Shown here one piece after another: positions 1 to 25,763 of a stretch of DNA of 25,763 nucleotides. The DNA is taken from IMG/VR virus record IMGVR_UViG_2778261381_000004, positions 1-25,763 of that record; one strand, 5' to 3'. The notes under the pieces were generated by a model. That model did no database searches, was not told the DNA's origin, and was given only the letters and a program-made list of their open reading frames with translations. A program made the position numbers and the translations under genes. Numbering within the stretch: position 1 is the stretch's first letter; every line of letters starts with the position of its first letter. The stretch comes from a virus. Lineage: Duplodnaviria > Heunggongvirae > Uroviricota > Caudoviricetes.

Positions 1-125
1 ATTACAGCGCACTAAGACCGCACGAATATAATGGTGGGTTACCACCAAACGAATCGGAAAATCGATACTGGAAAAAACTCTAACTCGGTGGCCAGTTTTT
101 GTTGACCACTTCACACCAATGAATC

Positions 126-157
126 AAGCGTGGAGGTGTTCTCCACGCTTATTTTTT
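126..157. terminator. Intrinsic terminator-like hairpin next to the helicase stop codon
   Basis: Seen in sequence: inverted repeat AAGCGTGGAG (126-135) / CTCCACGCTT (141-150) with a 5-nt loop, followed on the plus strand by six T (152-157). The T-run overlaps the minus-strand stop codon of the helicase gene, so it may act bidirectionally. Confidence 0.45.
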
Positions 158-1496
158 AGGTAACGTCTAAGATTCGCTCAATGAAGCGCATTTGTTCGAG
201 GTTTTGTTTAACGCGAATGCTGATCCCTCCCTGCTGGTTACGTGAACCGGCAAAGTAGAGACGAGCCTCTCCTTTCGCTTCTTCTTCTTCGGTTTTGTTG
301 ATCGTTATTACCAGGTCAGCAATACGTACTTTTTCGATGTTGTCGGCAGCGTGCATCATTGTGGCAACTTCTGACGCGCCACCTTCACGGTTTGTCTGCG
401 ATGCCGTGATCCCAGCAACGTTATGCTTGTCATAAAGAGCACGTAAATCGGTGTAGATACTACGAATGTTGGCGCGATCATCACGAAGGTCATAACTGGC
501 ACGCATCAAATCTGCGTAGTCGACAACAACCATGTCAGGCACCATGCCGTTGGCTTTCATGCTGTTAAGCATACGGTCCAGATCTGCCGGTGACATACTT
601 CCTGACGGACGCTCAACAACCCACAAACTACCAATCCCCTTAGAGGCTCCCAACTCTGCCAACTTACGATGAACTTCATCGCGCCGTTCCACCAACTTGG
701 ACATTTCCGTCTCCGACAATCTTGCATCAAAACGGTCGGACAAAATGTTGGTGTGAACCTCCAGCGAGAGATACAGAACATTGTAGCCAGCAAGCGTTGC
801 GTTTATGGAAAACTCGCCCATTGCGGTCGATTTACCGGATTTAGCGAACCCCATGAAGAGCACCATTTCGCGCTTTGCCCAGCCTTTTTGGTACAGCAAC
901 CTATCGAGAAGAGGGAGTCCAGTTGTAATACTGTTTGGTACATACTCCTCTGAAGCCTCATATTCACGCGCTTTCAATCGCTCACTTGCGGAGGTGTAGT
1001 AGTCATAGATTCCGGTCGCTTCGTTCGATCCAATCTGCTGAACCTTGGCCATGATTGCCATCGCCCCCTGAAAGTCGCCCTTCTCTTTCAGTTCAGCAGC
1101 CTTAATCAGAGCATCATCAAACGCTACGCTTTTTGCGAAGGTTGATACCTGGTCAACCATGTACGAGGTATCGGACAATTTTTCTGCAAGGATGCGCTTA
1201 AACGCAACAACAACATCGGCGAATAGTTCCTCACGGATAGTCTTATCGCGTTTCGCACGCTTAAGCATATCCAGAATTGCAGATGAAGAGGGCGCGCTCT
1301 TGTACATACGGTAATAGCCCGAAACCATATTAACCAATATGGCATTGGCCGCATTGGCAAATTGGCTAGGCACAACCAGATCTCCCGCACGAGTAAGAAA
1401 CTCGTGATCACGACAAAAATATGCCGTCAGTCTGTTCTGGAAATCTTCATCAAACTCTTCGGACAGCCCGCGTCCTGTATGGCAAAGTTCGGTCAT
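156..1496 (-). CDS. DnaB-like replicative helicase (RecA-fold C-terminal domain) with an unrecognised N-terminal half
   Basis: 446 aa ORF. C-terminal half has a P-loop GFAKSGKST, a Walker B-like VVVDYADLM and ITASQTNREG, which resemble the DnaB family motifs (IDYLQLM, SQLNR). The N-terminal ~200 aa do not resemble DnaB as far as I can tell. Confidence 0.6.
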   Translation of the reverse strand: MTELCHTGRGLSEEFDEDFQNRLTAYFCRDHEFLTRAGDLVVPSQFANAANAILVNMVSGYYRMYKSAPSSSAILDMLKRAKRDKTIREELFADVVVAFKRILAEKLSDTSYMVDQVSTFAKSVAFDDALIKAAELKEKGDFQGAMAIMAKVQQIGSNEATGIYDYYTSASERLKAREYEASEEYVPNSITTGLPLLDRLLYQKGWAKREMVLFMGFAKSGKSTAMGEFSINATLAGYNVLYLSLEVHTNILSDRFDARLSETEMSKLVERRDEVHRKLAELGASKGIGSLWVVERPSGSMSPADLDRMLNSMKANGMVPDMVVVDYADLMRASYDLRDDRANIRSIYTDLRALYDKHNVAGITASQTNREGGASEVATMMHAADNIEKVRIADLVITINKTEEEEAKGEARLYFAGSRNQQGGISIRVKQNLEQMRFIERILDVT

Positions 1497-1539
1497 GTGC
1501 TTTCCTTTGTTTTTTAAACAAATTGTTTTCTAGTATTAG

Positions 1540-2289
1540 TTAATTAGATAGGGGATCAATAAACCGCCGTGCTTCTTCCAGTTCTTCTGGAAAGTGGGCG
1601 GAAATAAGGCGCTCTGGAACGATTTCCATTAGCCAGATAGCGGAGAAAATTGCGCGTATGCGCTTACTGCGAGGGATGGTGCGCAAACGCTCCAGAATCC
1701 ACTCAAAATAGCTTTCCTGAATCGGGTTGAACTGCATGTCTCCCATATGCTTAAAGCTAACCAGAGAGTCATCCAGACGGGTTGTTGCGCGTCTGGCTAA
1801 TTTCTCTTCAAATATCTCAATCAGTTCTGGCTGCCACAAATGCTGTGGGCGAGGCAGCTTGTCCCACAGACGTCGTGCAGCTGCGGAAAGAACAGTGGAG
1901 ATAAAGTAGTCGTATGAGCAGCAATAGCGATCCGCAAACTGGCGTGCTTTCCATAGCGACGTTTTATTAGCAGTCGACAACTCCTGATAAGGCAAGCGTT
2001 TTAACCCGGTGGTGAACGGAGCTGTTTCAAAGTGTTCACGACCGTGCGTCAGCATGATATTTGAGTACTGACGTTTGTATGCCTCCGTAAACAGACAGGT
2101 GGCCATGAGAGGATGCATATCGCGGTAATCAAACCACTTCGTCTCAAACAGTTCAGCCTCGTCTTTGCAGCGCGACAAACCAATGTTTTCAGCAACCCAC
2201 TTGTCCATAACAGCGGTATTCCACTCTGTCATGAAGTCGTACTGGTCGTTGTCGATGGTATCGAAAAAGATTTGGCTCATGTGGCTCAC
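1540..2289 (-). CDS. Hypothetical protein
   Basis: 249 aa ORF with an AGGTGA Shine-Dalgarno about 6 nt before the ATG at 2289. No family motif recognised. Its position next to the helicase suggests a replication-associated role, but that is inference only. Confidence 0.5.
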   Translation of the reverse strand: MSHMSQIFFDTIDNDQYDFMTEWNTAVMDKWVAENIGLSRCKDEAELFETKWFDYRDMHPLMATCLFTEAYKRQYSNIMLTHGREHFETAPFTTGLKRLPYQELSTANKTSLWKARQFADRYCCSYDYFISTVLSAAARRLWDKLPRPQHLWQPELIEIFEEKLARRATTRLDDSLVSFKHMGDMQFNPIQESYFEWILERLRTIPRSKRIRAIFSAIWLMEIVPERLISAHFPEELEEARRFIDPLSN

Positions 2290-2290
2290 C

Positions 2291-2313
2291 TGGTAGGTAG
2301 TTACTTACTTATC
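2291..2313 (-). promoter_or_regulatory. Recurrent intergenic motif, site A (minus-strand reading GATAAGTAAGTAACTACCTACCA)
   Basis: Seen in sequence. Shares GATAAGTAAGTA with site D and the TAAGTA core with sites B, C and E. Lies directly upstream of the 1540..2289 start and its RBS. Confidence 0.35.
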
Positions 2314-2394
2314 ACAATGAGCGGATGATAGCGACTGGTGGCAGTTTTTGGAAGTGGAAACGGAAGGGACTTGTTCTGGTGGGTGTCTTTAAAA

Positions 2395-2453
2395 GACCTG
2401 CTTCTGTATATACAAATAATAAGTAACTTATTAAATACATACGGAAGCAGGTC
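2395..2453. repeat. Long imperfect palindrome downstream of the KAP NTPase gene
   Basis: Seen in sequence: GACCTGCTTC (2395-2404) pairs with GAAGCAGGTC (2444-2453); the 39-nt AT-rich spacer contains GTATATAC and AATAAGTAACTTATT sub-palindromes. Confidence 0.45.
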
Positions 2454-2461
2454 ATAATCTA

Positions 2462-4168
2462 TTAATGATTGAGTATTTTATTAACACGCAGCTTATTAAG
2501 TGTTGATTTTGAAGCAACTTCCTCCAAAGCTTCTATTGCTTTATCAGTGATGCTCTTCTGTTCGTCTGTCGGGTGTTGCATACCCTTGAACTTGAGCATA
2601 GTCTCTTCTACTAAATTCAAAGCATCCTGATCACAGGATAATATCCAGTTTACGTAATCATCTTTAGAAAAACTGTTAAGAATATTCACATCACTATGGT
2701 TAAATCTTCCACCAGCTATTTTTTTTATAATTTTATCTAAGTTATAGTCATCTGGATTTCTATCTTTCAATTTTTTTTCAATTCTGAAACCTAATTCTTC
2801 ATTTCCGAAGATCTCTACTCGCAAAGAATTAAATGTAGCATACGCATTGTCTTTATTAACAAAAGCATCTGCATATGCCTCTATAATATTATTACAATCT
2901 CTATCCAATTTGATTAGGACATTTATTAAACCTACGAACTGTCCAATTGGTATACGCAACAGACTATCGTTAATTACGCGCTCAATTTGAAAAATAAACT
3001 CTGATTCATTATCTTTAAAAGAGTTTCTAAAAACATCCCAAATTTTATAAACCTCACATAAAACCCTATTATCTCTATATTGTTCATTTTTTTCTTTTAT
3101 TATATTTAGAATATTGCTTTCAGAAGACACATAACCGTTCTTAAGGTAAAAATCTATATCATCATCGAAAGCACTTTCTGCTCGTTCATAAATAATATCA
3201 AGGCTATTAACAAATGAATATACAGAGTTAACTTCTTCCTTTTCATCTTTATCATCTAACATATAGTCGAATGCATGTATATTTTTGATTGACTCCTTAA
3301 ATGAAGCATAATCAACGCTAGGAACACCAAAATAGTAAACCACTGAAAATAAGACCAATCTATTAATAAAACTTTCTCTAACCTTATCCTCTGCTAACTT
3401 TAGCACATCTCTAAATATAACTAGAGATGATTTTATTTTATTTAATATTCTAATGTTTTTGATGTTTAAATCATTTGCTAGGTTTTTTAACAAAAGAAAA
3501 TCAGGGTCAGTCTCATAAAAAACTTTTCTTAAGTTTTTCTCAGGCGTGGGATCGTATTTTATTTCCACATCAATTATTTTTTCTCTATACTCTAAAAACT
3601 GTTGTTGTGCAGTTTCTTCATGTAAGTTATCTTCATTTAATATTAGAACAACCTTGCAATTTTTTCTTCTTGCCAACTCATCAATTACCCCCATAATCTC
3701 TTTAATTTCTAGCGCACTACCTTTTCGTTCAATATCATCAATGCAAACCAAATAATTATTAACAAATTTATACTCAAGAGATGACAGCAGATTATCAGTT
3801 TTGAACCCAAAAAAATCGTTCTTTCCAAAATGTATTAAAAATTTTGACAAGGAGTTGTATTTCAACCATCCCCAAAACCCATTTCTATAACGAATCATAG
3901 TTCGATCCGTTTCAGATAAAATCAGTTCTTTATATTTCTTTTCATTAATTGGTGTGGCACAATGATAAAGAGCTTTTTTAATGTCTCCAATAGAATTTAT
4001 TCCAAACAAAGAAACATATGAATATGCATTAAAATCTAATTTTTTAGAATGTTTAGTATAAAAGCTATTCCAATAATGCGTTTTACCTACTCCCCAATTT
4101 CCTTTTATGACAGCAACCCGATGATCTGAGTCCAAAAAATTTTTTAAAAATACTTCTATCGATTCCAT
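2462..4168 (-). CDS. KAP-family P-loop NTPase, candidate accessory (moron) or defence gene
   Basis: 568 aa ORF. Walker A GNWGVGKT near the N-terminus and Walker B LVCIDDIER match the KAP NTPase signatures (G-x-W-G-x-G-K-S/T and hhhhDD-x-R). The gene is visibly far more AT-rich than its neighbours. No transmembrane segment is obvious. Confidence 0.6.
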   Translation of the reverse strand: MESIEVFLKNFLDSDHRVAVIKGNWGVGKTHYWNSFYTKHSKKLDFNAYSYVSLFGINSIGDIKKALYHCATPINEKKYKELILSETDRTMIRYRNGFWGWLKYNSLSKFLIHFGKNDFFGFKTDNLLSSLEYKFVNNYLVCIDDIERKGSALEIKEIMGVIDELARRKNCKVVLILNEDNLHEETAQQQFLEYREKIIDVEIKYDPTPEKNLRKVFYETDPDFLLLKNLANDLNIKNIRILNKIKSSLVIFRDVLKLAEDKVRESFINRLVLFSVVYYFGVPSVDYASFKESIKNIHAFDYMLDDKDEKEEVNSVYSFVNSLDIIYERAESAFDDDIDFYLKNGYVSSESNILNIIKEKNEQYRDNRVLCEVYKIWDVFRNSFKDNESEFIFQIERVINDSLLRIPIGQFVGLINVLIKLDRDCNNIIEAYADAFVNKDNAYATFNSLRVEIFGNEELGFRIEKKLKDRNPDDYNLDKIIKKIAGGRFNHSDVNILNSFSKDDYVNWILSCDQDALNLVEETMLKFKGMQHPTDEQKSITDKAIEALEEVASKSTLNKLRVNKILNH

Positions 4169-4190
4169 TGGTGTCTATCCTTCAACTCAT

Positions 4191-4217
4191 ATATTGGGCG
4201 TAACAAACGCCCAATAT
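4191..4217 (-). promoter_or_regulatory. Stem-loop between the ParG-like gene and the KAP NTPase gene
   Basis: Seen in sequence: perfect 10-bp inverted repeat ATATTGGGCG (4191-4200) / CGCCCAATAT (4208-4217) with a 7-nt loop. No U-tract follows on the coding strand, so it is not a canonical terminator. Confidence 0.4.
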
Positions 4218-4219
4218 AA

Positions 4220-4579
4220 TCACCCTTTCTTCATCAACTCGCGTTTAATTTCATCGGTACGCATCGTGACATCGGCAGCTGTGATCGCCTCGTTAAGTTT
4301 CACGATGTCCTCGATTTCCTGCGGTGTCTTCTCCGCAAGATGGAAAATAGCAGCACGAATCACGTCAGAACGAGTGAACTTCTCGAAGCGAGGGATGAAC
4401 TTCATCATCTCCAGCAGTTCGAAGTATTCGTCCTCCAGTGACATTGTGCGGCTTTTAATTTTCTCTTTGCCACGAGTCGGGCGTCCCTGTGGTCTGACTG
4501 GTTGGCGCAAAGGAGTTGTGTTCTTAGCCGGTGCATCAGGCTCTTTGCGCTTTGCTAGGTCACCCATTTTCATGGACAT
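4220..4579 (-). CDS. Small partition protein, ParG-like centromere-binding protein (possible ribbon-helix-helix)
   Basis: 119 aa ORF whose start overlaps the parA stop. Basic, Pro-rich N-terminal tail followed by a short structured C-terminal region. Function assigned mainly from its position directly after a small ParA, as in type Ib partition systems. Confidence 0.5.
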   Translation of the reverse strand: MSMKMGDLAKRKEPDAPAKNTTPLRQPVRPQGRPTRGKEKIKSRTMSLEDEYFELLEMMKFIPRFEKFTRSDVIRAAIFHLAEKTPQEIEDIVKLNEAITAADVTMRTDEIKRELMKKG

Positions 4580-5247
4580 TATTCTTCTTCCTCCAGACTC
4601 AACAGATAATCTACAAATTCTTCAAACTCGGCTTCCGCCTTTTTGTCGCGCTCGCTACCGGTCATTTCAAAGATAGAACGACCAGACTCTTCCGCATCAT
4701 CATAGACGTTGCGGTTATATAGATTGACTGGCGCAGACTCGATGCCAAACGTCTCAACAATCTCTTTAGCCGCCAGAATGCGAGACACTTGTGATGGCAA
4801 AGCCGGGCACTGGTTCATGACCGCGCGGACCTTCACTTTATCGTTTACATTACGAACATTGTCGATAATAGGATCGATGTCACGCAGAGATTTCAAATCA
4901 CGACGCTTAGGACGAAGCGGGATAATGATAACGTCGGCCATCAGCATCGCTTGTCGCTGAATTTCGGAGTCAAAGCCACCAGCATCTACCACTACAAACT
5001 CAGCTCTACCCTGAAGCGATTTTAGGTGCTTAATGATGTCATCCTGAACGTATGCAAAAGGAATCAGCTCAAGGTCTTCGTTCTGTCGACGGTCTTCACA
5101 CCAGCTTGTTGTCGTGCGCTGAATATCTATATCAGTGATATAAACCTTCTTCTTCTTTTTGACTTTCAGGCAAACGGCAATTTGCTGGGCAACGGTGGAT
5201 TTGCCAGGCCCGCCCTTTGTGCCGCCAACCACAAAGATCTTGGTCAT
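4579..5247 (-). CDS. parA: ParA-family partition ATPase, small type Ib (ParF-like)
   Basis: 222 aa ORF. Deviant Walker A GGTKGGPGKST (KGGxxK[ST]) close to the N-terminus. Size and lack of an N-terminal HTH fit type Ib ParA. Confidence 0.8.
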   Translation of the reverse strand: MTKIFVVGGTKGGPGKSTVAQQIAVCLKVKKKKKVYITDIDIQRTTTSWCEDRRQNEDLELIPFAYVQDDIIKHLKSLQGRAEFVVVDAGGFDSEIQRQAMLMADVIIIPLRPKRRDLKSLRDIDPIIDNVRNVNDKVKVRAVMNQCPALPSQVSRILAAKEIVETFGIESAPVNLYNRNVYDDAEESGRSIFEMTGSERDKKAEAEFEEFVDYLLSLEEEE

Positions 5248-5299
5248 TGGAGAGTTCCCTTTGCGTCTATTATTATCGTCTGAAACAACTTGTTTTCTT

Positions 5300-5490
5300 A
5301 TATGTGATATAGCCTAAATGCCTACGGCTACGGTGTAAAGGTTAAATGGTAGGTTGTGGTTAACAATTGGCAATCATAGCTTGTATTTGTCTGTTGAAAA
5401 AAGTAACAATGACCTCTATATTACAAGTACGGTGATATGCCGTACACAATTTGATAATGCACACGTAATGGGCTATAGCCTTTTAAAGTA
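5300..5490. promoter_or_regulatory. Divergent control region between parA and the toxin-antitoxin operon (candidate centromere/operator repeats and promoter)
   Basis: Seen in sequence: tandem CTACGGCTACGG (5322-5333); TACGGTG at 5329-5335 and again at 5428-5434; inverted repeat GTACGG (5427-5432) / CCGTAC (5440-5445); perfect palindrome GGCTATAGCC (5471-5480) overlapping a sigma70-like -35 TTGATA (5451-5456), 17-bp spacer, -10 TATAGC (5474-5479). Confidence 0.35.
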
Positions 5491-5565
5491 ATTTTTGAGT
5501 CGAAAACTCAGTTTGAACAGAGGAGATTGATGGCCTTCCTACATCACGGCCATCAGGAGGAATAC

Positions 5566-5835
5566 ATGTCAGCACTAAAAAAGCAGCGCATCGATTTGAG
5601 ATTAACCGATGACGATAAAAGCATCATCGAGGAAGCTGCCGCAATGTCTAACCAGAGCATTACTCAGTTTATGGTTAGCAGTGCATCTGAACGTGCCGTG
5701 AAAGTTATAGAGCAACACCGTAGACTAGTTCTGAATGAAGAATCCTGGAATCTGGTTATGGACGCTATAAGCAATCCTCCGGCACCGAACGACAAGCTGA
5801 AACGAGCTGCTGATCGTCTGAAAAGCATGGAGTAG
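5566..5835 (+). CDS. DUF1778 (TacA/AtaR-like) antitoxin
   Basis: 89 aa from the ATG at 5566, which has a GGAGG 5 nt upstream; the longer ORF from 5527 lacks a well-placed RBS. Sequence RIDLRLTDDDKSIIEEAAA...FMV...RLVLNEESWNLVMDAISNPPAPN resembles antitoxins that pair with GNAT toxins. Confidence 0.8.
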   Translation: MSALKKQRIDLRLTDDDKSIIEEAAAMSNQSITQFMVSSASERAVKVIEQHRRLVLNEESWNLVMDAISNPPAPNDKLKRAADRLKSME

Positions 5836-5842
5836 TTTACTC

Positions 5843-6364
5843 GTGAGCAATACAACGATAGAGATTTTCTCTGGAGAGAAAGATTATGATCTAAACGGTT
5901 TTGATTGCGGCGAAGAGTCACTAAACGCCTTTTTAGCCAACCACTTAAAAAGGCAGCATGAGGGAAAAATTCTTCGTGCTTATGTGCTTTGCACTCAAGA
6001 AGAAAGGCCAAAAGTGTTAGGATATTACACTTTGTCAGGTAGTTGTTTTGAAAAGGAGTCCTTACCTTCAAGAAGCAAACAAAAGAAGGTTCCTTATCGG
6101 AATGTTCCAAGTGTTACTTTGGGTAGGCTGGCTTTGGACAAGTCCCTTCAAGGTCAAGGATTTGGCTCAATGCTTGTAACACATGCAATGCGCGTTGTGT
6201 ACAATGCATCTCTTGCTGTAGGCATTCATGGACTTTTCGTTGAGGCGTTAAATGACAAAGCCAAGGCGTTTTATAAAAGTTTAGGCTTTATCCAGCTGGT
6301 TGGTAACAACGAGCGTTCTTTGTTCTATCCTACAAAATCTATCGAAAAATTGTTCGAAGAATAA
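5843..6364 (+). CDS. GNAT-family acetyltransferase toxin (TacT/AtaT-like)
   Basis: 173 aa with a GTG start 8 nt after the antitoxin stop. FDCGEESLNAFL and TLGRLALDKSLQGQGFGSMLV match the conserved motifs of tRNA-acetylating GNAT toxins. Confidence 0.8.
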   Translation: MSNTTIEIFSGEKDYDLNGFDCGEESLNAFLANHLKRQHEGKILRAYVLCTQEERPKVLGYYTLSGSCFEKESLPSRSKQKKVPYRNVPSVTLGRLALDKSLQGQGFGSMLVTHAMRVVYNASLAVGIHGLFVEALNDKAKAFYKSLGFIQLVGNNERSLFYPTKSIEKLFEE

Positions 6365-6367
6365 TGT

Positions 6368-6389
6368 GTTCCCCTCATTTGAGGGGAAC
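6368..6389. terminator. GC-rich hairpin between the convergent toxin-antitoxin operon and lysis cassette
   Basis: Seen in sequence: GTTCCCCTCA (6368-6377) / TGAGGGGAAC (6380-6389), near-perfect. It sits just after the toxin stop and just after the o-spanin stop. No long U-tract on either strand. Confidence 0.45.
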
Positions 6390-6396
6390 TTCGACA

Positions 6397-6612
6397 TCAC
6401 CAACCACAAACCCTCTCTCCCATCGTATTGTGAAAAAGGATTTGGCGTTCGGTTTCTTCAGTCATTACATCATTATTGCTGATATAGATAGGCTCAGCCC
6501 CATCGCAGAACAACACGCTGGCTGTTTGTGGTTTAATGACGCACCCACTTATCATACAACTCACGATGAACGGCAGAAGCATCTTTCTGACGTATTTTAC
6601 TGCTCGTCTCAT
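6397..6612 (-). CDS. Candidate o-spanin (outer-membrane lipoprotein, Rz1-like)
   Basis: 71 aa. N-terminus MRRAVKYVRKMLLPFIVSCMISGC has a basic n-region, a hydrophobic core and an ISGC lipobox. The gene starts inside the 3' end of the upstream i-spanin-like ORF in a different frame. Confidence 0.4.
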   Translation of the reverse strand: MRRAVKYVRKMLLPFIVSCMISGCVIKPQTASVLFCDGAEPIYISNNDVMTEETERQILFHNTMGERVCGW

Positions 6613-6784
6613 TCACCACTTTCACTGTGTTTTGAAGTCGTTTTCTGTCTTCCTGTTTTGCCTTCTCTTCCATTGCTCGTCGCGCCGCATTCCCGCCCAT
6701 CGTGTAAGCGCCGACAAGAACGAAAAGAACGGCAGCCAGCGTAATCAAAGCAACTTTTAGCTTTGTCATCAGGCTGCCTAGCAT
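6533..6784 (-). CDS. Candidate i-spanin (Rz-like, N-terminal TM plus charged helical region)
   Basis: 83 aa. N-terminal hydrophobic segment LKVALITLAAVLFVLVGAY followed by a Lys/Glu/Arg-rich helical region. Start is 1 nt after the endolysin stop. Confidence 0.45.
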   Translation of the reverse strand: MLGSLMTKLKVALITLAAVLFVLVGAYTMGGNAARRAMEEKAKQEDRKRLQNTVKVVNETSSKIRQKDASAVHRELYDKWVRH

Positions 6785-6785
6785 A

Positions 6786-7505
6786 TTAGACCATCCCTTT
6801 CTGGTGTTTTCTTACCTGCGACCAGGCAATGAATCCTGCCACAACAATAGTGGCAATACCGAAGATGATGCGTACTGTATCCCCGCTAGAGATATGACCT
6901 TGTGCTTTATCCATAGCAGCGGAAACCTGCGGCATAACATCGGCCAGCTGCGCCAGACCAATACCTGCTGTAACAGTTGCGCCTGCGGTTTCTTTAGTTA
7001 CAGGAACAGCCTTCACGGTTTTCACCGGCTTAACAACGCCAGCTCGACGCAGACCTTCCTCAATAACTTCTGCCGCATACCAGGTGTTCAGCGTTTTTAG
7101 CGGGCCTCGGCCATTCTCGTGGCGAATGATTGCCTCAACCAAAGGTCGAAGGATGTCGTAATCATGCAGATCGATGATCATGTCTGCGGTTACACCAACG
7201 GCTTTAGACACCTCATTAATGTAGGCGTCAGTATTGTTTTCATTCGGCGGTGCCCAGCGTTCAATAACTTCACGAATGGTATCGATACTTGTGCCGTCTT
7301 TTGCGCGACGTTTATCGTGGTAGGTAATTAGAGTCACCGCCAGCGCACGAATCCCCCAAACAGGGTCTTTAAACGTGCAAAAGCGCGGTTCGTCTGGATT
7401 CGCAACCAGACCTTGCCACGGTGATCCTTTATCAAGATTACCGGGGTTATTATTACGAATGCCTCTCGGAGTCTTCATCCTTGATCTCCTGTTATTGCAG
7501 TCCAT
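6786..7505 (-). CDS. Putative endolysin / cell-wall hydrolase with a C-terminal transmembrane segment
   Basis: 239 aa. N-terminal motif GIRNNNPGNL...WQG, which I recall from phage muralytic proteins but cannot place in a family. C-terminal hydrophobic stretch RIIFGIATIVVAGFIAWSQV. Call rests largely on position between holin-like and spanin-like genes. Confidence 0.45.
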   Translation of the reverse strand: MDCNNRRSRMKTPRGIRNNNPGNLDKGSPWQGLVANPDEPRFCTFKDPVWGIRALAVTLITYHDKRRAKDGTSIDTIREVIERWAPPNENNTDAYINEVSKAVGVTADMIIDLHDYDILRPLVEAIIRHENGRGPLKTLNTWYAAEVIEEGLRRAGVVKPVKTVKAVPVTKETAGATVTAGIGLAQLADVMPQVSAAMDKAQGHISSGDTVRIIFGIATIVVAGFIAWSQVRKHQKGMV

Positions 7506-7815
7506 TTTTTACGCCATACGCGGCTAACCCCAAAAGCAGTGCAGTAATAATGAACGACGTTATTTTAGAAACAATGCCGCCAAAGAACCCACTGGAGATG
7601 GAATCTAACCGGTTAAGGAGCTTGTCCAGGTTGGAGTGTTGAATACTATGTTGCGCCGGGGTCATATCACCAAAGTAGGTTTTCAGCTGATCATTGACCT
7701 CCTGGCCAATTTCTTCACGTAGCTCTTTGCCTAATTTGCCAACAACCTCCCGAGCAACGATCGCGGCAATACGCTCAACTTGCTCTGTTGTAACGCCCGC
7801 CATCTCGTTCGACAT
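7492..7815 (-). CDS. Small membrane protein, possible holin
   Basis: 107 aa with a single C-terminal TM (ITSFIITALLLGLAAYGV). Overlaps the start of the endolysin candidate. The topology is atypical for classical holins. Confidence 0.3.
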   Translation of the reverse strand: MSNEMAGVTTEQVERIAAIVAREVVGKLGKELREEIGQEVNDQLKTYFGDMTPAQHSIQHSNLDKLLNRLDSISSGFFGGIVSKITSFIITALLLGLAAYGVKNGLQ

Positions 7816-7874
7816 GTTTTCCTCCGTGAAAAGTCAAATCGGGATGGCGGATTTATATCACACTTCTCCTTTTA

Positions 7875-7894
7875 ATTGTAGGTATATACTTACC
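7875..7894 (-). promoter_or_regulatory. Recurrent intergenic motif, site B (minus-strand reading GGTAAGTATATACCTACAAT)
   Basis: Seen in sequence. 18 of 20 positions identical to site E. About 60 nt upstream of the holin-like start. The 3' TACAAT could serve as a -10 element. Confidence 0.4.
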
Positions 7895-8018
7895 TACCTA
7901 TACATATACCGTTTAACGGTTGTTCATATTCGCATCTAGTAACTCACTAATATATCCCTATGATTGCGGCTGTGAAATCGCATTTTTAAACCACACAGCC
8001 ATATAAATAATGTCTAAA

Positions 8019-11000
8019 TCAGTTACTTGTTGCCCCAACAGTACCTGCAAATTTCAGCCATTGACCTGACGGACTTCTATTACTACGGTAGTGATAAACG
8101 AGGATTGCGTTTGTAATCCCACCATAGTCAGCTTTGTGTGACGTCGTTAAACGAATTGTATAATCACCGTTAGGTAGATTAAAAACTTCGATTATAGATT
8201 CTGCTAATTCTACAGCACCAAATCCCGTTATATTGTTGATACTGCCAGCATTGAATCCCATAGCATCGCCAAAGCCAATCCAATAACTTTTGCTAAACGC
8301 CCCATTTGATTTTAGGTGGCTAATGAATGCGGACAAGCTCATGCCCATATCCCCACCTGAAACAGAGGAAGTTCGCACAGTCATACTTGGAAGAGCACTG
8401 CTCTTCACATAGGAACTTAGAAGGTTTGTTACCTCTGTTTTCGTGTAAGCATTAAGGTTAGCCGCAGTCAAAGTTATATCGGCAGAGCCATCAAACGCCA
8501 CACCAGCAATTTTCCTTGCTGTCTGCAATTTTGTGGCGGTTGCGGCATTACCAGTAGTGTTCTGGTTCCCATCTGCATTCACACCTGGAATGCTGTCTTT
8601 TTTAGTATATATCTGAGTCCAGTCCTCTTCGAACCCATAGCCATCACGTGATGAACGGTAATACAATCCACCATTTTTATAATGCGCTCGGATTTGGAGA
8701 GTCCGACAACTACCTACGCCTATATAAAAATTTGCAACGATATAAGAATCCCCGGAGCGTGTAACATTATACGCACCTGATTCGGCATTCCACGGGACCG
8801 CACCACTAGCATCGGCATAAGTTCCAGTAGCGCGTCGAGCAAAAGCAGATACATTTGCAGCTGTTAGTGTTATATCAGCAGAACCATCAAAAGACACGCC
8901 GCTTATTTTTCTAGCAGTTTGCAACTTCGTAGCTGTTGAAGCATTACCGTTCAAACTACCATTTACGCCACCAGTAACATTTAGTCCATTACCAATGGAC
9001 ACAGCACCGCTGGTATTATTAATTGTAATAGGTCGCAAACCGTTCCATGAACCTAATGTGTCTCCTGATGCTGTTAGCATGAAATATGTGTTCGATCCAT
9101 CATTACGGATAAAGAACCCAAAGCTACCGTAAGCAATGCGGAAACCATTTGCATATTTTGAAACGATCTCACCAGAAGACGTTAATCCGCCAGTTAACGC
9201 TCCTCCAGATAGTGGTAAAGCTCCGACATCAGCCGCAGTAGGCTTGTTTTTAGTGTTATACGCTCTGCGCCATCCTGGTGAATAGCTCGTCCCGTTAAAT
9301 ACATAGATAAACTCCGCATTAGTGAGAGCACCAGAGACACTCGCCGTTGTGGCCGTTGTTATACGGATCGTATAATTGTTTGAGCTACTACCGTTATTAA
9401 ATACCTCTATAACAGCTCCTGCTAATGGAATAACGCCACAACCAGTTTCACTATTTGGTATGGTTGCACTATTGGCATAGGCCCACGCACATCGAGCAAT
9501 CCATGACTTTGTGTTAAATGCTCCATTATTTTGCAATAACGTCACTAACTGTGCTGTTGTTATTGCTCCGCCATTACTTCCTGTAGTTAACCAACCAGTA
9601 GGAGATGCCGGGCAACCTATATTTGCTGGCGACAAGGAAATATTTGCCGAGCCGTCAAACGACACCCCATTGATAGTACGCGCAGTCTGCAACTTCGTAG
9701 CAGTAGCCGCGTTGCCCGTTGTATTCTGATTACCAGTCGTATTAACACCTGGCAAATTAATATTCGCAGTACCATCAAAGCTCACGCCGCCGATAGTTCT
9801 TGCCGTCTGAAGTTTTGTAGCAGTTGCAGCATTACCAGTGGTGTTCTGATTACCCGTAGTGTTTACACCTGGAAGGTTAATATTTGCAGAACCGTCGAAA
9901 ACAACTCCACCGATAGATCTTGCCGTCTGCAATTTCGTGGCTGTACTTGCATTACCATTCAATGAACCAGTTAATCCACCTGTAACAGACAACGGACCTG
10001 AAACTGTTCCTCCGGTTGTTGGCAGTGCTCCAATATCTGATGGTGTAGGTTTCTGATGTGAGCTATACATCGTATAAACAACACCATCGGTAACGCTGGA
10101 AGGCTTACTCGCTGAATATGTTGGCGAGGTATAAATAGAAACTGTCGCATTTGCAGTACAATCCCAATGGATATTTACACGAGTCGCATAATTGCCAATC
10201 TCAACGTAAATATCATATGTATCGCCGGATGTGTTGATCCAGGCGAAATTCGTTAATCCGACAGCTGTACGCTTCCACAAAGCACCTGTAATCCCTTTGG
10301 GGTTTCCATTGCCTGCTCGTAGAACCAGTTCTGAAATGCCTGCCTGATGTGGGGAGCCGACGTTGTAACCAGCGCCACCAATCAATGCGATGTAAACGAT
10401 GGAACTCGCTTGTGGCATGGTAACCGTAGCCAGTTTGAACCACCCTGCCCCGCCAGAGAAAGACATCGTTACTGAATTTAAAGTACCAATATCTTTCGGC
10501 GTTAATGTGATATCCGCAGTCAGTGCTTTACCGTTAACTTTTCGGTTAGATGGCACCCTGCTATTCGCATTGTCATTGGCTGCTTTAACTGCTTTTGGCG
10601 TTGCGGCCAGCGATTCACTGGTGCTGTCGACAGCACTGCTAAGTTTCACAACACCTTTAGTTGTAAGGCTTGCGTCTTCCATCGCAACTGCACCGGCAAT
10701 CTCTTCAGCACGATCAGCAGCAGCTTCCGCACGGGTCGCAGCGGATTCAGCAGCAGTTTTGCTCTGAGATGCTGCCGTCGCACTGCCTGCCGCCTCTGTT
10801 GCTTTCGTGGATGCCGTCGTGGCACTGCCCTTCGCTGCTGACGCCTGTCTGGTCGCCTCATCTTTTGAAGCAGACGCAGATGATGCCGATGACGCCGCCG
10901 AACTGGCGGACGATGCGGCAGCCGTTTTTGAGGATTCTGCGCTGGTTTCCGACGCTTTCGCGTTCGTTTCGGATGTCTTCGCTGCGGAAGCAGACCTCGC

Positions 11001-12044
11001 TGCTGCGCTAGCCTGTTCAGTGGCTTCGCCAGCCTTCGTTGTGGCTGTTGAAGCAGACGATGCGGCACTTTCTGCCGATTTTCCGGCGGCGGTGGCACTG
11101 GCTGAGGCCTGCCCGGCACTTGTTGACGCGGCACTGGCAGACGACGCAGCCGCTGTTTTTGAGCCTGCCGCAGCTGAGGCACTCTGTGCTGCTGCCGTCT
11201 CAGAAGACTTAGCGTTCGTCTCGGACGTTTTTGCCGCCTTCGCGGAATTGCCTGCCGCTGTTGCCGAGGAGGCTGCACTACTGGCGCTCAAGGATGCGTT
11301 CGTTTCTGATGATTTCGCTGCCTCTTTTGAGGCCGCCGCATCCCGGGCTGAGGTGGCAGCTTCTGACGCTTTCGTGGTCGCGGTGGATGCAGAAGTGGCT
11401 GCTGATTGTTGTGACGCTGCGGCATTCGTTTCAGATTTTTTCGCAGCAGTTGCACTCGCACTTGCGGCACTTTGTGAGGATGCCGCAGCGGATGCACTTT
11501 GAGACGCTTGAGAGGCTTTTTCTCCAGCGGTATTGGCGCTTTCTGCTGCTGCGGCAGCACTGGCCGCTGCCTCACGAGCTTTGTCGCCAGCAGCATCAAT
11601 CGCGTCAGTGTTATTTTTATACCACTCAACGTTTTCGTTGTGCTCGTTGACGATCTGCATTAGCGGCTTAACGGTTACTTCTGTACCGTCTTCACGCTCG
11701 ATTGTCACCTCATCCAGAGCAGTCAACCAACTGCGCATAGACTTGGAATCAGCCGACATACGCGACATTAGTGCTGTAAAGCGCGCGCTAAACTGTGTTA
11801 AGTCGCCTTCATAGGTCGTAATGATTCGGCACGGAACCTCAGACTGAGTTTCGCCGGTATAAGGTTCTGAGAGAACAATATTCGTATCGCTTATTACGCG
11901 CTTGATCTCATACAGCTTATTGTCGGGGCCAATGACGATCATCCCCGGCAACACACCATTAGCTGTTACGTTCCAGGCTGTCCCTGCCCCAACCAGAGTA
12001 TTGCTACCCTGTGTAAATGTGATAGTACCTTCCCTGTACCACAT
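8019..12044 (-). CDS. Side tail fibre protein
   Basis: 1341 aa. Conserved tail-fibre-like N-terminus, then a ~300 aa Ala/Ser/Thr-rich tract with repeated KxSETNA units, then at least five copies of a GN(A/Q)xTATKLQTAR-I-GV-FDGSA-I-L repeat. Confidence 0.85.
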   Translation of the reverse strand: MWYREGTITFTQGSNTLVGAGTAWNVTANGVLPGMIVIGPDNKLYEIKRVISDTNIVLSEPYTGETQSEVPCRIITTYEGDLTQFSARFTALMSRMSADSKSMRSWLTALDEVTIEREDGTEVTVKPLMQIVNEHNENVEWYKNNTDAIDAAGDKAREAAASAAAAAESANTAGEKASQASQSASAAASSQSAASASATAAKKSETNAAASQQSAATSASTATTKASEAATSARDAAASKEAAKSSETNASLSASSAASSATAAGNSAKAAKTSETNAKSSETAAAQSASAAAGSKTAAASSASAASTSAGQASASATAAGKSAESAASSASTATTKAGEATEQASAAARSASAAKTSETNAKASETSAESSKTAAASSASSAASSASSASASKDEATRQASAAKGSATTASTKATEAAGSATAASQSKTAAESAATRAEAAADRAEEIAGAVAMEDASLTTKGVVKLSSAVDSTSESLAATPKAVKAANDNANSRVPSNRKVNGKALTADITLTPKDIGTLNSVTMSFSGGAGWFKLATVTMPQASSIVYIALIGGAGYNVGSPHQAGISELVLRAGNGNPKGITGALWKRTAVGLTNFAWINTSGDTYDIYVEIGNYATRVNIHWDCTANATVSIYTSPTYSASKPSSVTDGVVYTMYSSHQKPTPSDIGALPTTGGTVSGPLSVTGGLTGSLNGNASTATKLQTARSIGGVVFDGSANINLPGVNTTGNQNTTGNAATATKLQTARTIGGVSFDGTANINLPGVNTTGNQNTTGNAATATKLQTARTINGVSFDGSANISLSPANIGCPASPTGWLTTGSNGGAITTAQLVTLLQNNGAFNTKSWIARCAWAYANSATIPNSETGCGVIPLAGAVIEVFNNGSSSNNYTIRITTATTASVSGALTNAEFIYVFNGTSYSPGWRRAYNTKNKPTAADVGALPLSGGALTGGLTSSGEIVSKYANGFRIAYGSFGFFIRNDGSNTYFMLTASGDTLGSWNGLRPITINNTSGAVSIGNGLNVTGGVNGSLNGNASTATKLQTARKISGVSFDGSADITLTAANVSAFARRATGTYADASGAVPWNAESGAYNVTRSGDSYIVANFYIGVGSCRTLQIRAHYKNGGLYYRSSRDGYGFEEDWTQIYTKKDSIPGVNADGNQNTTGNAATATKLQTARKIAGVAFDGSADITLTAANLNAYTKTEVTNLLSSYVKSSALPSMTVRTSSVSGGDMGMSLSAFISHLKSNGAFSKSYWIGFGDAMGFNAGSINNITGFGAVELAESIIEVFNLPNGDYTIRLTTSHKADYGGITNAILVYHYRSNRSPSGQWLKFAGTVGATSN
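8460..9960 (-). repeat. Tail-fibre repeat copies within the fibre gene
   Basis: The protein unit NASTATKLQTAR...FDGSANINLPGVNTTGNQNTTG recurs with near-identical DNA (for example ...gcagcattaccagtggtgttctgattacc...) around 8500-8600, 8880-8960 and 9640-9960. Coordinates approximate. Confidence 0.6.
10700..11600 (-). repeat. Low-complexity Ala/Ser-rich coding tract of the tail fibre
   Basis: Corresponds to roughly residues 150-445 of the fibre protein. It generates several long spurious ORFs on the opposite strand and in other frames. Confidence 0.6.
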
Positions 12045-12060
12045 GTTGAATATGCTCCTT

Positions 12061-12086
12061 GATTTGGCGGGTTATCCTTGCCCGCC
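12061..12086 (-). promoter_or_regulatory. 5' leader stem-loop upstream of the tail fibre gene
   Basis: Seen in sequence: GGCGGG / CCCGCC inverted repeat with a 9-nt loop, lying between motif site C and the AAGGAG RBS of the fibre gene. Confidence 0.35.
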
Positions 12087-12104
12087 ATTAAGTAAATACT
12101 TACC
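12087..12104 (-). promoter_or_regulatory. Recurrent intergenic motif, site C (minus-strand reading GGTAAGTATTTACTTAAT)
   Basis: Seen in sequence. Shares GGTAAGTAT and TACTTA with sites B and E. About 45 nt upstream of the fibre start. Confidence 0.4.
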
Positions 12105-12137
12105 TATTTTTACCGATATAAAATTTTTTTTCCACCA

Positions 12138-15100
12138 TCACAGACGGCCAATTCTTACTCGTAGGACGTTGTTATCGTCATAAACGTCAATCCGCTGACC
12201 ATTTATAACCAATCTCCCATTGCCGCCGCTATTACCGTTGATCTCAAGCGTTCCATTTTTGCCGAACCGCCATCCAGATCTACCGCTAACAAAATTGGTA
12301 GATTGCAGATCGCCTACTTTTGCATTGGTGATTGTGCCATCCTTGATATACGCTCCATTCATATAGGCGATACTGTTTTCGATAACAAATGGCGTTGTGA
12401 TCTTCCCGTTAACAGAGTTGACCAAACCAAACCTGTCCGCCTGAACCAAAAACTGAGATAGCCCAGTGGTGTCAATACCAAGCGCAATACCGGCAACATA
12501 CTTCTGCCCTCCGCTCGTTGAAGTCTCCATTTTCAACGTCCACGCGGTTGATACTTTTTTGTTGGTATCAGCAATAGCTGTTGCCTGCTGTTGAATTGTC
12601 GCGGTATTTCCATCCACCTCTGCTTTCAGAGTATCGATTCGCCCACTCAGAGCATTATCTGCCTGCGTTCTCGCTGTCGTTTCAGTTGTGACCGCCGCAG
12701 AAATGTTGGCTGCTGTTTGAGACTCTAAGTTTGTGATTTGAGTCGCCAATGCAGCATCTTGCTCTGTACGCGTTTTCGTTTCGGTTGCTACAGCCGCTTT
12801 AATATCCTCTTTGTATTGAGAGGTCAGCTTGGTGATCTGAGACGACAACGCCGAGTCAGCATCAGTTCGAGCCTGCGTTTCAACTGCAACGGCCGCACTA
12901 ATATCTTTCGCTGTCTGTGCTTTTAAACTTGAAACCTCTTTTGTTAAAGCGGTATCACCATCTGCACGAGCCGTTGTTTCTCTGGCAAGAGACGCCTCGA
13001 GATCATTAGCTTTTGCTGTAAGAGACGTAATCTGGGTAGACAATGCACTATCGGCATCAGTCCTTGCTTTTGTCTCTACAGCAACCGCTGCGGCAATATC
13101 AGTTCCGGTTTGTGCTCGCAGGCTGTTAATTTCTCGTGAGAGCGCCTGGTCAGCACTTGCTCTGGCCTCCTGCTCCTGAGTGATGGCCGCGGATATATCA
13201 CCGTCAACCTTTGACTGAAGCTGGTTTATTTGTTTGGCTAACGCAGAGTCCCCGCTTGCTCGGGCCTCCTGCTCACTACGTATTGCAGCAGAAATATCAT
13301 CATCAACCTTTGCCTGAAGTTGGGTGATCTGGCTTGCCAGAGCCGAATCTTCCGTTGCTCGGGCTTCTTGCTCTTCCTTAATGGCTGCGACGATATCGTT
13401 GCTTACTTTCGACTCAAGCTGAGTGATCTGTGTCGTCAGAGCTTCATCGGCAGATGTACGAGCCTCCTGCTCTGTACTAATCGCCGCGCTGATATCTCCT
13501 TCAAACTTAGATTGCAGCTGAGTGACACGCTTTGCCAACGCTTCATCGCCATCGGCACGAGCGGTGGACTCTTCCAGAATACTGGCCTTAATGTCTTCGC
13601 CAATTTCTACGCGAATTTCCTCAACCTTCGTGGCCATTGCAGACATATCATCAGCAAAGGTTTTCTGTGTTGTTGCGATCTTCGCGTTATTGACCATCTG
13701 CTTGTGCTGGTCTTCATCTTGACGAAGAGCCAGGTCAATATTTGTTTTGGCTAACGCCTCAATGTTCGTAGTCAGTTCTGCACTGGCACGATCGACCTCT
13801 GCAACCGTCTTTTTCATTTCTTCAACGGCAGCGGAGCTTTCCTCTACCGTTGACTGCAACACTTCCAGTTGTTTAGCGTTTGCAGCATCGCCTTCAACAC
13901 GAGCCTCGCTTTCCTTAGCAATAAGAGCCGCCGCTTCATCTCTTGCAGCCTTTATTGCCTCGACTGTATTAGCGAGAGCTTTATCGTGTTCAGATACGGT
14001 GTTTTCGATTTCAACAATTGCAGCATCAGTAGCATCAATTTTTTCAAACGCTTCATTGACCTTGTCGATCGTTGCCGAAACCTCACCTTTAAGCTCGGTT
14101 TGTGCGTTCTCCAAAGCATCGCTACGCTCGTTGAATTTTATTTCAAAATCCGCGAGGTTATCGCTGAACTGCTTATCTAATTCAGCTATATCTTCCTTAA
14201 CGTCGTTTACCGCCCCCTCCAAAGATTCGACGCTCTGGTTGATATGCTCATTTAACTCGTCAACTGCTTCTTGAGAGGCTTTGCTGTTGATGTCCTCAAG
14301 CAGAGCCTGACCAAGCTCGGAAGATGTAATTTTGCCAGTCAGGAACGACAGTACATCGCGAGTTGTCGCCTCTGTACCCAAGTTTGAGTTCGGAGGACTT
14401 AACATACCTCGCTTGTTCGATGCTCGAACCCAGTAATACCACGTTTCGCTATCCCCAAGACCAGCATGTGTAAAGGTGGTGCTTGCAGACTCTGCGATCA
14501 GTTTCGCCGTATCCAGATTGTTGGTCTGGGATGCGTAAACATTAATGTGATCAAGGTCTACCGAATCTGGATTAACCCAATTCAGTATCACATTACGATA
14601 GTCTCCAACGGCCGTTAATGACGTTGGGGCATCCGGCGGTGTCATTGTGCCCAACACCTGATAAACGGTACTGATAATCTCTGTTTTTTTACCGTTGAAT
14701 GAAACCGCATACAGCTGGAAGTCGTAGCGTCCATTCTCCGCGACATTAACGATTTCGTATTGCTCTTCGGTTACACGCGCCGATTGCCAGTTCGATACAT
14801 TGTTTTCATCAGAACGTCGCCAACTGATCCAATACTCTGGAGATTTCCCTTCCCATGTTGCAGTCAGTTTTACTGACAGGTTGCCCGGGCTTGAGAGATA
14901 AGTCCCTTCAGTGATTTGCAGATTAGATGGCTTGGAGTAAGTTGGGTCCAATACCGTCGTATTCTGCGGGATCAGCGTTGCACCATTGTCGATTGCCTCA
15001 TATTTAGACGGATTGTTCTCAACAGCGGTGATGTCAAAGCTACCCGGCGTTTCCCCCTGCGCGATGTTAACGATGCGAACGCGCATAGGTTCGAGGTCTG

Positions 15101-16871
15101 GTTCTGTAATAGTCCAGACGCCGTTCAAAACAGGCGTTTCAGCCGAAGACAGGGCTTTTGAAAACGTAACTTTTGTTATATTTTCGCCAGTTTCAAGAAC
15201 ATCGCGTTCAACGATTTTGCCTTCCTGATTCAGTATTCGAATAAAGCAGCCGCCTTTGGCTAACGACACAGGCGCATCGAGTGTGACGCTGTTTTTGGTA
15301 AACGCCACAATTCGACCTGAGTTACGTTTGCCTGCGCGATATTTGTTCTGAATCAGAACGGTTTCACCAGGCATCAGAAATGACGCGTCTAAGCCGGCAG
15401 TAAATGTAATTACATCCGACTCCATTCTGGCGGTATATAAAAGCCACAAACCAACTCGGTGAGCCTGCCCTCGGCTTGTACAGCCAAATGCTACGACTTC
15501 TGTTTTACGCTCACCATAACGGCGCATTGCGTCCTGATCTTCGACGTACTCGATGTTTTGCTTATAACCGTCCTCCTTGTTGTTGTAGGTTACGAGCGCA
15601 ACGGATGGGCGATCTTTACGCGCAGAACCTTTATAGGTAAACAATCCATCTTTGACGTTAGAGTTGGTAAACATCATTACCGGATCTGATGGGCTATCCT
15701 GCATGATGTTAACCATCCCACCAGCCCAAAACACCATGCCGCGGAATGCTCCGGCAATATCCTGAATTAGCCGGTATGCGTCCTGTCGACTGGTGATCTG
15801 CGTATTGATTGCAAAGCGTTTCTCTTTGCCACCAAAGCCATCATCGACCTCTTCGTCACAATATCGACCAATCTGGTACAACTGGCCAAGGTCAATCATA
15901 GATTCCGACACATACTGACCAAGGCCATATCGAGCATTGGTCAGCAAATCAAAGAGAATCCACGCGGGGTTCGAAGAAGACAACAGCTTAAAAGTGCCAT
16001 CCCATACCCCAGCGTAAGTGTTACTGGACTCGTTATAGTTTGAAGGTACTCGAATTTTTAGGCCACGCACCAGATAAGAGCGAGATGGCATGGTGCTGCC
16101 GAATTGCTCAGAGTTTACCTTCAATCCAACCAAAACAGAGTTTGGATAGTTCATCGGTGTATCGACAATTTCCCCGATTGAATCCACCCATGTATCGTTA
16201 TAGAGATACTGGCTACTGTTATCATCGGTAATACGGACCACACGAACCTTGTATGCTCGTCCAGGCTTAGGCAGCTTCAGCTCATAGCTACGGTAATAAA
16301 CGCCGGTCTTCTTTGCTGTTAGCTTAATGCCAACGCTTTTTTCACCTTCAGCGACCACATCTACAAATGTTGAGTCGCCATTTGCTATCTGGAACTTGTA
16401 CTCAACAGTCGTACCGTTCGTGTCACCAGTTTTTTTATCTATGCTTCGCAAAGAAGGAAACTTCATGATGACACGAACCCGATCAGCTTCATCGTTATCG
16501 ATTGAAACCGTTACATAATGTGTTTTTTTTAACTGGATATTGACGGATTTAGGCGTTTCAACGAAATCAAAGCCAGACATTGGAGTCTGGTCTTGTGAAC
16601 CGTCGCGAAAATCCCATGTGATTCCGCTGAAGTTGGAGGAACCGTCTTCATTTACAATCGGCAGATCGTCGATAAAAATAGATCTTGCGCCATTTACTAA
16701 GCCGCCAATTACCCCTTCCCCAAGAAGATCGAGGATAGCGGCCATTGCACGAGAATTTACGGTATCGTCGGCTTCAACCGGTGTACGGCTGGAGCTTTTG
16801 CTGCTTTTTTTACCACCCGCACCGGCAATAAACAGCGGTAGCTTTTTCTTCTTGAACTGTTCCATGTTCAA
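12138..16871 (-). CDS. J: Host-specificity / central tail fibre protein, lambda J-like, with a long coiled-coil insertion
   Basis: 1577 aa. Blocks such as NYPNSVLVGLKVNSEQFGS...LVRGLKIRVPSNYNESSNTYAGVWDGTFK, AFGCTSRGQAHRVGLWLL and QKYVAGIALGID...SQFLV match lambda gpJ as I recall it. A ~570 aa block of ~33-aa tandem repeats lies between conserved J segments. Confidence 0.9.
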   Translation of the reverse strand: MNMEQFKKKKLPLFIAGAGGKKSSKSSSRTPVEADDTVNSRAMAAILDLLGEGVIGGLVNGARSIFIDDLPIVNEDGSSNFSGITWDFRDGSQDQTPMSGFDFVETPKSVNIQLKKTHYVTVSIDNDEADRVRVIMKFPSLRSIDKKTGDTNGTTVEYKFQIANGDSTFVDVVAEGEKSVGIKLTAKKTGVYYRSYELKLPKPGRAYKVRVVRITDDNSSQYLYNDTWVDSIGEIVDTPMNYPNSVLVGLKVNSEQFGSTMPSRSYLVRGLKIRVPSNYNESSNTYAGVWDGTFKLLSSSNPAWILFDLLTNARYGLGQYVSESMIDLGQLYQIGRYCDEEVDDGFGGKEKRFAINTQITSRQDAYRLIQDIAGAFRGMVFWAGGMVNIMQDSPSDPVMMFTNSNVKDGLFTYKGSARKDRPSVALVTYNNKEDGYKQNIEYVEDQDAMRRYGERKTEVVAFGCTSRGQAHRVGLWLLYTARMESDVITFTAGLDASFLMPGETVLIQNKYRAGKRNSGRIVAFTKNSVTLDAPVSLAKGGCFIRILNQEGKIVERDVLETGENITKVTFSKALSSAETPVLNGVWTITEPDLEPMRVRIVNIAQGETPGSFDITAVENNPSKYEAIDNGATLIPQNTTVLDPTYSKPSNLQITEGTYLSSPGNLSVKLTATWEGKSPEYWISWRRSDENNVSNWQSARVTEEQYEIVNVAENGRYDFQLYAVSFNGKKTEIISTVYQVLGTMTPPDAPTSLTAVGDYRNVILNWVNPDSVDLDHINVYASQTNNLDTAKLIAESASTTFTHAGLGDSETWYYWVRASNKRGMLSPPNSNLGTEATTRDVLSFLTGKITSSELGQALLEDINSKASQEAVDELNEHINQSVESLEGAVNDVKEDIAELDKQFSDNLADFEIKFNERSDALENAQTELKGEVSATIDKVNEAFEKIDATDAAIVEIENTVSEHDKALANTVEAIKAARDEAAALIAKESEARVEGDAANAKQLEVLQSTVEESSAAVEEMKKTVAEVDRASAELTTNIEALAKTNIDLALRQDEDQHKQMVNNAKIATTQKTFADDMSAMATKVEEIRVEIGEDIKASILEESTARADGDEALAKRVTQLQSKFEGDISAAISTEQEARTSADEALTTQITQLESKVSNDIVAAIKEEQEARATEDSALASQITQLQAKVDDDISAAIRSEQEARASGDSALAKQINQLQSKVDGDISAAITQEQEARASADQALSREINSLRAQTGTDIAAAVAVETKARTDADSALSTQITSLTAKANDLEASLARETTARADGDTALTKEVSSLKAQTAKDISAAVAVETQARTDADSALSSQITKLTSQYKEDIKAAVATETKTRTEQDAALATQITNLESQTAANISAAVTTETTARTQADNALSGRIDTLKAEVDGNTATIQQQATAIADTNKKVSTAWTLKMETSTSGGQKYVAGIALGIDTTGLSQFLVQADRFGLVNSVNGKITTPFVIENSIAYMNGAYIKDGTITNAKVGDLQSTNFVSGRSGWRFGKNGTLEINGNSGGNGRLVINGQRIDVYDDNNVLRVRIGRL
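12640..14300 (-). repeat. Tandem coiled-coil repeats (~99 nt / 33 aa period) within the J-like gene
   Basis: Protein repeats of the form DISAAI..EQEARA..DSALA.QI.QLQSKV, about 12 or more copies, also visible as periodic DNA similarity. Coordinates approximate. Confidence 0.6.
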
Positions 16872-16882
16872 AAAATCCTTGT

Positions 16883-17476
16883 TTACATTAGCTGGTCAAT
16901 CGTGATTGAAGAACTCACAACCTGTGAGCCAACCAGAATTTCCTCGCCATAGATAAGTTGTACTGGGTTGCCCTGGTTTTCTGTATTTTGAGGGCCGTCG
17001 AAATAATAAGAGTTCGAGTTATCTGCCTGTCTCACACTTTCGTTAGTGGCTTGCGGCGATATGATTTGTGATATGCCGCCCATCATCAGTGACAAACCGA
17101 GAGGTGCTAAAGCAGGCATCACTACCGCCGATACAACCAACAAAGCGGCCCCTACTACCGTCTGAAACCACCCAAAAGCAGATCCACCGCTTCCTCGCGG
17201 AACAGGTGTAATGCGGATTTTGGCAATGTTGTCAGACTGCCCCATCATCTGATATTCACTTTCGTCAACAGACCACTTGTGGCCCTGTTTATTGGTGATC
17301 TGGATGTGGTAACGGTCATAGGTTTTGATATTGCGCTTCATCCATGCTTTAAACCCAGGCTTGTTGGCCTCAATTAAATCCAGAGCCTGTTTTGTATTGC
17401 GCACCTTTAGATGCCAGTGGCGGCCAAAATGTTTGGCCATAGGGCCGCCAAGCTGCACATGAACTAACTCAGACAC
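16883..17476 (-). CDS. I: Tail assembly protein, lambda I-like
   Basis: 197 aa. C-terminal YGEEILVGSQVVS resembles lambda gpI YGEMRVGSRVVS, plus a Gly/Ala-rich hydrophobic middle. Sits between K-like and J-like genes. Confidence 0.75.
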   Translation of the reverse strand: MSELVHVQLGGPMAKHFGRHWHLKVRNTKQALDLIEANKPGFKAWMKRNIKTYDRYHIQITNKQGHKWSVDESEYQMMGQSDNIAKIRITPVPRGSGGSAFGWFQTVVGAALLVVSAVVMPALAPLGLSLMMGGISQIISPQATNESVRQADNSNSYYFDGPQNTENQGNPVQLIYGEEILVGSQVVSSSITIDQLM

Positions 17477-18288
17477 GTCTCATCTCCCTTGAGCAAGTCT
17501 CTGTGACGCAAGTGATGCGTCGTATGTTTCTGATACATTCCGCCGTAATAAGCACGACAACTAAGACGGTCGATCTGGTGATGAAGAATCATTCCATCGC
17601 CGATATAAACCGCGCAGTGATCTGGCATTTTCCCGTATTGAATAAAGAAGACGTCCCCACGTTGAGGCTCTGTTCCAGGTGCAAGCCGTACCAATCCCTC
17701 GTTTCGGTAGTTCTGGTCGAGAATGTCGTTATCGCCGGTGTACCACGATGGAATATGCAGGTGTGCGTTCGGGTTAAGCTCGACGTTAAACTCACGCTTC
17801 AAATAGTCCCGACACAACATCCAGCAATCGAATACGCCAAATACATACGGTCTACCCAGGTATGGCATTTCGAAACCATCAGGTGTGATCACATTCATCT
17901 CGCTAAAATGGAAAGGGGCATCTCCCTCAACATTCTTGCGAATAGCCAGAATCATCCACGGAACTTCCGTCGCTTCACAGCCTGCACGATCGGCATCAGA
18001 TGCTTCTGCTGATTCATCAGTATGTGAATGCCAGATTGCGATTACGTCACCTGCATCCTCTGCCGCCATAATGTCGTCAACGTGCATTACAAAAGTGTTC
18101 TGCGGGTTCTCCGAAACATTTCGCGCTTCCATAAAGCGATATTTGTCGCCATTAGTTCTCACCAGAAAGCCACACGCTTCATTAGGGTAGCGATTTATGG
18201 CGCAGAGATAGATTTGCTGCATAACATCAGAGCCAAGCTCAGGGATTGCTTTATTACCCATATCGCGTAGCTCCAATAAACCCGCCAA
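17464..18288 (-). CDS. K: Tail assembly protein, lambda K-like (JAB/MPN plus NlpC/P60-like domains)
   Basis: 274 aa. JAMM-like motif AIWHSHTDESAEASDADR and a Cys/His pair consistent with NlpC/P60 (FDCWMLC ... DHCAVYIGDGMILHH). Position between L and I. Confidence 0.8.
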   Translation of the reverse strand: MAGLLELRDMGNKAIPELGSDVMQQIYLCAINRYPNEACGFLVRTNGDKYRFMEARNVSENPQNTFVMHVDDIMAAEDAGDVIAIWHSHTDESAEASDADRAGCEATEVPWMILAIRKNVEGDAPFHFSEMNVITPDGFEMPYLGRPYVFGVFDCWMLCRDYLKREFNVELNPNAHLHIPSWYTGDNDILDQNYRNEGLVRLAPGTEPQRGDVFFIQYGKMPDHCAVYIGDGMILHHQIDRLSCRAYYGGMYQKHTTHHLRHRDLLKGDETCLS

Positions 18289-18952
18289 AATGGATCACTC
18301 CGTTGGCAAAATAATTCCGACGCGCATTACAGGCGTCATAACGTTTTGTGCAGTAATCAGCACCAGACATAGACGTCTGCTGGTTATTTTTGTCGAAATA
18401 TGGACCGGTATAGCCGCATTCTGGCCCTCGGTATTTCCACGGGCAGGTGTTTTTAATGATCTGACGATACGGCAGTTGCACCCCCATCAAATCGAACACA
18501 CTGGACAATTCAAACTCGACAACCTGATGAGTTTCGAGAGTTTTCTGTTCGATAAACCACATTTCATCCGGGAAATGTTGGTTTGGATCTGCTGTTGGGT
18601 TGCCGTCTTTAAAATTAACGGCATCGAGGAAGCGAGCCAGCGTCATCTTGCGAATAATGCGGCAGCCAACAAGATCGTCGTTCGCCTGAACTTCCGCAGA
18701 GACGGTTCCGGCAAAGTTCGATACCTGAATTTTTGGACGTGGCAACGTTCCCTGGCCAGTTTTGTCAAAGCCTGATGCTTTGATTGGCCACGGCTCGTAT
18801 GTCACTCCTTGCCAGACGACCGGTTGCATCAGTTCGTTTGTTCCGGCGTGGAAGAATAACTTCCCCCCTGAAGTTGTGTTCGACATATCCAGTACGAACA
18901 ACTCAATGAGTGCAGAGGGAGATAAGCTCTGAATATCAGCTTTAATTCCCAT
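18254..18952 (-). CDS. L: Minor tail protein, lambda L-like
   Basis: Strong similarity to lambda gpL as I recall it: VVWQG.TY.P.PI.ASGF, ARFLDAVNF.DGNPTADP, NTCPWKYRGPECGYTGP and a Cys-rich C-terminus. Start chosen at the ATG at 18952 (AAGGA RBS); the longer ORF from 18985 would overlap an upstream hairpin. Confidence 0.85.
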   Translation of the reverse strand: MGIKADIQSLSPSALIELFVLDMSNTTSGGKLFFHAGTNELMQPVVWQGVTYEPWPIKASGFDKTGQGTLPRPKIQVSNFAGTVSAEVQANDDLVGCRIIRKMTLARFLDAVNFKDGNPTADPNQHFPDEMWFIEQKTLETHQVVEFELSSVFDLMGVQLPYRQIIKNTCPWKYRGPECGYTGPYFDKNNQQTSMSGADYCTKRYDACNARRNYFANGVIHFGGFIGATRYG

Positions 18953-18974
18953 TGTTTCATCCTTGAAATAAGTA

Positions 18975-18997
18975 GGCGCTAACATCCTGTCAGCGCC
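18975..18997 (-). promoter_or_regulatory. 5' leader stem-loop upstream of the L-like gene
   Basis: Seen in sequence: GGCGCT / AGCGCC inverted repeat with an 11-nt loop, between motif site D and the L RBS. Confidence 0.35.
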
Positions 18998-19002
18998 ACA
19001 AT

Positions 19003-19028
19003 GATAGTAAATTAGTACTTACTTATCC
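19003..19028 (-). promoter_or_regulatory. Recurrent intergenic motif, site D (minus-strand reading GGATAAGTAAGTACTAATTTACTATC)
   Basis: Seen in sequence. Shares GATAAGTAAGTA with site A and the 3' TTACTAT with site E. About 50 nt upstream of the L start. Confidence 0.4.
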
Positions 19029-19034
19029 AGATAC

Positions 19035-19370
19035 TTAAGCCTCAAATACTTGTCTGAATGTAGCAGTTAAGACACAGTACCCCTGATATCGCTTGACCGT
19101 ATGACTGTCACATACAACTACAATCCGTTTTCCTCTTGGATTAACCCAATAGAACGACTCAACGCCTGCTCGCTCAGTCAGGAAGTCATCGATTGCATTA
19201 ATTTCGTTGTATGATCTGGTAAAGGTTAACGACCATTCTTCTTTAATACGATTAAGACCTTGAGCCTGTCGCTGCTCGTAGTCATCACCAAAATTAAGTA
19301 CCGTTACATTCGGTTTTACGCTTTTTTCAGATTCGTAATCTGGATACCAATTAAACGTTTGTCTTTCCAT
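19035..19370 (-). CDS. M: Minor tail protein, lambda M-like
   Basis: 111 aa. Segments FGDDYEQRQAQGLN and ESFYW resemble lambda gpM (FGDGYSQRAPAGLN, KSFLW). Position between tape measure and L. Confidence 0.75.
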   Translation of the reverse strand: MERQTFNWYPDYESEKSVKPNVTVLNFGDDYEQRQAQGLNRIKEEWSLTFTRSYNEINAIDDFLTERAGVESFYWVNPRGKRIVVVCDSHTVKRYQGYCVLTATFRQVFEA

Positions 19371-19407
19371 CTCACATCCTTGTGAGACTGCCCCGGTCGG
19401 GGCAGTC
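19371..19407 (-). promoter_or_regulatory. Two adjacent stem-loops between the tape measure stop and the M start
   Basis: Seen in sequence: near-perfect GC-rich palindrome GACTGCCCCG / CGGGGCAGTC (19386-19407), and a small hairpin CTCACA / TGTGAG (19371-19386) whose loop is the AGGA Shine-Dalgarno immediately before the M ATG. Confidence 0.4.
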
Positions 19408-19412
19408 GATAG

Positions 19413-22400
19413 TTAGTTACGTTGAGTGTTTGGGTTGAGTGATCCGCCAGGGCGTTTCTCTTGAGCGATAGTCTCAAGCGCGATTGCTTTCATCCGTTGA
19501 GCGGCATTGTTCCATATGCTTTCTGTATCGCCGGATTCAGTTGTGCTACCGTCACTATGGACGTTGATCTCAATTGATACAGGAGAAAGAACATTTCCTC
19601 CTCCACTCATACCATCGGTACTGAGCGTTACAGGGATTGTTCGACCATCAGGCAATGGAACATACGCCTCATTCATAGAACCTTCCCCAAACAACGCTAA
19701 TTGAGGTGAGTTAGCAATACCGCCTTTCTGGTATGCCCGGAGCGGGATCACGCCGTCTTTTCCGAATATTCCGCCATTTGCAAACTTCGGGATTGCAGGA
19801 ATGCCTTTAGTTCCGTCAGCCACACTGCTGGTTGCGGTTTTAGCAGAGCTTGATGTCACGCTGTCGAAACCACCGCCAGCCCATACTGAAACCAAACCAG
19901 ATGCAACTGTCGCGCCGAAATTCAACCACTTATTACCAGAGCCGGAAGCATTAGCTCCAAGCATTGCAAACGCGGCAGACAGAGCGCCGGTAACAGAGCT
20001 GAGGTTCTGCATCGAGAAGATGGAGTCCTTCACTGCTTTTGTCTCAGCATCTTTGGCTTCGGTGCTATTAAATAGCCCTGATACCCAGCTACCAATCGCA
20101 TTTGTTGCTGTGCCAATTGCGCTGGTGGTCTGCTGTGTCGTTTGCCCCAATCCAGTTACCGAACTGGACGTCTCCTTCGTGGCTTCTCCTACCGACTTGT
20201 CGCCATTAACAGTGTTGCTTATGCGCACACCTTGATTGGCAACTGCGGAAGCAACCCCGGTGAGCAAATTACCACTCTGTGAACTACCAGCTGCGGTGGT
20301 TCCCATTCCCAACATGTTCATTAGAGGCAGCGTGATCTGCGACTTCACGACCATATTGGTGATATCTTTCAAAATGGACTGAGATAGGCTGGAGAAGCTC
20401 ATCTTCCCGTTAATAACGAAATCAGTCAGGACATCAGTTAAGCCACTAAACAAATCAGTCCAGGTGCTTTCGATCTGCTCTGCCAGATTTTCGTATTCCA
20501 GTGCCAACTTCTGCGTCGCAGTCCCCGTCTCTTTAATAAGCGCGGTATTGCCAGCAGCAATCAGTTGATTGATTTTCTTTGTATAAAGCGCCACAACTTT
20601 AGGATCAGACGCCTTATCACGAAGTTCTATCAACGCTTTGAGATTGCGGTTGTAGGTGTCTTTGAAATCAGCAACTTTCTCTTCGCGAGACGGCGTATAG
20701 CCAGCACTAATAATGGAATCCGCCTCCGGTGCCCAAGTGGAGATCATCTGCTCAACATTGCGGCGATTAAACATCTCACGATATTCAGGTGTCGCATTTT
20801 TGAGGTCTTCAAGACGTTTTTTCGCCTTGTCGATCATCTCTTGAGTGATGAACTCGTTAGGAACCGCATTAGCCAAATCTGTCAGCGATTTCGTTGTATC
20901 GCGAAGAGACTGATCAAACGATACCGTAGCCTTAGAGCTTTCACCCATTTGCCCCATAAGCTGATCGGCTTTGTCCAGAGCCTTCTGGTATCCGGCTGCC
21001 AGTTTCTGTTGCGCTGCCTGTTCCTTCTTGGCCGCACGCTGCGAGGCGTTAGCTGATCGTTGGGCTGCTTTCTCGGCAGCTGCTGCATCCTGTTCACGAG
21101 CTTTAGTAAGTGCGGCAATGGCTGCGGCACGCTCTTCATCGCTCATTTTCTCCAGAGAGCTGGCACTGGATGCTTTCTGCAAATTAAGCTGCGTCTTGAG
21201 TTGTTTAGGCCCAATAATCGGCTTACCTTCGAAGTCCATCATCGGAGTGCCGTCAGGCAAAGTACGCTGATAAGTCGCAGAATCCATCTGGTTTCGCATA
21301 TATTGCGCCAACGCCTTCTGAGCAGCTTTATCAGTTGTACCTAACCCAAGAACAGTCCCCTGGTTTGACATTACGCCCTTACCAGTTTTGGCCGCGTTAT
21401 CTCTCTCGAACTCTGCCTGAGTAAGTTCCTGAGCAACGGCTTCCAAATGCTCCTGATAACCACGAATACTGCCTTGCAGTTTCTGGATTTGCTCGGTATT
21501 GCCATCCTTTTTGGCTTTTTCAAGCTGATCATTAAGAGTCGCGATTTGCTTCTCGGTCGCATTCTTACGAGAAGAAAGTGAATCAACCAGTTTTTGCGCA
21601 GGCTCCAGATAGCTTTTGTTTACCGTTTCACGTAACGGTGCCAATAGCTTGTTCTTTTCGTCATCTGAAAGTGAACCGTCATCATTGATTTTCTGGATCT
21701 TATCCAGAGCCTCCTGCCGGGCTTTCACGAATGTTGCCGCGAAAATCTGGTTTTCCGCTCGAATTTTCTCAATCTGAGATTCGGCAGCCTCTTTAGCCAA
21801 ACGCTTTGCTACAGCGCCGTCACCAAGAGCTATCGTGCCGGTTATCTTTTGATACTCTTCCTGATTTTTTTTCAGGCGTGCTTCGATGTCAGCCTTCGAC
21901 TCTTTGTGAGTAATAACACCGGCAGAGTTAGATACGTAATTAACACCCTCACCAGTTTTTAATGCTCGTTGATCAGCAAGAATCTGCTTTTCGAGCTTTT
22001 CTGCGCGGTCGGCCATTTGTGCACGTTTGGCCGCCGTCATCGCCTCTGGTATTTTCCTAATCTCGTCAACGACCTTTGAAGTTTCGCTGCGGAGCATGGT
22101 CATGTACGTGATTAGGCCAGCAACAGCTACAGTGGCAACTGTAAATGCTGCCCCTATAGGGTTTGCTGCAATGAACGCCGTTAATCCAGCAAAAGCGCCT
22201 TTAAGCCCCGTAATCGCCCCACGGATGGCGAAAATAAGAGAGGGGATCGGAGCCAGCCCCATACGTGCCGCACGATTGAATCGGGTTACTGCTGTAGCGC
22301 CGAGGTTAAATGGAGTCTGTATGGCGGTCGCCATCGTGGCAAAGGTGCTAACCATCTGGCTGCCTGCGCCAACTACCCCCATGATCCCTGCTCGCATCAG

Positions 22401-23987
22401 TTTGAACGCAACCATCGCGGCCACGACCTTACCGAGATTAATTACCAGCTCTTGGTTCTTTGCTAACCATTGAGCAAGCTGACGCAACCCATCGATTGCC
22501 GTCGTTAACCCCGAGCCTAAAGAATTGGCAAACGAAATCCCTTCGGCGCTATTCATGATTGAAGCCAGTTCTTTCATCCCCTTCGATAGAGAATCCAGAT
22601 ATCCGGCCTGACCAACCCGATCAGCAAATAACGTGAATGACGTCTGAAGTTGCGCCAGCGCACCTGTGTAGGTTTGCATCATGTCTTTCGCTGCGTTCTC
22701 ATTCTCCGCACGCAGACCAACAAACATCAGAGACAACGCCTGTTTTGCCTCAACCGTACCGCTGGCAACGGCTTTAGTCAGTTCCCCCATAGTGATGCCT
22801 GCGGCGTCTGCCATTGCCTGCATCGCGTTAGGAACGGCTTCACCTAATTGCTGACGTAGCTCTTCCATTGACACAACGCCCTTACCGGACATCTGCTGAA
22901 CGGCCACAGCCGCACGTTTCAACAGCTCACTATCACCACCAAAACGAGCAACGGAGTCCACCAGCGCCTTCAGAGAACCATCGGTTGGATCTAAGCCAGC
23001 AGAACGAAACTTCACGAAGGAATCTGTTAACGCCTGCATCGCGAACGGCGCATTTTGCGCCATGTCTACGATGTACTTCATATCATCAGCGGCAGCCTGG
23101 CCCGGGTTGGACTTCTCCTTATTCAACCCTCGAAGCATCACCCGCATACGTTCCATTTCGGCCGCAGCTTCAACAATAGGCTTCTGCCACCCAAACATGA
23201 TGTCAGTAACCGTTCTGGCTGCATCTCCGATCTCGCCAAGCAGGAAAATGTTGCCACGAAGGCCAGAGAATATACCTCCTTCGTTACTTTTACCGCTATG
23301 GCCAGAAGCGCCGCTACGCCGCCCGCTACCACCATCGCCACTTCCAGATGTACGAACGCGTACCGGCTTGCTAATCAGTTGCTGACGTCCGATAACTTCG
23401 TCCATCTGCTCACGAACCTTTTTCAGTCCCTCGGCAGCCTGACTCGTTGTGACACCCCAATTACTGAGTCGCTTCGTCGTGGTATTAAGGCGCGTATTCA
23501 TGCCACTCACGGACGCAGAGGCTTCTTTGGCCTCCGTACCAAAGCGGCTTGCGCTTTTGCTTGCATAGGTCGCCCAATCAGAGAAATCATTTAGCTCTGA
23601 TTGCACTTTACGTAATGACGCGGTGAGTTTATCTACTGAAGAAGTTGTCGTATCGACGCGCTCAATCAGGGCTTTAAGACCAGAATTGAGGCTGGTGATG
23701 TTGCCACGCATTTTACGCGTAGCATCTGAAGCAAGCTCAAAACCGGCAGCTACATCCTGTAGTTTATCTGCCGTAGAATCGAGCTTGCTTTCCAGAACGC
23801 CAATGATACGGGCGACCGAACCCAAAGAGCGTTCAAAGGTTTGGATTTTTTGAGCAGGCTTTGTTACCTGCTCACCAAATCGAGTAAGCAGTTTCCCCGC
23901 ACGATCGATTGACGCTGTAAACTGTTTGTCTTCCAGCGACAGGATAAACTCTACGTTTTGTGACATTCCCTTGTCATCCTCTGCCAA
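19413..23987 (-). CDS. Tail tape measure protein
   Basis: 1524 aa, the largest ORF of the module. Ala/Gln/Lys-rich helical composition, hydrophobic segments in the middle, Gly-rich C-terminal region. Located between the G/T chaperone pair and M as in lambda H. Confidence 0.85.
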   Translation of the reverse strand: MAEDDKGMSQNVEFILSLEDKQFTASIDRAGKLLTRFGEQVTKPAQKIQTFERSLGSVARIIGVLESKLDSTADKLQDVAAGFELASDATRKMRGNITSLNSGLKALIERVDTTTSSVDKLTASLRKVQSELNDFSDWATYASKSASRFGTEAKEASASVSGMNTRLNTTTKRLSNWGVTTSQAAEGLKKVREQMDEVIGRQQLISKPVRVRTSGSGDGGSGRRSGASGHSGKSNEGGIFSGLRGNIFLLGEIGDAARTVTDIMFGWQKPIVEAAAEMERMRVMLRGLNKEKSNPGQAAADDMKYIVDMAQNAPFAMQALTDSFVKFRSAGLDPTDGSLKALVDSVARFGGDSELLKRAAVAVQQMSGKGVVSMEELRQQLGEAVPNAMQAMADAAGITMGELTKAVASGTVEAKQALSLMFVGLRAENENAAKDMMQTYTGALAQLQTSFTLFADRVGQAGYLDSLSKGMKELASIMNSAEGISFANSLGSGLTTAIDGLRQLAQWLAKNQELVINLGKVVAAMVAFKLMRAGIMGVVGAGSQMVSTFATMATAIQTPFNLGATAVTRFNRAARMGLAPIPSLIFAIRGAITGLKGAFAGLTAFIAANPIGAAFTVATVAVAGLITYMTMLRSETSKVVDEIRKIPEAMTAAKRAQMADRAEKLEKQILADQRALKTGEGVNYVSNSAGVITHKESKADIEARLKKNQEEYQKITGTIALGDGAVAKRLAKEAAESQIEKIRAENQIFAATFVKARQEALDKIQKINDDGSLSDDEKNKLLAPLRETVNKSYLEPAQKLVDSLSSRKNATEKQIATLNDQLEKAKKDGNTEQIQKLQGSIRGYQEHLEAVAQELTQAEFERDNAAKTGKGVMSNQGTVLGLGTTDKAAQKALAQYMRNQMDSATYQRTLPDGTPMMDFEGKPIIGPKQLKTQLNLQKASSASSLEKMSDEERAAAIAALTKAREQDAAAAEKAAQRSANASQRAAKKEQAAQQKLAAGYQKALDKADQLMGQMGESSKATVSFDQSLRDTTKSLTDLANAVPNEFITQEMIDKAKKRLEDLKNATPEYREMFNRRNVEQMISTWAPEADSIISAGYTPSREEKVADFKDTYNRNLKALIELRDKASDPKVVALYTKKINQLIAAGNTALIKETGTATQKLALEYENLAEQIESTWTDLFSGLTDVLTDFVINGKMSFSSLSQSILKDITNMVVKSQITLPLMNMLGMGTTAAGSSQSGNLLTGVASAVANQGVRISNTVNGDKSVGEATKETSSSVTGLGQTTQQTTSAIGTATNAIGSWVSGLFNSTEAKDAETKAVKDSIFSMQNLSSVTGALSAAFAMLGANASGSGNKWLNFGATVASGLVSVWAGGGFDSVTSSSAKTATSSVADGTKGIPAIPKFANGGIFGKDGVIPLRAYQKGGIANSPQLALFGEGSMNEAYVPLPDGRTIPVTLSTDGMSGGGNVLSPVSIEINVHSDGSTTESGDTESIWNNAAQRMKAIALETIAQEKRPGGSLNPNTQRN

Positions 23988-24243
23988 ATATTTGCATCAG
24001 TTGCTCTTTGGCGTCAGGGTCTGCCTTATCCTGGCTTGGATCGTAGACTTTATCTGTTACGACTGGTCTTCCAATCCTGAGTTGCAAACCCTCCATGAAC
24101 GCCTTCACAGCCTCGCCATCCGCCTGGGACGCACGAGCGACTTGTAAGTTGCGGACATCCTCTTCCGCACGCAGACGGTCTATATTGCGACTGAGCATCC
24201 AGAACATCGTGAGAGGAACGTTCAGTAGCTCTAATGGCGACAC
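23974..24243 (-). CDS. Tail assembly chaperone, T-like frame (probably expressed as a G-T fusion by -1 frameshift)
   Basis: 89 aa ORF in the -1 frame relative to the G-like ORF. The listed start codon is GTG, and by my hand translation the frame stays open upstream to about 24360, overlapping the end of the G-like ORF. Confidence 0.5.
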   Translation of the reverse strand: MSPLELLNVPLTMFWMLSRNIDRLRAEEDVRNLQVARASQADGEAVKAFMEGLQLRIGRPVVTDKVYDPSQDKADPDAKEQLMQIFGRG

Positions 24244-24323
24244 GGCGTAGTGAGCAACTACACGACTGAAATAGAATCCGAGATCTATTGAGACGGTCCT
24301 TGTCCCGGATTCATCGCGGGAAA

Positions 24324-24641
24324 TTACTTTGCCCCTTCGCCAGCCGCTTTTTCGTTTTCTTCATCAATCACTTCCATAGCGAAGGTGAAGATCTGCTGGA
24401 GTTGCGGAACAGTCAGTTTTTCAAGAACTTCGTCAGGTACTGAAGGGATAACCTTACGAACCAGATCTGCATAAGCTGTCACTTGCTCAACAGGAGACAT
24501 ATTCATGAGATCTTTGCCTTCCATCTGCTTGATGGAAACGAACAGACCTACCGTCATTTCAACGATGGGATATTCCTGACCGCCAAATTTGATGCTTTTC
24601 TTCGGAGGCAGAATGGAATCTAGATCGAGTAATTTGGTCAT
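24324..24641 (-). CDS. Tail assembly chaperone, G-like
   Basis: 105 aa acidic protein located between the major tail gene and the tape measure gene, followed by an overlapping -1 frame ORF. This is the conserved G/GT arrangement of siphovirus tails. Confidence 0.6.
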   Translation of the reverse strand: MTKLLDLDSILPPKKSIKFGGQEYPIVEMTVGLFVSIKQMEGKDLMNMSPVEQVTAYADLVRKVIPSVPDEVLEKLTVPQLQQIFTFAMEVIDEENEKAAGEGAK

Positions 24642-24662
24642 TGGTTAAAATCCTTTTAAAAG

Positions 24663-24682
24663 AGAGGCCCATCCTGAGCCTC
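24663..24682 (-). terminator. Terminator/attenuator-like hairpin between the major tail gene and the G-like gene
   Basis: Seen in sequence: minus-strand RNA AGAGGC-UCAGGAUGG-GCCUCU followed by CUUUUAAAAGGAUUUU. Six-bp stem only, so probably partial termination. Confidence 0.35.
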
Positions 24683-24696
24683 TGCTTAATTACTGA

Positions 24697-25443
24697 TTAA
24701 TCTGCGGGGTTAATCGTTACTGACTTAGTTGCCTTCTTACCACCGCTATTGCTGGTGAAGGAGATATTTGTAGAACCCTGCGCCACACCACGTACCAGAC
24801 CCGTTTGATCTACCGTGGCCTTTTCCTGGTCTTCGGATTCCCAAACACCGGTTTTGTCTGCGGCATCAGCTGGAGTGATTTCGGCTGTCAGTTGCACAGT
24901 TTCTCCAGCTTTTACGGTTGGAGATTCCGGTGAGATCGACACAGTTTTTACCGGTTTAGGACCGCTCATTTTGCCCAGAACGCCTTCATCATCCGGGTAT
25001 GCGCTGAACTGAACAGAGAACACACGAACATCATCAGACTGGTAGGTCATAGTGAAGTTGCCCGCGGTTGCCGCTTTCGGGATGGTCAACACATAGTCGG
25101 TGGTGTCCTGCGGAGTCAGAACCAGCTCCTTCGCCACATCAATCAGGTTAACGCCCTGTGCAGATGTGATCGTGACAGAGTTGTCATCTTCGCTCAGAGT
25201 AGAACCAGGCATCAGGTCAACCATGTTTTGGAGTACAGACTCAGCCAGAGGCGCGGTGATGGTAATGTTGCGCCCCTGAACTAATTCGGAAATTACGGTC
25301 TGCCCCAACTGATCGACGGTGACTTTCAGCGTTTCAGTGGCTACTTCAACCTGAACACCACCTTTGGTGTAACCCAAATCCACACCACCAAACGACACCT
25401 TACAGGCACCAAGTTTGATGTTTTTTACATGGGTATTAGACAT
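24697..25443 (-). CDS. Major tail protein (V-like) with C-terminal Ig-like (Big_2-type) domain
   Basis: C-terminal ~80 aa (VKTVSISPESPTVKAGETVQLTAEITPA...GSTNISFTSNSGGKKATKSVTINP) looks like a bacterial Ig-like domain, as on lambda gpV. Start chosen at the ATG at 25443 (AAGGAG upstream); the longer ORF from 25479 would begin about 10 nt from motif site E. Confidence 0.7.
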   Translation of the reverse strand: MSNTHVKNIKLGACKVSFGGVDLGYTKGGVQVEVATETLKVTVDQLGQTVISELVQGRNITITAPLAESVLQNMVDLMPGSTLSEDDNSVTITSAQGVNLIDVAKELVLTPQDTTDYVLTIPKAATAGNFTMTYQSDDVRVFSVQFSAYPDDEGVLGKMSGPKPVKTVSISPESPTVKAGETVQLTAEITPADAADKTGVWESEDQEKATVDQTGLVRGVAQGSTNISFTSNSGGKKATKSVTINPAD

Positions 25444-25490
25444 TGATGGAAAACTCCTTTTTCCGTTAATTCTACGCATTCATTGCGCTA

Positions 25491-25510
25491 ATAGTAAGTA
25501 TATACTTACC
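25491..25510 (-). promoter_or_regulatory. Recurrent intergenic motif, site E (minus-strand reading GGTAAGTATATACTTACTAT; contains 16-bp perfect palindrome GTAAGTATATACTTAC)
   Basis: Seen in sequence. The palindrome spans 25494-25509. 18 of 20 positions identical to site B. About 47 nt upstream of the proposed major tail start. Confidence 0.45.
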
Positions 25511-25517
25511 AATTGAG

Positions 25518-25757
25518 TTAATTCAATAAATAGCCAGCAAATTCAACAGGAATGCCTGCTTCTATTAATGCCCCATCATTTTTGGGATAAATGATTGGCA
25601 TCGCCATCGGTCGTACAAGTCGAAAATAAACACCACCAGATTCCGTTTCCTCTACTGGAAACATCTCAATGATTTTATTGGCTTTCTCAACCGTCGTAGT
25701 AATTGACGTGAAGTGGTTTACTGAATTTGGCCACCTGAACAGAGGTGATATGCTCAC
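25518..25757 (-). CDS. Hypothetical protein, partial; possibly a U-like tail terminator by position
   Basis: 79 aa ORF whose frame remains open to the window edge, so the N-terminus is probably truncated. Sits immediately upstream of the major tail gene. No sequence motif recognised. Confidence 0.3.
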   Translation of the reverse strand: MSISPLFRWPNSVNHFTSITTTVEKANKIIEMFPVEETESGGVYFRLVRPMAMPIIYPKNDGALIEAGIPVEFAGYLLN

Positions 25758-25763
25758 CTCAGA

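Follow-up and report, generated by a model that had tools for sequence, protein, structure and literature searches.

An 18-bp dyad-symmetric motif at the gene boundaries of SSU5-like phage-plasmids, a candidate docking site for a phage-encoded regulator

Results

Five related sites in the tail, lysis, partition and helicase region

The window, which is the whole stretch of 25,763 nucleotides that was analysed, represents the tail, lysis, partition and helicase region of an SSU5-like phage-plasmid with 98% identity to Escherichia phage Cyrano, a genome that is 87% coding. A preliminary description of this DNA had reported five related sequences in intergenic gaps, and all five are present where it had placed them on the minus (coding) strand. 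Sites B and E are identical at 18 of 20 positions as described, sites A and D have GATAAGTAAGTA in common, and site E contains a perfect 16-bp palindrome, GTAAGTATATACTTAC. While the motif is real, the TAAGTA core and the 20-bp frame in which it was first described are slightly out of register with the true dyad of 18 bp. The dyads and the neighbouring stem-loops are presented in Table 1.

Table 1. Dyads of the window, their orthologues and adjacent stem-loops
Feature	Position	Strand	Sequence	Matrix score	Context	Orthologues
Site A	2294..2311	none assigned	TAAGTAAGTAACTACCTA (minus-strand reading)	23.7	upstream of a 249-aa ORF and the helicase operon; adjoins the Shine-Dalgarno sequence AGGTGA	Cyrano 31297, SSU5 33601
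Site B	7879..7896	none assigned	TAGGTAAGTATATACCTA	24.8	between tail-fibre and holin genes	Cyrano 26658, SSU5 27475
Site C	12089..12106	none assigned	TAGGTAAGTATTTACTTA	27.3 (top match in window)	between host-specificity protein J and a tail-fibre gene	Cyrano 22449, SSU5 21938
GC-rich stem-loop	12066..12086	minus	GGCGGGC-aaggata-GCCCGCC		begins 2 nt past site C; no T-run
Site D	19008..19025	none assigned	TAAGTAAGTACTAATTTA	23.4	junction of minor tail genes M and L	Cyrano 15530, SSU5 15590
Terminator-like stem-loop	18975..18997	minus	GGCGCTGACAGGATGTTAGCGCC, then a T-rich tail		begins 10 nt past site D
Site E	25495..25512	none assigned	TTGGTAAGTATATACTTA (holds the 16-bp palindrome)	21.8	between a tail-completion gene and the major tail protein gene	Cyrano 9019, SSU5 9068, pJN2-26 47137
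Small stem-loop	25474..25489	minus			past site E; read directly from the sequences

The GC-rich stem-loops that had been noted past sites C and D were found again, together with the small one past site E. Pairing in the latter is kept through different sequences: AGCGCA/TGCGT in the window, GGCACC/GGTGCT in SSU5 and GTGTGTC/GACAC in Klebsiella pJN2-26. Four of the sites had also been placed 45–60 nt upstream of a start codon. Counted from the end of the motif as first described to the likely true start, the corrected spacings are ~59 nt for site B, ~42 nt for site C, ~47 nt for site E, 17 or ~41 nt for site D and ~10 nt for site A. The true ATG at site E is at 25443, rather than at the first ATG of the open reading frame (25479), and the annotated ATG at site D falls inside the hairpin. 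At site A, ~13 nt separate the end of the dyad from its likely ATG (2280).

Sequence and symmetry of the dyad

The family consensus is composed of the half-sites TAGGTAAGT and ACTTACCTA, 18 bp in all, and extends weakly to aATGA...TCATt. A search of the window with TARGTAAGTACTTACYTA, allowing up to three mismatches, returned exactly five matches, sites A–E, where 0.02 were expected from 100 dinucleotide shuffles. With the family weight matrix all five sites scored above the best of 200 shuffled windows (19.1). No description of this motif was found in the literature.

The motif is symmetric: in an alignment of 54 sites the columns mirror each other, and they total ~22 bits. The two half-sites vary independently, arguing that there is no selection for a hairpin; compensatory pairing of the arms was not in excess (410 Watson-Crick pairs against an expectation of 421, the observed value being reached in 1786 of 2000 permutations). 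Across genomes of 46–60% GC it is the sequence of the dyad, rather than the pairing of its arms, that is conserved. In 52% of sites dyad position 17 is the first base of a TAnnnT hexamer, every other offset accounting for at most 13%. This flank is gene-proximal in 54 of 101 sites and gene-distal in 63 of 101. Since it is equally frequent on both sides, it appears to be part of the symmetric recognition site and gives it no direction.

Distribution in SSU5-like phage-plasmids

Cyrano, SSU5 and pJN2-26 each carry approximately 25–30 copies of the dyad, ~95% of them intergenic and located at orthologous gene junctions. At up to five mismatches, a scan of the whole Cyrano genome gave 27 intergenic matches against 1 coding match, and SSU5 gave 27 against 4. 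The intergenic bias and the retention of the sites in related genomes both uphold the motif as originally proposed; those of SSU5 (~80% identity) occupy orthologous junctions. Two copies in pJN2-26 are perfect. The sites also recur at orthologous junctions in 31 IMG/VR contigs, all of them SSU5-like.

The dyads precede replication and nucleotide-metabolism genes in addition to late genes. Many begin 0–20 nt past the upstream stop codon, and often the TAA or TAG stop is itself the first triplet of the dyad. Several abut a Shine-Dalgarno sequence or stretch from a stop codon to the next start codon, and five start codons cluster 11–14 nt past a dyad. Several copies lie directly 3' of an intrinsic terminator, a place at which a new transcription unit must begin; others lie directly upstream of terminators. 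The genes downstream of dyads are silent in a Cyrano lysogen (PMC9928086).

Relatives in Rhizobium phages

The same dyad is found in the Rhizobium phages B1VFA, V1VFA-S and RHph_X66 at junctions that match those of the SSU5-like genomes, so that its conservation extends from Enterobacterales phage-plasmids to Rhizobium phages. In 20 kb of B1VFA (59% GC), TAAGTAAGYRCTTACTTA occurs 10 times and only between genes, at junctions that include helicase–ParB-like, pre-terS, terL–portal, pre-MCP, post-MCP beside a terminator, and pre-tRNAs. One dyad lies 36 nt before a tRNA cluster. About half of the sites in B1VFA do not have the dyad in a consistent orientation. RHEph10 carries diverged dyads of the TCAATCAAT/ATTGATTTA type at the same junctions, and both arms have changed together. 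Since the Rhizobium phages keep the dyad and the RHEph10 version has diverged, the binder is probably phage-encoded and co-evolving with its site.

Promoter context

A scan for the sigma-70 consensus gave no more hits than in shuffled sequence, and at the dyad sites the −35 score equalled that of a mirror control. The terL–portal junction of the Rhizobium phages departs from this: there the dyad exactly fills the 17 bp that separate the hexamers of a canonical sigma-70 promoter (TTGCAA-17-TACAAT in B1VFA-type phages, TTGACG-17-TACCAT in RHEph10). The annotations of Cyrano and SSU5 list neither a phage RNA polymerase nor a sigma factor, and that of pJN2-26 lists no RNA polymerase.

The late promoters of phage P1, which depend on the activator Lpa, number 11 and combine a palindromic box of 9 bp with a −10 element (PMC10695390). 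The annotated P1 LPhot box, AAGTTACTT, has AAGT/ACTT half-sites in common with the core of the dyad. When the P1 protein Lpa was compared with Cyrano and SSU5 by tblastn, the best E-value was 0.29, and none of nine regulatory candidates matched the Lpa family phrog_1704 (PHROG 1704), to which the Lpa control matched at 7.6e-85.

Candidate binding proteins

Co-occurrence with the dyad was found for CYRAN_119, CYRAN_120 and CYRAN_123. The co-conserved trio comprises a ParB_N protein (the CYRAN_119 family), a ParB_N paralogue and a LexA-like winged-helix protein of 80–90 aa whose gene is just upstream of terS. The gene of the CYRAN_119 family begins 1–28 nt downstream of a dyad in Cyrano, SSU5, pJN2-26, B1VFA and RHEph10.

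CYRAN_119 is assigned to the CTPase-fold domain ParB_N by Pfam (PF02195, 50 bits against a cut-off of 26.3) and by PDB matches to Spo0J, ParB and Noc. Its homologues in Rhizobium phages have 35–38% identity. Neither a helix-turn-helix nor any Pfam match was found beyond residue 100, and the AlphaFold model was not usable (pLDDT = 39.6). The carboxy terminus has a conserved block, H-x3-R-x-K-V ... NAGxALV, that looks like a ribbon-helix-helix; by eye and from the low-confidence model, a β-α-α pattern may be present. None of the three co-conserved candidates is among the genes whose expression reached 5 times background or more in an LF82 lysogen (PMC9928086), which sits uncomfortably with the role of a lysogeny repressor.

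Match to the SlmA-binding site

The host nucleoid-occlusion factor SlmA binds a site (SBS), GTGAGTACTCAC, that requires G, T, A and G at positions 1, 2, 4 and 5, a purine at position 3 and a pyrimidine at position 6 (PMC3020112). At the level of the consensus, the dyad core GTAAGT/ACTTAC agrees with every one of these rules (GTRAGY/RCTYAC). In the 54-site alignment position 9 is only T (45) or C (9) and position 10 only A (43) or G (11). Under the phage matrix the published SBS consensus AAGTAAGTGAGCGCTCACTTACGT and two naturally occurring sites, SBS17 and SBS12, align in register (p ~1e-4, 1.5e-4 and 5e-3, respectively), a match that includes the TAA flanks. Individually, sites A–E agree with the rule at 10–11 of 12 positions (site C at 11), and SBS17 and SBS12 themselves at 10 of 12. 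A G at SBS position 3 occurs in none of the 54 left arms and in 3 of the 54 right arms, adenine being nearly exclusive. A search for a phage homologue of SlmA found none. With 24–52 SBSs per 4.6 Mb chromosome (PMC4726725), the density of the dyads, about 1 per 4 kb, is ~20 times that of chromosomal SBSs.

Discussion

The dyad is most likely the predicted docking site of a phage-encoded regulator. Among the functions suggested in the preliminary description, regulator binding sites are supported by the symmetry of the dyad, its independent half-sites, its orthologous junctions and its sequence change in a related lineage. A conserved phage-encoded DNA-binding protein, dimeric or tetrameric, would occupy the dyad; given such a common binder, the sites would form one phage-wide regulon. 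Sites A–E would then be copies of a direction-less, dyad-symmetric operator found at ~25–30 gene or operon boundaries per SSU5-like genome, a reading to which a probability of roughly 0.6 is assigned. The binder would act on transcription, with the operators placed in core-promoter or unit-boundary positions and the dyad spanning roughly −28 to −11 in core promoters. Against an operator, no promoter could serve the next gene at copies that abut a Shine-Dalgarno sequence or run from stop to start, and some dyads are directly upstream of terminators.

The favoured, though tentative, picture of the regulator is that of a global silencer acting in the plasmid state on lytic transcription units, by analogy with KorB on RK2 and C1 on P1. 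Most sites have no −35 element, which fits poorly with the silencing of autonomous promoters. Action in the other direction, the activation of −35-less promoters, is somewhat doubtful. A specific form of it, in which the promoters are built like the P1 late promoters, is also rather unlikely. A phage activator on the palindrome, just upstream of a −10-like TAnnnT that takes in the final TA of the dyad, would recruit host sigma-70 RNA polymerase. The hairpins further downstream would terminate upstream transcripts and be skipped by transcripts that begin inside or after their left arms. The preferred offset of TAnnnT at sites with no −35 element agrees with this scheme, as do the copies right after terminators and before the tRNA cluster. 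The hairpins start 2–10 nt past the dyad, and in 5 of 6 cases a start ~7 nt past the hexamer would lie at the left arm or beyond it; the cluster of start codons close to the dyad would be compatible with leaderless transcripts. The P1 late-promoter box is palindromic as well, with the half-sites shared by LPhot. However, TAnnnT is as common on the gene-distal side as on the gene-proximal side, Lpa was not found in Cyrano or SSU5, the sites extend beyond late genes, and about half of the B1VFA sites are not consistently oriented.

Two further functions that had been put forward, phage-polymerase promoters and RNA processing signals, were not borne out. If transcribed, the palindrome could form a hairpin that acts between cistrons as a signal for processing, stability or control of translation. 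The onset of dyads at or just past stop codons and the overlap of some with the ribosome-binding region would suit such an element, yet the arms do not covary, the stem is AT-rich with a loop of 0–2 nt, and sequence is kept instead of pairing; an RNA-level role is very improbable. Equally remote are promoters of a phage RNA polymerase or sigma factor and a selfish, REP-like mobile palindrome. Either would be genome-wide, lineage-specific and intergenic like the dyad, but the annotations contain no such polymerase or sigma factor, the motif is symmetric with no orientation relative to genes, and copies sit at Shine-Dalgarno sequences or fill stop-to-start gaps. A mobile element would vary in position, whereas the dyads are orthologous across distant genomes.

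The resemblance to SBSs allows another reading, one that appears quite unlikely: the dyads are host SlmA sites that the phage-plasmid has concentrated in order to recruit or titrate SlmA, which would either keep the FtsZ ring from forming over the plasmid or over phage DNA in replication, or serve as a silencer. The consensus match, the in-register alignment of known SBSs, the lack of a phage SlmA homologue and the high density of the dyads all point this way. Furthermore, both a block to division by multicopy plasmids with SBSs and repression by SlmA from an SBS within a promoter spacer have been described (PMC3573117), and the SlmA of Vibrio cholerae is a direct activator (PMC5519180). Against it, the five window sites follow the rule only in part, G at position 3 is nearly absent although SlmA slightly prefers it, and chromosomal SBSs lie outside promoter regions. 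The diverged dyad of RHEph10 no longer fits an SBS. To our knowledge, the alpha-proteobacterial Rhizobium hosts have no SlmA, and in their phages the dyad is retained at the corresponding junctions. The dyad consensus being an SlmA site within the tolerated degeneracy suggests, at least, a potential for cross-talk with the host. A combined view, in which a ParB-family or other phage protein and its 25–30 dyads silence or organise the whole genome across a phage-plasmid supercommunity and the enterobacterial dyads are also bona fide SBSs, is unlikely. If it were true, the 5.5 copies of Cyrano per lysogenic cell would bring ~150 additional SBSs, where the chromosome has 24–52 and SlmA numbers only 300–400 molecules. 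Sequestration or activation of the host nucleoid-occlusion factor by the element would then link the control of cell division to the presence of the plasmid or to lytic DNA amplification.

Comparison with known systems

The dyad consensus and the published E. coli SBS consensus agree at all specificity-determining positions and also in the flanks. The two differ in that dyads are intergenic and chromosomal SBSs intragenic, in the near-exclusive adenine at SBS position 3, and in the maintenance of the dyad, diverged in RHEph10, in phages of a host class presumed to lack SlmA.

Like the SSU5-like elements, P1 is an enterobacterial phage-plasmid, and its many separate transcription units each have their copy of a single regulator site (PMC10695390). 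Unlike the P1 late promoters, Cyrano and SSU5 have no Lpa and one motif serves early-type and late genes. In addition, the dyad is 18 bp and adjoins the hexamer, with 7.5 bp from centre to hexamer against 9–14 bp at two P1 promoters.

The dispersed operators of P1 C1 are asymmetric, unlike the dyad. Those of the P22 Arc/Mnt type, read by ribbon-helix-helix proteins, are dyads of 18–21 bp between −35 and −10 that are bound by a tetramer. The dyad can likewise fill a promoter spacer and the modelled carboxy terminus of the ParB_N candidate may be β-α-α; however, the P22 operators are single and the dyads form a genome-wide set.

KorB of the IncP plasmid RK2 is a ParB-family protein that controls many operons from 12 dispersed palindromic sites (OB). 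As with KorB, ParB and Noc, the site is a short palindrome with a dozen or more copies per replicon, largely in promoter or intergenic positions. The candidate differs in having no ParB/KorB helix-turn-helix, and its link to the dyad is putative; there are 25–30 dyads rather than 12, and they often abut ribosome-binding sites or terminators. In the KorB, ParB and Noc systems the reader of many operons is a ParB-family protein encoded by the element itself, and here a ParB_N gene lies directly downstream of a conserved copy of the dyad.

Anatomy of the dyad

By megablast, the window is part of an SSU5-like phage-plasmid: 92% of it aligns at 98% identity with Escherichia phage Cyrano (pLF82, from E. 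coli LF82), and identity to Salmonella phage SSU5 is approximately 80%. Its genes, coded on the minus strand, are a helicase, a 249-aa ORF, a low-GC insertion, ParA with a small partner protein and a TacA/KacT toxin-antitoxin pair, together with lysis genes, a tail fibre, J, I, K, L, M, the tape measure and the major tail protein.

The sequences quoted in the preliminary description for five intergenic sites (A–E) are all present in the window, and all eight bare TAAGTA hexamers of the coding strand fall in those five gaps. The register given to this core was incorrect. From a whole-genome comparison, the true unit is a perfect 18-bp palindrome, TAGGTAAGT/ACTTACCTA, and a reading as TAAGTA-N2-TACYTA plus a -10 element was discarded as out of register. 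Allowing up to three mismatches, the window contains exactly five matches to this dyad versus 0.02 expected; under a weight matrix built from related genomes they score 21.8–27.3, compared to a maximum of 19.1 in shuffled windows.

Features of the window and of related genomes
Feature	Genome	Coordinates	Remarks
Site A	Window	2294-2311	5' of 249-aa ORF/helicase unit
Site B	Window	7879-7896	5' of holin
Site C	Window	12089-12106	J / tail fibre gap
Site D	Window	19008-19025	M / L gap
Site E	Window	25495-25512	5' of major tail protein
~60-bp palindrome	Window	2395-2453	Arms GACCTGCTTCTGTATATA / TACATACGGAAGCAGGTC, centre TAATAAGTTACTTATTA
~60-bp palindrome	Cyrano	31160-31230; 78085-78150; across record ends
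~60-bp palindrome	SSU5	33470; 78330; record ends
568-aa ORF	Window	2462-4168, minus	28% GC in 46% GC surroundings
119-aa gene	Window	4220-4579, minus	After parA
parA upstream region	Window	5248-5526	Own repeats AGGCTATAGCC, AGGCTATATCAC; no TAAGTA dyad
Tail-fibre segment	Window	9784-11520	Part of 1341-aa tail-fibre gene
Probable minor tail protein L start	Window	18961/18952	~25-35 nt downstream of first in-frame ATG (18985, inside stem-loop after site D); per SSU5 annotation and better SD
Major tail protein start	Window	25443	36 nt past first listed ATG (25479)
Pre-terS operon	Cyrano	105144-108317	Divergent from UvsW-like helicase
CYRAN_43	Cyrano	40268-40822	Outside window; 184 aa
Palindrome array	IMG/VR contig L053	9350-9600	5' of terminase module
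Palindrome array	IMG/VR contig L074	1465-1705	5' of terminase module
Palindrome array	IMG/VR contig L046	5240-5415	5' of terminase module

Every column of a 54-site alignment (approximately 22 bits in total) is mirror symmetric, including the weak flanks, where A at position 0 corresponds to T at 19 and A at -3 to T at 22. Covariation between the arms was sought in this symmetric site and none was found (410 Watson-Crick pairs versus 421 expected if the arms were independent). Selection therefore favours the sequence of each half-site, as expected of a site read by a protein dimer, rather than the pairing of a hairpin. An RNA or cruciform hairpin was rejected, and the earlier proposal of an RNA-level processing signal is not supported. 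Sigma-70 promoters overlapping the sites were also rejected, as the -35 element is not enriched on either side. The only enriched hexamer is TAnnnT from dyad position 17, present at 52% of sites. When 101 non-redundant SSU5-like sites were oriented by gene direction, it occurred 63 times on the gene-distal side and 54 times on the gene-proximal side. Being equally frequent on both sides, it belongs to the symmetric site rather than to an oriented -10 element, and the motif is without direction.

The next start codon can be as near as 2 nt to the dyad or over 100 nt away. Several copies adjoin a Shine-Dalgarno sequence, among them the terL/portal copy and site A, which had correctly been described as abutting its ribosome binding site, and several lie directly 3' of an intrinsic terminator. 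A GC hairpin follows five copies at 2–10 nt; those noted earlier after sites C and D are present, as is another after site E, where pairing is kept in relatives through differing sequences.

Distribution across genomes

The genomes of Cyrano (108 kb) and SSU5 (103 kb) were rebuilt from annotated records and searched with up to five mismatches to the 18-mer. Occurrence of the motif in coding regions at similar frequency had been named beforehand as a refutation; in genomes that are 87–88% coding, 27 intergenic matches were found in each, against one coding match in Cyrano and four in SSU5. At least one of these "coding" matches reflects a doubtful start codon. Only one copy is truly intragenic; it is located at the 3' end of portal and recurs in each of the three enterobacterial genomes examined. 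Klebsiella pJN2-26 has 16 matches in its first 50 kb (shifted registers counted), two of them perfect, at orthologous junctions. Genes of replication, recombination and nucleotide metabolism follow the sites, and so do those for head, tail and lysis.

Among 2.9 million IMG/VR contigs, the exact consensus was found in only 31 stretches, all of which align to Cyrano with 70–84% identity and carry 3.4 sites per 10 kb versus 2 per 2 Mb of random sequence. A pattern built on the rules for SlmA-binding sites (SBSs) matched more than 120 loci in IMG/VR, many of them with 57–65% GC, several sites each and no close relation to Cyrano. These GC-rich loci are the Rhizobium phages B1VFA, V1VFA-S and RHph_X66, which have been described as phage-plasmid-like (PMC12509600). 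B1VFA has 10 copies of TAAGTAAGYRCTTACTTA in 20 kb, all 10 intergenic and at junctions as in SSU5-like genomes: helicase/ParB-like, 5' of terS, terL/portal, 5' of MCP, 3' of MCP beside a terminator, and 36 nt 5' of a tRNA cluster. The more distant RHEph10 has dyads of the type TCAATCAAT/ATTGATTTA, altered in both arms, at the B1VFA junctions. Variants of the dyad are TAAGTAAG and TCAATCAA. Conservation in related phages thus extends to orthologous junctions in enterobacterial phage-plasmids and Rhizobium phages, and the original finding is real and much broader than first reported.

Three viral contigs of approximately 40% GC, with no similarity to Cyrano or any phage in the collection, carry non-coding arrays of 5–6 SBS-like palindromes (e.g. 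TTAGTGAGTGCTTACTAA, TAAGTGAGTGCTTACTTA) spaced 27–50 bp apart, with G or A at SBS position 3. They may be genuine arrays of SlmA sites, or a region of pac or centromere type.

Other features of the element

The 568-aa ORF has a KAP-family P-loop NTPase domain (Pfam E = 6.6e-6) and is missing from Cyrano, where a different gene, of 267 aa, takes its place. The ORF lies beside the partition module and has the look of an accessory or defence-type gene acquired by insertion. The tail-fibre segment is 87–95% identical to side tail-fibre genes of unrelated lambdoid coliphages (phi458, Turner, 2H10 and others), indicating that the receptor-binding module was recently exchanged.

A second repeat is palindromic over about 60 bp, has GC-rich arms, an AT-rich centre and T-runs on both sides, and is present in three copies per genome at module boundaries (par/TA and replication, after dam, before terS). 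Its centre contains AAGTTACTT, identical to the box of the annotated P1 late promoter LPhot. Its role may be that of a bidirectional terminator or of a further protein site.

Candidate binding proteins

The dyad core GTAAGT/ACTTAC fits every measured rule for SlmA, the nucleoid-occlusion factor of E. coli: G, T, A and G at positions 1, 2, 4 and 5, a purine at 3 and a pyrimidine at 6 (PMC3020112). In the alignment, position 9 has only pyrimidines and position 10 only purines. Under the phage matrix, the SBS consensus from the literature, AAGTAAGTGAGCGCTCACTTACGT, aligns in register, as do the natural sites SBS17 and SBS12 (PMC4423959; p of approximately 1e-4, 1.5e-4 and 5e-3, respectively), and TAA flanks are common to the phage dyad and the SBSs. 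Cell division is blocked by multicopy plasmids carrying SBSs, and an SBS within a promoter spacer allows repression by SlmA (PMC3573117), which can also activate transcription (PMC5519180). Host SlmA was attractive as the primary binder. A search for a phage-encoded SlmA homologue found none, and G at SBS position 3 is almost unused in the phage alignment, which SlmA alone would not explain. Rhizobium, an alpha-proteobacterium, is not known to have SlmA. Retention of the site in alpha-proteobacterial phages and its drift with phage lineage point to a co-evolving, phage-encoded binder. For these reasons host SlmA was demoted, and its binding is kept as possible cross-talk in enterobacterial hosts rather than as the explanation of the sites.

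A centromere role in the ParA/small-protein system was rejected: the region upstream of parA has different repeats (GGCTATAGCC) and no dyad, which makes the ParA partner an unlikely binder. The 119-aa product of the gene after parA is annotated RelE/ParE in Cyrano but matches no Pfam family; its sequence resembles that of a ribbon-helix-helix centromere-binding protein from a type Ib partition system.

Three Cyrano proteins co-occur with the motif in enterobacterial and Rhizobium elements. CYRAN_119 is a genuine ParB_N-domain protein whose gene is always just 3' of a dyad and whose conserved C-terminal block looks ribbon-helix-helix-like; its AlphaFold model (pLDDT = 39.6, shallow alignment) was not usable. 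CYRAN_120 is its ParB_N paralogue, and CYRAN_123 is an 88-aa LexA-like winged-helix protein encoded immediately 5' of terS. A conserved operon directly 5' of terS, syntenic in SSU5, pJN2-26, B1VFA and RHEph10, encodes two ParB_N proteins, an ABC-type ATPase, an ATPase/acetyltransferase-like protein and a small winged-helix protein. Other candidates were discarded: CYRAN_45, the putative repressor of Cyrano, is missing from SSU5, where all sites persist; CYRAN_117 is expressed in the lysogen and is conserved only among SSU5-likes; and CYRAN_114 is an RNA binder resembling FljA/Hfq. CYRAN_43, with no family match and missing from SSU5, is reported at 723-fold above the prophage background in the LF82 lysogen (PMC9928086).

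A proposed phage-wide operator

In the Rhizobium phages, a canonical promoter between terL and portal (TTGCAA-17-TACAAT; TTGACG-17-TACCAT) has a 17-bp spacer that the dyad occupies exactly, which is the classical position of a repressor operator. The copies directly after terminators are likewise located where a new transcription unit must start. In the Cyrano lysogen, nearly all genes downstream of sites are silent (PMC9928086). Taken with the lack of direction, these observations favour a global operator, in which one phage regulator would read the dyads. The near absence of a -35 element favours instead an activator like Lpa, the late-promoter activator of P1. P1 carries a 9-bp palindromic box at 11 late promoters (PMC10695390), and in the comparison, which covered two annotated P1 late promoters, the LPhot box shares AAGT/ACTT arms with the dyad; the Lpa system itself was rejected, as neither tblastn nor PHROGs found an Lpa homologue. 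Repression or silencing is placed slightly ahead of activation.

SSU5-like phage-plasmids, which include pHCM2 of Salmonella Typhi, pLF82/Cyrano and many Klebsiella elements, are common carriers of resistance genes, and hardly any work has addressed how they are regulated. One 18-bp operator marking almost all transcription-unit boundaries, in phages of Enterobacterales and of Rhizobium alike, would define a regulon and offer a direct experimental handle on the master regulator that decides between lysis and plasmid maintenance. That the dyad matches the SlmA site exactly bears on whether a mobile element manipulates nucleoid occlusion.

No description of the dyad was found in the searchable literature. 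A phage-wide operator set would be of a kind known from P1 and RK2, with a site and regulator that appear not to have been characterised previously. Its coverage of both early and late genes is unusual; it is also conserved across host classes and is an exact match to the SlmA site. One regulator reading such a global operator may be likened to KorB on RK2 and C1 on P1.

Follow-up and report, generated by a model that had tools for sequence, protein, structure and literature searches.

A KAP NTPase gene in an exchangeable cargo slot of an SSU5-type phage-plasmid, between parG and a conserved palindrome that is the probable terminator of the par-cargo transcript

The locus described here raises the question of why an AT-rich gene for a KAP-family P-loop NTPase lies between two inverted repeats, and whether these repeats are recombination sites or hairpins that act in the transcript. 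The window, i.e., the whole 25,763-nt stretch of DNA that was analysed, comes from an SSU5/pLF82-type phage-plasmid. Its partition operon starts with a ParA/ParF-type ATPase gene (222 aa; 4579–5247, minus strand), which has Pfam matches to MipZ, AAA_31, CbiA and ParA and is labelled ParA in annotated relatives. The second gene encodes a parG-like small partition protein (119 aa; 4220–4579, minus strand) that matches phrog_5111 (E 1.5e-79; a family annotated "function unknown") and no Pfam family. One nucleotide past the parG stop codon is a perfect 12-bp hairpin (4190–4218), followed on the same strand by a 21-nt leader (4169–4189) with an AAGGA motif that reads as a ribosome-binding site and by the KAP open reading frame (568 aa; 2462–4168). 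The 59-bp interrupted palindrome (2395–2453) comes next, directly abutted by the U-rich tail UUUUAAAG (2387–2394, minus strand). Beyond it are a conserved AGTCGCTATCAT motif with a -10-like TATCAT (2325–2336, minus strand), the conserved gene of a 249-aa protein (1540–2289, minus strand; phrog_2500, E 3e-113), which is the first gene past the slot, and a dnaB-like helicase gene (156–1496). The 249-aa protein has no match in Pfam and neither a sequence nor a fold match in the PDB, though its model is confident. Its homologues occur solely on SSU5-type plasmid contigs of ~100 to 110 kb, and a scan of the genome collection with this protein as query returned only six loci. The order parA-parG-slot-249-dnaB is retained in relatives with as little as 47% amino acid identity, and the neighbours of the slot comprise parA, parG, the 249-aa gene, helicase, primase, a toxin-antitoxin pair and lysis genes.

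The partition operon ends in an exchangeable slot for defence genes, which the KAP gene occupies. In five of 80 related loci (L006, L026, L030, L072 and L080) this slot, delimited by the parG stop codon and the palindrome, is empty, and parG is followed by 27 to 29 bp, the palindrome and then the 249-aa gene; in the distant L095 and L098, parG likewise meets the palindrome and the 249-aa gene with no cargo in between. The sequence-only reading had asked whether parG adjoins the 249-aa gene when the NTPase is absent, and in these seven loci it does, with the short spacer and the palindrome as the only intervening DNA. The other 75 of the 80 loci carry at least 14 unrelated cargo classes of 0.8 to 2.0 kb each. 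In our PADLOC comparisons, which are model matches known here from sequence alone, the cargo range includes PD-T4-3 (E 1.5e-23), PD-T7-5 (E 4.5e-139), DUF2971/PDC-S31 (E 1e-40) and the KAP NTPase/PDC-S49 (E 2e-21). Further cargo types are found in Klebsiella, Citrobacter, Morganella and others, and several cargos are genes without any family match, among them those for a 357-aa protein, a 214+145-aa pair and a 225-aa lipoprotein; their location in a defence slot makes these candidate anti-phage genes. A survey of phage-plasmids places PD-T4-3 and PD-T7-5 in SSU5 elements of E. coli and Shigella (10.1101/2025.09.12.675607), while our literature searches found no paper on the parG-palindrome slot or on PDC-S49. 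Conserved flanking genes with many alternative cargos, known defence systems among them, are the features by which defence hotspots are recognised. Moreover, the flanks are common to 713 plasmids and the KAP gene is present in just 23.

The edges of the slot are sharp. On the parG side, non-homology to relatives starts exactly at the stop codon (4219/4220), which is the fixed right edge, and homology to all relatives resumes at 4219–4224; on the palindrome side, non-homology starts within 0 to 8 nt (2453–2461). The variable content in the window (2454–4219; 1766 bp, GC 0.30) thus consists of the hairpin, the leader, the KAP frame and 8 nt. The compositional shift noticed earlier is real, with GC at 0.26 to 0.32 across ~2460–4190 and 0.46 to 0.50 in the flanks. 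Empty sites together with many unrelated cargos in one interval show that the idea of an inserted cassette was right in that the KAP gene is exchangeable and its edges lie 0 to 8 nt from the repeats; it does not hold in its assumption of a matched pair of repeats, as discussed below.

The assignment of the cargo protein to the KAP family rests on a Pfam PF07693 score of 26 bits, above the gathering cut-off of 20 bits, and on a Walker A motif, GNWGVGKT, at residues 23 to 30. Its closest relatives have 77%, 42% and 40% amino acid identity and are all on plasmid contigs of ~110 kb; those inspected (L001, L058, L086 and L087) are in the same slot. Together with the match to PDC-S49, this setting makes the protein a candidate single-gene anti-phage defence protein. 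A consensus scan for promoters and terminators reported no promoter-like site on the minus strand between 4169 and 4579. The start codon is only 21 nt from the hairpin and no promoter fits into this distance, so that the gene is presumably expressed by read-through.

How, then, is the cargo exchanged? One relative (L008) is identical to the window over 114–2369 and carries a different cargo, with the crossover at 2370, and another (L012), also with a different cargo, is identical up to 2407, with the crossover at 2408. On the other side of the slot, the crossovers of recent swaps fall inside parG, and blocks of single-nucleotide polymorphisms in parG and parA are reassorted among the cargo classes. 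These mosaics indicate that cargos are swapped by homologous recombination in the conserved flanks, at variable crossover points, rather than by site-specific recombination at the hairpins. Non-homology begins within 0 to 8 nt of the hairpins, but the recent crossovers are at 2370, at 2408 and within parG.

These data bear directly on the proposal that the repeats are recombination sites, whether in an integron-like attC/attI arrangement or through hairpin-targeted insertion in which each cargo is captured with a hairpin of its own. The proximity of both repeats to the edges of non-homology, the presence of a parG-proximal hairpin in nearly every cargo type, the compact, promoterless nature of the cargos and the size of the constant palindrome, 59 bp as in a classic attC site, all agree with such a mechanism. 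However, the 12-bp hairpin and the palindrome are unrelated in sequence, and the palindrome is constant, accompanies every cargo and is present in empty sites, which speaks against paired sites and against any cassette-specific element and is an outcome that the sequence-only reading had itself named as a refutation. No recombinase, integrase or transposase gene is found in the annotated neighbourhoods of the slot, and RYYYAAC/GTTRRRY core sites are absent from both repeats by inspection; an identity as attC or integron cassette was rejected on these grounds, there being no IntI or attI among the neighbours. In addition, beside the palindrome many cargos retain ~20 nt of the spacer known from empty sites, which means that insertion points differ, and the left edges accordingly vary by ~20 nt among cargo classes. 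The DUF2971 gene is 98% identical in L056 and SSU5, yet homology starts at the start codon, so the hairpin is not transferred together with the gene. Finally, three cargos tested against 5426 E. coli genomes were all confined to plasmids of the SSU5 type, i.e., no other genomic context was seen, and recent swaps cross over at variable points. The recombination-site proposal is thus largely refuted, and we regard it as very improbable. Equally little weight is given to a related scenario, in which the palindrome and the post-parG hairpins take part in cargo capture and the slot is an integrase-less, integron-like acquisition site. Capture could then involve template switching stimulated by a hairpin or cruciform, or a hairpin-recognising enzyme of the phage-plasmid, and the recognition determinants would be the near-invariant palindrome arms and a 10-nt identity, TTATATTGGG, that directly follows the parG stop codon in both E. 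coli and Morganella elements. Instead, the two repeats look like ordinary transcript hairpins, elements acting at the level of the transcript and not a matched pair of sites or a new recombination system.

Irrespective of what they do, neither repeat is a product of chance, an origin ruled out by shuffling and by folding z-scores. The palindrome has the position and structure first described for it, namely an imperfect 59-bp repeat at 2395–2453 with an AT-rich centre that is itself palindromic. Its 18-nt arms are 89% complementary, the ten outer pairs of the stem are GC-rich, its ends in the window read GACCTGCTTC and GAAGCAGGTC, and as minus-strand RNA the whole element folds with -28.3 kcal/mol (z -7.4). 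It is present with all cargos as well as in empty sites, where it is the sole hairpin after parG, and is therefore a conserved part of the backbone and not borne by the cargo. A U-tract was reported to be lacking from both repeats. This is correct for the 12-bp hairpin; for the palindrome it does not hold, since UCUUUUAAAG follows directly on the coding (minus) strand and is conserved in nearly all relatives. The AGTCGCTATCAT-type motif lies past the palindrome in 86 of 88 loci and served as the anchor there; a TCTTTT tail is found after the stem in ~80 of 86 loci and on the minus strand only, although the tract is short (4 U).

The variation among relatives suggests that pairing is selected in the minus-strand RNA. 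In 42 unique variants, the non-Watson-Crick cells at stem positions 1 to 14 include 50 that are G.U pairs on the minus strand only and 3 on the plus strand only, the variants being phylogenetically related so that independent events are fewer than these counts imply. In 36 of the 42 variants RNA of the minus strand is more stable than that of the plus strand, and in 23 arm variants 96.2% of the cells are paired on the minus strand as compared to 89.9% on the plus strand. Five stem pairs are altered on both sides, i.e., by compensatory double changes. In the Raoultella locus L095, CCTGCTCCCCAT/ATGGGAAGCAGG differ by three to four such double changes, and in L098 a U.G pair preserves pairing and the tail reads UAUUUUAUC. 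Still more distant loci with 47 to 49% identity (L094 and L096) have canonical terminators, GGGAGCA..TGCTCC followed by UUUCUUU, at the position of the palindrome. These results suggest that the palindrome most likely is the terminator of the par-cargo transcript. A stable GC-rich stem-loop with a U-rich tract immediately 3′ of the stem is what an intrinsic terminator requires; the compact stem with a short loop of 3 to 8 nt is not seen here, as the stem is long and has internal loops. The palindrome is hence an atypical terminator with an interrupted stem of ~27 bp and 4 U only. The consensus terminator scan reported neither the palindrome nor the 12-bp hairpin; the palindrome was missed because the scan requires a loop of 3 to 8 nt.

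One feature goes beyond what structure alone would seem to require, and this is the sequence of the arms. The arms CCTGCTTCTGTATA/TATACAGAAGCAGG are almost invariant in Escherichia, Salmonella, Klebsiella, Citrobacter, Kluyvera and Buttiauxella, while the centre and the flanks diverge, and they are nearly so even in L092 and L097, whose neighbouring genes are 64 to 65% identical; L092 is without a T tail. This conservation raises the possibility that the palindrome is mainly a DNA site for a dimeric plasmid or phage protein and that its hairpin potential is secondary; such a site might serve the 249-aa/helicase operon as operator, or be related to partition or to replication. Along the same lines, the corresponding place in L100, between divergent genes, is taken by a perfect palindrome of 18 bp that is unrelated and lacks a T tract, and the centre motif ATAAGTAAC is seen again in the 5′ UTR of the 249-aa gene. 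Against a DNA site stand the bias of the G.U pairs towards one strand, the T tail conserved on one side only and the compensatory changes of L095, all of which indicate an RNA hairpin, and also the plain terminators at this position in more distant relatives. Furthermore, the neighbouring 249-aa protein lacks a match to a DNA-binding fold, and the arm motif recurs nowhere else in the window or in the 12-kb loci. Taken together, a DNA site as the main role is unlikely, though it is the alternative that we take most seriously, and the palindrome may have a dual role in RNA and DNA. The selection for structure on the minus strand would also fit an RNase III processing site, comparable to lambda sib and to the intergenic sites of T7. 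Transcription would then run on into the replication genes, and cleavage would determine how fast the par-cargo mRNA decays. With ~27 bp of almost uninterrupted double strand, the stem has the right size for a substrate, and the U tail is short; but the conserved T tail and the canonical terminators of distant relatives fit termination better, and the -10-like element conserved downstream suggests that the next operon has a promoter of its own. We consider processing by RNase III improbable. Comparison of the palindrome with the possible centromere region ahead of parA revealed no shared repeats, and an Rfam search of 2200–5700 gave only sub-threshold chance matches. Beyond chance, no additional arm copies of either repeat are present in the window, and none in the 12-kb loci; neither repeat thus belongs to a dispersed repeat family.

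The hairpin after parG is perfect and at the place first noted, although its arms, TATATTGGGCGT and ACGCCCAATATA, are 12 bp and not 10 bp long, with a loop of 5 nt. Dinucleotide shuffles of the window yield 0.03 hairpins of this kind per window, and as RNA it folds with -18 to -19 kcal/mol (z -4 to -7). The hairpin represents a positional class, as 14 of the 16 cargo types each show their own strong hairpin immediately past parG (z -2.4 to -9.4), and in the remaining two the start codon of the cargo abuts the parG stop codon. In a KAP allele of 83% identity the hairpin is unchanged, while the adjacent nucleotides differ at 5 of 17 positions. We propose that it may act as a leaky terminator or as a stabiliser of the 3′ end of the parFG mRNA; as it has no U-tract, this role is the least secure element of the model outlined next.

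The preferred model, to which as a whole we assign a probability of roughly 0.6, combines the slot, a palindrome terminator, read-through cargo and homologous swapping. It builds on the slot with its edges, its empty state and its kind of cargo, and on the conservation of the palindrome, its strand-biased pairing and the mosaic flanks. The KAP gene would be transcribed by read-through from the par promoter, and the post-parG hairpin would keep parFG expression independent of whichever cargo follows. The minus-strand transcript of the palindrome is predicted to fold into a long interrupted hairpin followed by UCUUUU, which most probably terminates the par(-cargo) transcript. In this way the palindrome would insulate the downstream 249-aa/helicase/primase operon, for which the conserved -10-like element is the putative promoter. 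The early suggestion of transcriptional insulators therefore comes close to what the comparative evidence favours. Cargos would pass between related phage-plasmids via homologous recombination in the flanks.

Several known systems share features with this locus. The P2/P4 anti-phage defence hotspots that temperate phages and satellites reportedly carry also occupy a fixed position between conserved genes, hold many unrelated cargos, some of them known defence systems, with atypical composition, and exchange these through conserved flanks. The present slot differs in being at the 3′ end of a phage-plasmid partition operon, between parG and its terminator, and in having an empty state, mostly promoterless cargos and a hairpin at the operon-proximal edge. 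Like phage morons, the KAP gene lies between two genes that adjoin each other in relatives lacking it, deviates in GC (0.30 compared to 0.48) and is bounded by stem-loops. A classic moron has its own promoter and its own terminator, whereas the KAP gene has neither; the space ahead of it is too short for a promoter, and its terminator would be an element of the backbone that all cargos share and that is already present in the empty site. With intrinsic terminators the palindrome has in common the GC-rich stem followed by a U run, the location at the end of an operon, evolution through G.U and compensatory changes and the replacement by canonical terminators in distant relatives, but it differs from them in the unusual length of its stem (59 nt, with interruptions and an AT-rich upper half), in its short U run and in an unusually conserved primary sequence. 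The 12-bp hairpin resembles the stabilising REP-type hairpin reported between malE and malF in that it is stable, lacks a U-tract and lies right past a stop codon with the next gene near; unlike REP, it is outside that sequence family, no repeated copies were found and it is characterised here by sequence only. Integron cassettes with attC (the "59-base element") are likewise compact promoterless reading frames behind a resident promoter with imperfect palindromes of similar size, in contrast to the slot, which lacks integrase and core sites, has a palindrome that is a constant part of the backbone and exchanges its content by homologous recombination.

A cargo slot has thereby been mapped to the nucleotide in a phage-plasmid family common in E. 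coli, Shigella, Salmonella and Klebsiella, and its contents include two systems that functional selection had identified as defences, along with two candidate ones. The architecture of a resident promoter, a post-parG hairpin, a promoterless cargo and a shared terminator suggests that interchangeable and possibly toxic cargo may be hosted without disturbing dosage-sensitive partition or the downstream replication operon. In the window allele, the stem of the palindrome has a C.A mismatch at position 9 on the minus strand, and in Klebsiella and Citrobacter the -10-like element reads TATGAT.

The ORF listing places every gene of this region of the window, a phage-plasmid of the SSU5/pLF82(Cyrano) type, on the - strand. 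These genes encode a ParA/ParF-type ATPase (4579-5247, - strand; Pfam MipZ/AAA_31/ParA), a parG-like protein of 119 aa (4220-4579, - strand; phrog_5111, no Pfam match), the KAP NTPase (568 aa; 2462-4168, - strand; PF07693 above its cut-off), a conserved 249-aa protein (1540-2289, - strand; phrog_2500) and a DnaB-like helicase (156-1496, - strand). The inverted repeats that the sequence-only reading saw around the KAP gene are indeed present, a 59-bp palindrome downstream (2395-2453) and a hairpin upstream (4190-4218). The compositional shift is also as described, since the GC content is ~0.48 outside and 0.26-0.32 exactly between both repeats.

In PLSDB, 713 plasmids match the flanks, and only 23 carry the KAP gene. 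To describe what lies between the flanks, we measured the interval from the parG stop codon to the palindrome in 80 loci with both landmarks (the window, five GenBank phages, and 74 IMG/VR contigs). Five of these relatives, which lack the NTPase, have an empty slot of 27-29 bp, where TGA caacttccGGTCTGGCAGCTTCAATCAGA is followed by the palindrome. The other 75 slots are occupied by 14 unrelated cargo classes of 0.8-2.0 kb. Further cargo types are found in Klebsiella, Citrobacter, Morganella, and other distant relatives, together with two more empty slots in relatives at 59% identity. On the right, every relative regains homology at 4219-4224, the parG stop codon, so that the hairpin falls within the variable part. 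At the left edge, homology stops 0-8 nt past the palindrome, which hence belongs to the conserved side and is found with every cargo and in empty slots. Many cargo classes retain ~20 nt of the empty-slot spacer (TCTGGCAGCTTCAATTCAGA) beside the palindrome, while it is absent in the KAP class and four others; the insertion points are therefore not identical. The proposal that the repeats bound an inserted cassette thus stands with respect to the slot and its edges, which are real and coincide with the repeats. It does not stand for the repeats as a pair: they are unrelated in sequence and different in kind, and the palindrome is constant irrespective of the cargo.

Several cargos match PADLOC defence models: PD-T4-3, a GIY-YIG protein (1.5e-23), PD-T7-5 (4.5e-139), and PDC-S31/DUF2971 (1e-40); the KAP protein matches PDC-S49 (2e-21). 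A slot with alternative cargos, several of them matching defence models, identifies the KAP gene as one occupant of a defence-gene hotspot. PD-T4-3 and PD-T7-5 have been reported in SSU5-group elements of E. coli/Shigella, with the locus undescribed (10.1101/2025.09.12.675607), and our literature search found no paper describing this slot. With its KAP gene, it adds a new and well-delimited example to a known kind, the defence hotspot or moron-like slot; its proposed architecture is a resident promoter, a hairpin after parG, a promoterless cargo, and a shared terminator. Several cargos (at loci L014, L005, L051, L081, L035, and L068) match neither a Pfam nor a PADLOC family. They are a 357-aa protein, a 225-aa lipoprotein-like protein, and gene pairs (214+145 aa and 253-255+140 aa) whose products have predicted membrane segments. 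Their location makes them candidates for defence or exclusion genes, and as a source of candidate defence genes the slot is of somewhat more interest than the repeats themselves. The two E. coli KAP alleles (2462-4168) diverge very unevenly along the gene: the C-terminal part (2460-3000) shows 25-30 differences per 100 nt, and 3700-4000 shows 1-8; the C-terminal domain may be fast-evolving or recombined.

How, then, is the cargo exchanged? Locus L008 carries PD-T4-3, yet it is identical to the window over 114-2369, and L012 carries DUF2971, yet it is identical up to 2407, inside the palindrome. On the opposite flank, parG and parA contain linked SNPs in blocks that have been reassorted across cargo classes. 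Among 5426 complete E. coli genomes, KAP is present in 28, PD-T4-3 in 107, and DUF2971 in 21, never on chromosomes and always on SSU5-type plasmids. The closest KAP relatives (77%, 42%, and 40% aa identity) are all on ~110 kb plasmid contigs, and in those inspected (L001, L058, L086, and L087) the gene occupies this slot too, each locus having a hairpin of its own behind parG. Collectively, as judged from these sequence comparisons, the pattern is that of homologous recombination in the conserved flanks with long residence in the slot. The pattern of flanks and residence does not fit site-specific cassette movement. The idea that the repeats are recombination sites is likewise not supported, as neither contains integron core sites and no recombinase gene lies near the slot.

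The palindrome is interrupted, with 18-nt arms that are 89% complementary (-28 kcal/mol, z -7.4), and starts 8 nt past the KAP stop codon. The sequence-only reading denied both repeats a canonical U-tract, but UCUUUUAAAG directly follows the palindrome on the - strand, and a TCTTTT tail follows the stem on that strand in almost all loci. Among 42 unique variants from 86 loci, the non-Watson-Crick cells at stem positions 1-14 include 50 G.U pairs valid only in - strand RNA and 3 valid only in + strand RNA; 36 of the 42 fold more stably as - strand RNA. A formal count over 23 distinct arm pairs, four distant relatives included, gave 96.2% paired cells on the - strand versus 89.9% on the + strand; both sides changed in five pairs, and the counts exceeded all shuffle controls. 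In Raoultella L095, where the slot is empty and the neighbouring protein is 59% identical, the inner stem changes from CUUCUGUAU/AUACAGAAG to CUCCCCAU/AUGGGAAG, i.e., three to four compensatory double changes, and in locus L098 a U.G pair keeps the pairing and the tail is UAUUUUAUC. At 47-49% identity, L094 and L096 have plain terminators at this position (GGGAGCA...UGCUCC then UUUCUUU), and no hairpin other than the palindrome follows parG in empty slots. Taken together, these data favour a coding-strand RNA hairpin that would terminate the partition-operon transcript, and transcriptional insulation, one of the roles originally suggested, is the best reading of the palindrome.

Protein binding, alone or in addition to termination, is a real rival: the arm sequence is almost invariant even in L092 and L097, despite just 64-65% identity of the neighbouring protein; the T tail is missing from L092; and in L100 the palindrome between divergent genes is an unrelated one, perfect over 18 bp. 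The strand-biased pairing, the one-sided T tail and the L095 changes point instead to an RNA hairpin. RNase III processing of the palindrome is a smaller rival. Downstream of the palindrome, AGTCGCTAT(C/G)AT is conserved and is plausibly the -10 element of the next operon. The motif ATAAGTAAC in the centre of the palindrome (2419-2438) has a second copy, TAAGTAAGTAAC, in the 5' UTR (2298-2312) of the gene for the 249-aa protein; in distant relatives this UTR copy, inverted repeat I5, is conserved and the centre is not.

The hairpin at 4190-4218 is perfect, with a 5-nt loop and arms of 12 bp rather than 10 bp, one nt past the parG stop codon and 21 nt ahead of the KAP start codon; dinucleotide shuffles give a chance expectation of 0.03 per window. 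A strong hairpin (z -2.4 to -9.4) forms within the 48 nt past the parG stop in 14 of the 16 cargo types; it differs from type to type and is present whether the cargo gene has the same orientation as parG or the opposite one; in the other two, the cargo start codon abuts the parG stop. A U-tract follows in cargo classes 9, 11, and 13 and in L058/L087; others, including the window's, have none, as originally noted for this hairpin. The hairpin and the cargo gene do not move together: the DUF2971 genes of L056 and SSU5 are 98% identical, and their homology begins at the start codon. The second KAP allele from E. coli, 83% identical overall, shares the window's hairpin exactly, and 5 of the 17 nt beside it differ. 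Given the 21-nt spacing and no promoter-like site found on the - strand at 4169-4579, KAP would most simply be expressed by read-through from the par promoter. Located between two genes of the same operon, the hairpin could then be a leaky terminator or stabilise the 3' end, keeping parFG expression independent of the cargo; this role is the weakest part of the model. The first ten nt after the parG stop (TTATATTGGG) are shared between the window (4209-4218) and L094 (3331-3340), a Morganella element with ~47% identical backbone proteins and a different cargo. They form the 5' part of a hairpin in both, an oddity.

Beyond the par operon lies a second variable region (5300-6400). It encodes a TacA-like antitoxin (5527-5835) and a GNAT toxin (5843-6364) in the window, two unrelated genes in PhiR41_1 and SSU5, and aac(6')-Ib-cr in plasmid pTIC (MF554642.1). 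The 249-aa protein (1540-2289) has a confident all-helical AlphaFold model (pLDDT 87.5, pTM 0.86) that matches no PDB fold (best E 0.77); it belongs to no Pfam family, and SSU5-type plasmids are the sole carriers of its homologues. Positions 1-113 are the terminal stretch of an insertion sequence of the IS911/IS3 family and match the copy in Salmonella phage SEN22 at 100% identity. Homology to related phage-plasmids begins at 114, which places the element between the stop codon of the helicase (156) and the primase gene found next in relatives. A perfect 10-bp hairpin (AAGCGTGGAGgtgttCTCCACGCTT, 126-150) lies 6 nt past that stop codon, the same arrangement as at 4190-4218, with a hairpin directly after a stop codon.

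Follow-up and report, generated by a model that had tools for sequence, protein, structure and literature searches.

Genes and signals at the cargo slot

The window, by which we mean the whole 25,763-nt stretch of DNA that was analyzed, is an E. coli SSU5-like phage-plasmid. Junction alignments with sister plasmids delimit an exchangeable cargo cassette within it, occupied here by a gene for a KAP-like NTPase. The features of this region and the parts of the encoded protein are listed by their positions in the window.

1540..2289, minus strand: conserved backbone gene of PHROG 2500 (unknown function), flanking the slot on the replication-module side
2395..2453, minus strand: backbone terminator hairpin followed by UUUU (-28.3 kcal/mol, z -7.2); right border of the slot
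2454..4219, minus strand: exchangeable cargo cassette
2462..4168, minus strand: gene for a soluble KAP-like P-loop NTPase, ATG start, 568 aa; PHROG 4740; related to the PADLOC candidate PDC-S49
2465..3136, minus strand: family-specific all-helical C-terminal domain (aa ~345-568)
3395..4117, minus strand: NTPase core and helical lid, aa 18-258; the fold is AAA+/STAND-like
3725..3751, minus strand: Walker B, LVCIDDIER (aa 140-148; D144, D145, E147, R148)
3794..3877, minus strand: aromatic-rich, low-confidence insert separating the two Walker motifs (aa 98-125; pLDDT <50, no hydrophobic span)
4079..4102, minus strand: Walker A, GNWGVGKT (aa 23-30; G23, W25, G26, G28, K29, T30)
4190..4218, minus strand: cassette-specific hairpin right after the stop codon of the 119-aa gene (-20.4 kcal/mol, z -4.1; no U-tract)
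4220..4579, minus strand: ParA partner gene, 119 aa, PHROG 5111 (unknown function), a putative centromere-binding protein; the slot is bordered on the left by its stop codon
4579..5247, minus strand: small ParA/MipZ-type partition ATPase, 222 aa (Pfam MipZ, AAA_31 and CbiA; phrog_164, "ParA-like partition protein")
5346..5400, minus strand: sigma-70-like promoter matches ahead of parA, the closest ones upstream of the KAP gene on its strand (consensus scan only, 9/12 matches)

Sister plasmids that carry different cargo cease to be similar at the stop codon of the 119-aa gene (4220-4222) and become similar again at the terminator hairpin, which is retained with every cargo in elements of E. coli, Salmonella, and Klebsiella. 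The ParA-type ATPase gene, at its stop codon, shares 1 nt with the 119-aa gene, which ends 51 nt ahead of the KAP ATG. A preliminary description of this DNA had placed the KAP gene 51 nt after a ParG-like gene; the gap is as it said, while the ParG-like label was not confirmed by sequence (no Pfam match, nothing meaningful in a PDB sequence search, PHROG 5111 only) and rests on the position of the gene after a small ParA.

The consensus scan returned no sigma-70-like site on the minus strand between 4168 and 5346. With no promoter-like site between the genes, co-transcription of the KAP gene with the partition operon is plausible, and any read-through transcription into the cargo may start at the matches at 5346..5400. 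The hairpin at 4190..4218 differs with each cargo type and may act as a partial terminator or an RNA-stabilizing element; lying between the operon and the KAP gene, it could block this read-through. Neither an Rfam nor a tRNA scan, run over the whole window, gave a match.

As the preliminary description had stated, positions 2462-4168 hold an ORF of 568 aa, here on the minus strand, and this gene is more AT-rich than its flanks. Its GC content is 0.295 (GC3, 0.239), and that of the remainder of the window is 0.476; when GC was computed in 500-nt windows, all in-gene windows had values of at most 0.324, whereas the lowest value elsewhere was 0.38 (z about -5). KAP homologues are AT-rich in all hosts checked, with GC contents of 0.27 vs. 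0.45 for the flanks in Pragia, 0.41 vs. 0.55 in Pseudomonas, 0.30 vs. 0.50 in Salmonella, and 0.31 vs. 0.48 in Klebsiella. Low GC is thus a trait of the whole family and does not date the acquisition, and the family is also found at this slot in more than one genus. Of the recent horizontal acquisition originally proposed, the horizontal exchange of the cargo stands and its recency, which had been read from the low GC, does not. We take the plus-strand ORFs at 3475-3696 and 3546-3755, which lie within the KAP gene, to be by-products of its AT-richness.

The KAP NTPase and its C-terminal domain

A profile search confirmed the assignment to the KAP family of P-loop NTPases: Pfam PF07693 (KAP_NTPase) matched aa 18-258 over model positions 22-282 of 293 with 26.0 bits, above the curated gathering threshold of 20 (E 6.6e-6), and is precomputed for nearly all homologues. 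The protein is nonetheless a weak, divergent member of the family, scoring 26 bits where PifA reaches 148. It matches phrog_4740 with an E of 2e-165; an NCBIfam search with it returned no family, and PDB sequence searches with the protein and with the family profile returned nothing meaningful. Both Walker motifs named in the preliminary description were located, and their residues are invariant or nearly so in an alignment of 52 homologues, in which N178 is also nearly invariant and R195, R240, and other polar residues are invariant.

We modeled the protein with AF2 from the 52-sequence alignment (pLDDT 85), having discarded a single-sequence version (pLDDT 45.6). The model is all helical from aa ~209 to 566 and thus predicts that a long alpha-helical region follows the NTPase, as in the KAP family. 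The earlier impression that the protein has neither a transmembrane segment nor a nuclease domain proved correct: the top 19-residue hydropathy is 1.6, inside a helical bundle, and no nuclease, protease, TIR, or membrane domain was recognizable in the 568 aa, nor was a DNA-binding domain. The insert at aa 98-125 is polar and aromatic and occupies the position at which membrane-anchored relatives carry transmembrane helices. For lack of a transmembrane segment we rejected a membrane-anchored KAP or a Tmn-like pore; such helices are not universal among KAP NTPases, because PifA is also without them (PMC13001434). The combination of a STAND-type NTPase profile above threshold, a repeat-type sensor, and an N-terminal effector was not found either.

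The preliminary description had suggested that the C-terminal ~400 aa could be a new domain. We place the end of the NTPase and lid at about aa 260; aa 260-345 are common to PDC-S49, and aa ~345-568 are specific to the family. This last part has no Pfam, PADLOC, or PDB match and no similar solved structure, so that the suggestion holds for a shorter region, which other proteins also possess. When the C-terminal 229 aa served as the query of a word-indexed search, only fragments of the same gene were recovered, while an exhaustive search with a profile of the C-terminal domain recovered 1,581 cluster representatives (at least 1,000 clusters at 50% identity), and all full-length proteins among the 150 representatives listed share the same architecture. 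Between alleles A and B, identity is 50-65% in the C-terminal domain and 85-100% in the N-terminal part; the C-terminal third is mosaic and the most divergent module between alleles. We regard aa ~345-568 as a putative specificity or sensor domain. Alleles A and B and those of Salmonella and Klebsiella form a natural series with a mosaic C-terminal domain, which is suited to tests of phage recognition by effector-less KAP NTPases.

The view that KAP NTPases are poorly characterized in defense no longer applies, since PifA, QatA, and the EF_KAP class have been described as defense proteins (PMC13552941, PMC13001434, PMC13279940). The best PADLOC match of the 568-aa protein was PDC-S49 (models PDLC05029-05031; E 2e-21), over profile positions 8-346 of 624 only. 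PDC-S49 is matched by all 52 aligned homologues and by 10 more distant members, with the same partial pattern in all 62. Shared with PDC-S49 are an N-terminal NTPase and helical linker of about 350-420 aa, a total length of ~570-620 aa, and a stand-alone gene; the last ~200 of the 624 model positions, however, are never matched by our family. This pattern in the sequences indicates that the 568-aa family is a sister clade of PDC-S49 with a different C-terminus. We found no mention of PDC-S49 in the literature searched, and it is a computational candidate only.

PifA, responsible for T7 exclusion by the F plasmid, is likewise a plasmid-borne single KAP NTPase with no transmembrane helices and a long helical C-terminal region (PMC13001434), and it is encoded near plasmid maintenance genes. 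Judged by these shared properties, PifA is the closest functional analogue of the 568-aa protein. It differs in being a strong KAP member of 741 aa whose operon also encodes the repressor PifC, and hhalign aligned only the Walker A-Walker B core of the two proteins, with 44% probability. No PADLOC match of the query to the PifA, QatA, or tmn models was reported at E up to 1, and only one of the 52 homologues matched the PifA model (E 2.4e-4).

EF_KAP and metagenomic KAP proteins defend against phages with a single NTPase and an uncharacterized C-terminal region; EF_KAP-type defense depends on Walker B as well as on the C-terminal regions, which are diverse (PMC13552941). With this class our protein has in common a KAP NTPase joined to a C-terminal region without a structural match (PMC13552941), but EF_KAP has predicted transmembrane helices, and the proteins of this class, compared by description only, come from Firmicutes, where they are linked to serine recombinases. 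QatA is also a KAP NTPase, forms 7-8mers, and binds ssDNA and dsDNA (PMC13279940), but it belongs to the four-gene operon QatABCD; no qatBCD genes lie near our KAP gene, the neighbors of which are partition and replication genes. Tmn, of the YobI family, resembles our protein as a single-gene P-loop NTPase defense; it senses phage RIIB, and ATP turnover is part of its antiviral effect. It differs in having two transmembrane helices within its P-loop domain and in forming a membrane pore.

Alternative occupants of the slot

The backbone region of the window is shared by 653 PLSDB plasmids. In sister plasmids the slot is occupied by PD-T4-3, a GIY-YIG protein (E 1e-23; gene on 135 PLSDB plasmids), by PD-T7-5 (E 1e-139; on 11), by a DUF2971 protein (PDC-S31; on 26), or by a 352-aa protein without known function (on 138). 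Occupants of the PD-T4-3 and PD-T7-5 types were originally isolated as anti-phage systems (PMC10952713), and the Aristaios system, which has been validated, has DUF2971 as its domain (PMC11381338). KAP alleles 39-42% identical to ours are present at the same slot in Salmonella and Klebsiella phage-plasmids. With fixed borders in a conserved backbone and known defense genes as alternative cargo, the slot is a defense hotspot. A DefenseFinder survey of phage-plasmids reported PD-T4-3 and PD-T7-5 in some such elements and described neither a common insertion slot nor the KAP family of the 568-aa protein (10.1101/2025.09.12.675607).

Clinical E. coli, Shigella, Salmonella, and Klebsiella commonly carry SSU5-like phage-plasmids, and a fixed slot with interchangeable defense cargo explains part of the variation in accessory genes among these elements. 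The slot also offers a cheap route to nominating new defense genes, in this case the KAP family and the 352-aa protein.

Function of the KAP gene

By analogy with the alternative cargo, the KAP gene is probably a single-gene anti-phage (or superinfection-exclusion) cargo in a defense hotspot downstream of the parA-partner operon. We consider this role the most likely because sister plasmids carry proven anti-phage genes in this slot, and the genomic context strongly favors it. In the plasmid state of lysogeny, read-through from the partition operon, across the hairpin that has no U-tract, would give low-level KAP expression. The C-terminal domain may then recognize a protein of the infecting phage, as PifA does with T7 proteins and Tmn with RIIB, and recognition would switch the NTPase to an oligomeric, NTP-hydrolyzing state. 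Since no nuclease, protease, TIR, or membrane domain accompanies it, the NTPase itself would be antiviral, by NTP-driven sequestration or remodeling of a phage target and/or by nucleotide consumption, and the lysogen and its resident phage-plasmid would be protected. The killing or blocking step is conjecture. Against an anti-phage role count the partial coverage of the PDC-S49 match, the lack of reported PADLOC matches to PifA, QatA, or tmn, and the setting of most chromosomal homologues sampled, described below. More tentatively, the ~570-aa soluble family could be a distinct single-protein immune sensor-effector with a mechanism unlike that of PifA or Tmn, the slot an undescribed defense hotspot whose cargo is expressed via the partition operon, and the 352-aa occupant a further new defense gene; NTP-driven capture or remodeling of a phage replication or assembly complex is one possibility for how such a sensor-effector might work.

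It is unlikely that the KAP NTPase is instead a module for competition between elements that excludes or destabilizes incoming plasmids, phage-plasmids, or conjugative elements. Its gene is carried by a phage-plasmid and adjoins maintenance genes, and the phage-plasmid survey proposes that such elements use their defense cargos to compete with other mobile elements (10.1101/2025.09.12.675607). The DNA binding of QatA noted above is in keeping with such a role, as is the similarity of the predicted fold to the DNA-engaging AAA+ proteins ORC/Cdc6, TnsC, and MuB. That similarity, however, lies in the generic NTPase core only (TM-scores of ~0.2-0.28), the protein has no recognizable DNA-binding domain, and other occupants of the slot were isolated for their action against phages. 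Another reading is an accessory role in maintenance or replication, as an ORC/Cdc6-like loader or initiator working with the adjacent DnaB helicase and primase or as an NTPase assisting the ParA system. We did not find the combination expected of an ORC/Cdc6-type protein, namely, an AAA+ core with a winged-helix DNA-binding domain and a gene essential for the replicon; the gene is dispensable in sibling plasmids, for which reason we rejected a replication initiator or loader and, in view also of the solitary nature of the homologues, a partition accessory. No conserved partner gene was found beside KAP homologues, the neighbors of which differ in the nine distinct contexts examined. An accessory role in maintenance or replication is very improbable. 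A counter-defense or host-manipulating moron, which would aid establishment or replication of the phage-plasmid in hosts with certain immune systems without protecting the host, is improbable as well. Phage-plasmids of the SSU5-like group do carry anti-defense genes such as Rad (10.1101/2025.09.12.675607), and variable, AT-rich, fast-evolving cargo is typical of anti-defense and defense genes alike, but a 568-aa protein with a conserved NTPase is more like defense sensor NTPases than like known small anti-defense proteins, the alternative occupants are defense genes, and the closest profile matches are PADLOC defense-candidate models.

The rarity of the KAP gene, which is carried by only 28 of 5,426 complete E. 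coli genomes, would fit hitch-hiking cargo, an insertion that is neutral or decaying and at present does nothing for the element. This is scarcely credible given the state of the gene, which is intact and under purifying selection: the reading frame is uninterrupted in all alleles, and dN/dS between alleles is 0.22 for the whole gene and does not exceed 0.30 in any segment. Across the 52 aligned sequences, with identity to the query down to ~28%, 35 columns are invariant, and the family is large (964 close matches to the 568-aa protein, besides the representatives of its C-terminal domain). Synonymous divergence is higher in the KAP cargo (dS 0.58) than in backbone genes (0.04-0.13). The chromosomal homologues sampled are mostly lone genes among housekeeping genes, outside recognizable multi-system defense islands, and two KAP homologues, both in Pseudomonas prophages, adjoin the S24 repressor in the immunity region, a position in favor of an anti-phage role.

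The KAP gene and its surroundings

The open reading frame at 2462..4168 lies on the minus strand, starts with ATG and encodes a 568-aa KAP-like protein in which both previously claimed Walker motifs were found (GNWGVGKT, aa 23-30; LVCIDDIER, aa 140-148). As described earlier, the gene ahead of it ends 51 nt before its ATG. The local features are as follows.

4579..5247 (-): ParA/MipZ-type ATPase gene, 222 aa, upstream of the KAP gene on the same strand
4220..4579 (-): 119-aa gene, overlapping the ParA-type gene by one base; PHROG 5111 (unknown function)
4190-4218: perfect 12-bp hairpin in the 51-nt gap, -20.4 kcal/mol, without a U-tract
2462..4168 (-): KAP gene
2395-2453: long hairpin followed by UUUU, -28.3 kcal/mol, z -7.2

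For the sequence of the 119-aa gene, no Pfam or PDB relative was found and PHROG 5111 was the only match; the label "ParG-like" is therefore one drawn from its position after ParA. The equivalent gene of phage Cyrano (L003:3661-4020) is annotated as a "RelE/ParE putative toxin", for which we found no support: there is no Pfam match, and the gene overlaps the parA end (by 1 nt here), like a partition partner. In SSU5 (L004:3726-5062), three additional small ORFs (136, 214 and 96 aa) lie between parA and a DUF2971 gene; the 96-aa ORF weakly resembles the C-terminus of the 119-aa protein, and both give the same faint HEC-02B match.

Windowed GC calculation bore out the reported AT-richness. The KAP gene has a GC content of 0.295 (GC3 0.239) vs. 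0.476 in the rest of the 25.8-kb window, and all 500-nt windows inside the gene were at or below 0.324, with none outside below 0.38. Family genes were AT-richer than their own flanks in every host checked (5/5: Pragia, 0.27 vs. 0.45; Oleispira, 0.35 vs. 0.40; Pseudomonas, 0.41 vs. 0.55; Salmonella, 0.30 vs. 0.50; Klebsiella, 0.31 vs. 0.48). Low GC is thus a mark of mobile cargo, and the proposed horizontal acquisition stands in that sense, but "recent" was an overstatement, because a trait of the whole family cannot date the event.

Among 5,426 complete E. coli genomes, 28 carry the KAP gene, in every case on a plasmid (~110-160 kb for those listed) and in none on the chromosome. Seven have allele A, the type in the window (at least 99% identical), and 21 have allele B (~83% nucleotide and 77% amino acid identity). 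Allele B proteins are named from Shigella sonnei, and one of them, P0007, occurs on 928 contigs, the longest ~139 kb.

On the strand of the KAP gene, the first sigma-70-like matches met going upstream from the ATG lie ahead of parA, at 5346-5400. The hairpin at 4190-4218 is followed by an AGGA ribosome-binding site, and the hairpin at this position differs by cargo type, each cargo bringing its own. The simplest reading of the sequence is that the KAP gene would be expressed by attenuated read-through from the partition operon.

A cargo slot behind the partition operon

The site is a sharply bounded defence-cargo hotspot that follows the partition operon in SSU5-like phage-plasmids, and its recognition is what this analysis adds. 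In junction alignments, the stop codon of the 119-aa gene is the exact point where plasmids with different cargo lose similarity; similarity returns at the hairpin at 2395-2453, which is kept regardless of cargo and across elements of E. coli, Salmonella and Klebsiella.

Occupants of the slot (window 2454-4219 or equivalent); numbers are PLSDB plasmids with the cargo gene, slot position not being confirmed plasmid by plasmid
KAP gene, alleles A and B (the window): 23
DUF2971 protein (pECOH89, Cyrano, SSU5), PADLOC PDC-S31, E 1e-40: 26
255-aa GIY-YIG protein, opposite strand, PD-T4-3, E 1e-23: 135
390-aa protein, in tandem with DUF2971, PD-T7-5, E 1e-139: 11
352-aa protein, opposite strand, without a Pfam or PADLOC match: 138

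PD-T4-3 and PD-T7-5 were reportedly recovered by Vassallo et al. in an E. coli functional selection. DUF2971, which is ART-like, is the domain found in Aristaios, a validated abortive-infection system. PMC10952713 credits both PD systems to Vassallo et al. 2022. Salmonella and Klebsiella KAP alleles (42% and 39% identical, respectively) sit at exactly the slot position in SSU5-like elements. Synonymous divergence between elements with alleles A and B was 0.58 in the cargo vs. 0.04-0.13 in flanking backbone genes, a difference which indicates that cargo turns over by recombination in a stable backbone.

In plasmid pYLPM7a (L018:1239-3197), the PD-T7-5 (390 aa) and DUF2971/PDC-S31 genes lie in tandem, so the slot can stack cargo. 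The gene for the 352-aa protein, at L016:1331-2386 (+) in plasmid pKFS-D30_2 (CP125006.1), is by location a candidate new defence gene; its 138 plasmids are from Klebsiella (64), Salmonella (32), Escherichia (27), Citrobacter (9) and others. A DefenseFinder survey recorded no defence system in pWPMR2-like S. sonnei phage-plasmids (10.1101/2025.09.12.675607). Some elements reported as defence-less may hold a KAP gene in the slot, a possibility raised by the S. sonnei naming of allele B proteins.

Family assignment and domain structure

The profile search upheld the KAP assignment: Pfam KAP_NTPase scored 26 bits (cut-off 20) over nearly the whole model. Since F-plasmid PifA scores 148 bits, the 568-aa protein is a divergent member. 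The sole PADLOC system matched was the candidate PDC-S49 (E 2e-21), with no match reported for PifA, QatA or tmn at E up to 1. We rejected membership in PifA, QatA, Tmn or STAND and place the protein as a divergent KAP, sister of PDC-S49. PHROG 4740 (unknown function) matched it full-length, and an NCBIfam search returned nothing. A word-indexed protein search gave 964 relatives, the best 120 of which are nearly all 560-620 aa with ~99% of the query aligned. In a 52-sequence alignment, the invariant residues include G23, W25, G26, G28, K29, T30, D144, D145, E147, R148, R195, N238, R240, W508, N558 and R561, and N178 is nearly invariant; the protein is therefore likely to be an active, probably oligomerisation-dependent NTPase.

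AlphaFold2 with the same alignment gave a confident model (pLDDT 85, pTM 0.67), disordered only at aa 98-125, a stretch flanked by the two Walker motifs. No hydrophobic span was found anywhere in the protein, in agreement with the claimed absence of a transmembrane segment and in contrast to Tmn/YobI NTPases, which carry a pair of transmembrane helices inside their P-loop domain. PDC-S49 models align to aa 3-347 only (profile positions 8-346 of 624), and this partial alignment recurs in 52/52 homologues and 10 more distant members. When 1.84 billion cluster representatives were searched exhaustively with a profile built from aa 340-568, 1,581 proteins matched at E ≤1e-3 (1,062 at E ≤1e-10). 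Full-length matches among the best 150 were all 540-610 aa with the domain C-terminal, with no sign of the domain in other architectures; the domain is therefore dedicated to the family, not unique to this gene. The size and uniqueness of the C-terminal domain proposed earlier were overstated, given the reach of PDC-S49 and the many relatives.

Alleles A and B are 85-100% identical over aa 1-350 and 50-65% over aa 350-568. Both dN and dS rise in the C-terminal third (dS 0.9-1.0 vs. 0.14-0.64 elsewhere), and no segment has a dN/dS above 0.30. By these comparisons, the C-terminal third is a recombinational mosaic under purifying selection, as expected of an exchangeable specificity module.

Possible function and related loci

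The preliminary description, broadly right apart from "recent" and its account of the unknown domain, also overstated how new KAP NTPases are to defence. Published work describes phage protection by single proteins in which a KAP NTPase is joined to an uncharacterised C-terminal region; Walker B and that region are both required, and at least one of these proteins is non-abortive (PMC13552941). PifA of the F plasmid, a KAP that lacks transmembrane helices, acts against T7 by abortive infection, in which the membrane depolarises and nucleotides leak (PMC13001434). QatA, also a KAP, is oligomeric and binds DNA (PMC13279940), and for Tmn, published work reports recognition of phage RIIB and use of ATP turnover. 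The KAP gene joins this already known kind, single KAP NTPase defence, as a new, putative member. Alongside the observed domain layout, conservation pattern and genomic context, we infer, by analogy at every step, a mechanism in which the variable C-terminal domain would bind a phage protein, binding would drive NTP-dependent oligomerisation, and the NTPase itself would block infection by sequestering or remodelling its target and/or consuming nucleotides.

A replication or partition role was rejected, as the KAP gene is freely replaced in siblings with parA and dnaB ~99% identical. Competition between elements, counter-defence and neutral hitch-hiking of the gene are each possible, at lower probability than phage defence.

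No conserved neighbour gene and no enrichment in multi-system defence islands was seen across the homologue loci examined. Two Pseudomonas prophage copies lie between the early-gene cluster and an S24-family repressor, as is typical of accessory (moron) genes in prophages; an Oleispira homologue adjoins an IS66 element, and others are lone low-GC genes amid housekeeping genes. These contexts fit a self-sufficient single-gene system. The prophage homologues (L008:10001-12507 and L019:8001-10506; 31-33% identical) are directly beside the S24-peptidase (CI/LexA-type) repressor, in the same position in two different strains. A chromosomal homologue in Pseudomonas frederiksbergensis (L020:10238-11616) adjoins a divergent ParA/CbiA-type ATPase gene and a small ORF, a likeness to the partition-operon neighbourhood that could be chance or a mobile-element remnant.

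The first 8 kb of the window match E. coli SSU5-like phage-plasmids (Cyrano, 98.8%; CMS-2020a; SSU5, 82%), and plasmid pTIC (MF554642.1) is 100% identical over the 2-kb region around the KAP gene. Flanking genes include a DnaB-like helicase, a lysis cassette and tail-fibre genes. Bases 1-113 are 96-100% identical to IS911/IS3-family sequence in Shigella and Salmonella phages, which places the start of the window within, or at the border of, an insertion sequence adjacent to the helicase gene. A second variable site, 5527-6364 (+), separates the lysis cassette from the parA promoter region; in the window it encodes a TacA-like antitoxin (Pfam TacA1, E 9e-26) and a TacT/KacT-like GNAT toxin. At this site pTIC carries aac(6')-Ib-cr, and two hypothetical genes (257 and 139 aa) without a PADLOC match are present in pECOH89 and pGMI17-003_2.

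What the first reader, a model, noticed from the sequence alone, without database searches (positions are those of the whole stretch)
4220..5490. Type Ib partition module with no integrase in view, suggesting an extrachromosomal phage-plasmid
A small ParA with a deviant Walker A (GGTKGGPGKST) is followed by a small basic protein whose start overlaps the parA stop, the classic ParF/ParG-type arrangement. Upstream are short direct and inverted repeats (CTACGG CTACGG, TACGGTG twice, GTACGG / CCGTAC) that could be centromere or operator sites. Next to it are a toxin-antitoxin pair and a full tail module, and no integrase or attachment site is visible in 25.7 kb. Together this suggests the element is maintained as a low-copy plasmid prophage.
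Basis: partly seen in the sequence, partly recalled or inferred. Interest (0 to 1): 0.55.

Follow-up and report, generated by a model that had tools for sequence, protein, structure and literature searches.

The report
Partition genes of a known phage-plasmid

Summary
The two genes are real and lie on the minus strand. parA (4579-5247, 222 aa) has a deviant Walker A motif, and its best solved relative is ParF. A 119-aa basic protein (4220-4579) starts inside the parA stop codon (TAATG).

The window is 100% identical to a 112.6-kb circular E. coli plasmid of the SSU5 phage-plasmid group, and its par region is 98.4% identical to phage-plasmid Cyrano. Cyrano has been shown experimentally to sit at about 5.5 copies per cell and to make virions. 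In 5,426 complete E. coli genomes the module occurs 267 times, always on plasmids. The phage-plasmid reading is therefore supported, but already known.

Three corrections:
- The replicon does carry a tyrosine integrase, about 15 kb outside the window.
- The upstream repeats are no more than chance would give. GTACGG/CCGTAC most likely belongs to the neighbouring tacAT operator. CTACGGCTACGG lies in the -35/-10 spacer of the par promoter.
- The small protein has no detectable similarity to ParG, and a ribbon-helix-helix fold could not be confirmed.

The likely cis site is a 107-bp upstream block that is more conserved than the genes. The par leader also carries a palindrome (AAACAAnTTGTTT) present 16 times on the plasmid. 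It follows the phage backbone rather than the par genes, which suggests partition is tied to a phage-wide regulator.

The parts
4579..5247 (-). parA: a small (222 aa) Walker-type partition ATPase with no N-terminal DNA-binding domain (type Ib architecture)
   Evidence: Translation shows KGGPGKST. Pfam hits are MipZ, AAA_31 and CbiA. Best PDB relative is ParF, E 1.2e-10, 24.7% identity over 182 positions. NCBIfam ParA_partition gives E 1.9e-33 but scores below its curated cut-off. PHROG 164 'ParA-like partition protein' gives E 4e-51.
4220..4579 (-). Gene for the putative centromere-binding partner ('ParG-like', 119 aa). It has a conserved N-terminal MGDLAK motif, a basic low-confidence tail, then a strand-helix-helix-like core (residues about 41-81) and two further helices.
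   Evidence: Start overlaps the parA stop. It always sits directly downstream of a small ParA, down to 31% identity. Invariant residues are I41, R44, S47, E49, R70, D72, R75. AF2 models. No Pfam or PDB homologue was found. Only 18 representatives exist among 1.84 billion proteins. It is expressed 9x above background in Cyrano lysogens, as CYRAN_29 (PMC9928086).
5248..5354 (-). Conserved par control region: leader, promoter and the most likely operator/centromere. This is the upstream limit of the mobile par module.
   Evidence: Homology with SSU5, Klebsiella and many E. coli relatives stops at about 5354. The 95-bp core is at least 90% identical in 720 of 728 plasmids. The whole module is below 90% identical in 501 of 712 plasmids.
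5311..5339 (-).
   Evidence: Read from the multi-clade alignment. The same TTTACA-17-TAGGCT arrangement sits upstream of the distant parA in L021. It falls below the threshold of the consensus scan, so it is an inference.
5283..5295 (.). Palindrome AAACAAnTTGTTT in the par leader (extended form GAAAACAAGTTGTTTC). It is one copy of a phage-wide regulatory site, not a par-specific site.
   Evidence: Two copies in the window against 0.13 expected. Sixteen on the whole plasmid against 0.25 expected, each just upstream of an operon. Retained in pMT1, which lacks this par system. Absent near distant ParA/ParG-like pairs.
5427..5445 (.). GTACGGTGATATGCCGTAC palindrome, most likely the TacA/TacAT operator and not part of par.
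   Evidence: Lies outside the conserved par block, immediately after the best promoter match for tacAT (TTGAAA-17-TATATT, 5394-5422). A similar palindrome accompanies a diverged tacAT in L006 and is absent from relatives without tacAT. K. pneumoniae TacAT operators are GTAC...GTAC palindromes (bioRxiv 10.64898/2026.09.23.753711).
5566..6364 (+). tacA (5566-5835) and tacT-like GNAT toxin (5843-6364): a divergently transcribed toxin-antitoxin pair and a second, independent maintenance function.
   Evidence: Pfam TacA1 E 8.6e-26 and GNAT domains. RefSeq annotation. The orthologues in Cyrano are transcribed 35-60x above background in lysogens (PMC9928086).

Best explanation
This is the active-partition cassette of an SSU5-group phage-plasmid, bounded at window 4220-5354.

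Shown:
- A small ParF-like Walker ATPase gene is translationally coupled to a small basic protein gene.
- The pair is conserved as a unit.
- The element is a circular plasmid prophage and is not found integrated in any complete E. coli genome.

Inferred from established knowledge of type Ib systems (TP228 ParFGH, pB171 par2, pSM19035 delta/omega):
- Dimers of the small protein bind the conserved 107-bp region upstream of parA. That region serves as both operator and centromere.
- The protein's flexible basic N-terminal tail, with the invariant GxL-K motif, stimulates ATP hydrolysis by nucleoid-bound ParA.
- The resulting ParA gradient moves plasmid copies apart before division.

The adjacent TacAT pair adds post-segregational killing. 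The par leader also carries one copy of a palindrome found upstream of about 15 other operons of the phage backbone. Partition-gene expression is therefore probably also under a phage-wide regulator, possibly the HTH repressor encoded next to the integrase.
For: - Gene anatomy.
- ParA family.
- Conserved ParA-partner synteny in 13 loci, down to 31% identity.
- Upstream block more conserved than the coding sequence.
- Complete circular replicon with RepB and virion genes.
- 267 of 267 E. coli occurrences on plasmids.
- Among 712 plasmid records, 680 are non-mobilizable and about 100-120 kb long.
- Cyrano copy number, virion production, and expression of the small gene in lysogens: PMC9928086.
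- SSU5 group recognised as phage-plasmids, with parA used as a marker: PMC7969092 and bioRxiv 10.1101/2025.09.12.675607.
- Palindrome statistics and distribution.
Against: - No experiment on this par system was found in the searched literature.
- The partner protein shows no significant similarity to ParG or to any ribbon-helix-helix protein by sequence, profile or fold.
- No repeat array typical of type Ib centromeres could be defined. The only short motif shared by all clades is the palindrome half-site.
- ParA scores below NCBIfam's curated equivalog cut-off (115.7 against 180 bits).
- A chromosomally integrated plasmid carrying the SSU5 repB-parA region has been reported in S. Agona (bioRxiv 10.1101/2025.09.12.675607).
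Confidence: 0.8

Rival explanations
1. The small protein is a global regulator, like omega of pSM19035 or KorB of RK2. It would bind the AAACAAnTTGTTT palindromes, making the 16 dispersed sites both operators and a dispersed centromere.
For: The palindrome is the only element of the par upstream region conserved in all SSU5-like clades, and so are the putative DNA-reading residues of the small protein. A 9-13-bp palindrome is a plausible target for a ribbon-helix-helix dimer or tetramer (general knowledge of MetJ, Arc and CopG).
Against: pMT1 has the SSU5-like backbone but a type Ia parAB and no homologue of either protein. It still keeps 6 sites at the homologous positions, against 0.15 expected. 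Two distant ParA/partner pairs keep the same invariant residues but have no such palindrome within 6.6 kb, including their par leaders. The motif therefore follows the backbone, not the par genes.
Confidence: 0.1
2. The small protein is a RelE/ParE-type toxin, as annotated for CYRAN_29 in phage Cyrano. ParA would then have no dedicated partner here.
For: The deposited annotation of OV696614.1 and Table 1 of PMC9928086.
Against: None of 13 family members hits a RelE/ParE Pfam model, even at E = 10, and there is no PDB hit. The AF2 models are helical with a disordered basic N-terminus, not the alpha/beta RelE fold. The gene is translationally coupled to parA, and no antitoxin-like gene pairs with it.
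Confidence: 0.03
3. The ParA-like ATPase and its partner do something other than plasmid segregation. Possibilities include positioning phage DNA during lytic growth, interfering with host division as MinD or MipZ do, or purely regulating transcription.
For: The top Pfam hit is MipZ, and some RefSeq records name the protein 'division plane positioning ATPase MipZ'. No functional data exist for this system.
Against: The best full-length solved relative is the plasmid partition protein ParF. The module lies on low-copy 100-120-kb plasmids that need active partition. It is expressed in the lysogenic state (PMC9928086). It also moves as a cassette, with or without tacAT, onto other plasmids.
Confidence: 0.07
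4. The element is an ordinary integrating prophage, and the window simply misses its integrase and att site.
For: The replicon encodes a Phage_integrase-family protein about 15 kb from parA. An integrated repB-parA-bearing plasmid has been reported in S. Agona (bioRxiv 10.1101/2025.09.12.675607).
Against: None of the 267 E. coli occurrences is chromosomal. The matching records are closed circular plasmids with their own RepB initiator. Cyrano replicates as an episome (PMC9928086). P1 also carries a tyrosine recombinase (Cre) without integrating (established knowledge).
Confidence: 0.02

Closest known systems
SSU5-group phage-plasmids (Salmonella phage SSU5, pHCM2, E. coli Cyrano/pLF82, p09EL50, pTIC)
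   Same: Near-identical sequence: 100% to NZ_CP151018.1 and to MF554642.1 over the region, 98.4% to Cyrano, 86% to SSU5. Gene order is the same: helicase, par, lysis, tail. The ParA is the same and is already annotated as a partition protein and used as a typing marker (PMC7969092; bioRxiv 10.1101/2025.09.12.675607).
   Different: Only the accessory genes flanking the par cassette differ. This variant has a low-GC KAP NTPase downstream of the small gene and tacAT upstream. SSU5 has neither.
ParF-ParG-parH of Salmonella plasmid TP228 (type Ib partition)
   Same: A small ParA without an N-terminal DNA-binding domain (24.7% identical to ParF, E 1.2e-10). It is followed by a small protein with a flexible basic N-terminal tail. 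Control DNA lies upstream of the ATPase gene.
   Different: The partner is 119 aa rather than 76 and has two extra C-terminal helices. It shows no detectable similarity to ParG (hhalign probability 0.1). No array of short boxes like the ACTC tetramers of parH was found.
delta-omega of pSM19035 and KorA/KorB of RK2 (partition proteins that are also global regulators)
   Same: The par promoter shares a short palindrome with many other operons of the same replicon.
   Different: Here the shared site follows the phage backbone and persists without the par proteins. The global regulator is therefore probably a different protein.
P1 ParAB-parS and N15 SopAB (partition systems of the classic phage-plasmids)
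   Same: The same biological role in a plasmid prophage.
   Different: Those are type Ia systems, with a large ParA carrying an N-terminal HTH and a large ParB with a downstream or dispersed centromere. This one has the small-ATPase, small-partner layout.

Membership tests
Type Ib (small ParA) plasmid partition systems | Deviant Walker A motif KGGxxGK[ST] | tested here: met
   KGGPGKST at residues 11-18.
Type Ib (small ParA) plasmid partition systems | ATPase of about 200-230 aa without an N-terminal HTH domain, related to characterised small ParAs | tested here: met
   222 aa. The alignment to ParF runs from residue 9 to 199 against ParF 8-189, E 1.2e-10. No HTH domain in Pfam.
Type Ib (small ParA) plasmid partition systems | Reaches NCBIfam's curated equivalog threshold for ParA_partition (NF041546) | tested here: not met
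   115.7 bits against a cut-off of 180, although E is 1.9e-33 over the full profile length. It is a related subfamily, not the curated equivalog.
Type Ib (small ParA) plasmid partition systems | Small centromere-binding protein gene immediately downstream, co-inherited with the ATPase | tested here: met
   TAATG overlap. The same pairing is seen in every relative examined, down to 31% identity.
Type Ib (small ParA) plasmid partition systems | Centromere made of short repeats next to the operon | tested here: inconclusive
   A strongly conserved 107-bp upstream block exists. No repeat array was found. The tandem CTACGG pair is imperfect in most relatives and is only marginally unusual (7% of shuffles).
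Type Ib (small ParA) plasmid partition systems | Stabilises an unstable replicon; ATPase stimulated by the partner | not testable with these tools
   Needs stabilisation and ATPase assays.
ParG / ribbon-helix-helix centromere-binding proteins | Sequence or profile similarity to ParG or to RHH families | tested here: not met
   Pfam gives no hit for 13 members at E up to 10. hhalign against ParG (sequence checked against 1P94) gives probability 0.1. PDB profile searches give only E 1.4 to the RHH protein ORF56. NCBIfam aCcr1 (RHH) gives E 2e-4 at 21 bits, below the cut-off of 60.
ParG / ribbon-helix-helix centromere-binding proteins | Strand-helix-helix fold that dimerises | tested here: inconclusive
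ParG / ribbon-helix-helix centromere-binding proteins | Flexible basic N-terminal tail | tested here: met
   Residues 1-44 have pI 11.4. pLDDT is below 50 for residues 1-3, 6-22 and 31-33. The N-terminal motif MGDLAK is conserved.
SSU5-group phage-plasmid | Circular extrachromosomal replicon with its own initiator plus a complete siphovirus gene set homologous to SSU5 | tested here: met
   NZ_CP151018.1 is circular, 112,650 bp, with RepB, terminase, portal, capsid, tail and lysis genes. Identity to SSU5 is 86% over par. All 267 E. coli occurrences are plasmid-borne.
SSU5-group phage-plasmid | Produces infectious virions and is maintained as a plasmid | not testable with these tools
   Shown for the close relative Cyrano (PMC9928086) and for SSU5 itself, not for this sequence.
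RelE/ParE toxins (database annotation of the Cyrano orthologue) | Match to RelE/ParE family models or fold | tested here: not met
   No Pfam, NCBIfam or PDB match. The predicted structure is helical.
TacAT (DUF1778 antitoxin / GNAT toxin) type II toxin-antitoxin systems | TacA-family antitoxin followed by a GNAT acetyltransferase | tested here: met
   PF08681 E 8.6e-26; GNAT domains E 5e-8.

The most novel reading that the evidence does not exclude
The 119-aa protein founds an uncharacterised, very narrow family of centromere-binding proteins: 18 representatives among 1.84 billion proteins, all next to small ParAs in phage-like contigs. Its target would be the ultra-conserved 107-bp block. In SSU5-group phage-plasmids the par promoter would also have been brought under a phage-wide operator present about 16 times on the genome. 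Plasmid segregation would then be switched together with replication and packaging genes at the lysis-lysogeny decision.
Probability: 0.3. Interest if true: 0.45.

Novelty: already known. Interest (0 to 1): 0.2.

Why it matters
SSU5-group phage-plasmids are common in clinical E. coli, Klebsiella, Salmonella Typhi and Shigella, and they carry resistance genes. Their stable inheritance depends on this cassette, yet the cassette has never been dissected.

In public records the partner protein is labelled 'hypothetical' or, wrongly, 'RelE/ParE toxin'. Correcting that label, delimiting the cassette (4220-5354) and its conserved control DNA, and pointing out the phage-wide palindrome give concrete targets. 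These could serve curing, incompatibility typing and regulation studies.

As a discovery, it confirms what is already known.

Tried and rejected
1. I tried to prove a ribbon-helix-helix fold for the small protein. I used Pfam, NCBIfam, PHROGs, PDB sequence and profile searches, hhalign against ParG, two AF2 models (full length and core) and three fold searches. Nothing was significant, so the fold stays an inference.

2. I looked for a centromere repeat array. I used the repeat finder, k-mer sharing across four clades, and the region downstream of the small gene. The only shared k-mers are the palindrome half-sites. The downstream DNA is not conserved, and in SSU5 the next gene abuts the stop codon.

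3. I considered the AAACAAnTTGTTT palindrome as the par operator or centromere. I rejected it as par-specific because it occurs 16 times on the plasmid, persists in pMT1 without these par genes, and is missing near distant ParA/partner pairs.

4. I considered GTACGG/CCGTAC and the second TACGGTG as par sites. I rejected both: they lie beyond the cassette boundary, next to the tacAT promoter, and co-occur with tacAT.

5. I considered the two ParB N-terminal-domain proteins near the terminase as the real partner. I rejected them: they are 33 kb away, belong to the packaging region, and are also present in pMT1, which has its own ParAB.

6. An exhaustive profile search for distant relatives of the small protein found only 18 proteins, none annotated.

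Full report
**What is in the sequence**

The reported interval holds two co-directional genes on the minus strand.
- parA (4579-5247) encodes 222 aa beginning MTKIFVVGGTKGGPGKST, which is a deviant Walker A motif.
- The next ORF (4220-4579) encodes 119 aa. Its ATG shares one base with the parA stop codon (GAA TAA TG TCC).
- RefSeq annotators start this second gene two codons later, so the overlap depends on the start chosen.
- The small protein has pI 9.56. Its first 44 residues are strongly basic (pI 11.4) and the rest is acidic.

Divergently upstream lie a TacA/DUF1778 antitoxin (5566-5835, Pfam E 8.6e-26) and a GNAT toxin (5843-6364). Further right come spanin, endolysin and holin genes and a complete lambda-like tail module. 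To the left are a KAP-family NTPase, a 249-aa protein and a DnaB-like helicase.

**What the element is**

- The window is 100% identical over 24.9 kb to E. coli plasmid p19KM1803_1 (NZ_CP151018.1, 112,650 bp, circular).
- The par region is also 100% identical to pTIC (MF554642.1), 98.4% to phage Cyrano (pLF82) and 86% to Salmonella phage SSU5.
- The complete plasmid has a RepB-family initiator, terminase, portal, capsid, tail and lysis genes, tRNAs and many DNA-metabolism genes.
- In PLSDB the par region matches 712 plasmids of Klebsiella, Escherichia, Enterobacter, Salmonella and others. Of these, 680 are predicted non-mobilizable.
- In 5,426 complete E. coli genomes the module is found in 263 genomes at 267 places, all on plasmid records and none on chromosomes.

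SSU5-like elements are an established phage-plasmid group, and their parA and repB are used as screening markers (PMC7969092; bioRxiv 10.1101/2025.09.12.675607). Cyrano was measured at 5.5 copies per chromosome. It makes virions, and ciprofloxacin induces it 39-fold (PMC9928086).

One correction is needed. The replicon does encode a Phage_integrase-family protein about 15 kb left of parA, next to a small HTH 'putative repressor'. Integration is never seen in E. coli, so a role in multimer resolution, as for Cre in P1, is the natural inference. This was not tested. A chromosomally integrated plasmid carrying the SSU5 repB-parA region has been noted in S. Agona (bioRxiv 10.1101/2025.09.12.675607).

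**The ATPase**

- Pfam gives MipZ, AAA_31 and CbiA hits.
- The best solved relative is ParF of TP228 (E 1.2e-10, residues 9-199, 24.7% identity).
- NCBIfam's ParA_partition model matches end to end (E 1.9e-33) but below its curated cut-off.
- PHROG 164 'ParA-like partition protein' matches at E 4e-51.
- The size, the lack of an N-terminal DNA-binding domain and the ParF relationship place it among the small, type Ib-style ParAs.

**The partner protein**

It has no Pfam, NCBIfam or PDB relative.

The family is tiny. A word-indexed search of 5.8 billion proteins found 25 clusters. An exhaustive profile search of 1.84 billion representatives found 18.

Every member whose context I could read sits directly after a small ParA. 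This includes two distant ones (40% and 31% identity) in other phage-like contigs.

The alignments show four regions:
- a conserved N-terminal motif (MGDLAK, GGLGK);
- a variable basic linker;
- an invariant segment I-x-S-R-T-x-S-x-E-D-E;
- a second conserved segment (F/L)-(T/S)-R-S-D-V-x-R-A-A.

AF2 gives an extended stretch followed by two helices for this core, then two further helices. Confidence is only moderate, with pLDDT 66-72. The layout and the position of the invariant residues look like a ribbon-helix-helix protein with a flexible ATPase-stimulating tail, as in ParG or omega. However, every formal test was negative or sub-threshold:
- hhalign against ParG gave probability 0.1 (ParG sequence verified);
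- the RHH protein ORF56 scored E 1.4;
- the RHH family aCcr1 scored 21 bits against a cut-off of 60;

I therefore call it ParG-like in position and architecture only.

The Cyrano record labels the orthologue 'RelE/ParE putative toxin'. Nothing supports that label. The same paper shows the gene is transcribed 9-fold above the prophage background in lysogens (PMC9928086), which fits a maintenance gene.

**The cis-acting DNA**

Homology with relatives that carry different neighbours begins at about 4213-4224 and ends at about 5354. The par cassette is therefore 4220-5354. In one 140-kb plasmid it is found with tacAT between IS elements on a different backbone.

The 107 bp upstream of parA are more conserved than the genes. 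A 95-bp query is at least 90% identical in 720 of 728 plasmids. The whole module is below 90% identical in 501 of 712 plasmids.

Aligning several clades suggests a promoter: TTTACA (5334-5339), a 17-nt spacer, then TAGGCT (5311-5316). The same arrangement precedes the distant parA of L021.

But the second copy is imperfect in most relatives, and the element is not conserved in the more distant clades.

- GTACGGTGATATGCCGTAC (5427-5445) lies beyond the cassette boundary.
- It directly follows the best tacAT promoter match.
- A similar palindrome recurs with a diverged tacAT in a Kluyvera relative.
- It resembles the GTAC...GTAC operators shown to bind TacAT in K. pneumoniae (bioRxiv 10.64898/2026.09.23.753711).

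No repeat array typical of known type Ib centromeres could be defined. The conserved block as a whole is my best candidate for the combined operator and centromere.

**A phage-wide palindrome in the par leader**

The one element of the par upstream region conserved in all SSU5-like clades is GAAAACAAnTTGTTT (5283-5295).

It is not specific to par:
- The window has a second copy in front of the helicase gene (1516-1528), giving 2 sites against 0.13 expected.
- The whole plasmid has 16 copies within one mismatch, against 0.25 expected.
- All but one (80007) lie in an intergenic leader a few dozen bases upstream of a start codon. These include the leaders of the terminase, helicase, nrdB and many small early genes.

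Yersinia pMT1 shares the SSU5-like backbone but uses a type Ia ParAB and has no homologue of either protein here. It still keeps six copies at corresponding places, against 0.15 expected. The two distant ParA/partner pairs keep the same invariant residues but have none within 6.6 kb.

The motif therefore follows the backbone, not the par genes. Most likely it is the operator of a backbone regulator. The HTH repressor next to the integrase is conserved in pMT1 and is a candidate, but this is speculation. The practical reading is that par expression is wired into the phage's own regulatory circuit.

**Mechanism**

The gene pair, its conservation as a unit, the plasmid state of the element and the expression of the partner gene in lysogens are shown.

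The rest is inferred by analogy with ParFGH, pB171 par2 and delta/omega:
- The partner binds the upstream block as a dimer or higher oligomer.
- It represses its own promoter.
- It uses its N-terminal tail to trigger ATP hydrolysis by nucleoid-bound ParA.
- Plasmid copies are then driven apart.

TacAT adds post-segregational killing.

**Verdict**

The finding is sound and its interpretation is right, but it describes a well-known class of element and an already annotated ParA. What is not in the literature I could search:
- the identification of the 119-aa protein as the probable centromere-binding partner, now labelled hypothetical or toxin;
- the limits of the cassette and its ultra-conserved control DNA;
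- the phage-wide palindrome.

These are modest, testable additions rather than a new kind of system.

Noticed in passing
window 1516-1528 and 5283-5295; NZ_CP151018.1 at 3217, 18719, 33272, 37039, 67529, 67554, 76671, 77435, 78338, 78822, 80007, 80685, 80736, 93477, 94206, 104429: The palindrome (G)AAAACAAnTTGTTT occurs 16 times on the phage-plasmid against 0.25 expected. All copies but one (80007) lie in a leader just upstream of an operon, mostly 9-14 nt after a -10-like hexamer. It is conserved in all SSU5-like loci examined and in Yersinia pMT1. It is probably the operator of an unidentified phage-wide regulator.
   Followed up: partly
window 2462-4168 (minus strand): A KAP-family P-loop NTPase (568 aa) has 28-31% GC against 45-50% in the flanks. 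It matches the PADLOC candidate defence system PDC-S49 (E 2e-21). It is present in only a minority of relatives, inserted directly after the par cassette. SSU5 and others carry different genes there (DUF2971, GIY-YIG), so this is an accessory or defence hotspot.
   Followed up: partly
window 4190-4218: A perfect 12-bp inverted repeat, TATATTGGGCGT / ACGCCCAATATA with a 5-nt loop, lies between the stop of the small par gene and the KAP NTPase start. It has no T-tract and sits at the junction where homology with most relatives begins. It could be a terminator, or regulatory DNA brought in with the insertion.
   Followed up: no
NZ_CP151018.1 19256-20740 (outside the window); Cyrano CYRAN_44/45; pMT1 87222-88706: A tyrosine integrase gene overlaps tail-to-tail with a 128-aa HTH 'putative repressor'. 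The pair is conserved across the SSU5 backbone, including pMT1, although the element is not found integrated in E. coli. Possible roles are multimer resolution and lysogeny control.
   Followed up: partly
L023 2502-2861 (Cyrano CYRAN_29, OV696614.1 29975-30334): The orthologue of the small par protein is annotated 'RelE/ParE putative toxin' and is listed as a toxin moron in PMC9928086. No family or fold evidence supports this, so it is probably a mis-annotation.
   Followed up: yes
L001 21666-22265 (pTIC, MF554642.1 68461-69060): In pTIC, which is 100% identical across the par region, an aac(6')-Ib-cr resistance gene is annotated where this window has the tacT-like GNAT toxin gene, ending at the equivalent of window 6364. 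This could be a cassette replacement or an annotation artefact. I did not compare the sequences.
   Followed up: no
L006 3025-3108 (Kluyvera sp. contig, between tacA and parA): A tandem array of about ten 7-8-nt units (TTTTCAG / TTTTTCGA) lies in the tacA-parA intergenic region of one relative only. Its function is unknown.
   Followed up: no
L020 (pHH194M-140K, NZ_CP101514.1 83774-86736): A GIY-YIG gene, the par cassette and tacAT lie together between IS3 and IS110/IS3 elements. The plasmid is 140 kb with P1-like features (Phd/Doc, type III R-M). The maintenance cassette can therefore move to other replicons.
   Followed up: partly
L021 4018-4037: A LexA-box-like palindrome, CTGTAATTATATACAG, lies between an S24-peptidase gene and the distant parA homologue in an unrelated phage-like contig.
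   Followed up: no
NZ_CP151018.1 73270-73794 (L003 28270-28794): A backbone gene annotated as hypothetical matches Pfam Flag1_repress (FljA-like repressor of phase-1 flagellin) at E 1.5e-84. This is an unexpected host-interaction gene on the phage-plasmid.
   Followed up: no

Follow-up and report, generated by a model that had tools for sequence, protein, structure and literature searches.

A GNAT acetyltransferase gene and the small gene upstream of it, carried on a viral genome of the Caudoviricetes, very probably form a toxin-antitoxin operon of the AtaRT/KacAT type, which an SSU5-like phage-plasmid carries as an operator-controlled cassette and whose likeliest role is post-segregational killing. 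The window (the whole 25,763-nt stretch that was analysed, IMG/VR record IMGVR_UViG_2778261381_000004) is 99.7% identical at this locus to Escherichia phage Cyrano (pLF82), which bears out the phage-plasmid context proposed in an earlier note on this DNA. The pair is already known, in that the family is well characterised in structure and mechanism and the locus has been annotated and published in Cyrano/pLF82. Essentially the same locus is found there as CYRAN_26/CYRAN_27, with 99.7-100% nucleotide identity over 5250-6450 and the annotation "KacT-type toxin / putative antitoxin"; some 140 RefSeq plasmids likewise have essentially this locus, as pairs labelled "GNAT family N-acetyltransferase / DUF1778". 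The Cyrano pair was published as a lysogeny-expressed moron, with CYRAN_26 and CYRAN_27 expressed in lysogens at 35- and 60-fold above the local prophage background (PMC9928086). No description of an operator, promoter or leader for the Cyrano locus was found. The features of the cassette, in window coordinates, are as follows:

5355..6404, plus strand: whole accessory cassette of 1.05 kb, with promoter, operator, leader, antitoxin, toxin and terminator hairpin
5394..5399, plus strand: predicted -35 hexamer TTGAAA, the best plus-strand promoter-like site in the scan (10 of 12 matches together with its -10)
5417..5422, plus strand: predicted -10 hexamer TATATT, after a 17-nt spacer and 4 nt before the operator (consensus of the homologues, TATnnT)
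5427..5445, no strand assigned: predicted operator GTACGG-TGATATG-CCGTAC, inverted half-sites with a 7-bp A+T-rich spacer, matching the KacA operator
5446..5565, plus strand: putative untranslated 5' leader of 120 nt
5470..5481, plus strand: leader hairpin 1, GGGC-UAUA-GCCU (RNAfold), which contains the palindrome GGCTATAGCC (5471-5480)
5496..5510, plus strand: leader hairpin 2, UGAGU-cgaaa-ACUCA (RNAfold)
5528..5555, plus strand: leader hairpin 3, UGAUGGCC-N12-GGCCAUCA, a perfect 8-bp inverted repeat also folded by RNAfold, abutting the Shine-Dalgarno sequence
5555..5560, plus strand: antitoxin Shine-Dalgarno sequence AGGAGG, 5 nt before the ATG (read from the sequence)
5566..5835, plus strand: antitoxin gene, 89 aa, DUF1778/TacA ribbon-helix-helix
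5829..5832, plus strand: GGAG in the last antitoxin codons, 10 nt before the toxin GTG, a weak Shine-Dalgarno sequence and possible coupling site
5843..6364, plus strand: toxin gene, 173 aa, GNAT acetyltransferase of AtaT/KacT type, GTG start
6368..6389, no strand assigned: hairpin GTTCCCCTC-ATTT-GAGGGGAAC, with a perfect 9-bp G+C-rich stem, 4 nt after the toxin stop

The gene pair and its family

The antitoxin reading frame extends from an ATG at 5566 to a TAG stop at 5833-5835, and the 89-residue protein that the earlier note had placed upstream of the toxin is indeed present, with its start at 5566 and not 5567. The protein matches Pfam PF08681 (TacA1) at 5.7e-26 (90.7 bits against a cutoff of 21; residues 8-86) and, in phmmer searches of the PDB, aligns over its full length with KacA (6.6e-42) and AtaR (1.3e-40), to which it is about 80% and 76% identical, respectively. 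The Cyrano annotation is 12 codons too long, giving an antitoxin of 101 aa from an in-frame start at window position 5530, and is corrected here to 89 aa, since a 1-nt indel in the hairpin-3 loop of the related loci L002 and L050 breaks the longer frame, and the start codons of both AtaR and KacA correspond to 5566.

The best PDB matches of the toxin are all toxins of the AtaRT/KacAT family, led by AtaT (1.4e-79) and KacT (3.9e-75), and the alignment with AtaT is ungapped across residues 1-172 with 69% identity. The acetyl-CoA motif QGQGFG is kept at residues 102-107 (family pattern Q/R-x-x-G-x-G/A), and the active-site tyrosine, Y144, corresponds to KacT Y145, the KacT alignment being offset by one. 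Both toxin motifs cited previously can be located as FDCGEESLNAFL and (T)LGRLALDKSLQGQGFG, with the reservation that the residue is T where RLGRLA had been written. On the strength of the PDB and TacA1 matches, the GNAT and DUF1778 identities can be accepted and the pair assigned to the type II toxin-antitoxin systems of the tRNA-acetylating AtaRT/KacAT family. It is extremely unlikely that the GNAT protein is instead an ordinary, non-toxic acetyltransferase preceded by a gene for a mere small regulator. GNAT Pfam domains are found in it above their cutoffs and generic GNAT models of Pfam and NCBIfam also match, weakly, as that reading would allow, but the likeness to AtaT, a demonstrated toxin, runs the full length of the protein, its nearest structures are all toxins, and a DUF1778 antitoxin and the family-specific operator are strictly paired with it in every locus examined.

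Between the window and the plasmid allele L002, dN/dS is 0.04 for the antitoxin and 0.06 for the toxin, indicating that both genes are under purifying selection; against AtaT the ratio could not be computed, as synonymous sites are saturated. Homology and this purifying selection suggest that the toxin would arrest growth and that the antitoxin would neutralise it. By close homology, a toxin dimer would acetylate the amino group of charged tRNA with acetyl-CoA and so block translation, while the C-terminal part of the antitoxin would wrap the toxin and prevent its dimerisation. The tRNA targets differ among GNAT toxins, being Met-tRNAfMet and others for AtaT and Ile-tRNA for ItaT. Expectations regarding toxicity, neutralisation, tRNA target, transcription start and operator binding are taken from homologues of 69-80% identity that have been studied experimentally.

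The two genes lie on the same strand and are separated by 7 intergenic nt, as compared with 6 nt in the identically ordered AtaR-AtaT pair of E. coli O157:H7 (PDB 6GTS, 6AJM, 6AJN, 7CHD) and 3-24 nt among homologues. The toxin GTG lies 8 nt past the last base of the antitoxin stop, in agreement with the coordinates given before, and the accompanying suggestion of translational coupling is plausible: low, coupled translation of the toxin, which should stay below antitoxin, would agree with both the short gap and the GTG start, and KacT4 provides a precedent in that its native GUG start limits expression (PMC9431474). The hairpin at 6368-6389, which a terminator scan listed on the minus strand, is likely to terminate transcription in both directions, separating the operon from the convergent spanin genes; because just two T follow the stem, termination on the plus strand is presumed. 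TacA-TacT of Salmonella (PDB 7AK7, 7AK8, 5FVJ and others) shares the GNAT/DUF1778 architecture and the Pfam TacA1 antitoxin family, but is far more distant (toxin E 1e-11 to 1e-19, antitoxin E 1.7e-4) and falls into a different clade from AtaT/KacT1.

Promoter, operator and palindrome

The site at 5427-5445, GTACGG-N7-CCGTAC, stands behind a strong conserved promoter and is most likely the binding site of an antitoxin4-toxin2 complex, overlapping the expected transcription start. Within the whole window the motif has one exact match, and in 100 shuffles it has none. The operator in the KacAT-DNA crystal is AAATGTACGGTTATTAACCGTACATGA, that is TGTACGG-N7-CCGTACA, and spans the kacAT transcription start; R8 and R12 of KacA are essential for binding it and D10 contributes (PMC6698736). 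The window antitoxin retains all three of these DNA-contact residues, and is also identical to KacA of Klebsiella pneumoniae (KacA-KacT, PDB 5ZGN, 5XUN) at M65 and I68, with N70 and K77 in place of Q70 and R77; the spacer of the operator is TGATATG, as against TTATTAA in kacAT. The ataRT operator, TGTACGG-tgacata-CCGTACA, shows the same half-sites and promoter-operator geometry behind a weaker promoter (-35 TAGAAA, -10 TATGCT).

Comparison of 33 distinct promoter/operator sequences gave the consensus TTGAAA-17-TATnnT-4-GTACGG-N7(86% A+T)-CCGTAC, with TTGAAA or a one-mismatch variant at a fixed distance from the operator in the enterobacterial members, and this TTGAAA-17-TATnnT-4-operator architecture was present in all homologous loci inspected but one truncated copy. 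Upstream of the antitoxin, the operator is exactly conserved across ataRT, plasmid, chromosomal and viral loci, including O157 ataRT (L001), the plasmid alleles (L002, L003 and L057-L063) and 16 of 17 genomes of other genera, the exception (L020) being a truncated copy; between the window and L002 the spacer varies and the half-sites are invariant. The DNA pattern alone retrieved 34 loci from IMG/VR, 32 of them with the antitoxin downstream and one further cut off by the end of its contig. Scanning metagenomes with GTACGG-N7-CCGTACAC gave 120 stretches, just 3 of them toxin-antitoxin loci, and did not widen the leader family; the remaining stretches match by chance, the database being very large. 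A hexamer of four antitoxins and two toxins would bind 5427-5445, with the N-terminal ribbon-helix-helix domains (R8, D10, R12) making the contacts. Because the operator starts 4 nt downstream of the -10 and thus includes the expected transcription start, the hexamer would repress its own operon. An excess of toxin would relieve this repression, as in the conditional cooperativity that regulates kacAT (PMC6698736).

The earlier note had proposed another arrangement, in which transcription starts from TTGATA (from 5451) and TATAGC (to 5479) with a 17-nt spacer, and the antitoxin represses via GGCTATAGCC overlapping that -10. The perfect palindrome exists at 5471-5480, the hexamers are present at 5451-5456 and 5474-5479 with the spacing described, and the palindrome block is invariant among the window, L002 and L050 while adjacent leader bases diverge, suggesting some constraint. 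However, TATAGC has a C where a -10 has its T at position 6 and was not listed by the promoter scan, the -35 and spacer vary at 5456, 5458, 5459, 5462 and 5466, and the TTGATA/TATAGC pair is not conserved in the homologous loci L007, L009 and L013. Nor does the palindrome bear any likeness to the KacA half-site, the contact residues for which are kept in the antitoxin and which occurs as GTACGG further upstream. GGCTATAGCC is absent from ataRT and most homologues, such a palindrome being missing in ataRT and the other short-leader members, and G·U pairs at the homologous hairpins suit RNA better than a DNA palindrome. Perfect 10-bp palindromes are, moreover, no commoner in the window than chance (23 seen against 27.2 ± 5.0 in first-order Markov simulations; about 0.15 per 140 nt). 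A search of the window for a second copy of GGCTATAGCC, with one mismatch allowed, as might mark a regulator's regulon, found none. Autorepression through the palindrome from that promoter is very unlikely, and promoter and operator are most likely to be reassigned to a control site about 40 bases upstream, with the predicted autoregulatory site at 5427-5445 in place of 5471-5480. The palindrome itself is conserved within the lineage of the window allele, probably as RNA, forming the first hairpin of the 5' leader.

The 5' leader

Three conserved hairpins would form in the 120-nt leader of the transcript, and the third of them abuts the antitoxin ribosome-binding site, in contrast to the 26-nt, hairpin-free leader of ataRT; among homologues, the start codon lies 40 to 245 nt from the start of the operator. 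The leader of the window as a whole folds no better than shuffled sequences (z = -0.42), so that the case for the hairpins rests on comparison, across only about five lineages. Because the hairpins of different lineages fell out of register when the leaders were aligned with MAFFT, they were compared by eye and by folding each sequence separately.

Relative to L002, substitutions affect 2 of 56 positions inside the three hairpin blocks and 20 of 65 outside them (Fisher p = 9e-5). In hairpin 1, T5481 is C in L002 and L050, changing a G·U to a G-C pair, and the equivalent position is occupied by TAGGC-gataa-GCCTA in L007, TAGGT-gatta-ACCTA in L061, CAGGTT-cga-AGCCTG in L009 and CAGGCT-cga-AGCCTG in L013. 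Hairpin 2 is invariant with respect to L002 and L050, and its position holds GAGCC-ttt-GGCTC in L007, TAAGC-N6-GCTTA in both L009 and L013, and GGTC-gagt-GACC in L061. A hairpin just 5' of the Shine-Dalgarno region is folded by all 22 of the 22 distinct long-leader variants, with stems that differ in sequence; the variant hairpin-3 stems GACCGCCC/GGGTGGTC and GACCGTTCT/AGAGTGGTC contain G·U pairs that only the sense RNA could form. An Rfam search (E ≤ 1) of 5200-6500 gave only sub-threshold chance matches and no known leader RNA. A 7-codon reading frame from the ATG at 5468 (MGYSLLK) was rejected, being neither conserved nor preceded by a Shine-Dalgarno sequence. As to function, our guess is that the three-hairpin leader may set the stability or processing of the mRNA, or translation of the antitoxin.

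The variable slot and the role of the cassette

The cassette occupies a variable slot that has parA on one side and the lysis genes on the other. Homology to SSU5 stops at 5354 and restarts at 6405, and the left junction, at 5353, is common to SSU5-like plasmids of Citrobacter, Salmonella and Enterobacter. The GC content of the cassette is 0.40-0.44, compared with 0.47-0.50 in its flanks, and the pair is the only plus-strand unit among the long reading frames of the window, barring those that overlap longer minus-strand ones. The cassette is missing from SSU5 itself and from other relatives, and is thus dispensable for the element. In different SSU5-like plasmids, the slot holds divergent GNAT/ribbon-helix-helix alleles at the same junction, with antitoxins 87-88% identical and toxins only 62%. 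By comparison, both prototypes of the family are chromosomal, kacAT in Klebsiella and ataRT between livJ and panM, whereas the window pair resides on a phage-plasmid with the ParA gene adjoining it.

Given a cassette that is expressed in lysogens and lies beside the parA operon of a low-copy plasmid prophage, the likeliest role would be post-segregational killing that stabilises the plasmid state, and, judged from genomic context alone, plasmid addiction is the most likely function. The same system with the same regulation could have been selected for abortive infection against other phages, or for exclusion of, or resistance to, related phage-plasmids with cross-reacting alleles; this is possible but rather unlikely. 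Divergent alleles within a fixed junction form the pattern expected under diversifying competition, and some 1 kb past the par genes there is a KAP-NTPase that matches PDC-S49, a candidate system in PADLOC. About 30% of complete E. coli genomes have ataRT on the chromosome, where the operator half-sites are the same, and cross-neutralisation between plasmid and chromosomal GNAT-ribbon-helix-helix pairs is documented in Klebsiella (PMC9431474). Set against these points, neither toxin nor antitoxin matched a PADLOC-DB 2.0 family at E ≤ 0.01, addiction modules classically lie next to a partition operon on a low-copy replicon, and a literature search on phage defence or plasmid stabilisation by the AtaRT/KacAT family found nothing specific, with no report of phage defence.

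A joint reading of leader and slot can be offered as a tentative and unlikely proposal. The three-hairpin leader would be an undescribed cis-regulatory RNA of plasmid and phage-plasmid AtaRT/KacAT alleles, setting the antitoxin:toxin ratio or mRNA lifetime, possibly by the state of the element. Since the operator and the DNA-contact residues are identical in all alleles, co-resident chromosomal ataRT and rival phage-plasmid alleles would in addition cross-repress one another, and the slot would become an arena in which addiction and anti-addiction compete.

Plasmid addiction remains the preferred role. Beyond the corrections to the control site and to the antitoxin start, the cassette provides modest leads in its conserved structured leader, which is missing from the chromosomal prototypes, and in the fixed-junction slot between the partition and lysis modules, where divergent alleles of one toxin-antitoxin family are swapped. 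Such swapping bears on the maintenance of, and competition among, SSU5-like phage-plasmids.

Identity and layout of the gene pair

The earlier note had read this region as a GNAT toxin with a DUF1778 antitoxin, a call that is correct but already known. A search of the toxin against the whole PDB hit AtaT of E. coli O157:H7 (6GTS, 6AJM; E 1.4e-79), in an alignment without gaps across residues 1-172, and Klebsiella KacT (5ZGN; E 3.9e-75); TacT-like toxins scored far more weakly. The antitoxin aligns along its whole length with KacA (6.6e-42) and AtaR (1.3e-40) and hits the Pfam family TacA1/DUF1778 (5.7e-26). In global alignment the toxin is 69% identical to AtaT, and the antitoxin 76% identical to AtaR and about 80% to KacA; this homology places both close to toxin-antitoxin proteins of solved structure. 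The toxin motifs FDCGEESLNAFL and LGRLALDKSLQGQGFG are present, and the protein retains both QGQGFG, its acetyl-CoA loop, and Y144, which corresponds to Y145 of KacT. The antitoxin keeps R8, D10 and R12, which touch operator bases in the KacAT-DNA crystal (PMC6698736). Comparison with L002, a related allele 90% identical to that of the window, gives dN/dS values of 0.04 (antitoxin) and 0.06 (toxin), indicating that selection maintains both genes.

Features of the gene pair (sequence reading of 5200-6600 and, for the two genes, ORF listing)
5555-5560, plus strand: Shine-Dalgarno sequence AGGAGG of the antitoxin gene
5566-5835, plus strand: antitoxin gene, 89 aa, from ATG (5566) to TAG (5833-5835)
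5843-6364, plus strand: toxin gene, 173 aa, GTG start

The genes lie on one strand with 7 nt between them, so the GTG is indeed 8 nt after the antitoxin stop when counted from its last base. In Escherichia phage Cyrano (pLF82) the antitoxin is annotated as 101 aa (4281-4586 in locus L021) from an in-frame ATG further upstream, at window position 5530 within leader hairpin 3 (extension 5530-5565). This start was rejected as an annotation artefact because a 1-nt loop indel in the related alleles L002 and L050 throws it out of frame, and because AtaR and KacA begin at the equivalent of 5566.

Setting in the phage-plasmid

The window belongs to an SSU5-like phage-plasmid. Over 5250-6450 its identity is 99.7% with Cyrano and 99.7-100% with many E. 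coli plasmids, non-mobilizable and about 105-120 kb long; in 143 plasmid records at least 80% of this segment is covered. Cyrano labels the pair "KacT Acetyltransferase-type toxin" and "putative antitoxin", and it is listed among the morons expressed during lysogeny, 35- and 60-fold above local background (PMC9928086). Homology to SSU5 ends at 5354 and restarts at 6405; in the place of 5355-6404 SSU5 has two unrelated minus-strand ORFs. The left junction at 5353 is common to SSU5-like plasmids of Citrobacter, Salmonella and Enterobacter, which hold divergent alleles of the same family in the slot (antitoxin 87-88%, toxin 62% identical). The homology break and the common junction with divergent alleles thus mark the pair as part of a cassette of 1.05 kb (5355-6404) that occupies a fixed variable slot. 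On one side of the pair lies parA, and on the other convergent spanin, endolysin and holin genes.

Neighbouring genes
2462-4168, minus strand: KAP-family P-loop NTPase ORF, 568 aa (Pfam 6.6e-06)
4220-4579, minus strand: 119-aa gene directly downstream of parA, with one base common to both; 'RelE/ParE putative toxin' in Cyrano
4579-5247, minus strand: parA

The GC content of the NTPase ORF is very low, about 0.29-0.31 where the surroundings have about 0.47, and a PADLOC comparison matched the ORF to the candidate defence system PDC-S49 (2.1e-21). At this position Cyrano carries another, shorter gene (CYRAN_30), which makes the site a second variable accessory slot, on the far side of the par genes. 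The 119-aa product had no Pfam or PDB match and falls in PHROG family 5111, whose function is not annotated there. Its position beside parA makes a small centromere-binding partner of the ParA ATPase (ParG/ParB-like) more likely than a toxin, so the 'RelE/ParE' label looks wrong.

A direct repeat, ATGTGATATAGCCT at 5302-5315 and ATGGGCTATAGCCT at 5468-5481 (12/14 identical), has its first copy in the conserved backbone next to parA; the second spans the palindrome at 5471-5480 in the cassette leader. Chance could account for the repeat, or it could be a remnant of recombination or regulation.

Predicted promoter, operator and leader

The note had placed an autorepression operator at the palindrome GGCTATAGCC (5471-5480), overlapping a promoter of TTGATA (5451-5456) and TATAGC (5474-5479). 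All three elements exist in the sequence, but the regulatory assignment was wrong. TATAGC has no conserved final T, and a promoter scan preferred TTGAAA-17-TATATT, with 10/12 matches. Perfect 10-bp palindromes are not enriched in the window (23 against 27.2 ± 5.0 simulated), no second copy of this one was found there, and a KacAT-type operator motif lies elsewhere; the palindrome was therefore rejected as the operator.

Regulatory and leader features
5394-5422: predicted promoter, TTGAAA (5394-5399), 17-nt spacer, TATATT (5417-5422)
5427-5445: predicted operator GTACGG-TGATATG-CCGTAC, beginning 4 nt after TATATT
5470-5481: leader hairpin 1, containing the palindrome
5496-5510: leader hairpin 2
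5528-5555: leader hairpin 3, abutting the Shine-Dalgarno sequence

The operator in the KacAT co-crystal is AAATGTACGGTTATTAACCGTACATGA, a palindrome that spans the kacAT transcription start (PMC6698736). In the window GTACGG-N7-CCGTAC has a single exact match, and none occurred in 100 shuffles. The motif lies upstream of O157 ataRT (as TGTACGGTGACATACCGTACA), of plasmid alleles 68-90% identical in DNA, of seven further plasmid alleles and, in other genera, of 16/17 loci on chromosomes or contigs, the remaining one being a truncated copy. Thirty-three distinct sequences yield the consensus TTGAAA-17-TATnnT-4-GTACGG-N7(86% A+T)-CCGTAC; the window and L002 differ in the operator spacer and have identical half-sites. 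Scanning IMG/VR with the DNA pattern alone recovered 34 loci, with an antitoxin downstream in 32 and one more ending at a contig edge. Moreover, two very divergent metagenomic DUF1778-like antitoxins (e.g. VMSIELKKERLDLRLPPAVK...; L080 5331 and L083 101, both minus strand) retain the exact motif 45-79 nt upstream, so the half-site is conserved far beyond Enterobacteriaceae. Homology and conservation thus give good support to 5394-5422 as promoter and 5427-5445 as operator.

The palindrome itself sits downstream of the operator, in the leader that precedes the start codon. Among homologues the start codon lies 40 to 245 nt from the operator start (45 nt in ataRT). As a whole the 120-nt leader is no more stably folded than shuffled sequences (z = -0.42), so support for the hairpins is comparative. 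Of 22 leader differences from L002, only 2 hit the hairpin blocks, which make up 56 nt (Fisher p = 9e-5): one changes G·U to G-C and the other is a loop insertion. Long leaders of related loci form hairpins at these three positions too, with differing stems, given here for hairpins 1, 2 and 3 in turn: TAGGC-GCCTA, GAGCC-GGCTC and GACCGCCC-GGGTGGTC in the homologous locus L007, and TAGGT-ACCTA, GGTC-GACC and CTGTTTTTACAG-CTGTGAGAACAG in L061. Several stems contain G·U pairs, possible in the sense-strand RNA only, and folding placed a hairpin directly 5' of the Shine-Dalgarno region in 22/22 distinct long-leader variants. An Rfam search of the region found no family matching the leader. On this comparative evidence the palindrome most likely belongs to a structured 5' UTR, as its first RNA hairpin.

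In a sister allele on Salmonella/Enterobacter phage-plasmids the leader carries a tandem heptamer, CTGAAAA, with some CTGAAAATCGAAAA units (L059, about 1004-1201; also L060, L030, L032, L034, L038 and L041). Copy number varies between otherwise near-identical loci, with operator-to-ATG distances of 140, 169, 182, 185, 191, 197 and 199 nt; the array is a variable-number repeat inside a toxin-antitoxin leader.

Mechanism and probable role

By homology with the AtaRT/KacAT family (PMC6698736; reviewed in PMC8138530), an antitoxin4-toxin2 hexamer would bind the operator and repress transcription, and excess toxin would free the operator from the hexamer. Free toxin dimers would then halt translation by acetylating charged tRNA. 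The GTG start and 7-nt gap should hold toxin synthesis below that of the antitoxin; in KacT4 the native GUG start limits expression (PMC9431474).

A role in defence or competition is possible, given the diversity of alleles in the slot, the candidate defence gene close by and the finding that about 30% of E. coli genomes carry ataRT on the chromosome, although PADLOC lends the pair itself no support. Post-segregational killing that stabilises the plasmid is the most economical reading, since the pair lies beside the partition operon of a low-copy plasmid prophage.

On Klebsiella variicola pVir_030666 (L061 1-273), a long-leader allele adjoins the gene for a protein with a SAVED domain, an effector domain of CBASS-type defence, which hints that some alleles reside in defence islands. 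A search of 5426 complete E. coli genomes matched ataRT, which has identical operator half-sites (L001, the O157 locus, 558-578), in 1626 chromosomes, and two copies of the family are present in 71 genomes. Chromosomal AtaR and the phage-plasmid allele could plausibly cross-repress or cross-neutralise each other.

Follow-up and report, generated by a model that had tools for sequence, protein, structure and literature searches.

Four consecutive small genes on the minus strand (7815-6397), with a tail fibre gene on one side and a TacA/KacT toxin-antitoxin pair on the other, raise the question of whether they encode a host lysis system and, if so, which of their products acts on which layer of the cell envelope. 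The window (the whole 25,763-nucleotide stretch of viral DNA that was analysed, positions 1 to 25,763 of IMG/VR record IMGVR_UViG_2778261381_000004) shows 98.8% DNA identity to Escherichia phage Cyrano (phage-plasmid pLF82). The cassette is flanked by the gene of a 1341-aa tail fibre (8019-12044) and by the genes of a TacA-like antitoxin and a GNAT toxin (5527-6364), the toxin gene being convergent with the cassette. All of the ORFs and flanks named in the original prediction, which had proposed a lysis cassette of four small minus-strand genes at this place, were confirmed. The matching genes of Cyrano are annotated as holin, endolysin, Rz, and Rz1, as are those of SSU5, and PHROGs matches were obtained for the endolysin (phrog_873, E=6.5e-89) and for two Rz-like spanins (phrog_1026, E=7e-25; phrog_1275, E=1.3e-24), all of which support the proposed lysis function. 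The four-gene host lysis module comes from an SSU5-like phage-plasmid of E. coli. Copies of the block were found in 403 plasmid records, of which 382 cover at least 80% of it, with identities down to about 80%, and in 6 phage records, which places the four-gene arrangement far beyond chance.

SSU5-like phage-plasmids, judged by these 403 records, are common in clinical Enterobacteriaceae. Pfam and NCBIfam have no models for the four genes, so that automated annotation labels them only "hypothetical" or "membrane protein", and recognition of the cassette helps to separate functional phage-plasmids from plain plasmids. Most copies were deposited as plasmids and carry hypothetical or membrane protein annotations only, as might be the case if the cassette were an inactive relic on a plasmid that has lost its phage behaviour. 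This explanation is extremely unlikely, since all four reading frames are intact in the five of five diverged copies that were read, and the catalytic and lipobox residues are kept across copies that are about 80% identical in DNA. In addition, Cyrano is inducible and produces virions, with a 39-fold induction by ciprofloxacin (PMC9928086), and a working lysis system is therefore expected. SSU5 is likewise a plaque-forming phage with the same cassette. A literature search found no experiment on any SSU5-like lysis gene.

The second gene encodes the endolysin. The original prediction described a 239-aa protein with the motif GIRNNNPGNL...WQG and a C-terminal hydrophobic helix, and both features are present in the open frame, which reaches upstream to an ATG at 7505 (6786-7505). 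However, the start is most likely the second ATG at 7478 (Met10), which would give a protein of 230 aa (6786..7478, minus strand), because AGGAG (7490-7486) lies 7 nt upstream of it, whereas no Shine-Dalgarno sequence precedes the ATG at 7505; the 239-aa start was rejected on this ground. The length of 230 aa is that annotated in Cyrano and SSU5, and the Met10 start leaves the gene without overlap with that of the upstream 107-aa protein, the stop codon of which lies 13 nt before it. Judged from its sequence, the ORF product is homologous along its full length to the Enc34 ORF39, M4Lys (Salmonella phage BSPM4), and Siskin gp38 endolysins, with which it shares 55-56% identity over the whole length, membrane domain included, and the same catalytic residues. 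The alignment to Siskin gp38 (56% identity, full length) runs through residue 237. Residues 10-160 of the 239-aa ORF match the catalytic domain of Enc34 ORF39 (PDB 7Q47; phmmer E=3.9e-54), and an AlphaFold model, with a pLDDT of about 90 across residues 40-150, superposes on the same structure (Foldseek E=3.7e-17, TM-score 0.82, target-normalised). A muralytic fold, the absence of which the original prediction had named as grounds for its own refutation, is thus supported by both the sequence match and the superposition. The catalytic domain (residues 1-150; 7029..7478, minus strand) was delimited by residue mapping and the model and is PHA02564-type, all-helical, and lysozyme alpha-lobe-like. 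Enc34 Glu131, Trp79, and Tyr95 map onto E130, W84, and Y95 of the 239-aa ORF, that is, Glu121 (7116-7118), Trp75 (7254-7256), and Tyr86 (7221-7223) of the 230-aa protein on the minus strand, and these Glu, Trp, and Tyr residues are invariant across 27 diverse homologues. Within the class, peptidoglycan-degrading activity has been shown for M4Lys and Enc34 ORF39 only, and the homologue M4Lys degrades peptidoglycan by an N-acetylglucosaminidase-type cleavage.

The C-terminal membrane anchor, regarded as unusual in the original prediction, is real and forms part of a conserved two-helix domain, yet it has been published for this endolysin class (PMC6498227, PMC7143992, PMC8943055); the anchor type is known from chi-like phages and is not new. 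The linker PVTKET and the membrane domain are encoded at 6789..7028 on the minus strand, as defined by hydropathy, conservation, and alignment to Siskin gp38. Helix 1 (6915-6989, minus strand; residues 173-191 of the 239-aa ORF) is, by hydropathy and composition, weakly hydrophobic, with 55% Gly/Ala/Ser/Thr. Hydropathy also marks helix 2 (6813-6875, minus strand; residues 213-231, Kyte-Doolittle 2.07) as a canonical membrane helix, and the basic tail RKHQKGMV that follows has a net charge of about +2.3. The whole domain, comprising the weak helix, the strong helix, and the basic tail, is homologous to those of Siskin and M4Lys according to hydropathy, alignment, and composition. Among 27 sequences with 56-89% identity, PVTKET, G174, Q177, P183, A188, S198, A218, and Q221 of the C-terminal module are invariant.

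The behaviour of M4Lys bears on what this domain does. Its membrane domain is required for lysis of E. coli, and neither its holin nor Sec is needed for the enzyme to lyse cells, co-expression of the holin delaying lysis slightly (PMC7143992). Mechanistically, endolysins of this class may therefore have no need of a holin, and the one encoded here could be self-sufficient, with the two-helix module as a built-in holin- or pinholin-like lesion maker and the 107-aa protein as a timing regulator (antiholin or partner). Conservation of the module beyond what a passive anchor needs, the Gly/Ala/Ser/Thr-rich first helix, the canonical second helix, and the charge of the tail are consistent with such a role. 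The layout of the module is presumably that of pinholin S21-68, which we take as a lead only. Nevertheless, a self-sufficient endolysin seems rather unlikely, as the membrane domain of M4Lys alone is bacteriostatic and not lytic (PMC7143992), and the authors of the Enc34 study cautioned that holin-independent lysis may be an over-expression artefact.

Endolysins with a membrane tether are familiar from other phages. In the systems of a SAR endolysin and a pinholin (R21/S21-68 of phage 21; Lyz of P1), the enzyme is tethered to the membrane and lysis is possible without a large-hole holin. The likeness to these systems lies in one weakly hydrophobic, Gly/Ala/Ser/Thr-rich helix and is a functional analogy only. 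SAR endolysins have an N-terminal signal-anchor, whereas the anchor here is C-terminal and there is no sequence relationship; moreover, lysis by M4Lys is Sec-independent, unlike that in SAR endolysin systems.

The last two genes are, on the evidence of their sequences, probably spanin genes of the Chi family in the overlapped i-spanin/o-spanin arrangement. The i-spanin (Rz-like, 83 aa; 6533..6784, minus strand) was identified by phrog_1026, by Siskin gp39 (23% identity, E=5e-4, a weak similarity), and by hydropathy. The N-terminal membrane segment and charged region of the original prediction were both recovered, the helix at residues 11-29 (6698-6754, Kyte-Doolittle 2.38) and, after it, a periplasmic part of about 54 residues that is helical, rich in K/R/E/D, and without cysteine. 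The o-spanin (Rz1-like prolipoprotein, 71 aa; 6397..6612, minus strand) was identified by phrog_1275 and Siskin gp40 (40% identity, E=1e-18). As had been predicted, it is a lipoprotein with the lipobox ISGC whose gene starts inside the preceding one; the overlap is 80 nt (6533-6612) in a different frame, and the gene runs 136 nt past the i-spanin stop. The signal sequence MRRAVKYVRKMLLPFIVSCM precedes the lipobox I21-S22-G23-C24 (encoded at 6541-6552), in which a reading of the motif points to Cys24 as the lipid-modified residue, with Val and not Asp at position +2. The mature protein would have 48 aa with two further cysteines, Cys36 and Cys69.

In the SSU5-like copies, the o-spanin keeps its start Met, its lipobox Cys, and the two Cys beyond it, and the lipobox varies to VSGC or INGC. 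The Siskin o-spanin also keeps the lipobox and both Cys, but its start lies 4 residues in. The overlapped spanin architecture of the original prediction is supported by the coordinates, by the homology to Siskin gp40, and by the spanin database, which places the SSU5 o-spanin in the Chi o-spanin family, records the pair as overlapped, and lists the SSU5 i-spanin as a singleton family (PMC6139136). The spanins of Chi, Siskin, and Enc34 have the same overlapped architecture, and the i-spanins agree in layout and in length (83 aa here versus 84 aa). The Cyrano record has a truncated o-spanin, and the gene is absent from the gene tables of two plasmids that were checked, those tables being incomplete. 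P2 LysB/LysC is the textbook overlapped spanin pair and lambda Rz/Rz1 is the functional model. Both spanins here are much shorter than lambda Rz, which has 153 aa, and lambda Rz1 is proline-rich, whereas the mature o-spanin here is not.

With these assignments, the product of the first gene is the sole uncharacterised part of the lysis module. The 107-aa protein (7492..7815, minus strand) was defined by its ORF, hydropathy, phrog_5093 (E=7e-69), family alignments, and genomic contexts, and its gene is preceded by a strong Shine-Dalgarno sequence, GGAGG (7825-7821), 5 nt upstream of the ATG. The C-terminal membrane segment of the original prediction was found at residues 81-99 (Kyte-Doolittle 2.02), the only hydrophobic helix of the protein, behind an N-terminal part of about 80 residues that is helical and contains the charged region. 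After the helix there is only a tail of 4-5 residues, KNGLQ. In the family alignment, conservation is highest in the membrane helix, and G49, H56, and H60 are invariant in the family, in the pattern FGDM..QH..QH (Gly-x6-His-x3-His; G..H...H). A structure prediction gave four helices with low confidence (pLDDT 48.5). A profile search recovered 59 cluster representatives at E<=1e-3, mostly of about 100-140 aa.

This protein may be a holin or a regulator. It has the generic attributes of a holin, being small, having at least one membrane helix, and being encoded beside the endolysin. However, the original prediction was right to call the holin assignment weak, as the protein has no match in Pfam at E<=1, no meaningful match in NCBIfam, and none to a holin family, and the hydrophilic, charged C-terminal tail usual in holins is absent. 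M1 and M5 could resemble a dual-start motif, but M5 is unconserved, with V, T, or L in its place in relatives; an additional start further upstream, MEEK, occurs in some of them. The protein was also compared with the chi-type holin Siskin gp37 (a putative holin, proposed "class IV", N-out/C-in), which occupies the same position, has a similar length (112 versus 107 aa), and likewise combines one helix with a large helical soluble part. Its helix is N-terminal, at the opposite end, and the two proteins have no sequence relationship (BLASTP E=16; hhalign probability 0.05%), so that a chi-type holin was rejected. T4 T (class III, one membrane helix) is, like the 107-aa protein, a small single-pass inner membrane protein in a lysis context. 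The helix of T4 T is N-terminal and its large C-terminal domain is periplasmic, whereas the helix here is at the extreme C-terminus and the large domain would thus lie in the cytoplasm. A literature search returned nothing relevant on holins whose only membrane helix is C-terminal or on a "class IV holin". If phrog_5093 is a holin, comparison suggests that its topology would lie outside the standard holin classes.

Relatives in other genomes bear on a lysis role. In 11 distant contexts, which come from metagenome contigs that include several short ones (L014, L017, and L103), a lysis-like cluster begins with the phrog_5093 gene, and the neighbours of this gene belong to at least four unrelated endolysin families. 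The gene abuts an endolysin gene in 7 of the 11 (M15_3, Amidase_2, and GH108), and the stop codon of one often overlaps the start codon of the next. Peptidase_M15_3 was assigned by Pfam or PHROG match in three contexts (L010, L015, and L104) and by reading of the translated sequence only in L101 and L103, and Amidase_2 and GH108 each follow the phrog_5093 gene once. In one further context the following gene encodes an Enc34-like protein with a membrane domain, assigned by eye and without catalytic residues, and in another a probable SAR lysozyme lies one gene beyond the neighbour. Searches directed at isolated phages and at loci were narrower in yield: tblastn of two distant members against the phage collection found SSU5-like phages only, and the locus searches returned only close SSU5-like loci with one alignment (A3) and only 2 loci with another (A4). 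Since unrelated endolysins swap behind one conserved small membrane protein, a lysis role of the 107-aa protein is supported; such swapping, as read from the gene neighbourhoods, looks like the classic signature of a holin gene.

The 107-aa gene might instead be unrelated to lysis, for example a moron, a superinfection-exclusion gene, or a tail fibre accessory gene, with the true holin elsewhere in the genome of about 110 kb. The PHROG annotation of phrog_5093 is "unknown function", the gene follows the tail fibre gene both here and in several distant contexts, and the SSU5 neighbourhood also holds Cor-like and membrane-protein morons, all of which would suit such a function. We nevertheless regard it as very unlikely, given that relatives abut endolysins of three unrelated families in 7 of the 11 distant contexts and the Enc34-like protein in an eighth. 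The protein is, moreover, kept at at least 64% identity wherever the SSU5-type cassette occurs, and no other holin candidate is suggested by the annotations of Cyrano's matching stretch.

The same contexts also bear on a self-sufficient endolysin. Behind the endolysin, 4 of the 11 contexts encode a conserved protein of about 85 aa with two helices, and in 3 others a different small two-helix protein comes after the phrog_5093 gene itself, so that a separate two-helix protein accompanies phrog_5093 in 7 of the 11, in cassettes with soluble endolysins. Two-helix proteins of either type could be the real holin there; naming them as holins was rejected, as neither has a significant Pfam or PHROG holin match. 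Enc34-type endolysins are in turn preceded by at least three unrelated types of single-pass protein, each with a large helical soluble part, namely phrog_5093, a chi-like protein with an N-terminal helix, and a protein of about 95 aa with a C-terminal helix. The last type (L155, L162, and L175) was considered as a relative of phrog_5093 and rejected (hmmsearch E>=0.035; hhalign probability 8.6%). A two-helix partner for soluble endolysins and an exchangeable upstream protein for anchored ones are both in line with a lesion-making C-terminal module. Against this, the C-terminal region of the endolysin has no sequence similarity to the two-helix proteins of phrog_5093 contexts, and in the GH108 context (L102), where the endolysin is soluble and no adjacent two-helix partner is seen, the phrog_5093 protein is the best holin candidate. 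More broadly, phrog_5093 may tentatively be viewed as an undescribed, widespread family of tail-anchored lysis proteins, either a new holin topology or a timing regulator, paired modularly with at least four unrelated endolysin families, with the two-helix module of the endolysin in SSU5-like elements perhaps a fused pinholin-like lesion maker; we lean slightly against this wider proposal.

The preferred interpretation, which we consider very likely, is that the cassette serves a temperate phage-plasmid of the SSU5-like kind as its late lysis operon. Its four proteins would be encoded by a single transcript running from upstream of 7815 to a hairpin at 6389-6368. The 107-aa protein would insert in the inner membrane via its C-terminal helix, leaving the N-terminal 80 or so residues in the cytoplasm, and would serve as a membrane-lesion or timing component, that is, as a holin or part of a holin system. 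The endolysin is predicted to be tethered at the inner membrane by its two-helix C-terminal module and basic tail and may gain access to the wall only once the membrane is disturbed. As suggested by their family and sequence features, the i-spanin in the inner membrane and the 48-aa mature o-spanin as an outer membrane lipoprotein would span the periplasm. After the wall has been cut, the spanins would fuse the outer with the inner membrane and thereby disrupt the outer membrane.

The organisation resembles that of chi-like siphoviruses, in which the endolysin gene likewise lies between a gene for a one-helix protein and an overlapped spanin pair. The one-helix gene upstream of the endolysin is, however, unrelated to that of the chi-like phages, and the element that carries the genes here is temperate, a phage-plasmid of about 110 kb, in contrast to the virulent, flagellotropic chi-like phages of about 59 kb. 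According to the Enc34 paper, the endolysin architecture is confined to Chivirus and a number of related viruses, whereas it is present here in hundreds of SSU5-like plasmids. The lysis module is ordinary overall and of modest interest. Nevertheless, SSU5-like elements provide a second tractable, inducible system in which to study how the N-terminal domain of a C-terminally anchored endolysin reaches the wall. In addition, the same endolysin class behind an unrelated upstream membrane protein constitutes a natural swap that bears on the choice among holin, pinholin, and regulator.

Candidate signals for transcription of the cassette lie on both sides. A sigma-70-like promoter candidate, TTCACA-16-TATATT (7949..7976, minus strand), is situated in the 203 nt that separate the cassette from the tail fibre gene, and is no better than chance, as a scan of 6250-8150 gave one site against a mean of 3.1 in shuffled sequence. 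At the other end, an intrinsic-terminator-like hairpin with a 9-bp stem containing 6 G-C pairs (6368..6389, minus strand) was recognised by reading of the sequence, 8 nt past the o-spanin stop and between the cassette and the convergent toxin gene.

Four consecutive minus-strand genes, which the original prediction had placed between a tail fibre gene and a toxin-antitoxin pair, were recovered in that arrangement in the ORF table: a holin-position gene (107 aa, 7492-7815), an endolysin ORF (239 aa, 6786-7505), an i-spanin gene (83 aa, 6533-6784), and an o-spanin gene (71 aa, 6397-6612). They very probably constitute the late lysis operon of an SSU5-like temperate phage-plasmid, responsible for the standard three-step lysis of a Gram-negative host. 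On comparative grounds, a membrane event would come first; the following hydrolysis of the wall and disruption of the outer membrane by the spanins would both be expected from strong homology to experimentally studied proteins. The membrane segments claimed for the cassette proteins were each confirmed by hydropathy. The tail fibre gene (1341 aa, 8019-12044) flanks the cassette on one side, and a plus-strand pair of a TacA-like antitoxin and a GNAT toxin of the KacT/TacT type (5527-6364, Pfam) flanks it on the other. The 107-aa gene has a GGAGG 5 nt 5' of its ATG, and the single promoter-like site (7976-7949) does not exceed chance expectation. The cassette and the toxin-antitoxin pair converge, with one 9-bp hairpin (6389-6368), located after the last stop codon of the cassette, between both stop codons; this hairpin could be a bidirectional terminator for the two units.

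The region shares 98.8% identity with Escherichia phage Cyrano and 81.5% with Salmonella phage SSU5, and the records of both phages have holin, endolysin, Rz, and Rz1 annotated at the cassette positions. Cyrano, which is phage-plasmid pLF82 in E. coli LF82, makes virions and is inducible by ciprofloxacin (PMC9928086). The window is thus almost identical to a phage that has been annotated before, and as a whole it covers the part of an SSU5-like phage-plasmid that encodes tail, lysis, and partition functions. The cassette block was present in 403 PLSDB plasmids from Escherichia, Enterobacter, Salmonella, Citrobacter, and others. These plasmids are mostly non-mobilizable, all four examined are IncFIB, and in most of them "hypothetical protein" is the sole label. 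The cassette, the endolysin class, and the spanin family are all known already from databases and papers, and the phrog_5093-type protein encoded by the 107-aa gene is the only part not explained already.

The ORF of the 239-aa protein stood, and its start codon was revised. Since an AGGAG precedes the ATG at 7478 (Met10) with a 7-nt spacing and no Shine-Dalgarno sequence precedes the ATG at 7505, the endolysin is most likely 230 aa long, matching the annotated length in relatives, and its gene and the 107-aa gene then share no sequence. It had no match among Pfam and NCBIfam models and was assigned to phrog_873, "endolysin" (E=6.5e-89). The muralytic fold proposed for it was borne out by 7Q47, the catalytic domain of the Hafnia phage Enc34 endolysin (ORF39), which was matched in the PDB sequence search (E=3.9e-54) and was the sole strong structural match (E=3.7e-17; target-normalised TM-score, 0.82) of an AlphaFold model built on 27 homologues, with a pLDDT of ~90 over residues 40-150. 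The equivalents of Enc34 Glu131, Trp79, and Tyr95 are E121, W75, and Y86 (230-aa numbering), which are invariant across the family alignment. Over its full length, the protein shares 56% identity with gp38 of the chi-like phage Siskin and 54-55% with the Chi and iEPS5 endolysins, and these alignments take in the C-terminal membrane region.

Hydropathy placed a weak helix at residues 173-191 and a strong one at 213-231 of the 239-aa ORF. In the first, Gly, Ala, Ser, and Thr make up 55% of the residues, and one acidic residue and one Pro are conserved; the second is a canonical membrane helix, and the C-terminal tail has a net charge of about +2.3. PVTKET and eight more residues of the C-terminal part are invariant in the family alignment, a conservation far tighter than a passive anchor would need. 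The C-terminal anchor, regarded as unusual in the original prediction, is real, yet it was documented before in homologues. M4Lys, the Chi-type endolysin of Salmonella phage BSPM4, degrades purified peptidoglycan with an N-acetylglucosaminidase-type cleavage and alone lyses E. coli, which azide does not block; truncation of its C-terminal helix abolishes lysis, and the helix alone is bacteriostatic (PMC7143992). In a less likely alternative within the lysis-operon reading, the membrane module of the endolysin would itself form the lesion and the 107-aa protein would tune the timing. Enc34 ORF39 is toxic at full length, and permeabilised cells are attacked by its truncated domain; the Enc34 authors noted that export of an N-terminal domain by a C-terminal membrane domain fits no known mechanism. 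In earlier descriptions, this architecture was restricted to Chivirus and certain related viruses. With the window endolysin as the query, 1930 protein clusters matched at E<=1e-10, and the full-length architecture is abundant in SSU5-like phage-plasmids, a modest addition on its distribution. Part of the residual interest of the cassette lies here: SSU5-like elements are a second natural setting for the unsolved question of how endolysins with a C-terminal anchor are exported.

The 83-aa and 71-aa proteins belong to phrog_1026 and phrog_1275, both "Rz-like spanin" (E ~1e-24). The i-spanin has a helix at residues 11-29, and the o-spanin has a signal-like segment up to the lipobox ISGC (Cys24). 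The predicted overlapped architecture was upheld, with the 71-aa gene starting 80 nt within the 83-aa gene in a different frame; the spanin database paper lists SSU5 as overlapped two-component, its o-spanin in the Chi family and its i-spanin a singleton (PMC6139136). The o-spanin shares 40% identity with Siskin gp40 (E=1e-18), and the i-spanin shows a weak likeness to Siskin gp39 (23%, E=5e-4). The lipid-modified Cys, C36, and C69 are conserved in the Siskin and SSU5-like copies, and the SSU5-like copies keep the start Met, with the lipobox variants VSGC and INGC. Val at residue +2 would be compatible with outer-membrane sorting. The 39-aa "Rz1" of Cyrano (3098-3217 of its locus) is a truncated gene call, because it begins 3' of the signal peptide and lipobox. 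Two gene tables of plasmids, supplied by PLSDB in incomplete form, do not list the o-spanin.

The 107-aa protein has a single helix (residues 81-99) and was assigned to phrog_5093, "unknown function"; the other part of the residual interest lies in this uncharacterised family. Relatives at >=64% identity occur only in SSU5-like elements. Among 1.8 billion cluster representatives searched with a profile, 59 matched at E<=1e-3, mostly 100-140 aa long and aligned over almost their entire length. In the 21 of these that were aligned, G49, H56, and H60 are invariant (FGDM..QH..QH), and after the motif come the C-terminal helix and a very short tail. A comparison with the chi-type holin showed no relation.

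In 11/11 distant contexts surveyed, the phrog_5093 gene comes first in a cluster of lysis genes or genes for small membrane proteins, in many cases right after tail genes. It is directly followed by a Peptidase_M15_3 endolysin (L010, L015, and L104 by Pfam or PHROG; L101 and L103 by reading of the sequence), an Amidase_2 (L018), a GH108 plus PG_binding_3 protein (L102), or an Enc34-like protein with a membrane domain (L105); in L014, a small two-helix protein and then a probable SAR lysozyme follow, and L013, L100, and L017 have no recognisable endolysin there. PHROGs confirmed the L010, L015, and L018 calls. Holin genes usually stand out by this pattern, in which one conserved small membrane protein precedes endolysins that are unrelated and interchangeable, so a lysis role of the phrog_5093 protein seems likely from gene order. 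The 231-aa Enc34-like protein of L105 (2868-3563; metagenome contig SRR30563942_22230), encoded between the phrog_5093 gene and a gene resembling that of an i-spanin, retains the C-terminal membrane domain and has the catalytic Glu, Trp, and Tyr replaced (VMYNG versus RHENG; no ERWAPP); it may have lost catalytic activity or taken on another role.

Within the lysis-operon reading, the balance tips slightly towards the 107-aa protein being the lesion-forming holin. The original prediction called the holin assignment weak, and rightly: the protein has no match in Pfam or NCBIfam and lacks a charged C-terminal tail and a conserved dual start. These two absences argue against a simple holin, as do an ~85-aa two-helix protein after the endolysin in four cassettes and, in three others, a two-helix protein of another kind encoded immediately after phrog_5093. 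The ~85-aa proteins (L010 4791-5066, L018 3300-3557, L101 3755-3973, and L104 3339-3593), directly after M15 or amidase endolysins, are mutually homologous (38-64% pairwise identity), had no match in Pfam or to PHROGs of known function, and are candidate holins or antiholins. Neither kind matched a named holin family.

A second survey covered IMG/VR loci with full-length Enc34-type endolysins. The gene upstream encodes phrog_5093 in SSU5-likes (15 loci), a coiled-coil protein with an N-terminal helix in chi-like phages, and, as a third unrelated type, an ~95-aa protein with a C-terminal helix. This endolysin class therefore travels with some single-pass protein, consistently one with a large helical soluble part, in either polarity. 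In Pseudomonas phage vB_Pae-SS2019XI (L004 1561-2738), GP026 (157 aa, "endolysin") adjoins the Enc34-type GP027 ("hypothetical") upstream and resembles the chi-type holin in having a single helix and a coiled coil; the labels of this record appear shifted by one gene.

Elsewhere in the window, on the minus strand, a gene for a ParA-type partition ATPase (4579-5247) is followed by one for a 119-aa protein (4220-4579). The 119-aa protein had no match in Pfam or PADLOC, and its putative RelE/ParE toxin label rests on the Cyrano record. A minus-strand gene at 2462-4168, within a 28-29% GC island, encodes a 568-aa KAP-family P-loop NTPase (PF07693, E=6.6e-6) with a match to PDC-S49, a candidate defence family of PADLOC (E=2e-21). 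It is not at the equivalent position in Cyrano, and its stretch is at least 80% covered in only 23 of the 236 matching plasmids. It would seem to be a variable candidate anti-phage gene beside the partition locus, gained by horizontal transfer.

Follow-up and report, generated by a model that had tools for sequence, protein, structure and literature searches.

In phages Mu and P1 the fibre unit lies in an invertible segment, and fibres such as Mu S' and P1 Sv' contain an internal knob beyond which the chain runs on to a tip served by a U/U' chaperone encoded immediately downstream. Lambda Stf is accompanied by Tfa (Caudo_TAP), T2/S16-type gp37 by a gp38 adhesin (Gp38_N/GP38), fibres of the T5 pb1 and endosialidase type carry a C-terminal Peptidase_S74 domain, and those of the Alteromonas V22/A5 type have a DUF4376 "chaperone cap". 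Among sister phage-plasmids, the SSU5 fibre is followed by a Gp38_N adhesin gene, while that of CMS-2020a ends in a Peptidase_S74 intramolecular chaperone and is then followed by a full GP38 adhesin. The closest described fibre is CYRAN_21 of phage Cyrano (pLF82), whose published annotation reads "tail fiber protein, S of P1 homolog" and is silent on the missing chaperone.

The DNA analysed here (the window, 25,763 nucleotides of IMG/VR record IMGVR_UViG_2778261381_000004) is from an SSU5-like E. coli phage-plasmid, and the lambda-like framing of a preliminary description made from the sequence alone was wrong. Those nearest relatives that do have an accessory gene use a gp38-type adhesin, with or without a Peptidase_S74 domain, and not a lambda-type Tfa. 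DNA of the fibre region is approximately 97% identical to that of Cyrano, and CYRAN_21, also of 1341 aa, has 97.5% protein identity to the window fibre, differs by point differences only (33 residues), and shares the same five repeats and the same holin junction. At least 63 PLSDB plasmids cover the same stretch from the fibre 3' end to the lysis genes. Lysogenisation of test strains by other SSU5-like phage-plasmids failed. Cyrano, a bearer of this fibre, does make virions, and neither a permissive host nor plaques have been reported for it (PMC9928086). The features of the locus, in the direction of transcription, are as follows.

8019-12044, minus strand: side tail fibre gene, 1341 aa (open reading frame list and translation)
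11595-12044, minus strand: N-terminal SSU5-type domain, aa 1-150, common to the SSU5 and CMS-2020a fibres (phrog_6129/22609)
10695-11594, minus strand: Ala/Ser/Thr-rich tract with KxSETNA-like units, aa 151-450 (70-78% A+S+T)
10539-10694, minus strand: conserved "TTKGVVKLSS…LAATPKAVK" fibre motif, aa 451-502, aligning with aa 105-156 of Mu S and S' (PDB 5YVQ, 8JU3)
9957-10538, minus strand: globular module D1 plus collar, aa 503-696 (phrog_21552)
9639-9956, minus strand: fibre repeats R1-R3, aa 697-802, 40-aa period (regular expression and DNA repeat family D2)
9240-9638, minus strand: internal knob domain A of Mu S'/P1 Sv' type, aa 803-935 (8JU3 aa 186-326, domain E 1.5e-27)
8949-9239, minus strand: Gp34_trimer domain, aa 936-1032 (Pfam PF21446, E 2.7e-30)
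8871-8948, minus strand: fibre repeat R4, aa 1033-1058 (pattern and DNA repeat family)
8553-8870, minus strand: domain B, gp37_C-like and Mu S'-like, aa 1059-1164 (aligns with 8JU3 aa 324-411)
8475-8552, minus strand: fibre repeat R5, aa 1165-1190 (pattern and DNA repeat family)
8358-8474, minus strand: 39-aa linker, aa 1191-1229, predicted short helix at low confidence (AlphaFold pLDDT 54-74)
8022-8357, minus strand: terminal knob domain A', aa 1230-1341, the distal end and last ~110 aa
7816-8018, no strand: 203-nt spacer from fibre stop to holin start, without a tfa gene or remnant
6397-7815, minus strand: lysis cassette adjoining the spacer (PHROG endolysin and Rz-like spanin matches; Cyrano and SSU5 annotation)
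7492-7815, minus strand: holin, 107 aa, annotated as holin in Cyrano and SSU5
6786-7505, minus strand: endolysin (PHROG match)
6533-6784, minus strand: Rz (PHROG Rz-like spanin)
6397-6612, minus strand: Rz1 of the lysis cassette

The preliminary description had placed the fibre gene at 8019-12044, exactly as in the open reading frame list, and had noted a low-complexity tract of approximately 300 aa together with "five or more" fibre repeats. The tract is confirmed (aa 151-450, with 70-78% Ala+Ser+Thr in each 50-aa block); it contains five K.SE.[NS]A units (aa 202, 244, 272, 356 and 363) and a 26-nt DNA repeat family in four copies. The repeats number exactly five, follow the pattern GN[AQ].TA.KL.TAR...V.FDG[ST]A.I and start at aa 697, 737, 777, 1033 and 1165, and a looser pattern found no degenerate sixth copy. 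Since these sites also make up a 78-nt DNA repeat family, the repeats are not a product of chance. Both the tract and the repeats are unremarkable modules of a kind that many fibres share; the unusual part of the protein is its terminal domain. Residues 114-394 of lambda Stf (orf-401) are 48.5% identical to the Ala/Ser rod over 309 aa, and the rod DNA of lambdoid stf genes from many phages is 87-92% identical to that of the window. The window fibre also shares with lambda Stf a side-fibre role beside a J-type central fibre, but differs from it in the N-terminal anchor and the distal half and has no tfa (Caudo_TAP) gene.

From its matches, which include the PHROG tail-fibre families phrog_3299, 6722 and 22609, the fibre is a mosaic, with modules like those of lambda Stf, Mu S/S' and T4 gp34/gp37. 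The N-terminal 150 aa have no Pfam match and, judging from their position, would attach the fibre to the tail tip. This anchor and the rod are shared with the SSU5 and CMS-2020a fibres, and the latter has its first ~730 aa in common with the window fibre and draws on the same module set in another order, with two copies of module D1 (aa 503-696), for which there is no Pfam or PDB sequence match. A PDB sequence search with the fibre returned 8JU3 (E 4.7e-55) and 5YVQ (E 2.8e-36), and the TTKGVVKL motif, knob A, domain B and Gp34_trimer are all shared with the Mu S'/U' and P1 Sv'/U' systems. The Gp34_trimer domain, with a score of 105.7 bits where 27 is the cut-off, matches Mu S (5YVQ) and T4 gp34 (4UXE, 5NXF), the latter as one shared module only, the window fibre not being a gp34 orthologue. 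Domain B corresponds to Pfam PF12604 gp37_C (E 1.2e-7) when scanned alone. In contrast to the Mu and P1 fibres, in which the knob is internal, the knob of the window fibre is both duplicated and terminal, and the fibre has no U/U' homologue and no inverted repeats (zero in 7800-12100, the fibre gene and the DNA just downstream). On a reading of the annotation only, Cyrano has an integrase listed and no Cin/Gin-type invertase.

The terminal knob A' is a paralogue of domain A in the same protein (37% identity, E 5e-14) and stops at the natural boundary of the domain family (alignment A1). No Pfam family covers it, either in the scan of the whole protein or in that of the last 190 aa. Its AlphaFold model, a monomer of moderate confidence (mean pLDDT 77, pTM 0.69), had a sole significant Foldseek match in the PDB, which is 8JU3, the Mu tail fibre S' (E 9e-8, TM 0.71), and in BFVD it matched regions within other tail fibres. 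Across 1.84 billion representative proteins, an A-type domain stands at the C-terminus in only 6-7 clusters (>=63% identity), and 57 of the ~65 more distant copies sit more than 100 aa from the chain end. By these distributions the A-type family is normally internal in fibres and not located at a Tfa-bound tip.

Downstream of the fibre the earlier claim that a holin-like lysis gene comes next, with no tail fibre assembly gene, is borne out, as only the 203-nt spacer precedes the holin. This spacer holds no open reading frame of at least 40 aa in the fibre orientation and resembles neither tfa genes nor the 3' flanks of other A' fibres. A single promoter-like site was seen in the spacer, on the minus strand. 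The C-terminus of the fibre, where an overlooked chaperone or peptidase domain had been envisaged, yielded none by Pfam (whole protein and last 190 aa) or by Foldseek against the PDB and BFVD. With the whole protein as query Pfam reported Gp34_trimer alone, with domain B it reported gp37_C, and the last 190 aa gave no match; Peptidase_S74 was absent from these scans and from the A' fold search, and the same Pfam scan detects Peptidase_S74 in the CMS-2020a fibre, which served as positive control. Additionally, neither the window nor the complete genomes of two close relatives, Cyrano and pTIC, yielded a homologue of Tfa, DUF4376 or gp38. In tblastn against these three sequences no hit fell below E=1, the queries being lambda Tfa, Mu U/U', P1 U/U', CMS-2020a gp38, the gp38-like adhesin of SSU5 and a protein of the DUF4376 family. 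This result speaks of homology and not of chaperones as such, as proteins like T4 gp57A are so small that they easily escape detection, and for many of the Cyrano genes no function is known. A set of 52 Cyrano hypothetical proteins matched 27 Pfam families at E <=0.05, and Caudo_TAP, DUF4376, GP38 and Peptidase_S74 are not among the 25 of these that were listed; nor is gp57A (~80 aa, poorly conserved) among the families listed. The curated Cyrano annotation lists no tfa. The window fibre has neither the Gp38_N neighbour of SSU5 nor the Peptidase_S74 end and GP38 neighbour of CMS-2020a.

Fibres that end in A' occur in five independent genomic contexts, and an intact tfa follows the fibre in none of the five. 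In the SSU5-like phage-plasmids the holin directly follows the fibre in all nine informative IMG/VR loci (a tenth contig, which ends just past the fibre, was left out), and of 85 complete E. coli genomes most have A' on a plasmid. A prophage at the Qin site has a DUF4376 gene that is without its start codon and first ~9 codons, a prophage at the potB site retains no more of a lambda-type tfa than its final 30 codons, and a prophage at the dusA site has no tfa. In the fifth context, an element of ~236 kb, a secreted lipoprotein gene lies directly after the A' fibre. In two lambdoid prophages, then, the resident tfa is cut off at the A' junction, and the two genes belong to two families, DUF4376 and Caudo_TAP. 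Two of the chromosomal A' fibres, which adjoin tfa remnants, are annotated as pseudogenes; this could equally mean that loss of tfa leads to decay of the fibre.

We lean, on balance, towards a side tail fibre of mosaic construction, with a terminal knob A', that folds without a phage-encoded chaperone or adhesin, because none is recognisable next to the gene or in two complete close relatives. Recombination would have joined an SSU5-type anchor, a lambda-Stf-type rod, three shaft repeats and a Mu S'-type knob A to a gp34-type trimerisation domain, a repeat, a gp37_C/Mu S'-type domain B, a further repeat and the chain-ending A'. A module that elsewhere is internal to the shaft is here used as a terminal one. 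The fibre is presumably trimeric, by its likeness to such fibres, and its folding and trimerisation would probably be brought about by its own trimerising modules, perhaps with general host chaperones. A' would be the module that contacts the receptor. Of the three options in the preliminary description, folding without a dedicated chaperone is favoured, an intramolecular chaperone is disfavoured and a chaperone encoded elsewhere found no support. More tentatively, with somewhat less than an even chance, A' may be a portable, self-folding tip cassette that makes the resident assembly chaperone superfluous when it recombines in. Such a cassette would account both for the truncation, at A' junctions in lambdoid prophages, of tfa genes from two unrelated families and for the lack of any chaperone gene in the phage-plasmid lineage.

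An unrecognised chaperone, either a novel small phage-plasmid protein or Tfa supplied in trans by co-resident lambdoid prophages, is unlikely, though the likeliest of the rival readings. Lambda Tfa can replace T4 gp38, so action in trans is possible. Cyrano has about 50 genes of no known function, and E. coli chromosomes often contain DUF4376 and Caudo_TAP genes. E. coli strains that carry these plasmids usually also hold lambdoid prophages with tfa genes; LF82, for example, has four integrated prophages (PMC9928086). However, Tfa proteins are specific to the C-terminal tip of their fibre, and a need of A' for either family is hard to reconcile with five contexts without an intact tfa and two truncated families. 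Dependence on a helper prophage would also be a fragile strategy for an element present in at least 85 diverse complete genomes, and no match was found in the two complete relatives.

By analogy with gp37-gp38 and gp36-gp37, A' could instead be a docking platform for a separate adhesin or distal subunit encoded elsewhere, which we regard as improbable. Related phage-plasmids do use a separate gp38-type adhesin, and the genes next to the SSU5 fibre, SSU5_023 and SSU5_024, have homologues ~55 kb away from the fibre in Cyrano. Yet no gp38 or Gp38_N homologue was found, and the PHROGs of the relocated genes carry the annotations "outer membrane protein" and "membrane associated protein", pointing to morons rather than virion parts. 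In T5, the receptor is masked by a lipoprotein whose gene neighbours that of the receptor-binding protein, and the similar arrangement in the 236-kb lineage hints that A' itself contacts the receptor.

Equally doubtful is a reading of the fibre as a relic, either dispensable or defective, of the kind seen in the frameshifted stf of laboratory lambda; infection would proceed via the central J fibre, and loss of the chaperone would be harmless. Lambda side fibres are dispensable, infection by this phage-plasmid is undemonstrated, and the two chromosomal pseudogene copies fit such a reading. Against this, the 4-kb reading frame is intact in the window and in Cyrano, and the five repeats remain nearly identical in protein despite DNA that has diverged to 69-74% identity. 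A' is open in 13 of the 13 plasmid-lineage copies examined, and in this tfa-less lineage it is under strong purifying selection (pN/pS 0.08, with 24 of 31 segregating codons synonymous, a signal that may partly reflect diversity imported through recombination), as it is relative to the chromosomal copies (dN/dS 0.07). Finally, a role of A' as an intramolecular chaperone of the kind in T5 pb1 and the K1F endosialidase, which would template the trimer and afterwards be removed, is very improbable. In its favour, fibre folding generally begins at the C-terminus, the sister CMS-2020a fibre does end in Peptidase_S74 and a low-confidence linker precedes A'. Against it, the fibre has neither a Peptidase_S74 match nor an S74-like fold, the domain homologous to A' stays in place as a structural element both in the solved Mu S' fibre and in the shaft of the window fibre itself, and a conserved autocleavage motif is not evident in alignment A1.

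Chaperone-free fibres have precedent, so the significance of the present case is moderate. T7 gp17, for one, is not known to need a dedicated chaperone, and the PDB sequence search revealed no relationship between it and the window fibre. Shigella phage Sf14 has Mu/T4-like fibres (gp52/gp53) without homologues of the Mu chaperones (PMC11821841), although these have a T4 gp37-like tip as opposed to an A-type knob. If the reading as a portable cassette is true, A' would define a class of chaperone-independent tips not described before, with an internal shaft knob as its origin. Fibre tips set host range, and dependence on a cognate chaperone hinders the fibre swaps that are used to retarget phages, tailocins and pyocins; a tip able to fold with no partner protein would be a handy scaffold for engineering, and would exemplify how the shuffling of modules can do away with the requirement for a chaperone. 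The SSU5-like backbone carries at least three tip solutions, which are a gp38 adhesin, an S74 chaperone plus gp38, and a bare knob. E. coli commonly harbours SSU5-like phage-plasmids, and these can bear resistance genes, so to know the receptor-contacting module is of relevance to their spread.

Judged from its sequence, the fibre protein is a mosaic, and all of its modules except domains A and A' have a named family. The preliminary description had placed at 8019-12044 a side tail fibre with a long Ala/Ser-rich tract, five or more fibre repeats and no assembly gene downstream, and each of these points is borne out. The ORF lies on the (-) strand and encodes 1341 aa, residues 151-450 are 70-78% Ala+Ser+Thr with five K.SE.[NS]A units, and there are five copies of GNAxTATKLQTAR…FDGSAxI (at aa 697, 737, 777, 1033 and 1165). 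The gene is followed by a 203-nt spacer and then by the lysis cassette.

Modules of the fibre protein (residues of the 1341-aa product of the (-) strand gene at 8019-12044)
aa 1-150: SSU5-type N-terminal domain
aa 151-450: homologue of the lambda Stf rod (protein 48.5% identical to orf-401; DNA 87-92% identical to lambdoid stf genes)
aa 451-502: TTKGVVKL…AATPKAVK motif, common to Mu S
aa 503-696: module without a recognised fold, duplicated in a relative; then three repeats
aa 803-935: domain A, aligning with residues 186-326 of the solved Mu S' fibre (8JU3)
aa 936-1032: Gp34_trimer domain (Pfam E 2.7e-30), matching Mu S (5YVQ) and T4 gp34; then one repeat
aa 1059-1164: domain B, 8JU3 residues 324-411, Pfam gp37_C; then one repeat and a linker
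aa ~1230-1341: A', paralogue of domain A (37% identity, E 5e-14)

The five repeat sites (window 8475-9957, (-) strand) belong to one DNA repeat family and encode near-identical protein. As DNA identity among the copies is only 69-74%, the repeats are old, and the near-identity of the protein despite this divergence points to a constraint acting on the protein. This pattern suggests long-standing constraint on the peptide, possibly accompanied by selection against recombination between copies. Among relatives, copy number ranges from 1 (SSU5) to 8 (P0013). Pfam Phage_fiber_2 gave no match to the five repeats in the Pfam copy used, and precomputed annotation assigns this family to two relatives. 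ORFs within the Ala/Ser-rich region, in either orientation, were set aside as by-products of its GC-rich and stop-poor repeats. A Mu/P1-like invertible segment was rejected as no inverted repeats were found within 7800-12100.

The feature that sets this fibre apart is how it ends. Searched exhaustively with HMMER, a set of 1.84 billion representative proteins yielded 72 relatives. A word-indexed search with the C-terminal 157 aa did not reach this wider family and returned near-identical fragments only. The domain stands at the very C-terminus in only 6-7 clusters (at least 63% identity). Among the ~65 more distant copies (23-40% identity), 57 are separated from the end of their protein by over 100 residues, so the A'-type domain is normally internal. 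In the family alignment A' has every conserved core position and ends at the natural boundary of the family. An AlphaFold2 model built from that alignment (mean pLDDT 77, pTM 0.69) has an alpha+beta fold for which 8JU3 is the one significant match in the PDB (E 9e-8, TM 0.71), and its BFVD matches are internal parts of other tail fibres. An internal-type knob would seem to have been redeployed as the terminal domain of the fibre, where it may be the receptor-contacting domain.

The possibility, raised in the preliminary description, that the fibre carries an intramolecular chaperone was rejected as the main reading. Pfam searches of the whole protein and of the C-terminal 190 aa, together with PDB and BFVD fold searches, detected no chaperone or peptidase domain; A' matched no Pfam family and gave no Peptidase_S74 signal. 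That A' is itself an intramolecular chaperone that is cleaved off is very improbable, since the domain to which it is homologous is a permanent structural one.

A chaperone encoded elsewhere had also been envisaged, and none was found in the window, complete Cyrano or complete pTIC. Ten accessory proteins served as tblastn queries against these three sequences. No match better than E=1 was obtained with lambda Tfa, Mu U/U', P1 U/U', CMS-2020a gp38, the SSU5 gp38-like adhesin or a DUF4376 protein. The only significant matches were homologues of SSU5_023 and SSU5_024, which fall in PHROGs annotated as membrane proteins, not chaperones. These two genes directly follow the fibre module in SSU5, and their homologues (phrog_557 and phrog_425; CYRAN_88/89, at 34779-35677 of the Cyrano locus) lie ~55 kb from the fibre in Cyrano and pTIC. 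Scanning 52 hypothetical Cyrano proteins with Pfam gave 27 families at E <=0.05, with no chaperone or adhesin family among the 25 listed, and the curated Cyrano annotation contains no chaperone gene. Additionally, the spacer after the fibre stop codon holds no ORF of at least 40 aa in the orientation of the fibre, and blastn against the DUF4376-bearing locus and other A' flanks detected no tfa remnant in it, homology ending ~7 nt before the fibre stop codon. Extension of the fibre ORF by readthrough was rejected, as the next in-frame stop lies 10 codons past the TGA. On balance we lean towards a fibre that folds without a dedicated phage chaperone; a chaperone that is unrecognised or acts in trans is considerably less probable. 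Chaperone-free fibres have precedents, T7 gp17 reportedly being one. Sf14 is another (PMC11821841).

The sister phage-plasmids SSU5 and CMS-2020a, whose accessory proteins served as positive controls for the chaperone and adhesin searches, share the fibre N-terminus of the window and have different distal solutions. SSU5 carries a Gp38_N adhesin gene after its fibre, followed by genes annotated as outer membrane protein, membrane-associated protein and Cor (SSU5 locus 4197-8515). The CMS-2020a fibre (CP053388, locus 3483-9062) is a 1576-aa protein with reshuffled modules that has its first ~730 aa in common with the window fibre; unlike the latter it ends in Peptidase_S74, and a full, Gly-rich GP38 adhesin is encoded next. 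That a separate adhesin docks on A' in the window fibre is, in our view, quite unlikely.

It is just as doubtful that the fibre is a dispensable relic, an explanation against which the selection signal speaks. Among plasmid-lineage alleles (n=8 distinct), the last 142 codons contain 31 segregating codons, 24 of them synonymous, with a pooled pN/pS of 0.08; dN/dS between the plasmid-lineage A' region and chromosomal copies is 0.07. The sequence evidence says that A' is under selection in a lineage in which no chaperone was found. Cyrano yields particles protected from DNase and siphovirus virions whose size is as expected, with no permissive host reported (PMC9928086), and other SSU5-like elements did not lysogenise test strains (PMC9600943).

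The window belongs to an SSU5-like phage-plasmid of E. coli. Its fibre region (7400-12200) has 97% DNA identity to Escherichia phage Cyrano (OV696614, plasmid pLF82 of strain LF82), and plasmid pTIC is 100% identical over 7400-9200, which covers the fibre 3' end and the start of the lysis cassette. Gene order is the same in the window and Cyrano: tape measure, M, L, K, I, J, fibre, holin, endolysin, Rz/Rz1, toxin-antitoxin pair and ParA. The J-type central fibre (12138-16871, (-) strand, 1577 aa) also appears modular at its distal end, since the last ~220 aa hit a tail-fibre PHROG of their own, phrog_496. A TacA-like antitoxin and a GNAT acetyltransferase toxin (KacT in the Cyrano annotation) are encoded at 5527-6364 on the (+) strand, flanked by ParA and the lysis cassette; this spot is a cargo-exchange hotspot, given that pTIC has aac(6')-Ib-cr there. 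A 568-aa KAP-family P-loop NTPase (2462-4168, (-) strand; Pfam E 6.6e-6; PADLOC candidate PDC-S49, E 2e-21) lies within an island of 28-30% GC, compared with ~47% in the rest of the window, and Cyrano has a different gene, of 267 aa, at this position. The NTPase gene looks like horizontally acquired defence-type cargo.

The fibre gene is already public as the Cyrano 'tail fiber protein'. Three aspects appear not to be described in the literature and records searched: terminal use of a Mu S'-type knob, the association of A' with tfa genes that are absent or cut short, and the existence of three alternative tip designs on a single phage-plasmid backbone.

The contexts of A' are the most informative result of the analysis. 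A'-terminated fibres occur in five settings, none of which has an intact tfa gene after A'. In SSU5-like phage-plasmids, ~200 nt separate A' from the downstream holin gene in 9/9 informative IMG/VR loci, the tenth contig ending just past the fibre; at least 63 PLSDB plasmids span the stretch from the 3' end of the A' fibre to lysis. A full-length A' match is present in 85 of 5426 complete E. coli genomes; counting matches of any length, plasmids account for 127 of the 139 places. In a Qin-site prophage a DUF4376 gene follows A', and DUF4376 proteins have been shown experimentally to be fibre chaperones in Alteromonas phages (PMC10579305). Alignment to intact genes shows that the Qin-site copy has lost its ribosome-binding site together with the start codon and the first ~9 codons, and intact DUF4376 genes accompany a quite different fibre C-terminus. 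We therefore rejected it as the missing cognate chaperone and regard it as a recombination scar. In potB-site prophages the lambda-type Tfa after A' is reduced to its final 30 codons, and in a dusA-site prophage ygiW-like, dinI-like and integrase genes follow with no tfa. Finally, in a ~236-kb element the fibre has a P2-H-like N-terminus and ends in an A' of 63-66% identity, and a secreted lipoprotein gene is next. Its 167/168-aa product (phrog_9559; lipoprotein signal peptide …LSLGGC…) always follows the A'-type fibre there (L025 4493-4999, L044 7964-8470 and L045 1671-2174, compared loci) and has no homologue in the window or Cyrano. T5 Llp is a receptor-masking lipoprotein encoded beside the receptor-binding gene, and the arrangement in the ~236-kb element recalls such proteins.

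The truncated tfa genes at A' junctions in lambdoid prophages (compared loci L004 516-1130, L043 2438-2700 and L014 6545-6634) are of DUF4376 and Caudo_TAP type. Tfa genes of two unrelated families have been cut at the A' junction. Together with the lack of an intact tfa in any setting, this fits A' being a cassette that would arrive without a chaperone and may not need the resident one.

Follow-up and report, generated by a model that had tools for sequence, protein, structure and literature searches.

A long coiled-coil shaft with ten 33-residue units is predicted in the J-like central fibre protein of an SSU5-like phage-plasmid

The window, by which we mean the whole stretch of 25,763 nucleotides analysed in this study (positions 1 to 25,763 of IMG/VR record IMGVR_UViG_2778261381_000004), represents an SSU5-like phage-plasmid with 99.2% nucleotide identity to Escherichia phage Cyrano/pLF82. 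Its minus strand carries a J-like open reading frame (12138..16871) with the annotated ATG at 16865, which comes after the tape measure gene and the homologues of M, L, K and I in the order M-L-K-I-J (after the annotation of Cyrano); the Cyrano counterpart is CYRAN_20, annotated as 'tail host specificity protein J' (99.2% nucleotide identity). Pfam analysis of the product gave FNIII-A_GpJ, Phage-tail_3, fn3 and Phage_Tail_Tip, the hub domains FNIII-A_GpJ and Phage-tail_3 being present at the N-terminus (E 1.5e-29 and 7e-34) and Phage_Tail_Tip (PF09327) lying at aa 1423-1557, after the FNIII domains (E 1.4e-41). The assignment as a J-like central fibre protein is supported. The features considered below are as follows.

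12138..16865, minus strand: J-like central tail fibre / tip attachment gene, 1575 aa plus stop
14289..16865, minus strand: J body with hub and FNIII domains, aa 1-859, from the blastp match to lambda gpJ 2-835
14289-14354, minus strand: VLSFLTGKITSSELGQALLEDI, the shaft helix's N-terminal half, aa 838-859, at the end of the J body
12615..14288, minus strand: 558-aa stretch lacking a lambda counterpart, aa 860-1417, predicted extended alpha-helical shaft (AHS), from alignment, AF2 and homology
13596..14288, minus strand: proximal shaft, non-repetitive, 231 aa (860-1090), with near-heptad periodicity
12606..13595, minus strand: ten tandem 33-residue units (one has 32), aa 1091-1420, from the unit HMM and the lag-33 signal
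13212..13310, minus strand: unit missing from an E. coli variant (P0001 class), about aa 1186-1218, from pairwise alignment
12141..12614, minus strand: C-terminal beta-prism / central straight fibre domain, aa 1418-1575, from Pfam Phage_Tail_Tip
8019..12044, minus strand: side tail fibre, 1341 aa, directly downstream of J, from the Cyrano annotation and Pfam Gp34_trimer
11727-12041, minus strand: side-fibre N-terminal domain, aa 2-106, resembling the domain by which the F2-pyocin side fibre docks on its shaft

By blastp the window protein aligned with lambda gpJ in two blocks, aa 18-859 with gpJ 2-835 (31.5% identity, E 4e-118) and aa 1418-1547 with gpJ 839-971 (30% identity, E 5e-12), which are separated by 558 aa (860-1417) in the window but by 3 residues in lambda. 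A preceding sequence-only reading had proposed an insertion of roughly 570 aa at 12640-14300 that is absent from lambda and lies between gpJ-like blocks covering the N-terminal two thirds and the C-terminus; its size and position (aa 860-1417, nt 12615-14288, 558 aa) turned out to be essentially right, as did its absence from lambda, and both blocks were recovered, but the N-terminal block makes up 54% of the protein and not two thirds. The alignment break at lambda 835/839 falls within the lambda AHS, a helix of about 50 residues (809-861), of which the part 841-861 changes from helix to beta upon LamB binding (PMC11101478). In the closed state lambda residues 839-861 are helical, in the open state they are beta; AF2 predicts beta for their counterpart in the window, the boundary segment aa 1409-1449, and the best lambda Foldseek matches of the window model were open-state chains.

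The stretch aa 860-1417 contains no Pro, Trp or Cys and 18.5% Ala, and is composed of two parts. The proximal aa 860-1090 gave no lag-33 signal (z = 0.2) and show a hydrophobic period of 3.56 (power 162 versus a shuffle maximum of 52 +/- 12.5); the distal units, with the consensus DIsAAI..E..AR...D.AL..qI..L.s.v.., each score 46-60 bits with the unit HMM, and one further degenerate unit is found at aa 980-1008. The mean BLOSUM62 score at lag 33 was 2.18, whereas shuffles gave -0.29 +/- 0.11 (z = 23), and the period of the array is 3.65, close to 11/3, so that one unit corresponds to three hendecads; the hydrophobic periodicities 3.56/3.65 stand at z ~5-9. The expectation of about a dozen repeats of ~33 residues thus held for the repeats themselves (ten clear, one degenerate), but not for their filling the whole stretch, the proximal 231 aa being non-repetitive. 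Columns E9, R13, D17, A19, L20 and L27 of the unit are invariant, and the residue pattern appears to be under selection, since it is kept although 64% of the identical residues between units are encoded by different codons. At the DNA level the units share only 41-66% identity, with a longest in-register exact run of 10 nt, and because of this divergence TRF under-reports the array, giving just 2.2 copies of a 99-nt period; the array was resolved by protein-level autocorrelation and the unit HMM.

AF2, run on the monomer only, predicted helices at aa 853-1042 and 1046-1407 with a single 3-residue break (1043-1045), the lowest pLDDT at about aa 1000-1050, and beta-strands beginning at aa 1409, while a short construct (aa 1288-1575) gave a confident helix at aa 1289-1405 (pLDDT 90-98). 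Together with the periodicities of 3.56 and 3.65, these helices bear out the alpha-helical character foreseen for the stretch. We predict that aa 860-1417 form a trimeric coiled coil, an extended version of the AHS, and we infer the trimeric state because the tail tip is three-fold and because trimeric coiled-coil shafts have been solved in homologues (PMC13455828; bioRxiv 10.64898/2026.02.24.707460). In the Foldseek search of the PDB with a 776-residue model, the long helix of low pLDDT was uninformative and only the C-terminal domain found matches, in the SU10 and lambda fibres. The Foldseek hits of this domain include the SU10 tip fibre and, for lambda, 8xcj_F and 8xci. The window J ends about 18 aa past the Phage_Tail_Tip domain, and the receptor-binding domain Ig_GpJ_C (PF12421), for which lambda gpJ scores 4.5e-74, gave no Pfam match in it. 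The distal receptor-binding region that the stalk had been supposed to hold was accordingly not recovered, as only the beta-prism Phage_Tail_Tip domain lies distal to the shaft and Ig_GpJ_C is absent.

The same J protein is common in databases. Plasmid MF554642.1 encodes it with 100% amino acid identity, the 1575-aa protein occurs at at least 99% identity in 103 plasmid records of PLSDB and in phage Cyrano, and 160 PLSDB plasmid records match J at at least 95% identity; the seven matches listed at this level all span 4722-4725 nt, except one with an IS insertion. Many database entries for the J protein are labelled 'partial' and break off inside the coiled-coil part. In 47 representative full-length relatives the gap equivalent to the window stretch ranges from about 0 to 3208 aa (median 622), an equivalent coiled coil being present in 45 and a gap of at least the window length in 25. 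Matches of the relatives to Pfam DUF4795, SF-assemblin, Apolipoprotein and SlyX were rejected as generic coiled-coil noise. The unit count among SSU5-group J proteins varies from 1 to 10, and the E. coli variant of the P0001 class shows 100% identity over 743 aa save for one in-register gap of 33 aa, the missing unit being flanked by short microhomology only; a variable repeat number had been anticipated, and the variant short of exactly one unit agrees well with it. In our literature searches the repeat array and its copy-number variation were not found described for SSU5-like elements.

Directly after J, across a gap of 93 nt, lies the gene for the 1341-aa side fibre, which is followed by the lysis genes; a PA0642-like or T1-like small adhesin gene was not found immediately after J. 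The N-terminal domain of this fibre matched residues 3-104 of PDB 25ve_A (PyoF13) with E 0.0028 in a single-sequence phmmer search, and its profile, a shallow one built from 22 close relatives that are mostly partial, matched the PyoF13 docking domain with E 4.1e-5; the side-fibre match is weak (26.6 bits). In F2-pyocin the corresponding N-terminal domain docks the side fibre on the shaft (PMC13455828). In fibres that switch fold in the manner of F7 pyocin (PMC12874032), the side fibres attach to the shaft by an N-terminal OB domain and a stem.

Homologues of the shaft are present in PDB. The window shaft matched 9l9p_S (E 4e-30), a 'putative tail fiber protein' of 1172 aa whose length and name fit T1 gp33, and 25vf_A, the fibre of F2-pyocin (E 1e-24), and the repeat region forms part of either alignment; window aa 1240-1547 pair with 25vf_A 882-1193 coil on coil and prism on prism, and T1 gp33 shows 33-aa units of the window type. 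The stretch is therefore no peculiar insertion; shafts of this kind have been described before, in phage T1 and in F-type pyocins, and the one in the window is a long example. The oddity claimed by the sequence-only reading stands against lambda, which has no such block, but half of it falls away because typical homologues other than lambda (T1 gp33, F-type pyocins and 45 of the 47 relatives) carry an equivalent coiled coil. While the observation itself is confirmed, the interpretation that accompanied it is only partly supported.

A fold switch in which coiled coil becomes beta-prism was reported in 2026 for F7 pyocin; according to PMC12874032, it comprises 163 residues, with the motif SxSxxMxxLxS and Arg-Asp/Glu pairs at i+/-4, was observed in the F-pyocin shaft and found essential there, and is predicted for siphophage fibres as well (21 of 24). 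The main text of that paper does not contain 'SSU5', 'repeat' or 'heptad'. In the window, SxSxxMxxLxS in either orientation occurs 26 times in aa 1091-1420 versus 4.8 +/- 2.1 in shuffles, a count that is inflated as the units are mutual copies, and the E9-R13-D17 ladder, invariant in all ten units, fits the pairing of Arg at i+/-4 with Asp/Glu at M. The hendecad-like period of 3.65 in the window, as opposed to the mainly heptad F-pyocin shaft, and the absence of a small adhesin gene after J were counted against the overall explanation proposed below. The helix in the aa 1288-1575 run speaks neither for nor against a switch, since prism formation is not possible for a monomer. According to He et al., lambda and T5 are without a switch of such extent.

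As the best explanation overall, to which we give a probability of about 0.7, we propose an extended trimeric AHS with a reach of about 80 nm, side-fibre docking and a metastable distal array. About 555 residues per chain are inserted in the middle of the AHS, which follows the last FNIII domain and precedes the beta-prism 'central straight fibre', and three chains would form a parallel coiled coil of about 80 nm, with the beta-prism tip held out in front of the tail cone and with the side fibres from the next gene docking on the shaft. At least the distal, motif-rich array might be metastable, and receptor contact would then lead to refolding of the coiled coil into beta-prism with the existing prism as seed, making the fibre about three-fold shorter, pulling the cone up to the outer membrane and opening it for ejection of the tape measure and DNA; how far the fibre reaches, and possibly how much energy it stores, would be set by the number of units. 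As to its parts, the shaft most likely, by inference from the solved homologues, holds the tip about 80 nm out, it probably docks the side fibres, and, like the F7 pyocin, it may convert its coil into beta-prism. Negative-stain EM of Cyrano indicated a tail just ~30 nm longer than the tape-measure prediction, with no long tip fibre described (PMC9928086). A coil of 2 nm in thickness could escape notice in such images. More tentatively, the ten-unit array may be a tunable modular spring, also serving as the side-fibre dock, in which the entire shaft, 330 to 555 residues per chain, refolds, the 33-residue unit making three hendecads when coiled and three 11-residue strands in the beta-prism.

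A static shaft would account for much of the same evidence. The coil may simply keep the tip and the side fibres far from the cone, for example through O-antigen or capsule, with the tip opening by a small local rearrangement as in lambda and with no refolding at all, a possibility that we consider rather doubtful. It agrees with AF2, which yields only helix for the repeats (pLDDT > 90), with the wide range of shaft length in relatives (~0 to 3208 aa), some of these shafts being interrupted by globular domains unable to join a prism, and with lambda, which functions with a shaft of ~50 residues; the homology to the F-pyocin shaft, whose switch was observed and is essential, and the presence of the fold-switch motif with R/D pairs, invariant in every unit, are more difficult to reconcile with a passive rod, and a rigid 80-nm rod would keep the cone from the membrane unless bent or refolded. 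The sequence-only reading had also proposed that recombination changes the repeat number and could modulate host range. Such a host-range dial, with frequent changes of copy number, would fit the 1 to 10 units of the SSU5 group and the E. coli variant whose 743 aa are identical except for the absence of exactly one unit. We judge it unlikely, as unequal homologous recombination should be rare with units of such low nucleotide identity and such short exact runs, the gene length is kept in the seven matches listed at at least 95% identity bar one IS insertion, and no receptor-binding element is found inside the repeats.

That the array was collapsed, expanded or mis-joined, or that the antisense ORFs are real genes, is very improbable. 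Many J entries are indeed 'partial', ending in the coiled-coil part, and on the plus strand the region overlaps with three ORFs of 103-175 aa; yet the units, sharing only 41-66% nucleotide identity, are too diverged in DNA to collapse, so the concern raised earlier on this point is unrealistic, and the reading frame runs through unbroken and is flanked by homology at either end, the complete protein recurring in 103 plasmid records and Cyrano. The antisense ORFs (13320-14274), which had been put down to the repeats, lie mostly in the non-repetitive part, and the tape-measure and fibre genes contain antisense ORFs as large as these, which makes composition, and not the repeats, their explanation. 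Assembly artefact and antisense genes were both rejected on these grounds (unit divergence, plasmid matches and ORFs elsewhere).

Where non-contractile tails get the energy for breaching the outer membrane is a question now beginning to be answered. If true, the modular spring would be two to three times the largest documented fold switch (163 residues, F7 pyocin), and SSU5-type phage-plasmids would set reach and stored energy through 1 to 10 units. The family is widespread and clinically relevant, including E. coli pLF82/Cyrano, Salmonella pHCM2, Yersinia pMT1 and Klebsiella pKpn, and its shafts, with 1 to 10 units, form a natural series of lengths with which an influence of shaft length on reach, stored energy or host range could be tested. 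The shaft also explains the long J proteins, their mislabelling as 'Smc' or 'tail fiber', and their frequent 'partial' status in draft assemblies.

Among known systems, lambda gpJ (PDB 8iyk, 8xcj) shares with the window the gene order M-L-K-I-J, the alignable N-terminal 835 residues, the ends of the AHS helix and the central straight fibre, but its AHS of ~50 residues has no repeats and it carries the LamB-binding Ig_GpJ_C (1001-1132) that the window J lacks. The SSU5-group J proteins (SSU5, pHCM2, pMT1, Klebsiella pKpn-type) agree in the protein and in the position of the shaft, with 68-82% identity of the body, and range from 212 to 558 aa of shaft and from 1 to 10 units; unlike the window, the Klebsiella J is 4044 aa long with globular domains interleaved in the shaft, and some relatives have extra C-terminal modules. 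T1 gp33 is alike in domain order, C-terminal ending (...RV.IGRL) and 33-residue units, but its shaft has ~190 aa and 3 units where that of the window has 558 aa and 10, and in T1-type phages genes for small receptor-binding proteins lie just downstream of J; the C-terminal part 821-1172 of gp33 was too flexible to resolve and was modelled with AF3 as an alpha/beta fibre of ~37 nm (PMC11945409). The F-type pyocin central fibre (PyoF10 / PA0641, F7 CFP, 25vf) belongs to a tailocin and not to a phage-plasmid, has a shaft of 163-178 residues instead of ~555, mainly heptad with one stutter where the distal 330 aa of the window are made of 33-residue units with period 3.65, and is capped on its prism by a separate adhesin, PA0642, a gene absent after the window J. 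Both, on the other hand, have a J-like hub, FNIII domains, a helical shaft and a beta-prism, no C-terminal receptor-binding domain, the SxSxxMxxLxS motif with Arg-Asp pairs, and a nearby side-fibre gene with a related N-terminal domain, which in the pyocin is the docking domain.

The blastp alignment of the J protein of the window, homologous to the central tail fibre protein gpJ of lambda, consists of two blocks, residues 18-859 with lambda 2-835 and residues 1418-1547 with lambda 839-971, between which there are 558 residues (aa 860-1417, nt 12615-14288) against three in lambda. By Pfam, FNIII-A_GpJ, Phage-tail_3 and fn3 finish by aa 826 and the C-terminal beta-prism tip domain (Phage_Tail_Tip) begins about 600 residues on, while the same two landmarks lie only 26 residues apart in lambda gpJ. 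The alignment break (lambda 835/839; [22 protein letters not shown] / ELT / EDNASRLEEF...) is located in the middle of a helix of the alpha-helical shaft (AHS), the three-helix bundle of lambda residues 809-861 from FNIII-2 to the central straight fibre (PMC11101478), so the apparent insertion amounts to a lengthened AHS. With a probability of about 0.9, we consider the stretch to be an extended AHS coiled-coil shaft homologous to the fibres of phage T1 and of F-type pyocins. The features concerned are as follows.

12138-16865, minus strand: J gene, encoding 1575 aa
12606-13595 (J aa 1091-1420), within the J gene: ten tandem 33-residue units (one of 32), the distal 330 residues of the shaft
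8019-12044, minus strand: side fibre gene, its N-terminus at 11727-12041

The units follow the consensus DIsAAI..E..AR...D.AL..qI..L.s.v.., and at lag 33 the BLOSUM62 scores average 2.18, compared with -0.29 +/- 0.11 for shuffled sequence (z = 23); the proximal 231 shaft residues show no repetition (lag-33 z = 0.2). The sequence-only reading was accurate in the location, size and 33-residue period of the stretch; its tandem array stands, but the count of about a dozen units comes down to ten plus one degenerate unit (aa 980-1008). Among the residues identical between units, 64% are specified by different codons, and E9, R13, D17, A19, L20 and L27 are invariant, which suggests that the array is old and has been kept by purifying selection. 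The reading had also blamed the repeats for the open reading frames on the opposite strand, but the plus-strand frames (13320-14274) are for the most part outside the repeats, and the tape-measure and fibre genes have such frames too, indicating an effect of composition, not of repetition.

The stretch is of helical and coiled-coil character by structure prediction and by its periodicity. Its 561 residues include no Pro, Trp or Cys, with 18.5% Ala and 11% Glu, and hydrophobic periodicity peaks at 3.56 residues in the non-repetitive part (power 162 against 52 +/- 12.5 for the best shuffle peak) and at 3.65 in the repeat array (106 against 50 +/- 11 in shuffles). For a 33-residue unit to keep the seam in register, its turns must add up to an integer (33/9 = 3.67), and we infer that one unit equals three hendecads. 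For J aa 800-1575 with 19 homologues, AlphaFold2 gave helices at aa 853-1042 and 1046-1407, a helical fold as the reading had proposed, with a mean pLDDT of 62, as expected for a single chain of an obligate trimer; for aa 1288-1575 it gave a helix at aa 1289-1405 (pLDDT 90-98), followed by beta-strands. In the PDB sequence search with J aa 800-1575, we identified 9l9p_S (E 4e-30), a 1172-aa "putative tail fiber protein" that agrees in length and name with phage T1 gp33, and the F2-pyocin central fibre 25vf_A (E 1e-24), both alignments passing through the repeat region. T1 gp33, translated from the T1 genome, carries 33-residue units of the same type; its residues 821-1172 were too flexible to be resolved, and an AF3 model shows them as an alpha/beta fibre some 37 nm long (PMC11945409). 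The solved F-type pyocin shaft is a three-stranded coiled coil with three side fibres on it (PMC13455828; bioRxiv 10.64898/2026.02.24.707460).

Long shafts are common among the relatives, making the feature ordinary for its clade, of which lambda is the short extreme. Using the 558-residue stretch in tblastn, related coils were found in 224 phage records, including, among the matches listed, J-like or central-fibre proteins of T1-like coliphages, Klebsiella and Pseudomonas phages and mEp021. Judged by Pfam landmarks, the shafts measure about 190 aa for T1, 330 for one Klebsiella Webervirus, 400 for SSU5 and 745 for mEp021. A tip-domain search over 1.84 billion cluster representatives yielded 1578 matches, the best 150 of which include 47 full-length J-like proteins; their body-to-tip distance ranges from about 0 to 3208 residues (median 622) and is at least that of the window J in 25 of the 47. 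Arrays with a unit of 32 or 33 residues are seen repeatedly, with 21 tandem 33-residue units in one representative and 19 of 32 in another. Modular variation is seen directly in the SSU5 group, in which shafts have discrete lengths of 558, 525, 517, 409, 369, 332, 292 and 212 residues, with 10, 9, 9, 6, 5, 4, 3 and 1 tandem units, in the same order, in the sampled members. One E. coli J is identical to the window J over 743 residues except for one unit lost in register (about aa 1186-1218). Since the window units share only 41-66% nucleotide identity and the longest in-register exact run at this junction is 10 nt, unequal crossing-over between units should be infrequent, to judge from these sequences, and assembly collapse is unlikely. 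Dozens of "partial" database entries, 98-100% identical to the window J (P0081-P0111, P0115-P0118), end at aa 943-1090 within the non-repetitive shaft part, so that draft assemblies often break there despite the diverged DNA repeats. In the SSU5-like phage-plasmid vB_KpnS_p4727 of Klebsiella (PQ492289.1, 321-12452), the J homologue is 4044 aa long, and its part from FNIII to the tip domain (3776-3906) is a succession of coiled-coil segments interleaved with about 10 globular domains of about 150 aa each, only one of them recognised by Pfam (ILEI-like, 3074-3151); cluster representatives reach 4233 aa.

The 4.7-kb J gene is 99.2% identical to that of Escherichia phage Cyrano, the phage-plasmid pLF82 of E. 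coli LF82, and 78% to that of Salmonella phage SSU5. In Cyrano, where it bears the name "tail host specificity protein J", the gene order is tape measure, M, L, K, I, J, a 1341-aa side tail fibre and lysis genes. The first codon of the mechanical J frame is a TTG (16871), which lies two codons 5' of the Cyrano-annotated ATG (16865; region 16863-16871). In PLSDB, the protein is present in 103 plasmid records at 99% identity or higher and in 160 at 95% or higher. On plasmid NZ_CP028433.1 (47664-53701), an IS1203-family insertion splits an otherwise 99.6% identical J gene, and this phage-plasmid is therefore probably tail-defective; on OW968257.1 (35304-37880), a J homologue is labelled "Chromosome partition protein Smc", probably a misannotation driven by the coiled coil.

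The sequence-only reading placed a distal receptor-binding region at the end of the stalk. Such a region is not evident, since Pfam detects no Ig_GpJ_C, nor anything else, after the tip domain of the window J, and the window ORFs and the Cyrano annotation include no small adhesin gene between J and the side fibre gene. Overall, the observation itself is confirmed and its interpretation supported in part. The J relatives examined (P0031-P0040, P0075, P0082) differ distal to the tip domain: SSU5 and T1 stop there like the window J, those of Yersinia pestis (pMT1-type) and Salmonella (pHCM2-type) continue for about 110-140 residues, and some Citrobacter versions carry the lambda-type receptor-binding domain Ig_GpJ_C. 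Side fibre residues 2-106 match the N-terminal OB/stem of the F2-pyocin side fibre (E 0.0028 with a single sequence, 4.1e-5 with a small profile), the region that docks at a kink in the pyocin central shaft (PMC13455828), and the extended shaft may thus be a side-fibre platform as well, a tentative proposal to which we give rather less than an even chance. The same residues resemble, more weakly, a distal tail protein (23gd_B). Further along the side fibre, some 330 aa (aa ~150-480) are of low complexity and rich in Ala and Ser; the protein also has the motif GN(A/Q)(S/N)T(A/T)..ATKLQTAR five times and, at aa 901-1008, a T4 Gp34_trimer domain, and its gene has a 120-nt tandem repeat (9697-9957).

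In F7 pyocin, the entire 163-residue coil becomes a triangular beta-prism when the target is bound, prism-destabilising mutations abolish killing, a conserved 11-residue pattern, SxSxxMxxLxS, is accompanied by Asp/Glu-Arg pairs four residues apart, and of 24 siphophage central fibres, 21 are predicted to switch similarly (PMC12874032). With both orientations counted, the repeat array has 26 instances of this pattern where shuffles have 4.8 +/- 2.1 (none of 2000 reaches 26), and the proximal part has 6 where shuffles have 2.2; owing to the homology between units, the counts are interdependent. Each unit contains AAI..E..ARA in reverse and AR...D.AL.. and AL..qI..L.s in forward orientation, and the E9-R13-D17 spacing fits the salt-bridge rule of that study (PMC12874032). 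Upon LamB binding, the lambda AHS swings round by about 180 degrees, while residues 841-861, at its C-terminal end, turn beta; residues 839-861 are helical in the closed tip and beta when LamB-bound (PMC11101478). For the equivalent J aa 1409-1449 (12597-12740), AF2 predicts beta-strands, and the best lambda matches of the J model in Foldseek are the open-state chains 8xcj_F and 8xci_F/Z; as a fit to a fold switch, these model results are suggestive only. Three parallel chains would form a shaft of about 82 nm (555 residues x 0.148 nm) with the prism tip at its end, probably bearing side fibres too. As in F7 pyocin, receptor contact might cause the distal motif-rich array, perhaps more, to refold onto the existing prism, which would shorten the fibre to about 25 nm and open the cone. 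By analogy, we regard this switch as possible, at slightly under even odds. In negative stain, the tail of Cyrano measures 259 +/- 12 nm, where 230 nm would be predicted from its tape measure, and no fibre is mentioned (PMC9928086); a thin 80-nm fibre is neither confirmed nor excluded by these data. The J shaft is a long, repeat-built member of the already described class of central-fibre shafts, and its main value is to provide, within a widespread phage-plasmid family, a natural length series of 1-10 units for testing the newly described fold switch.
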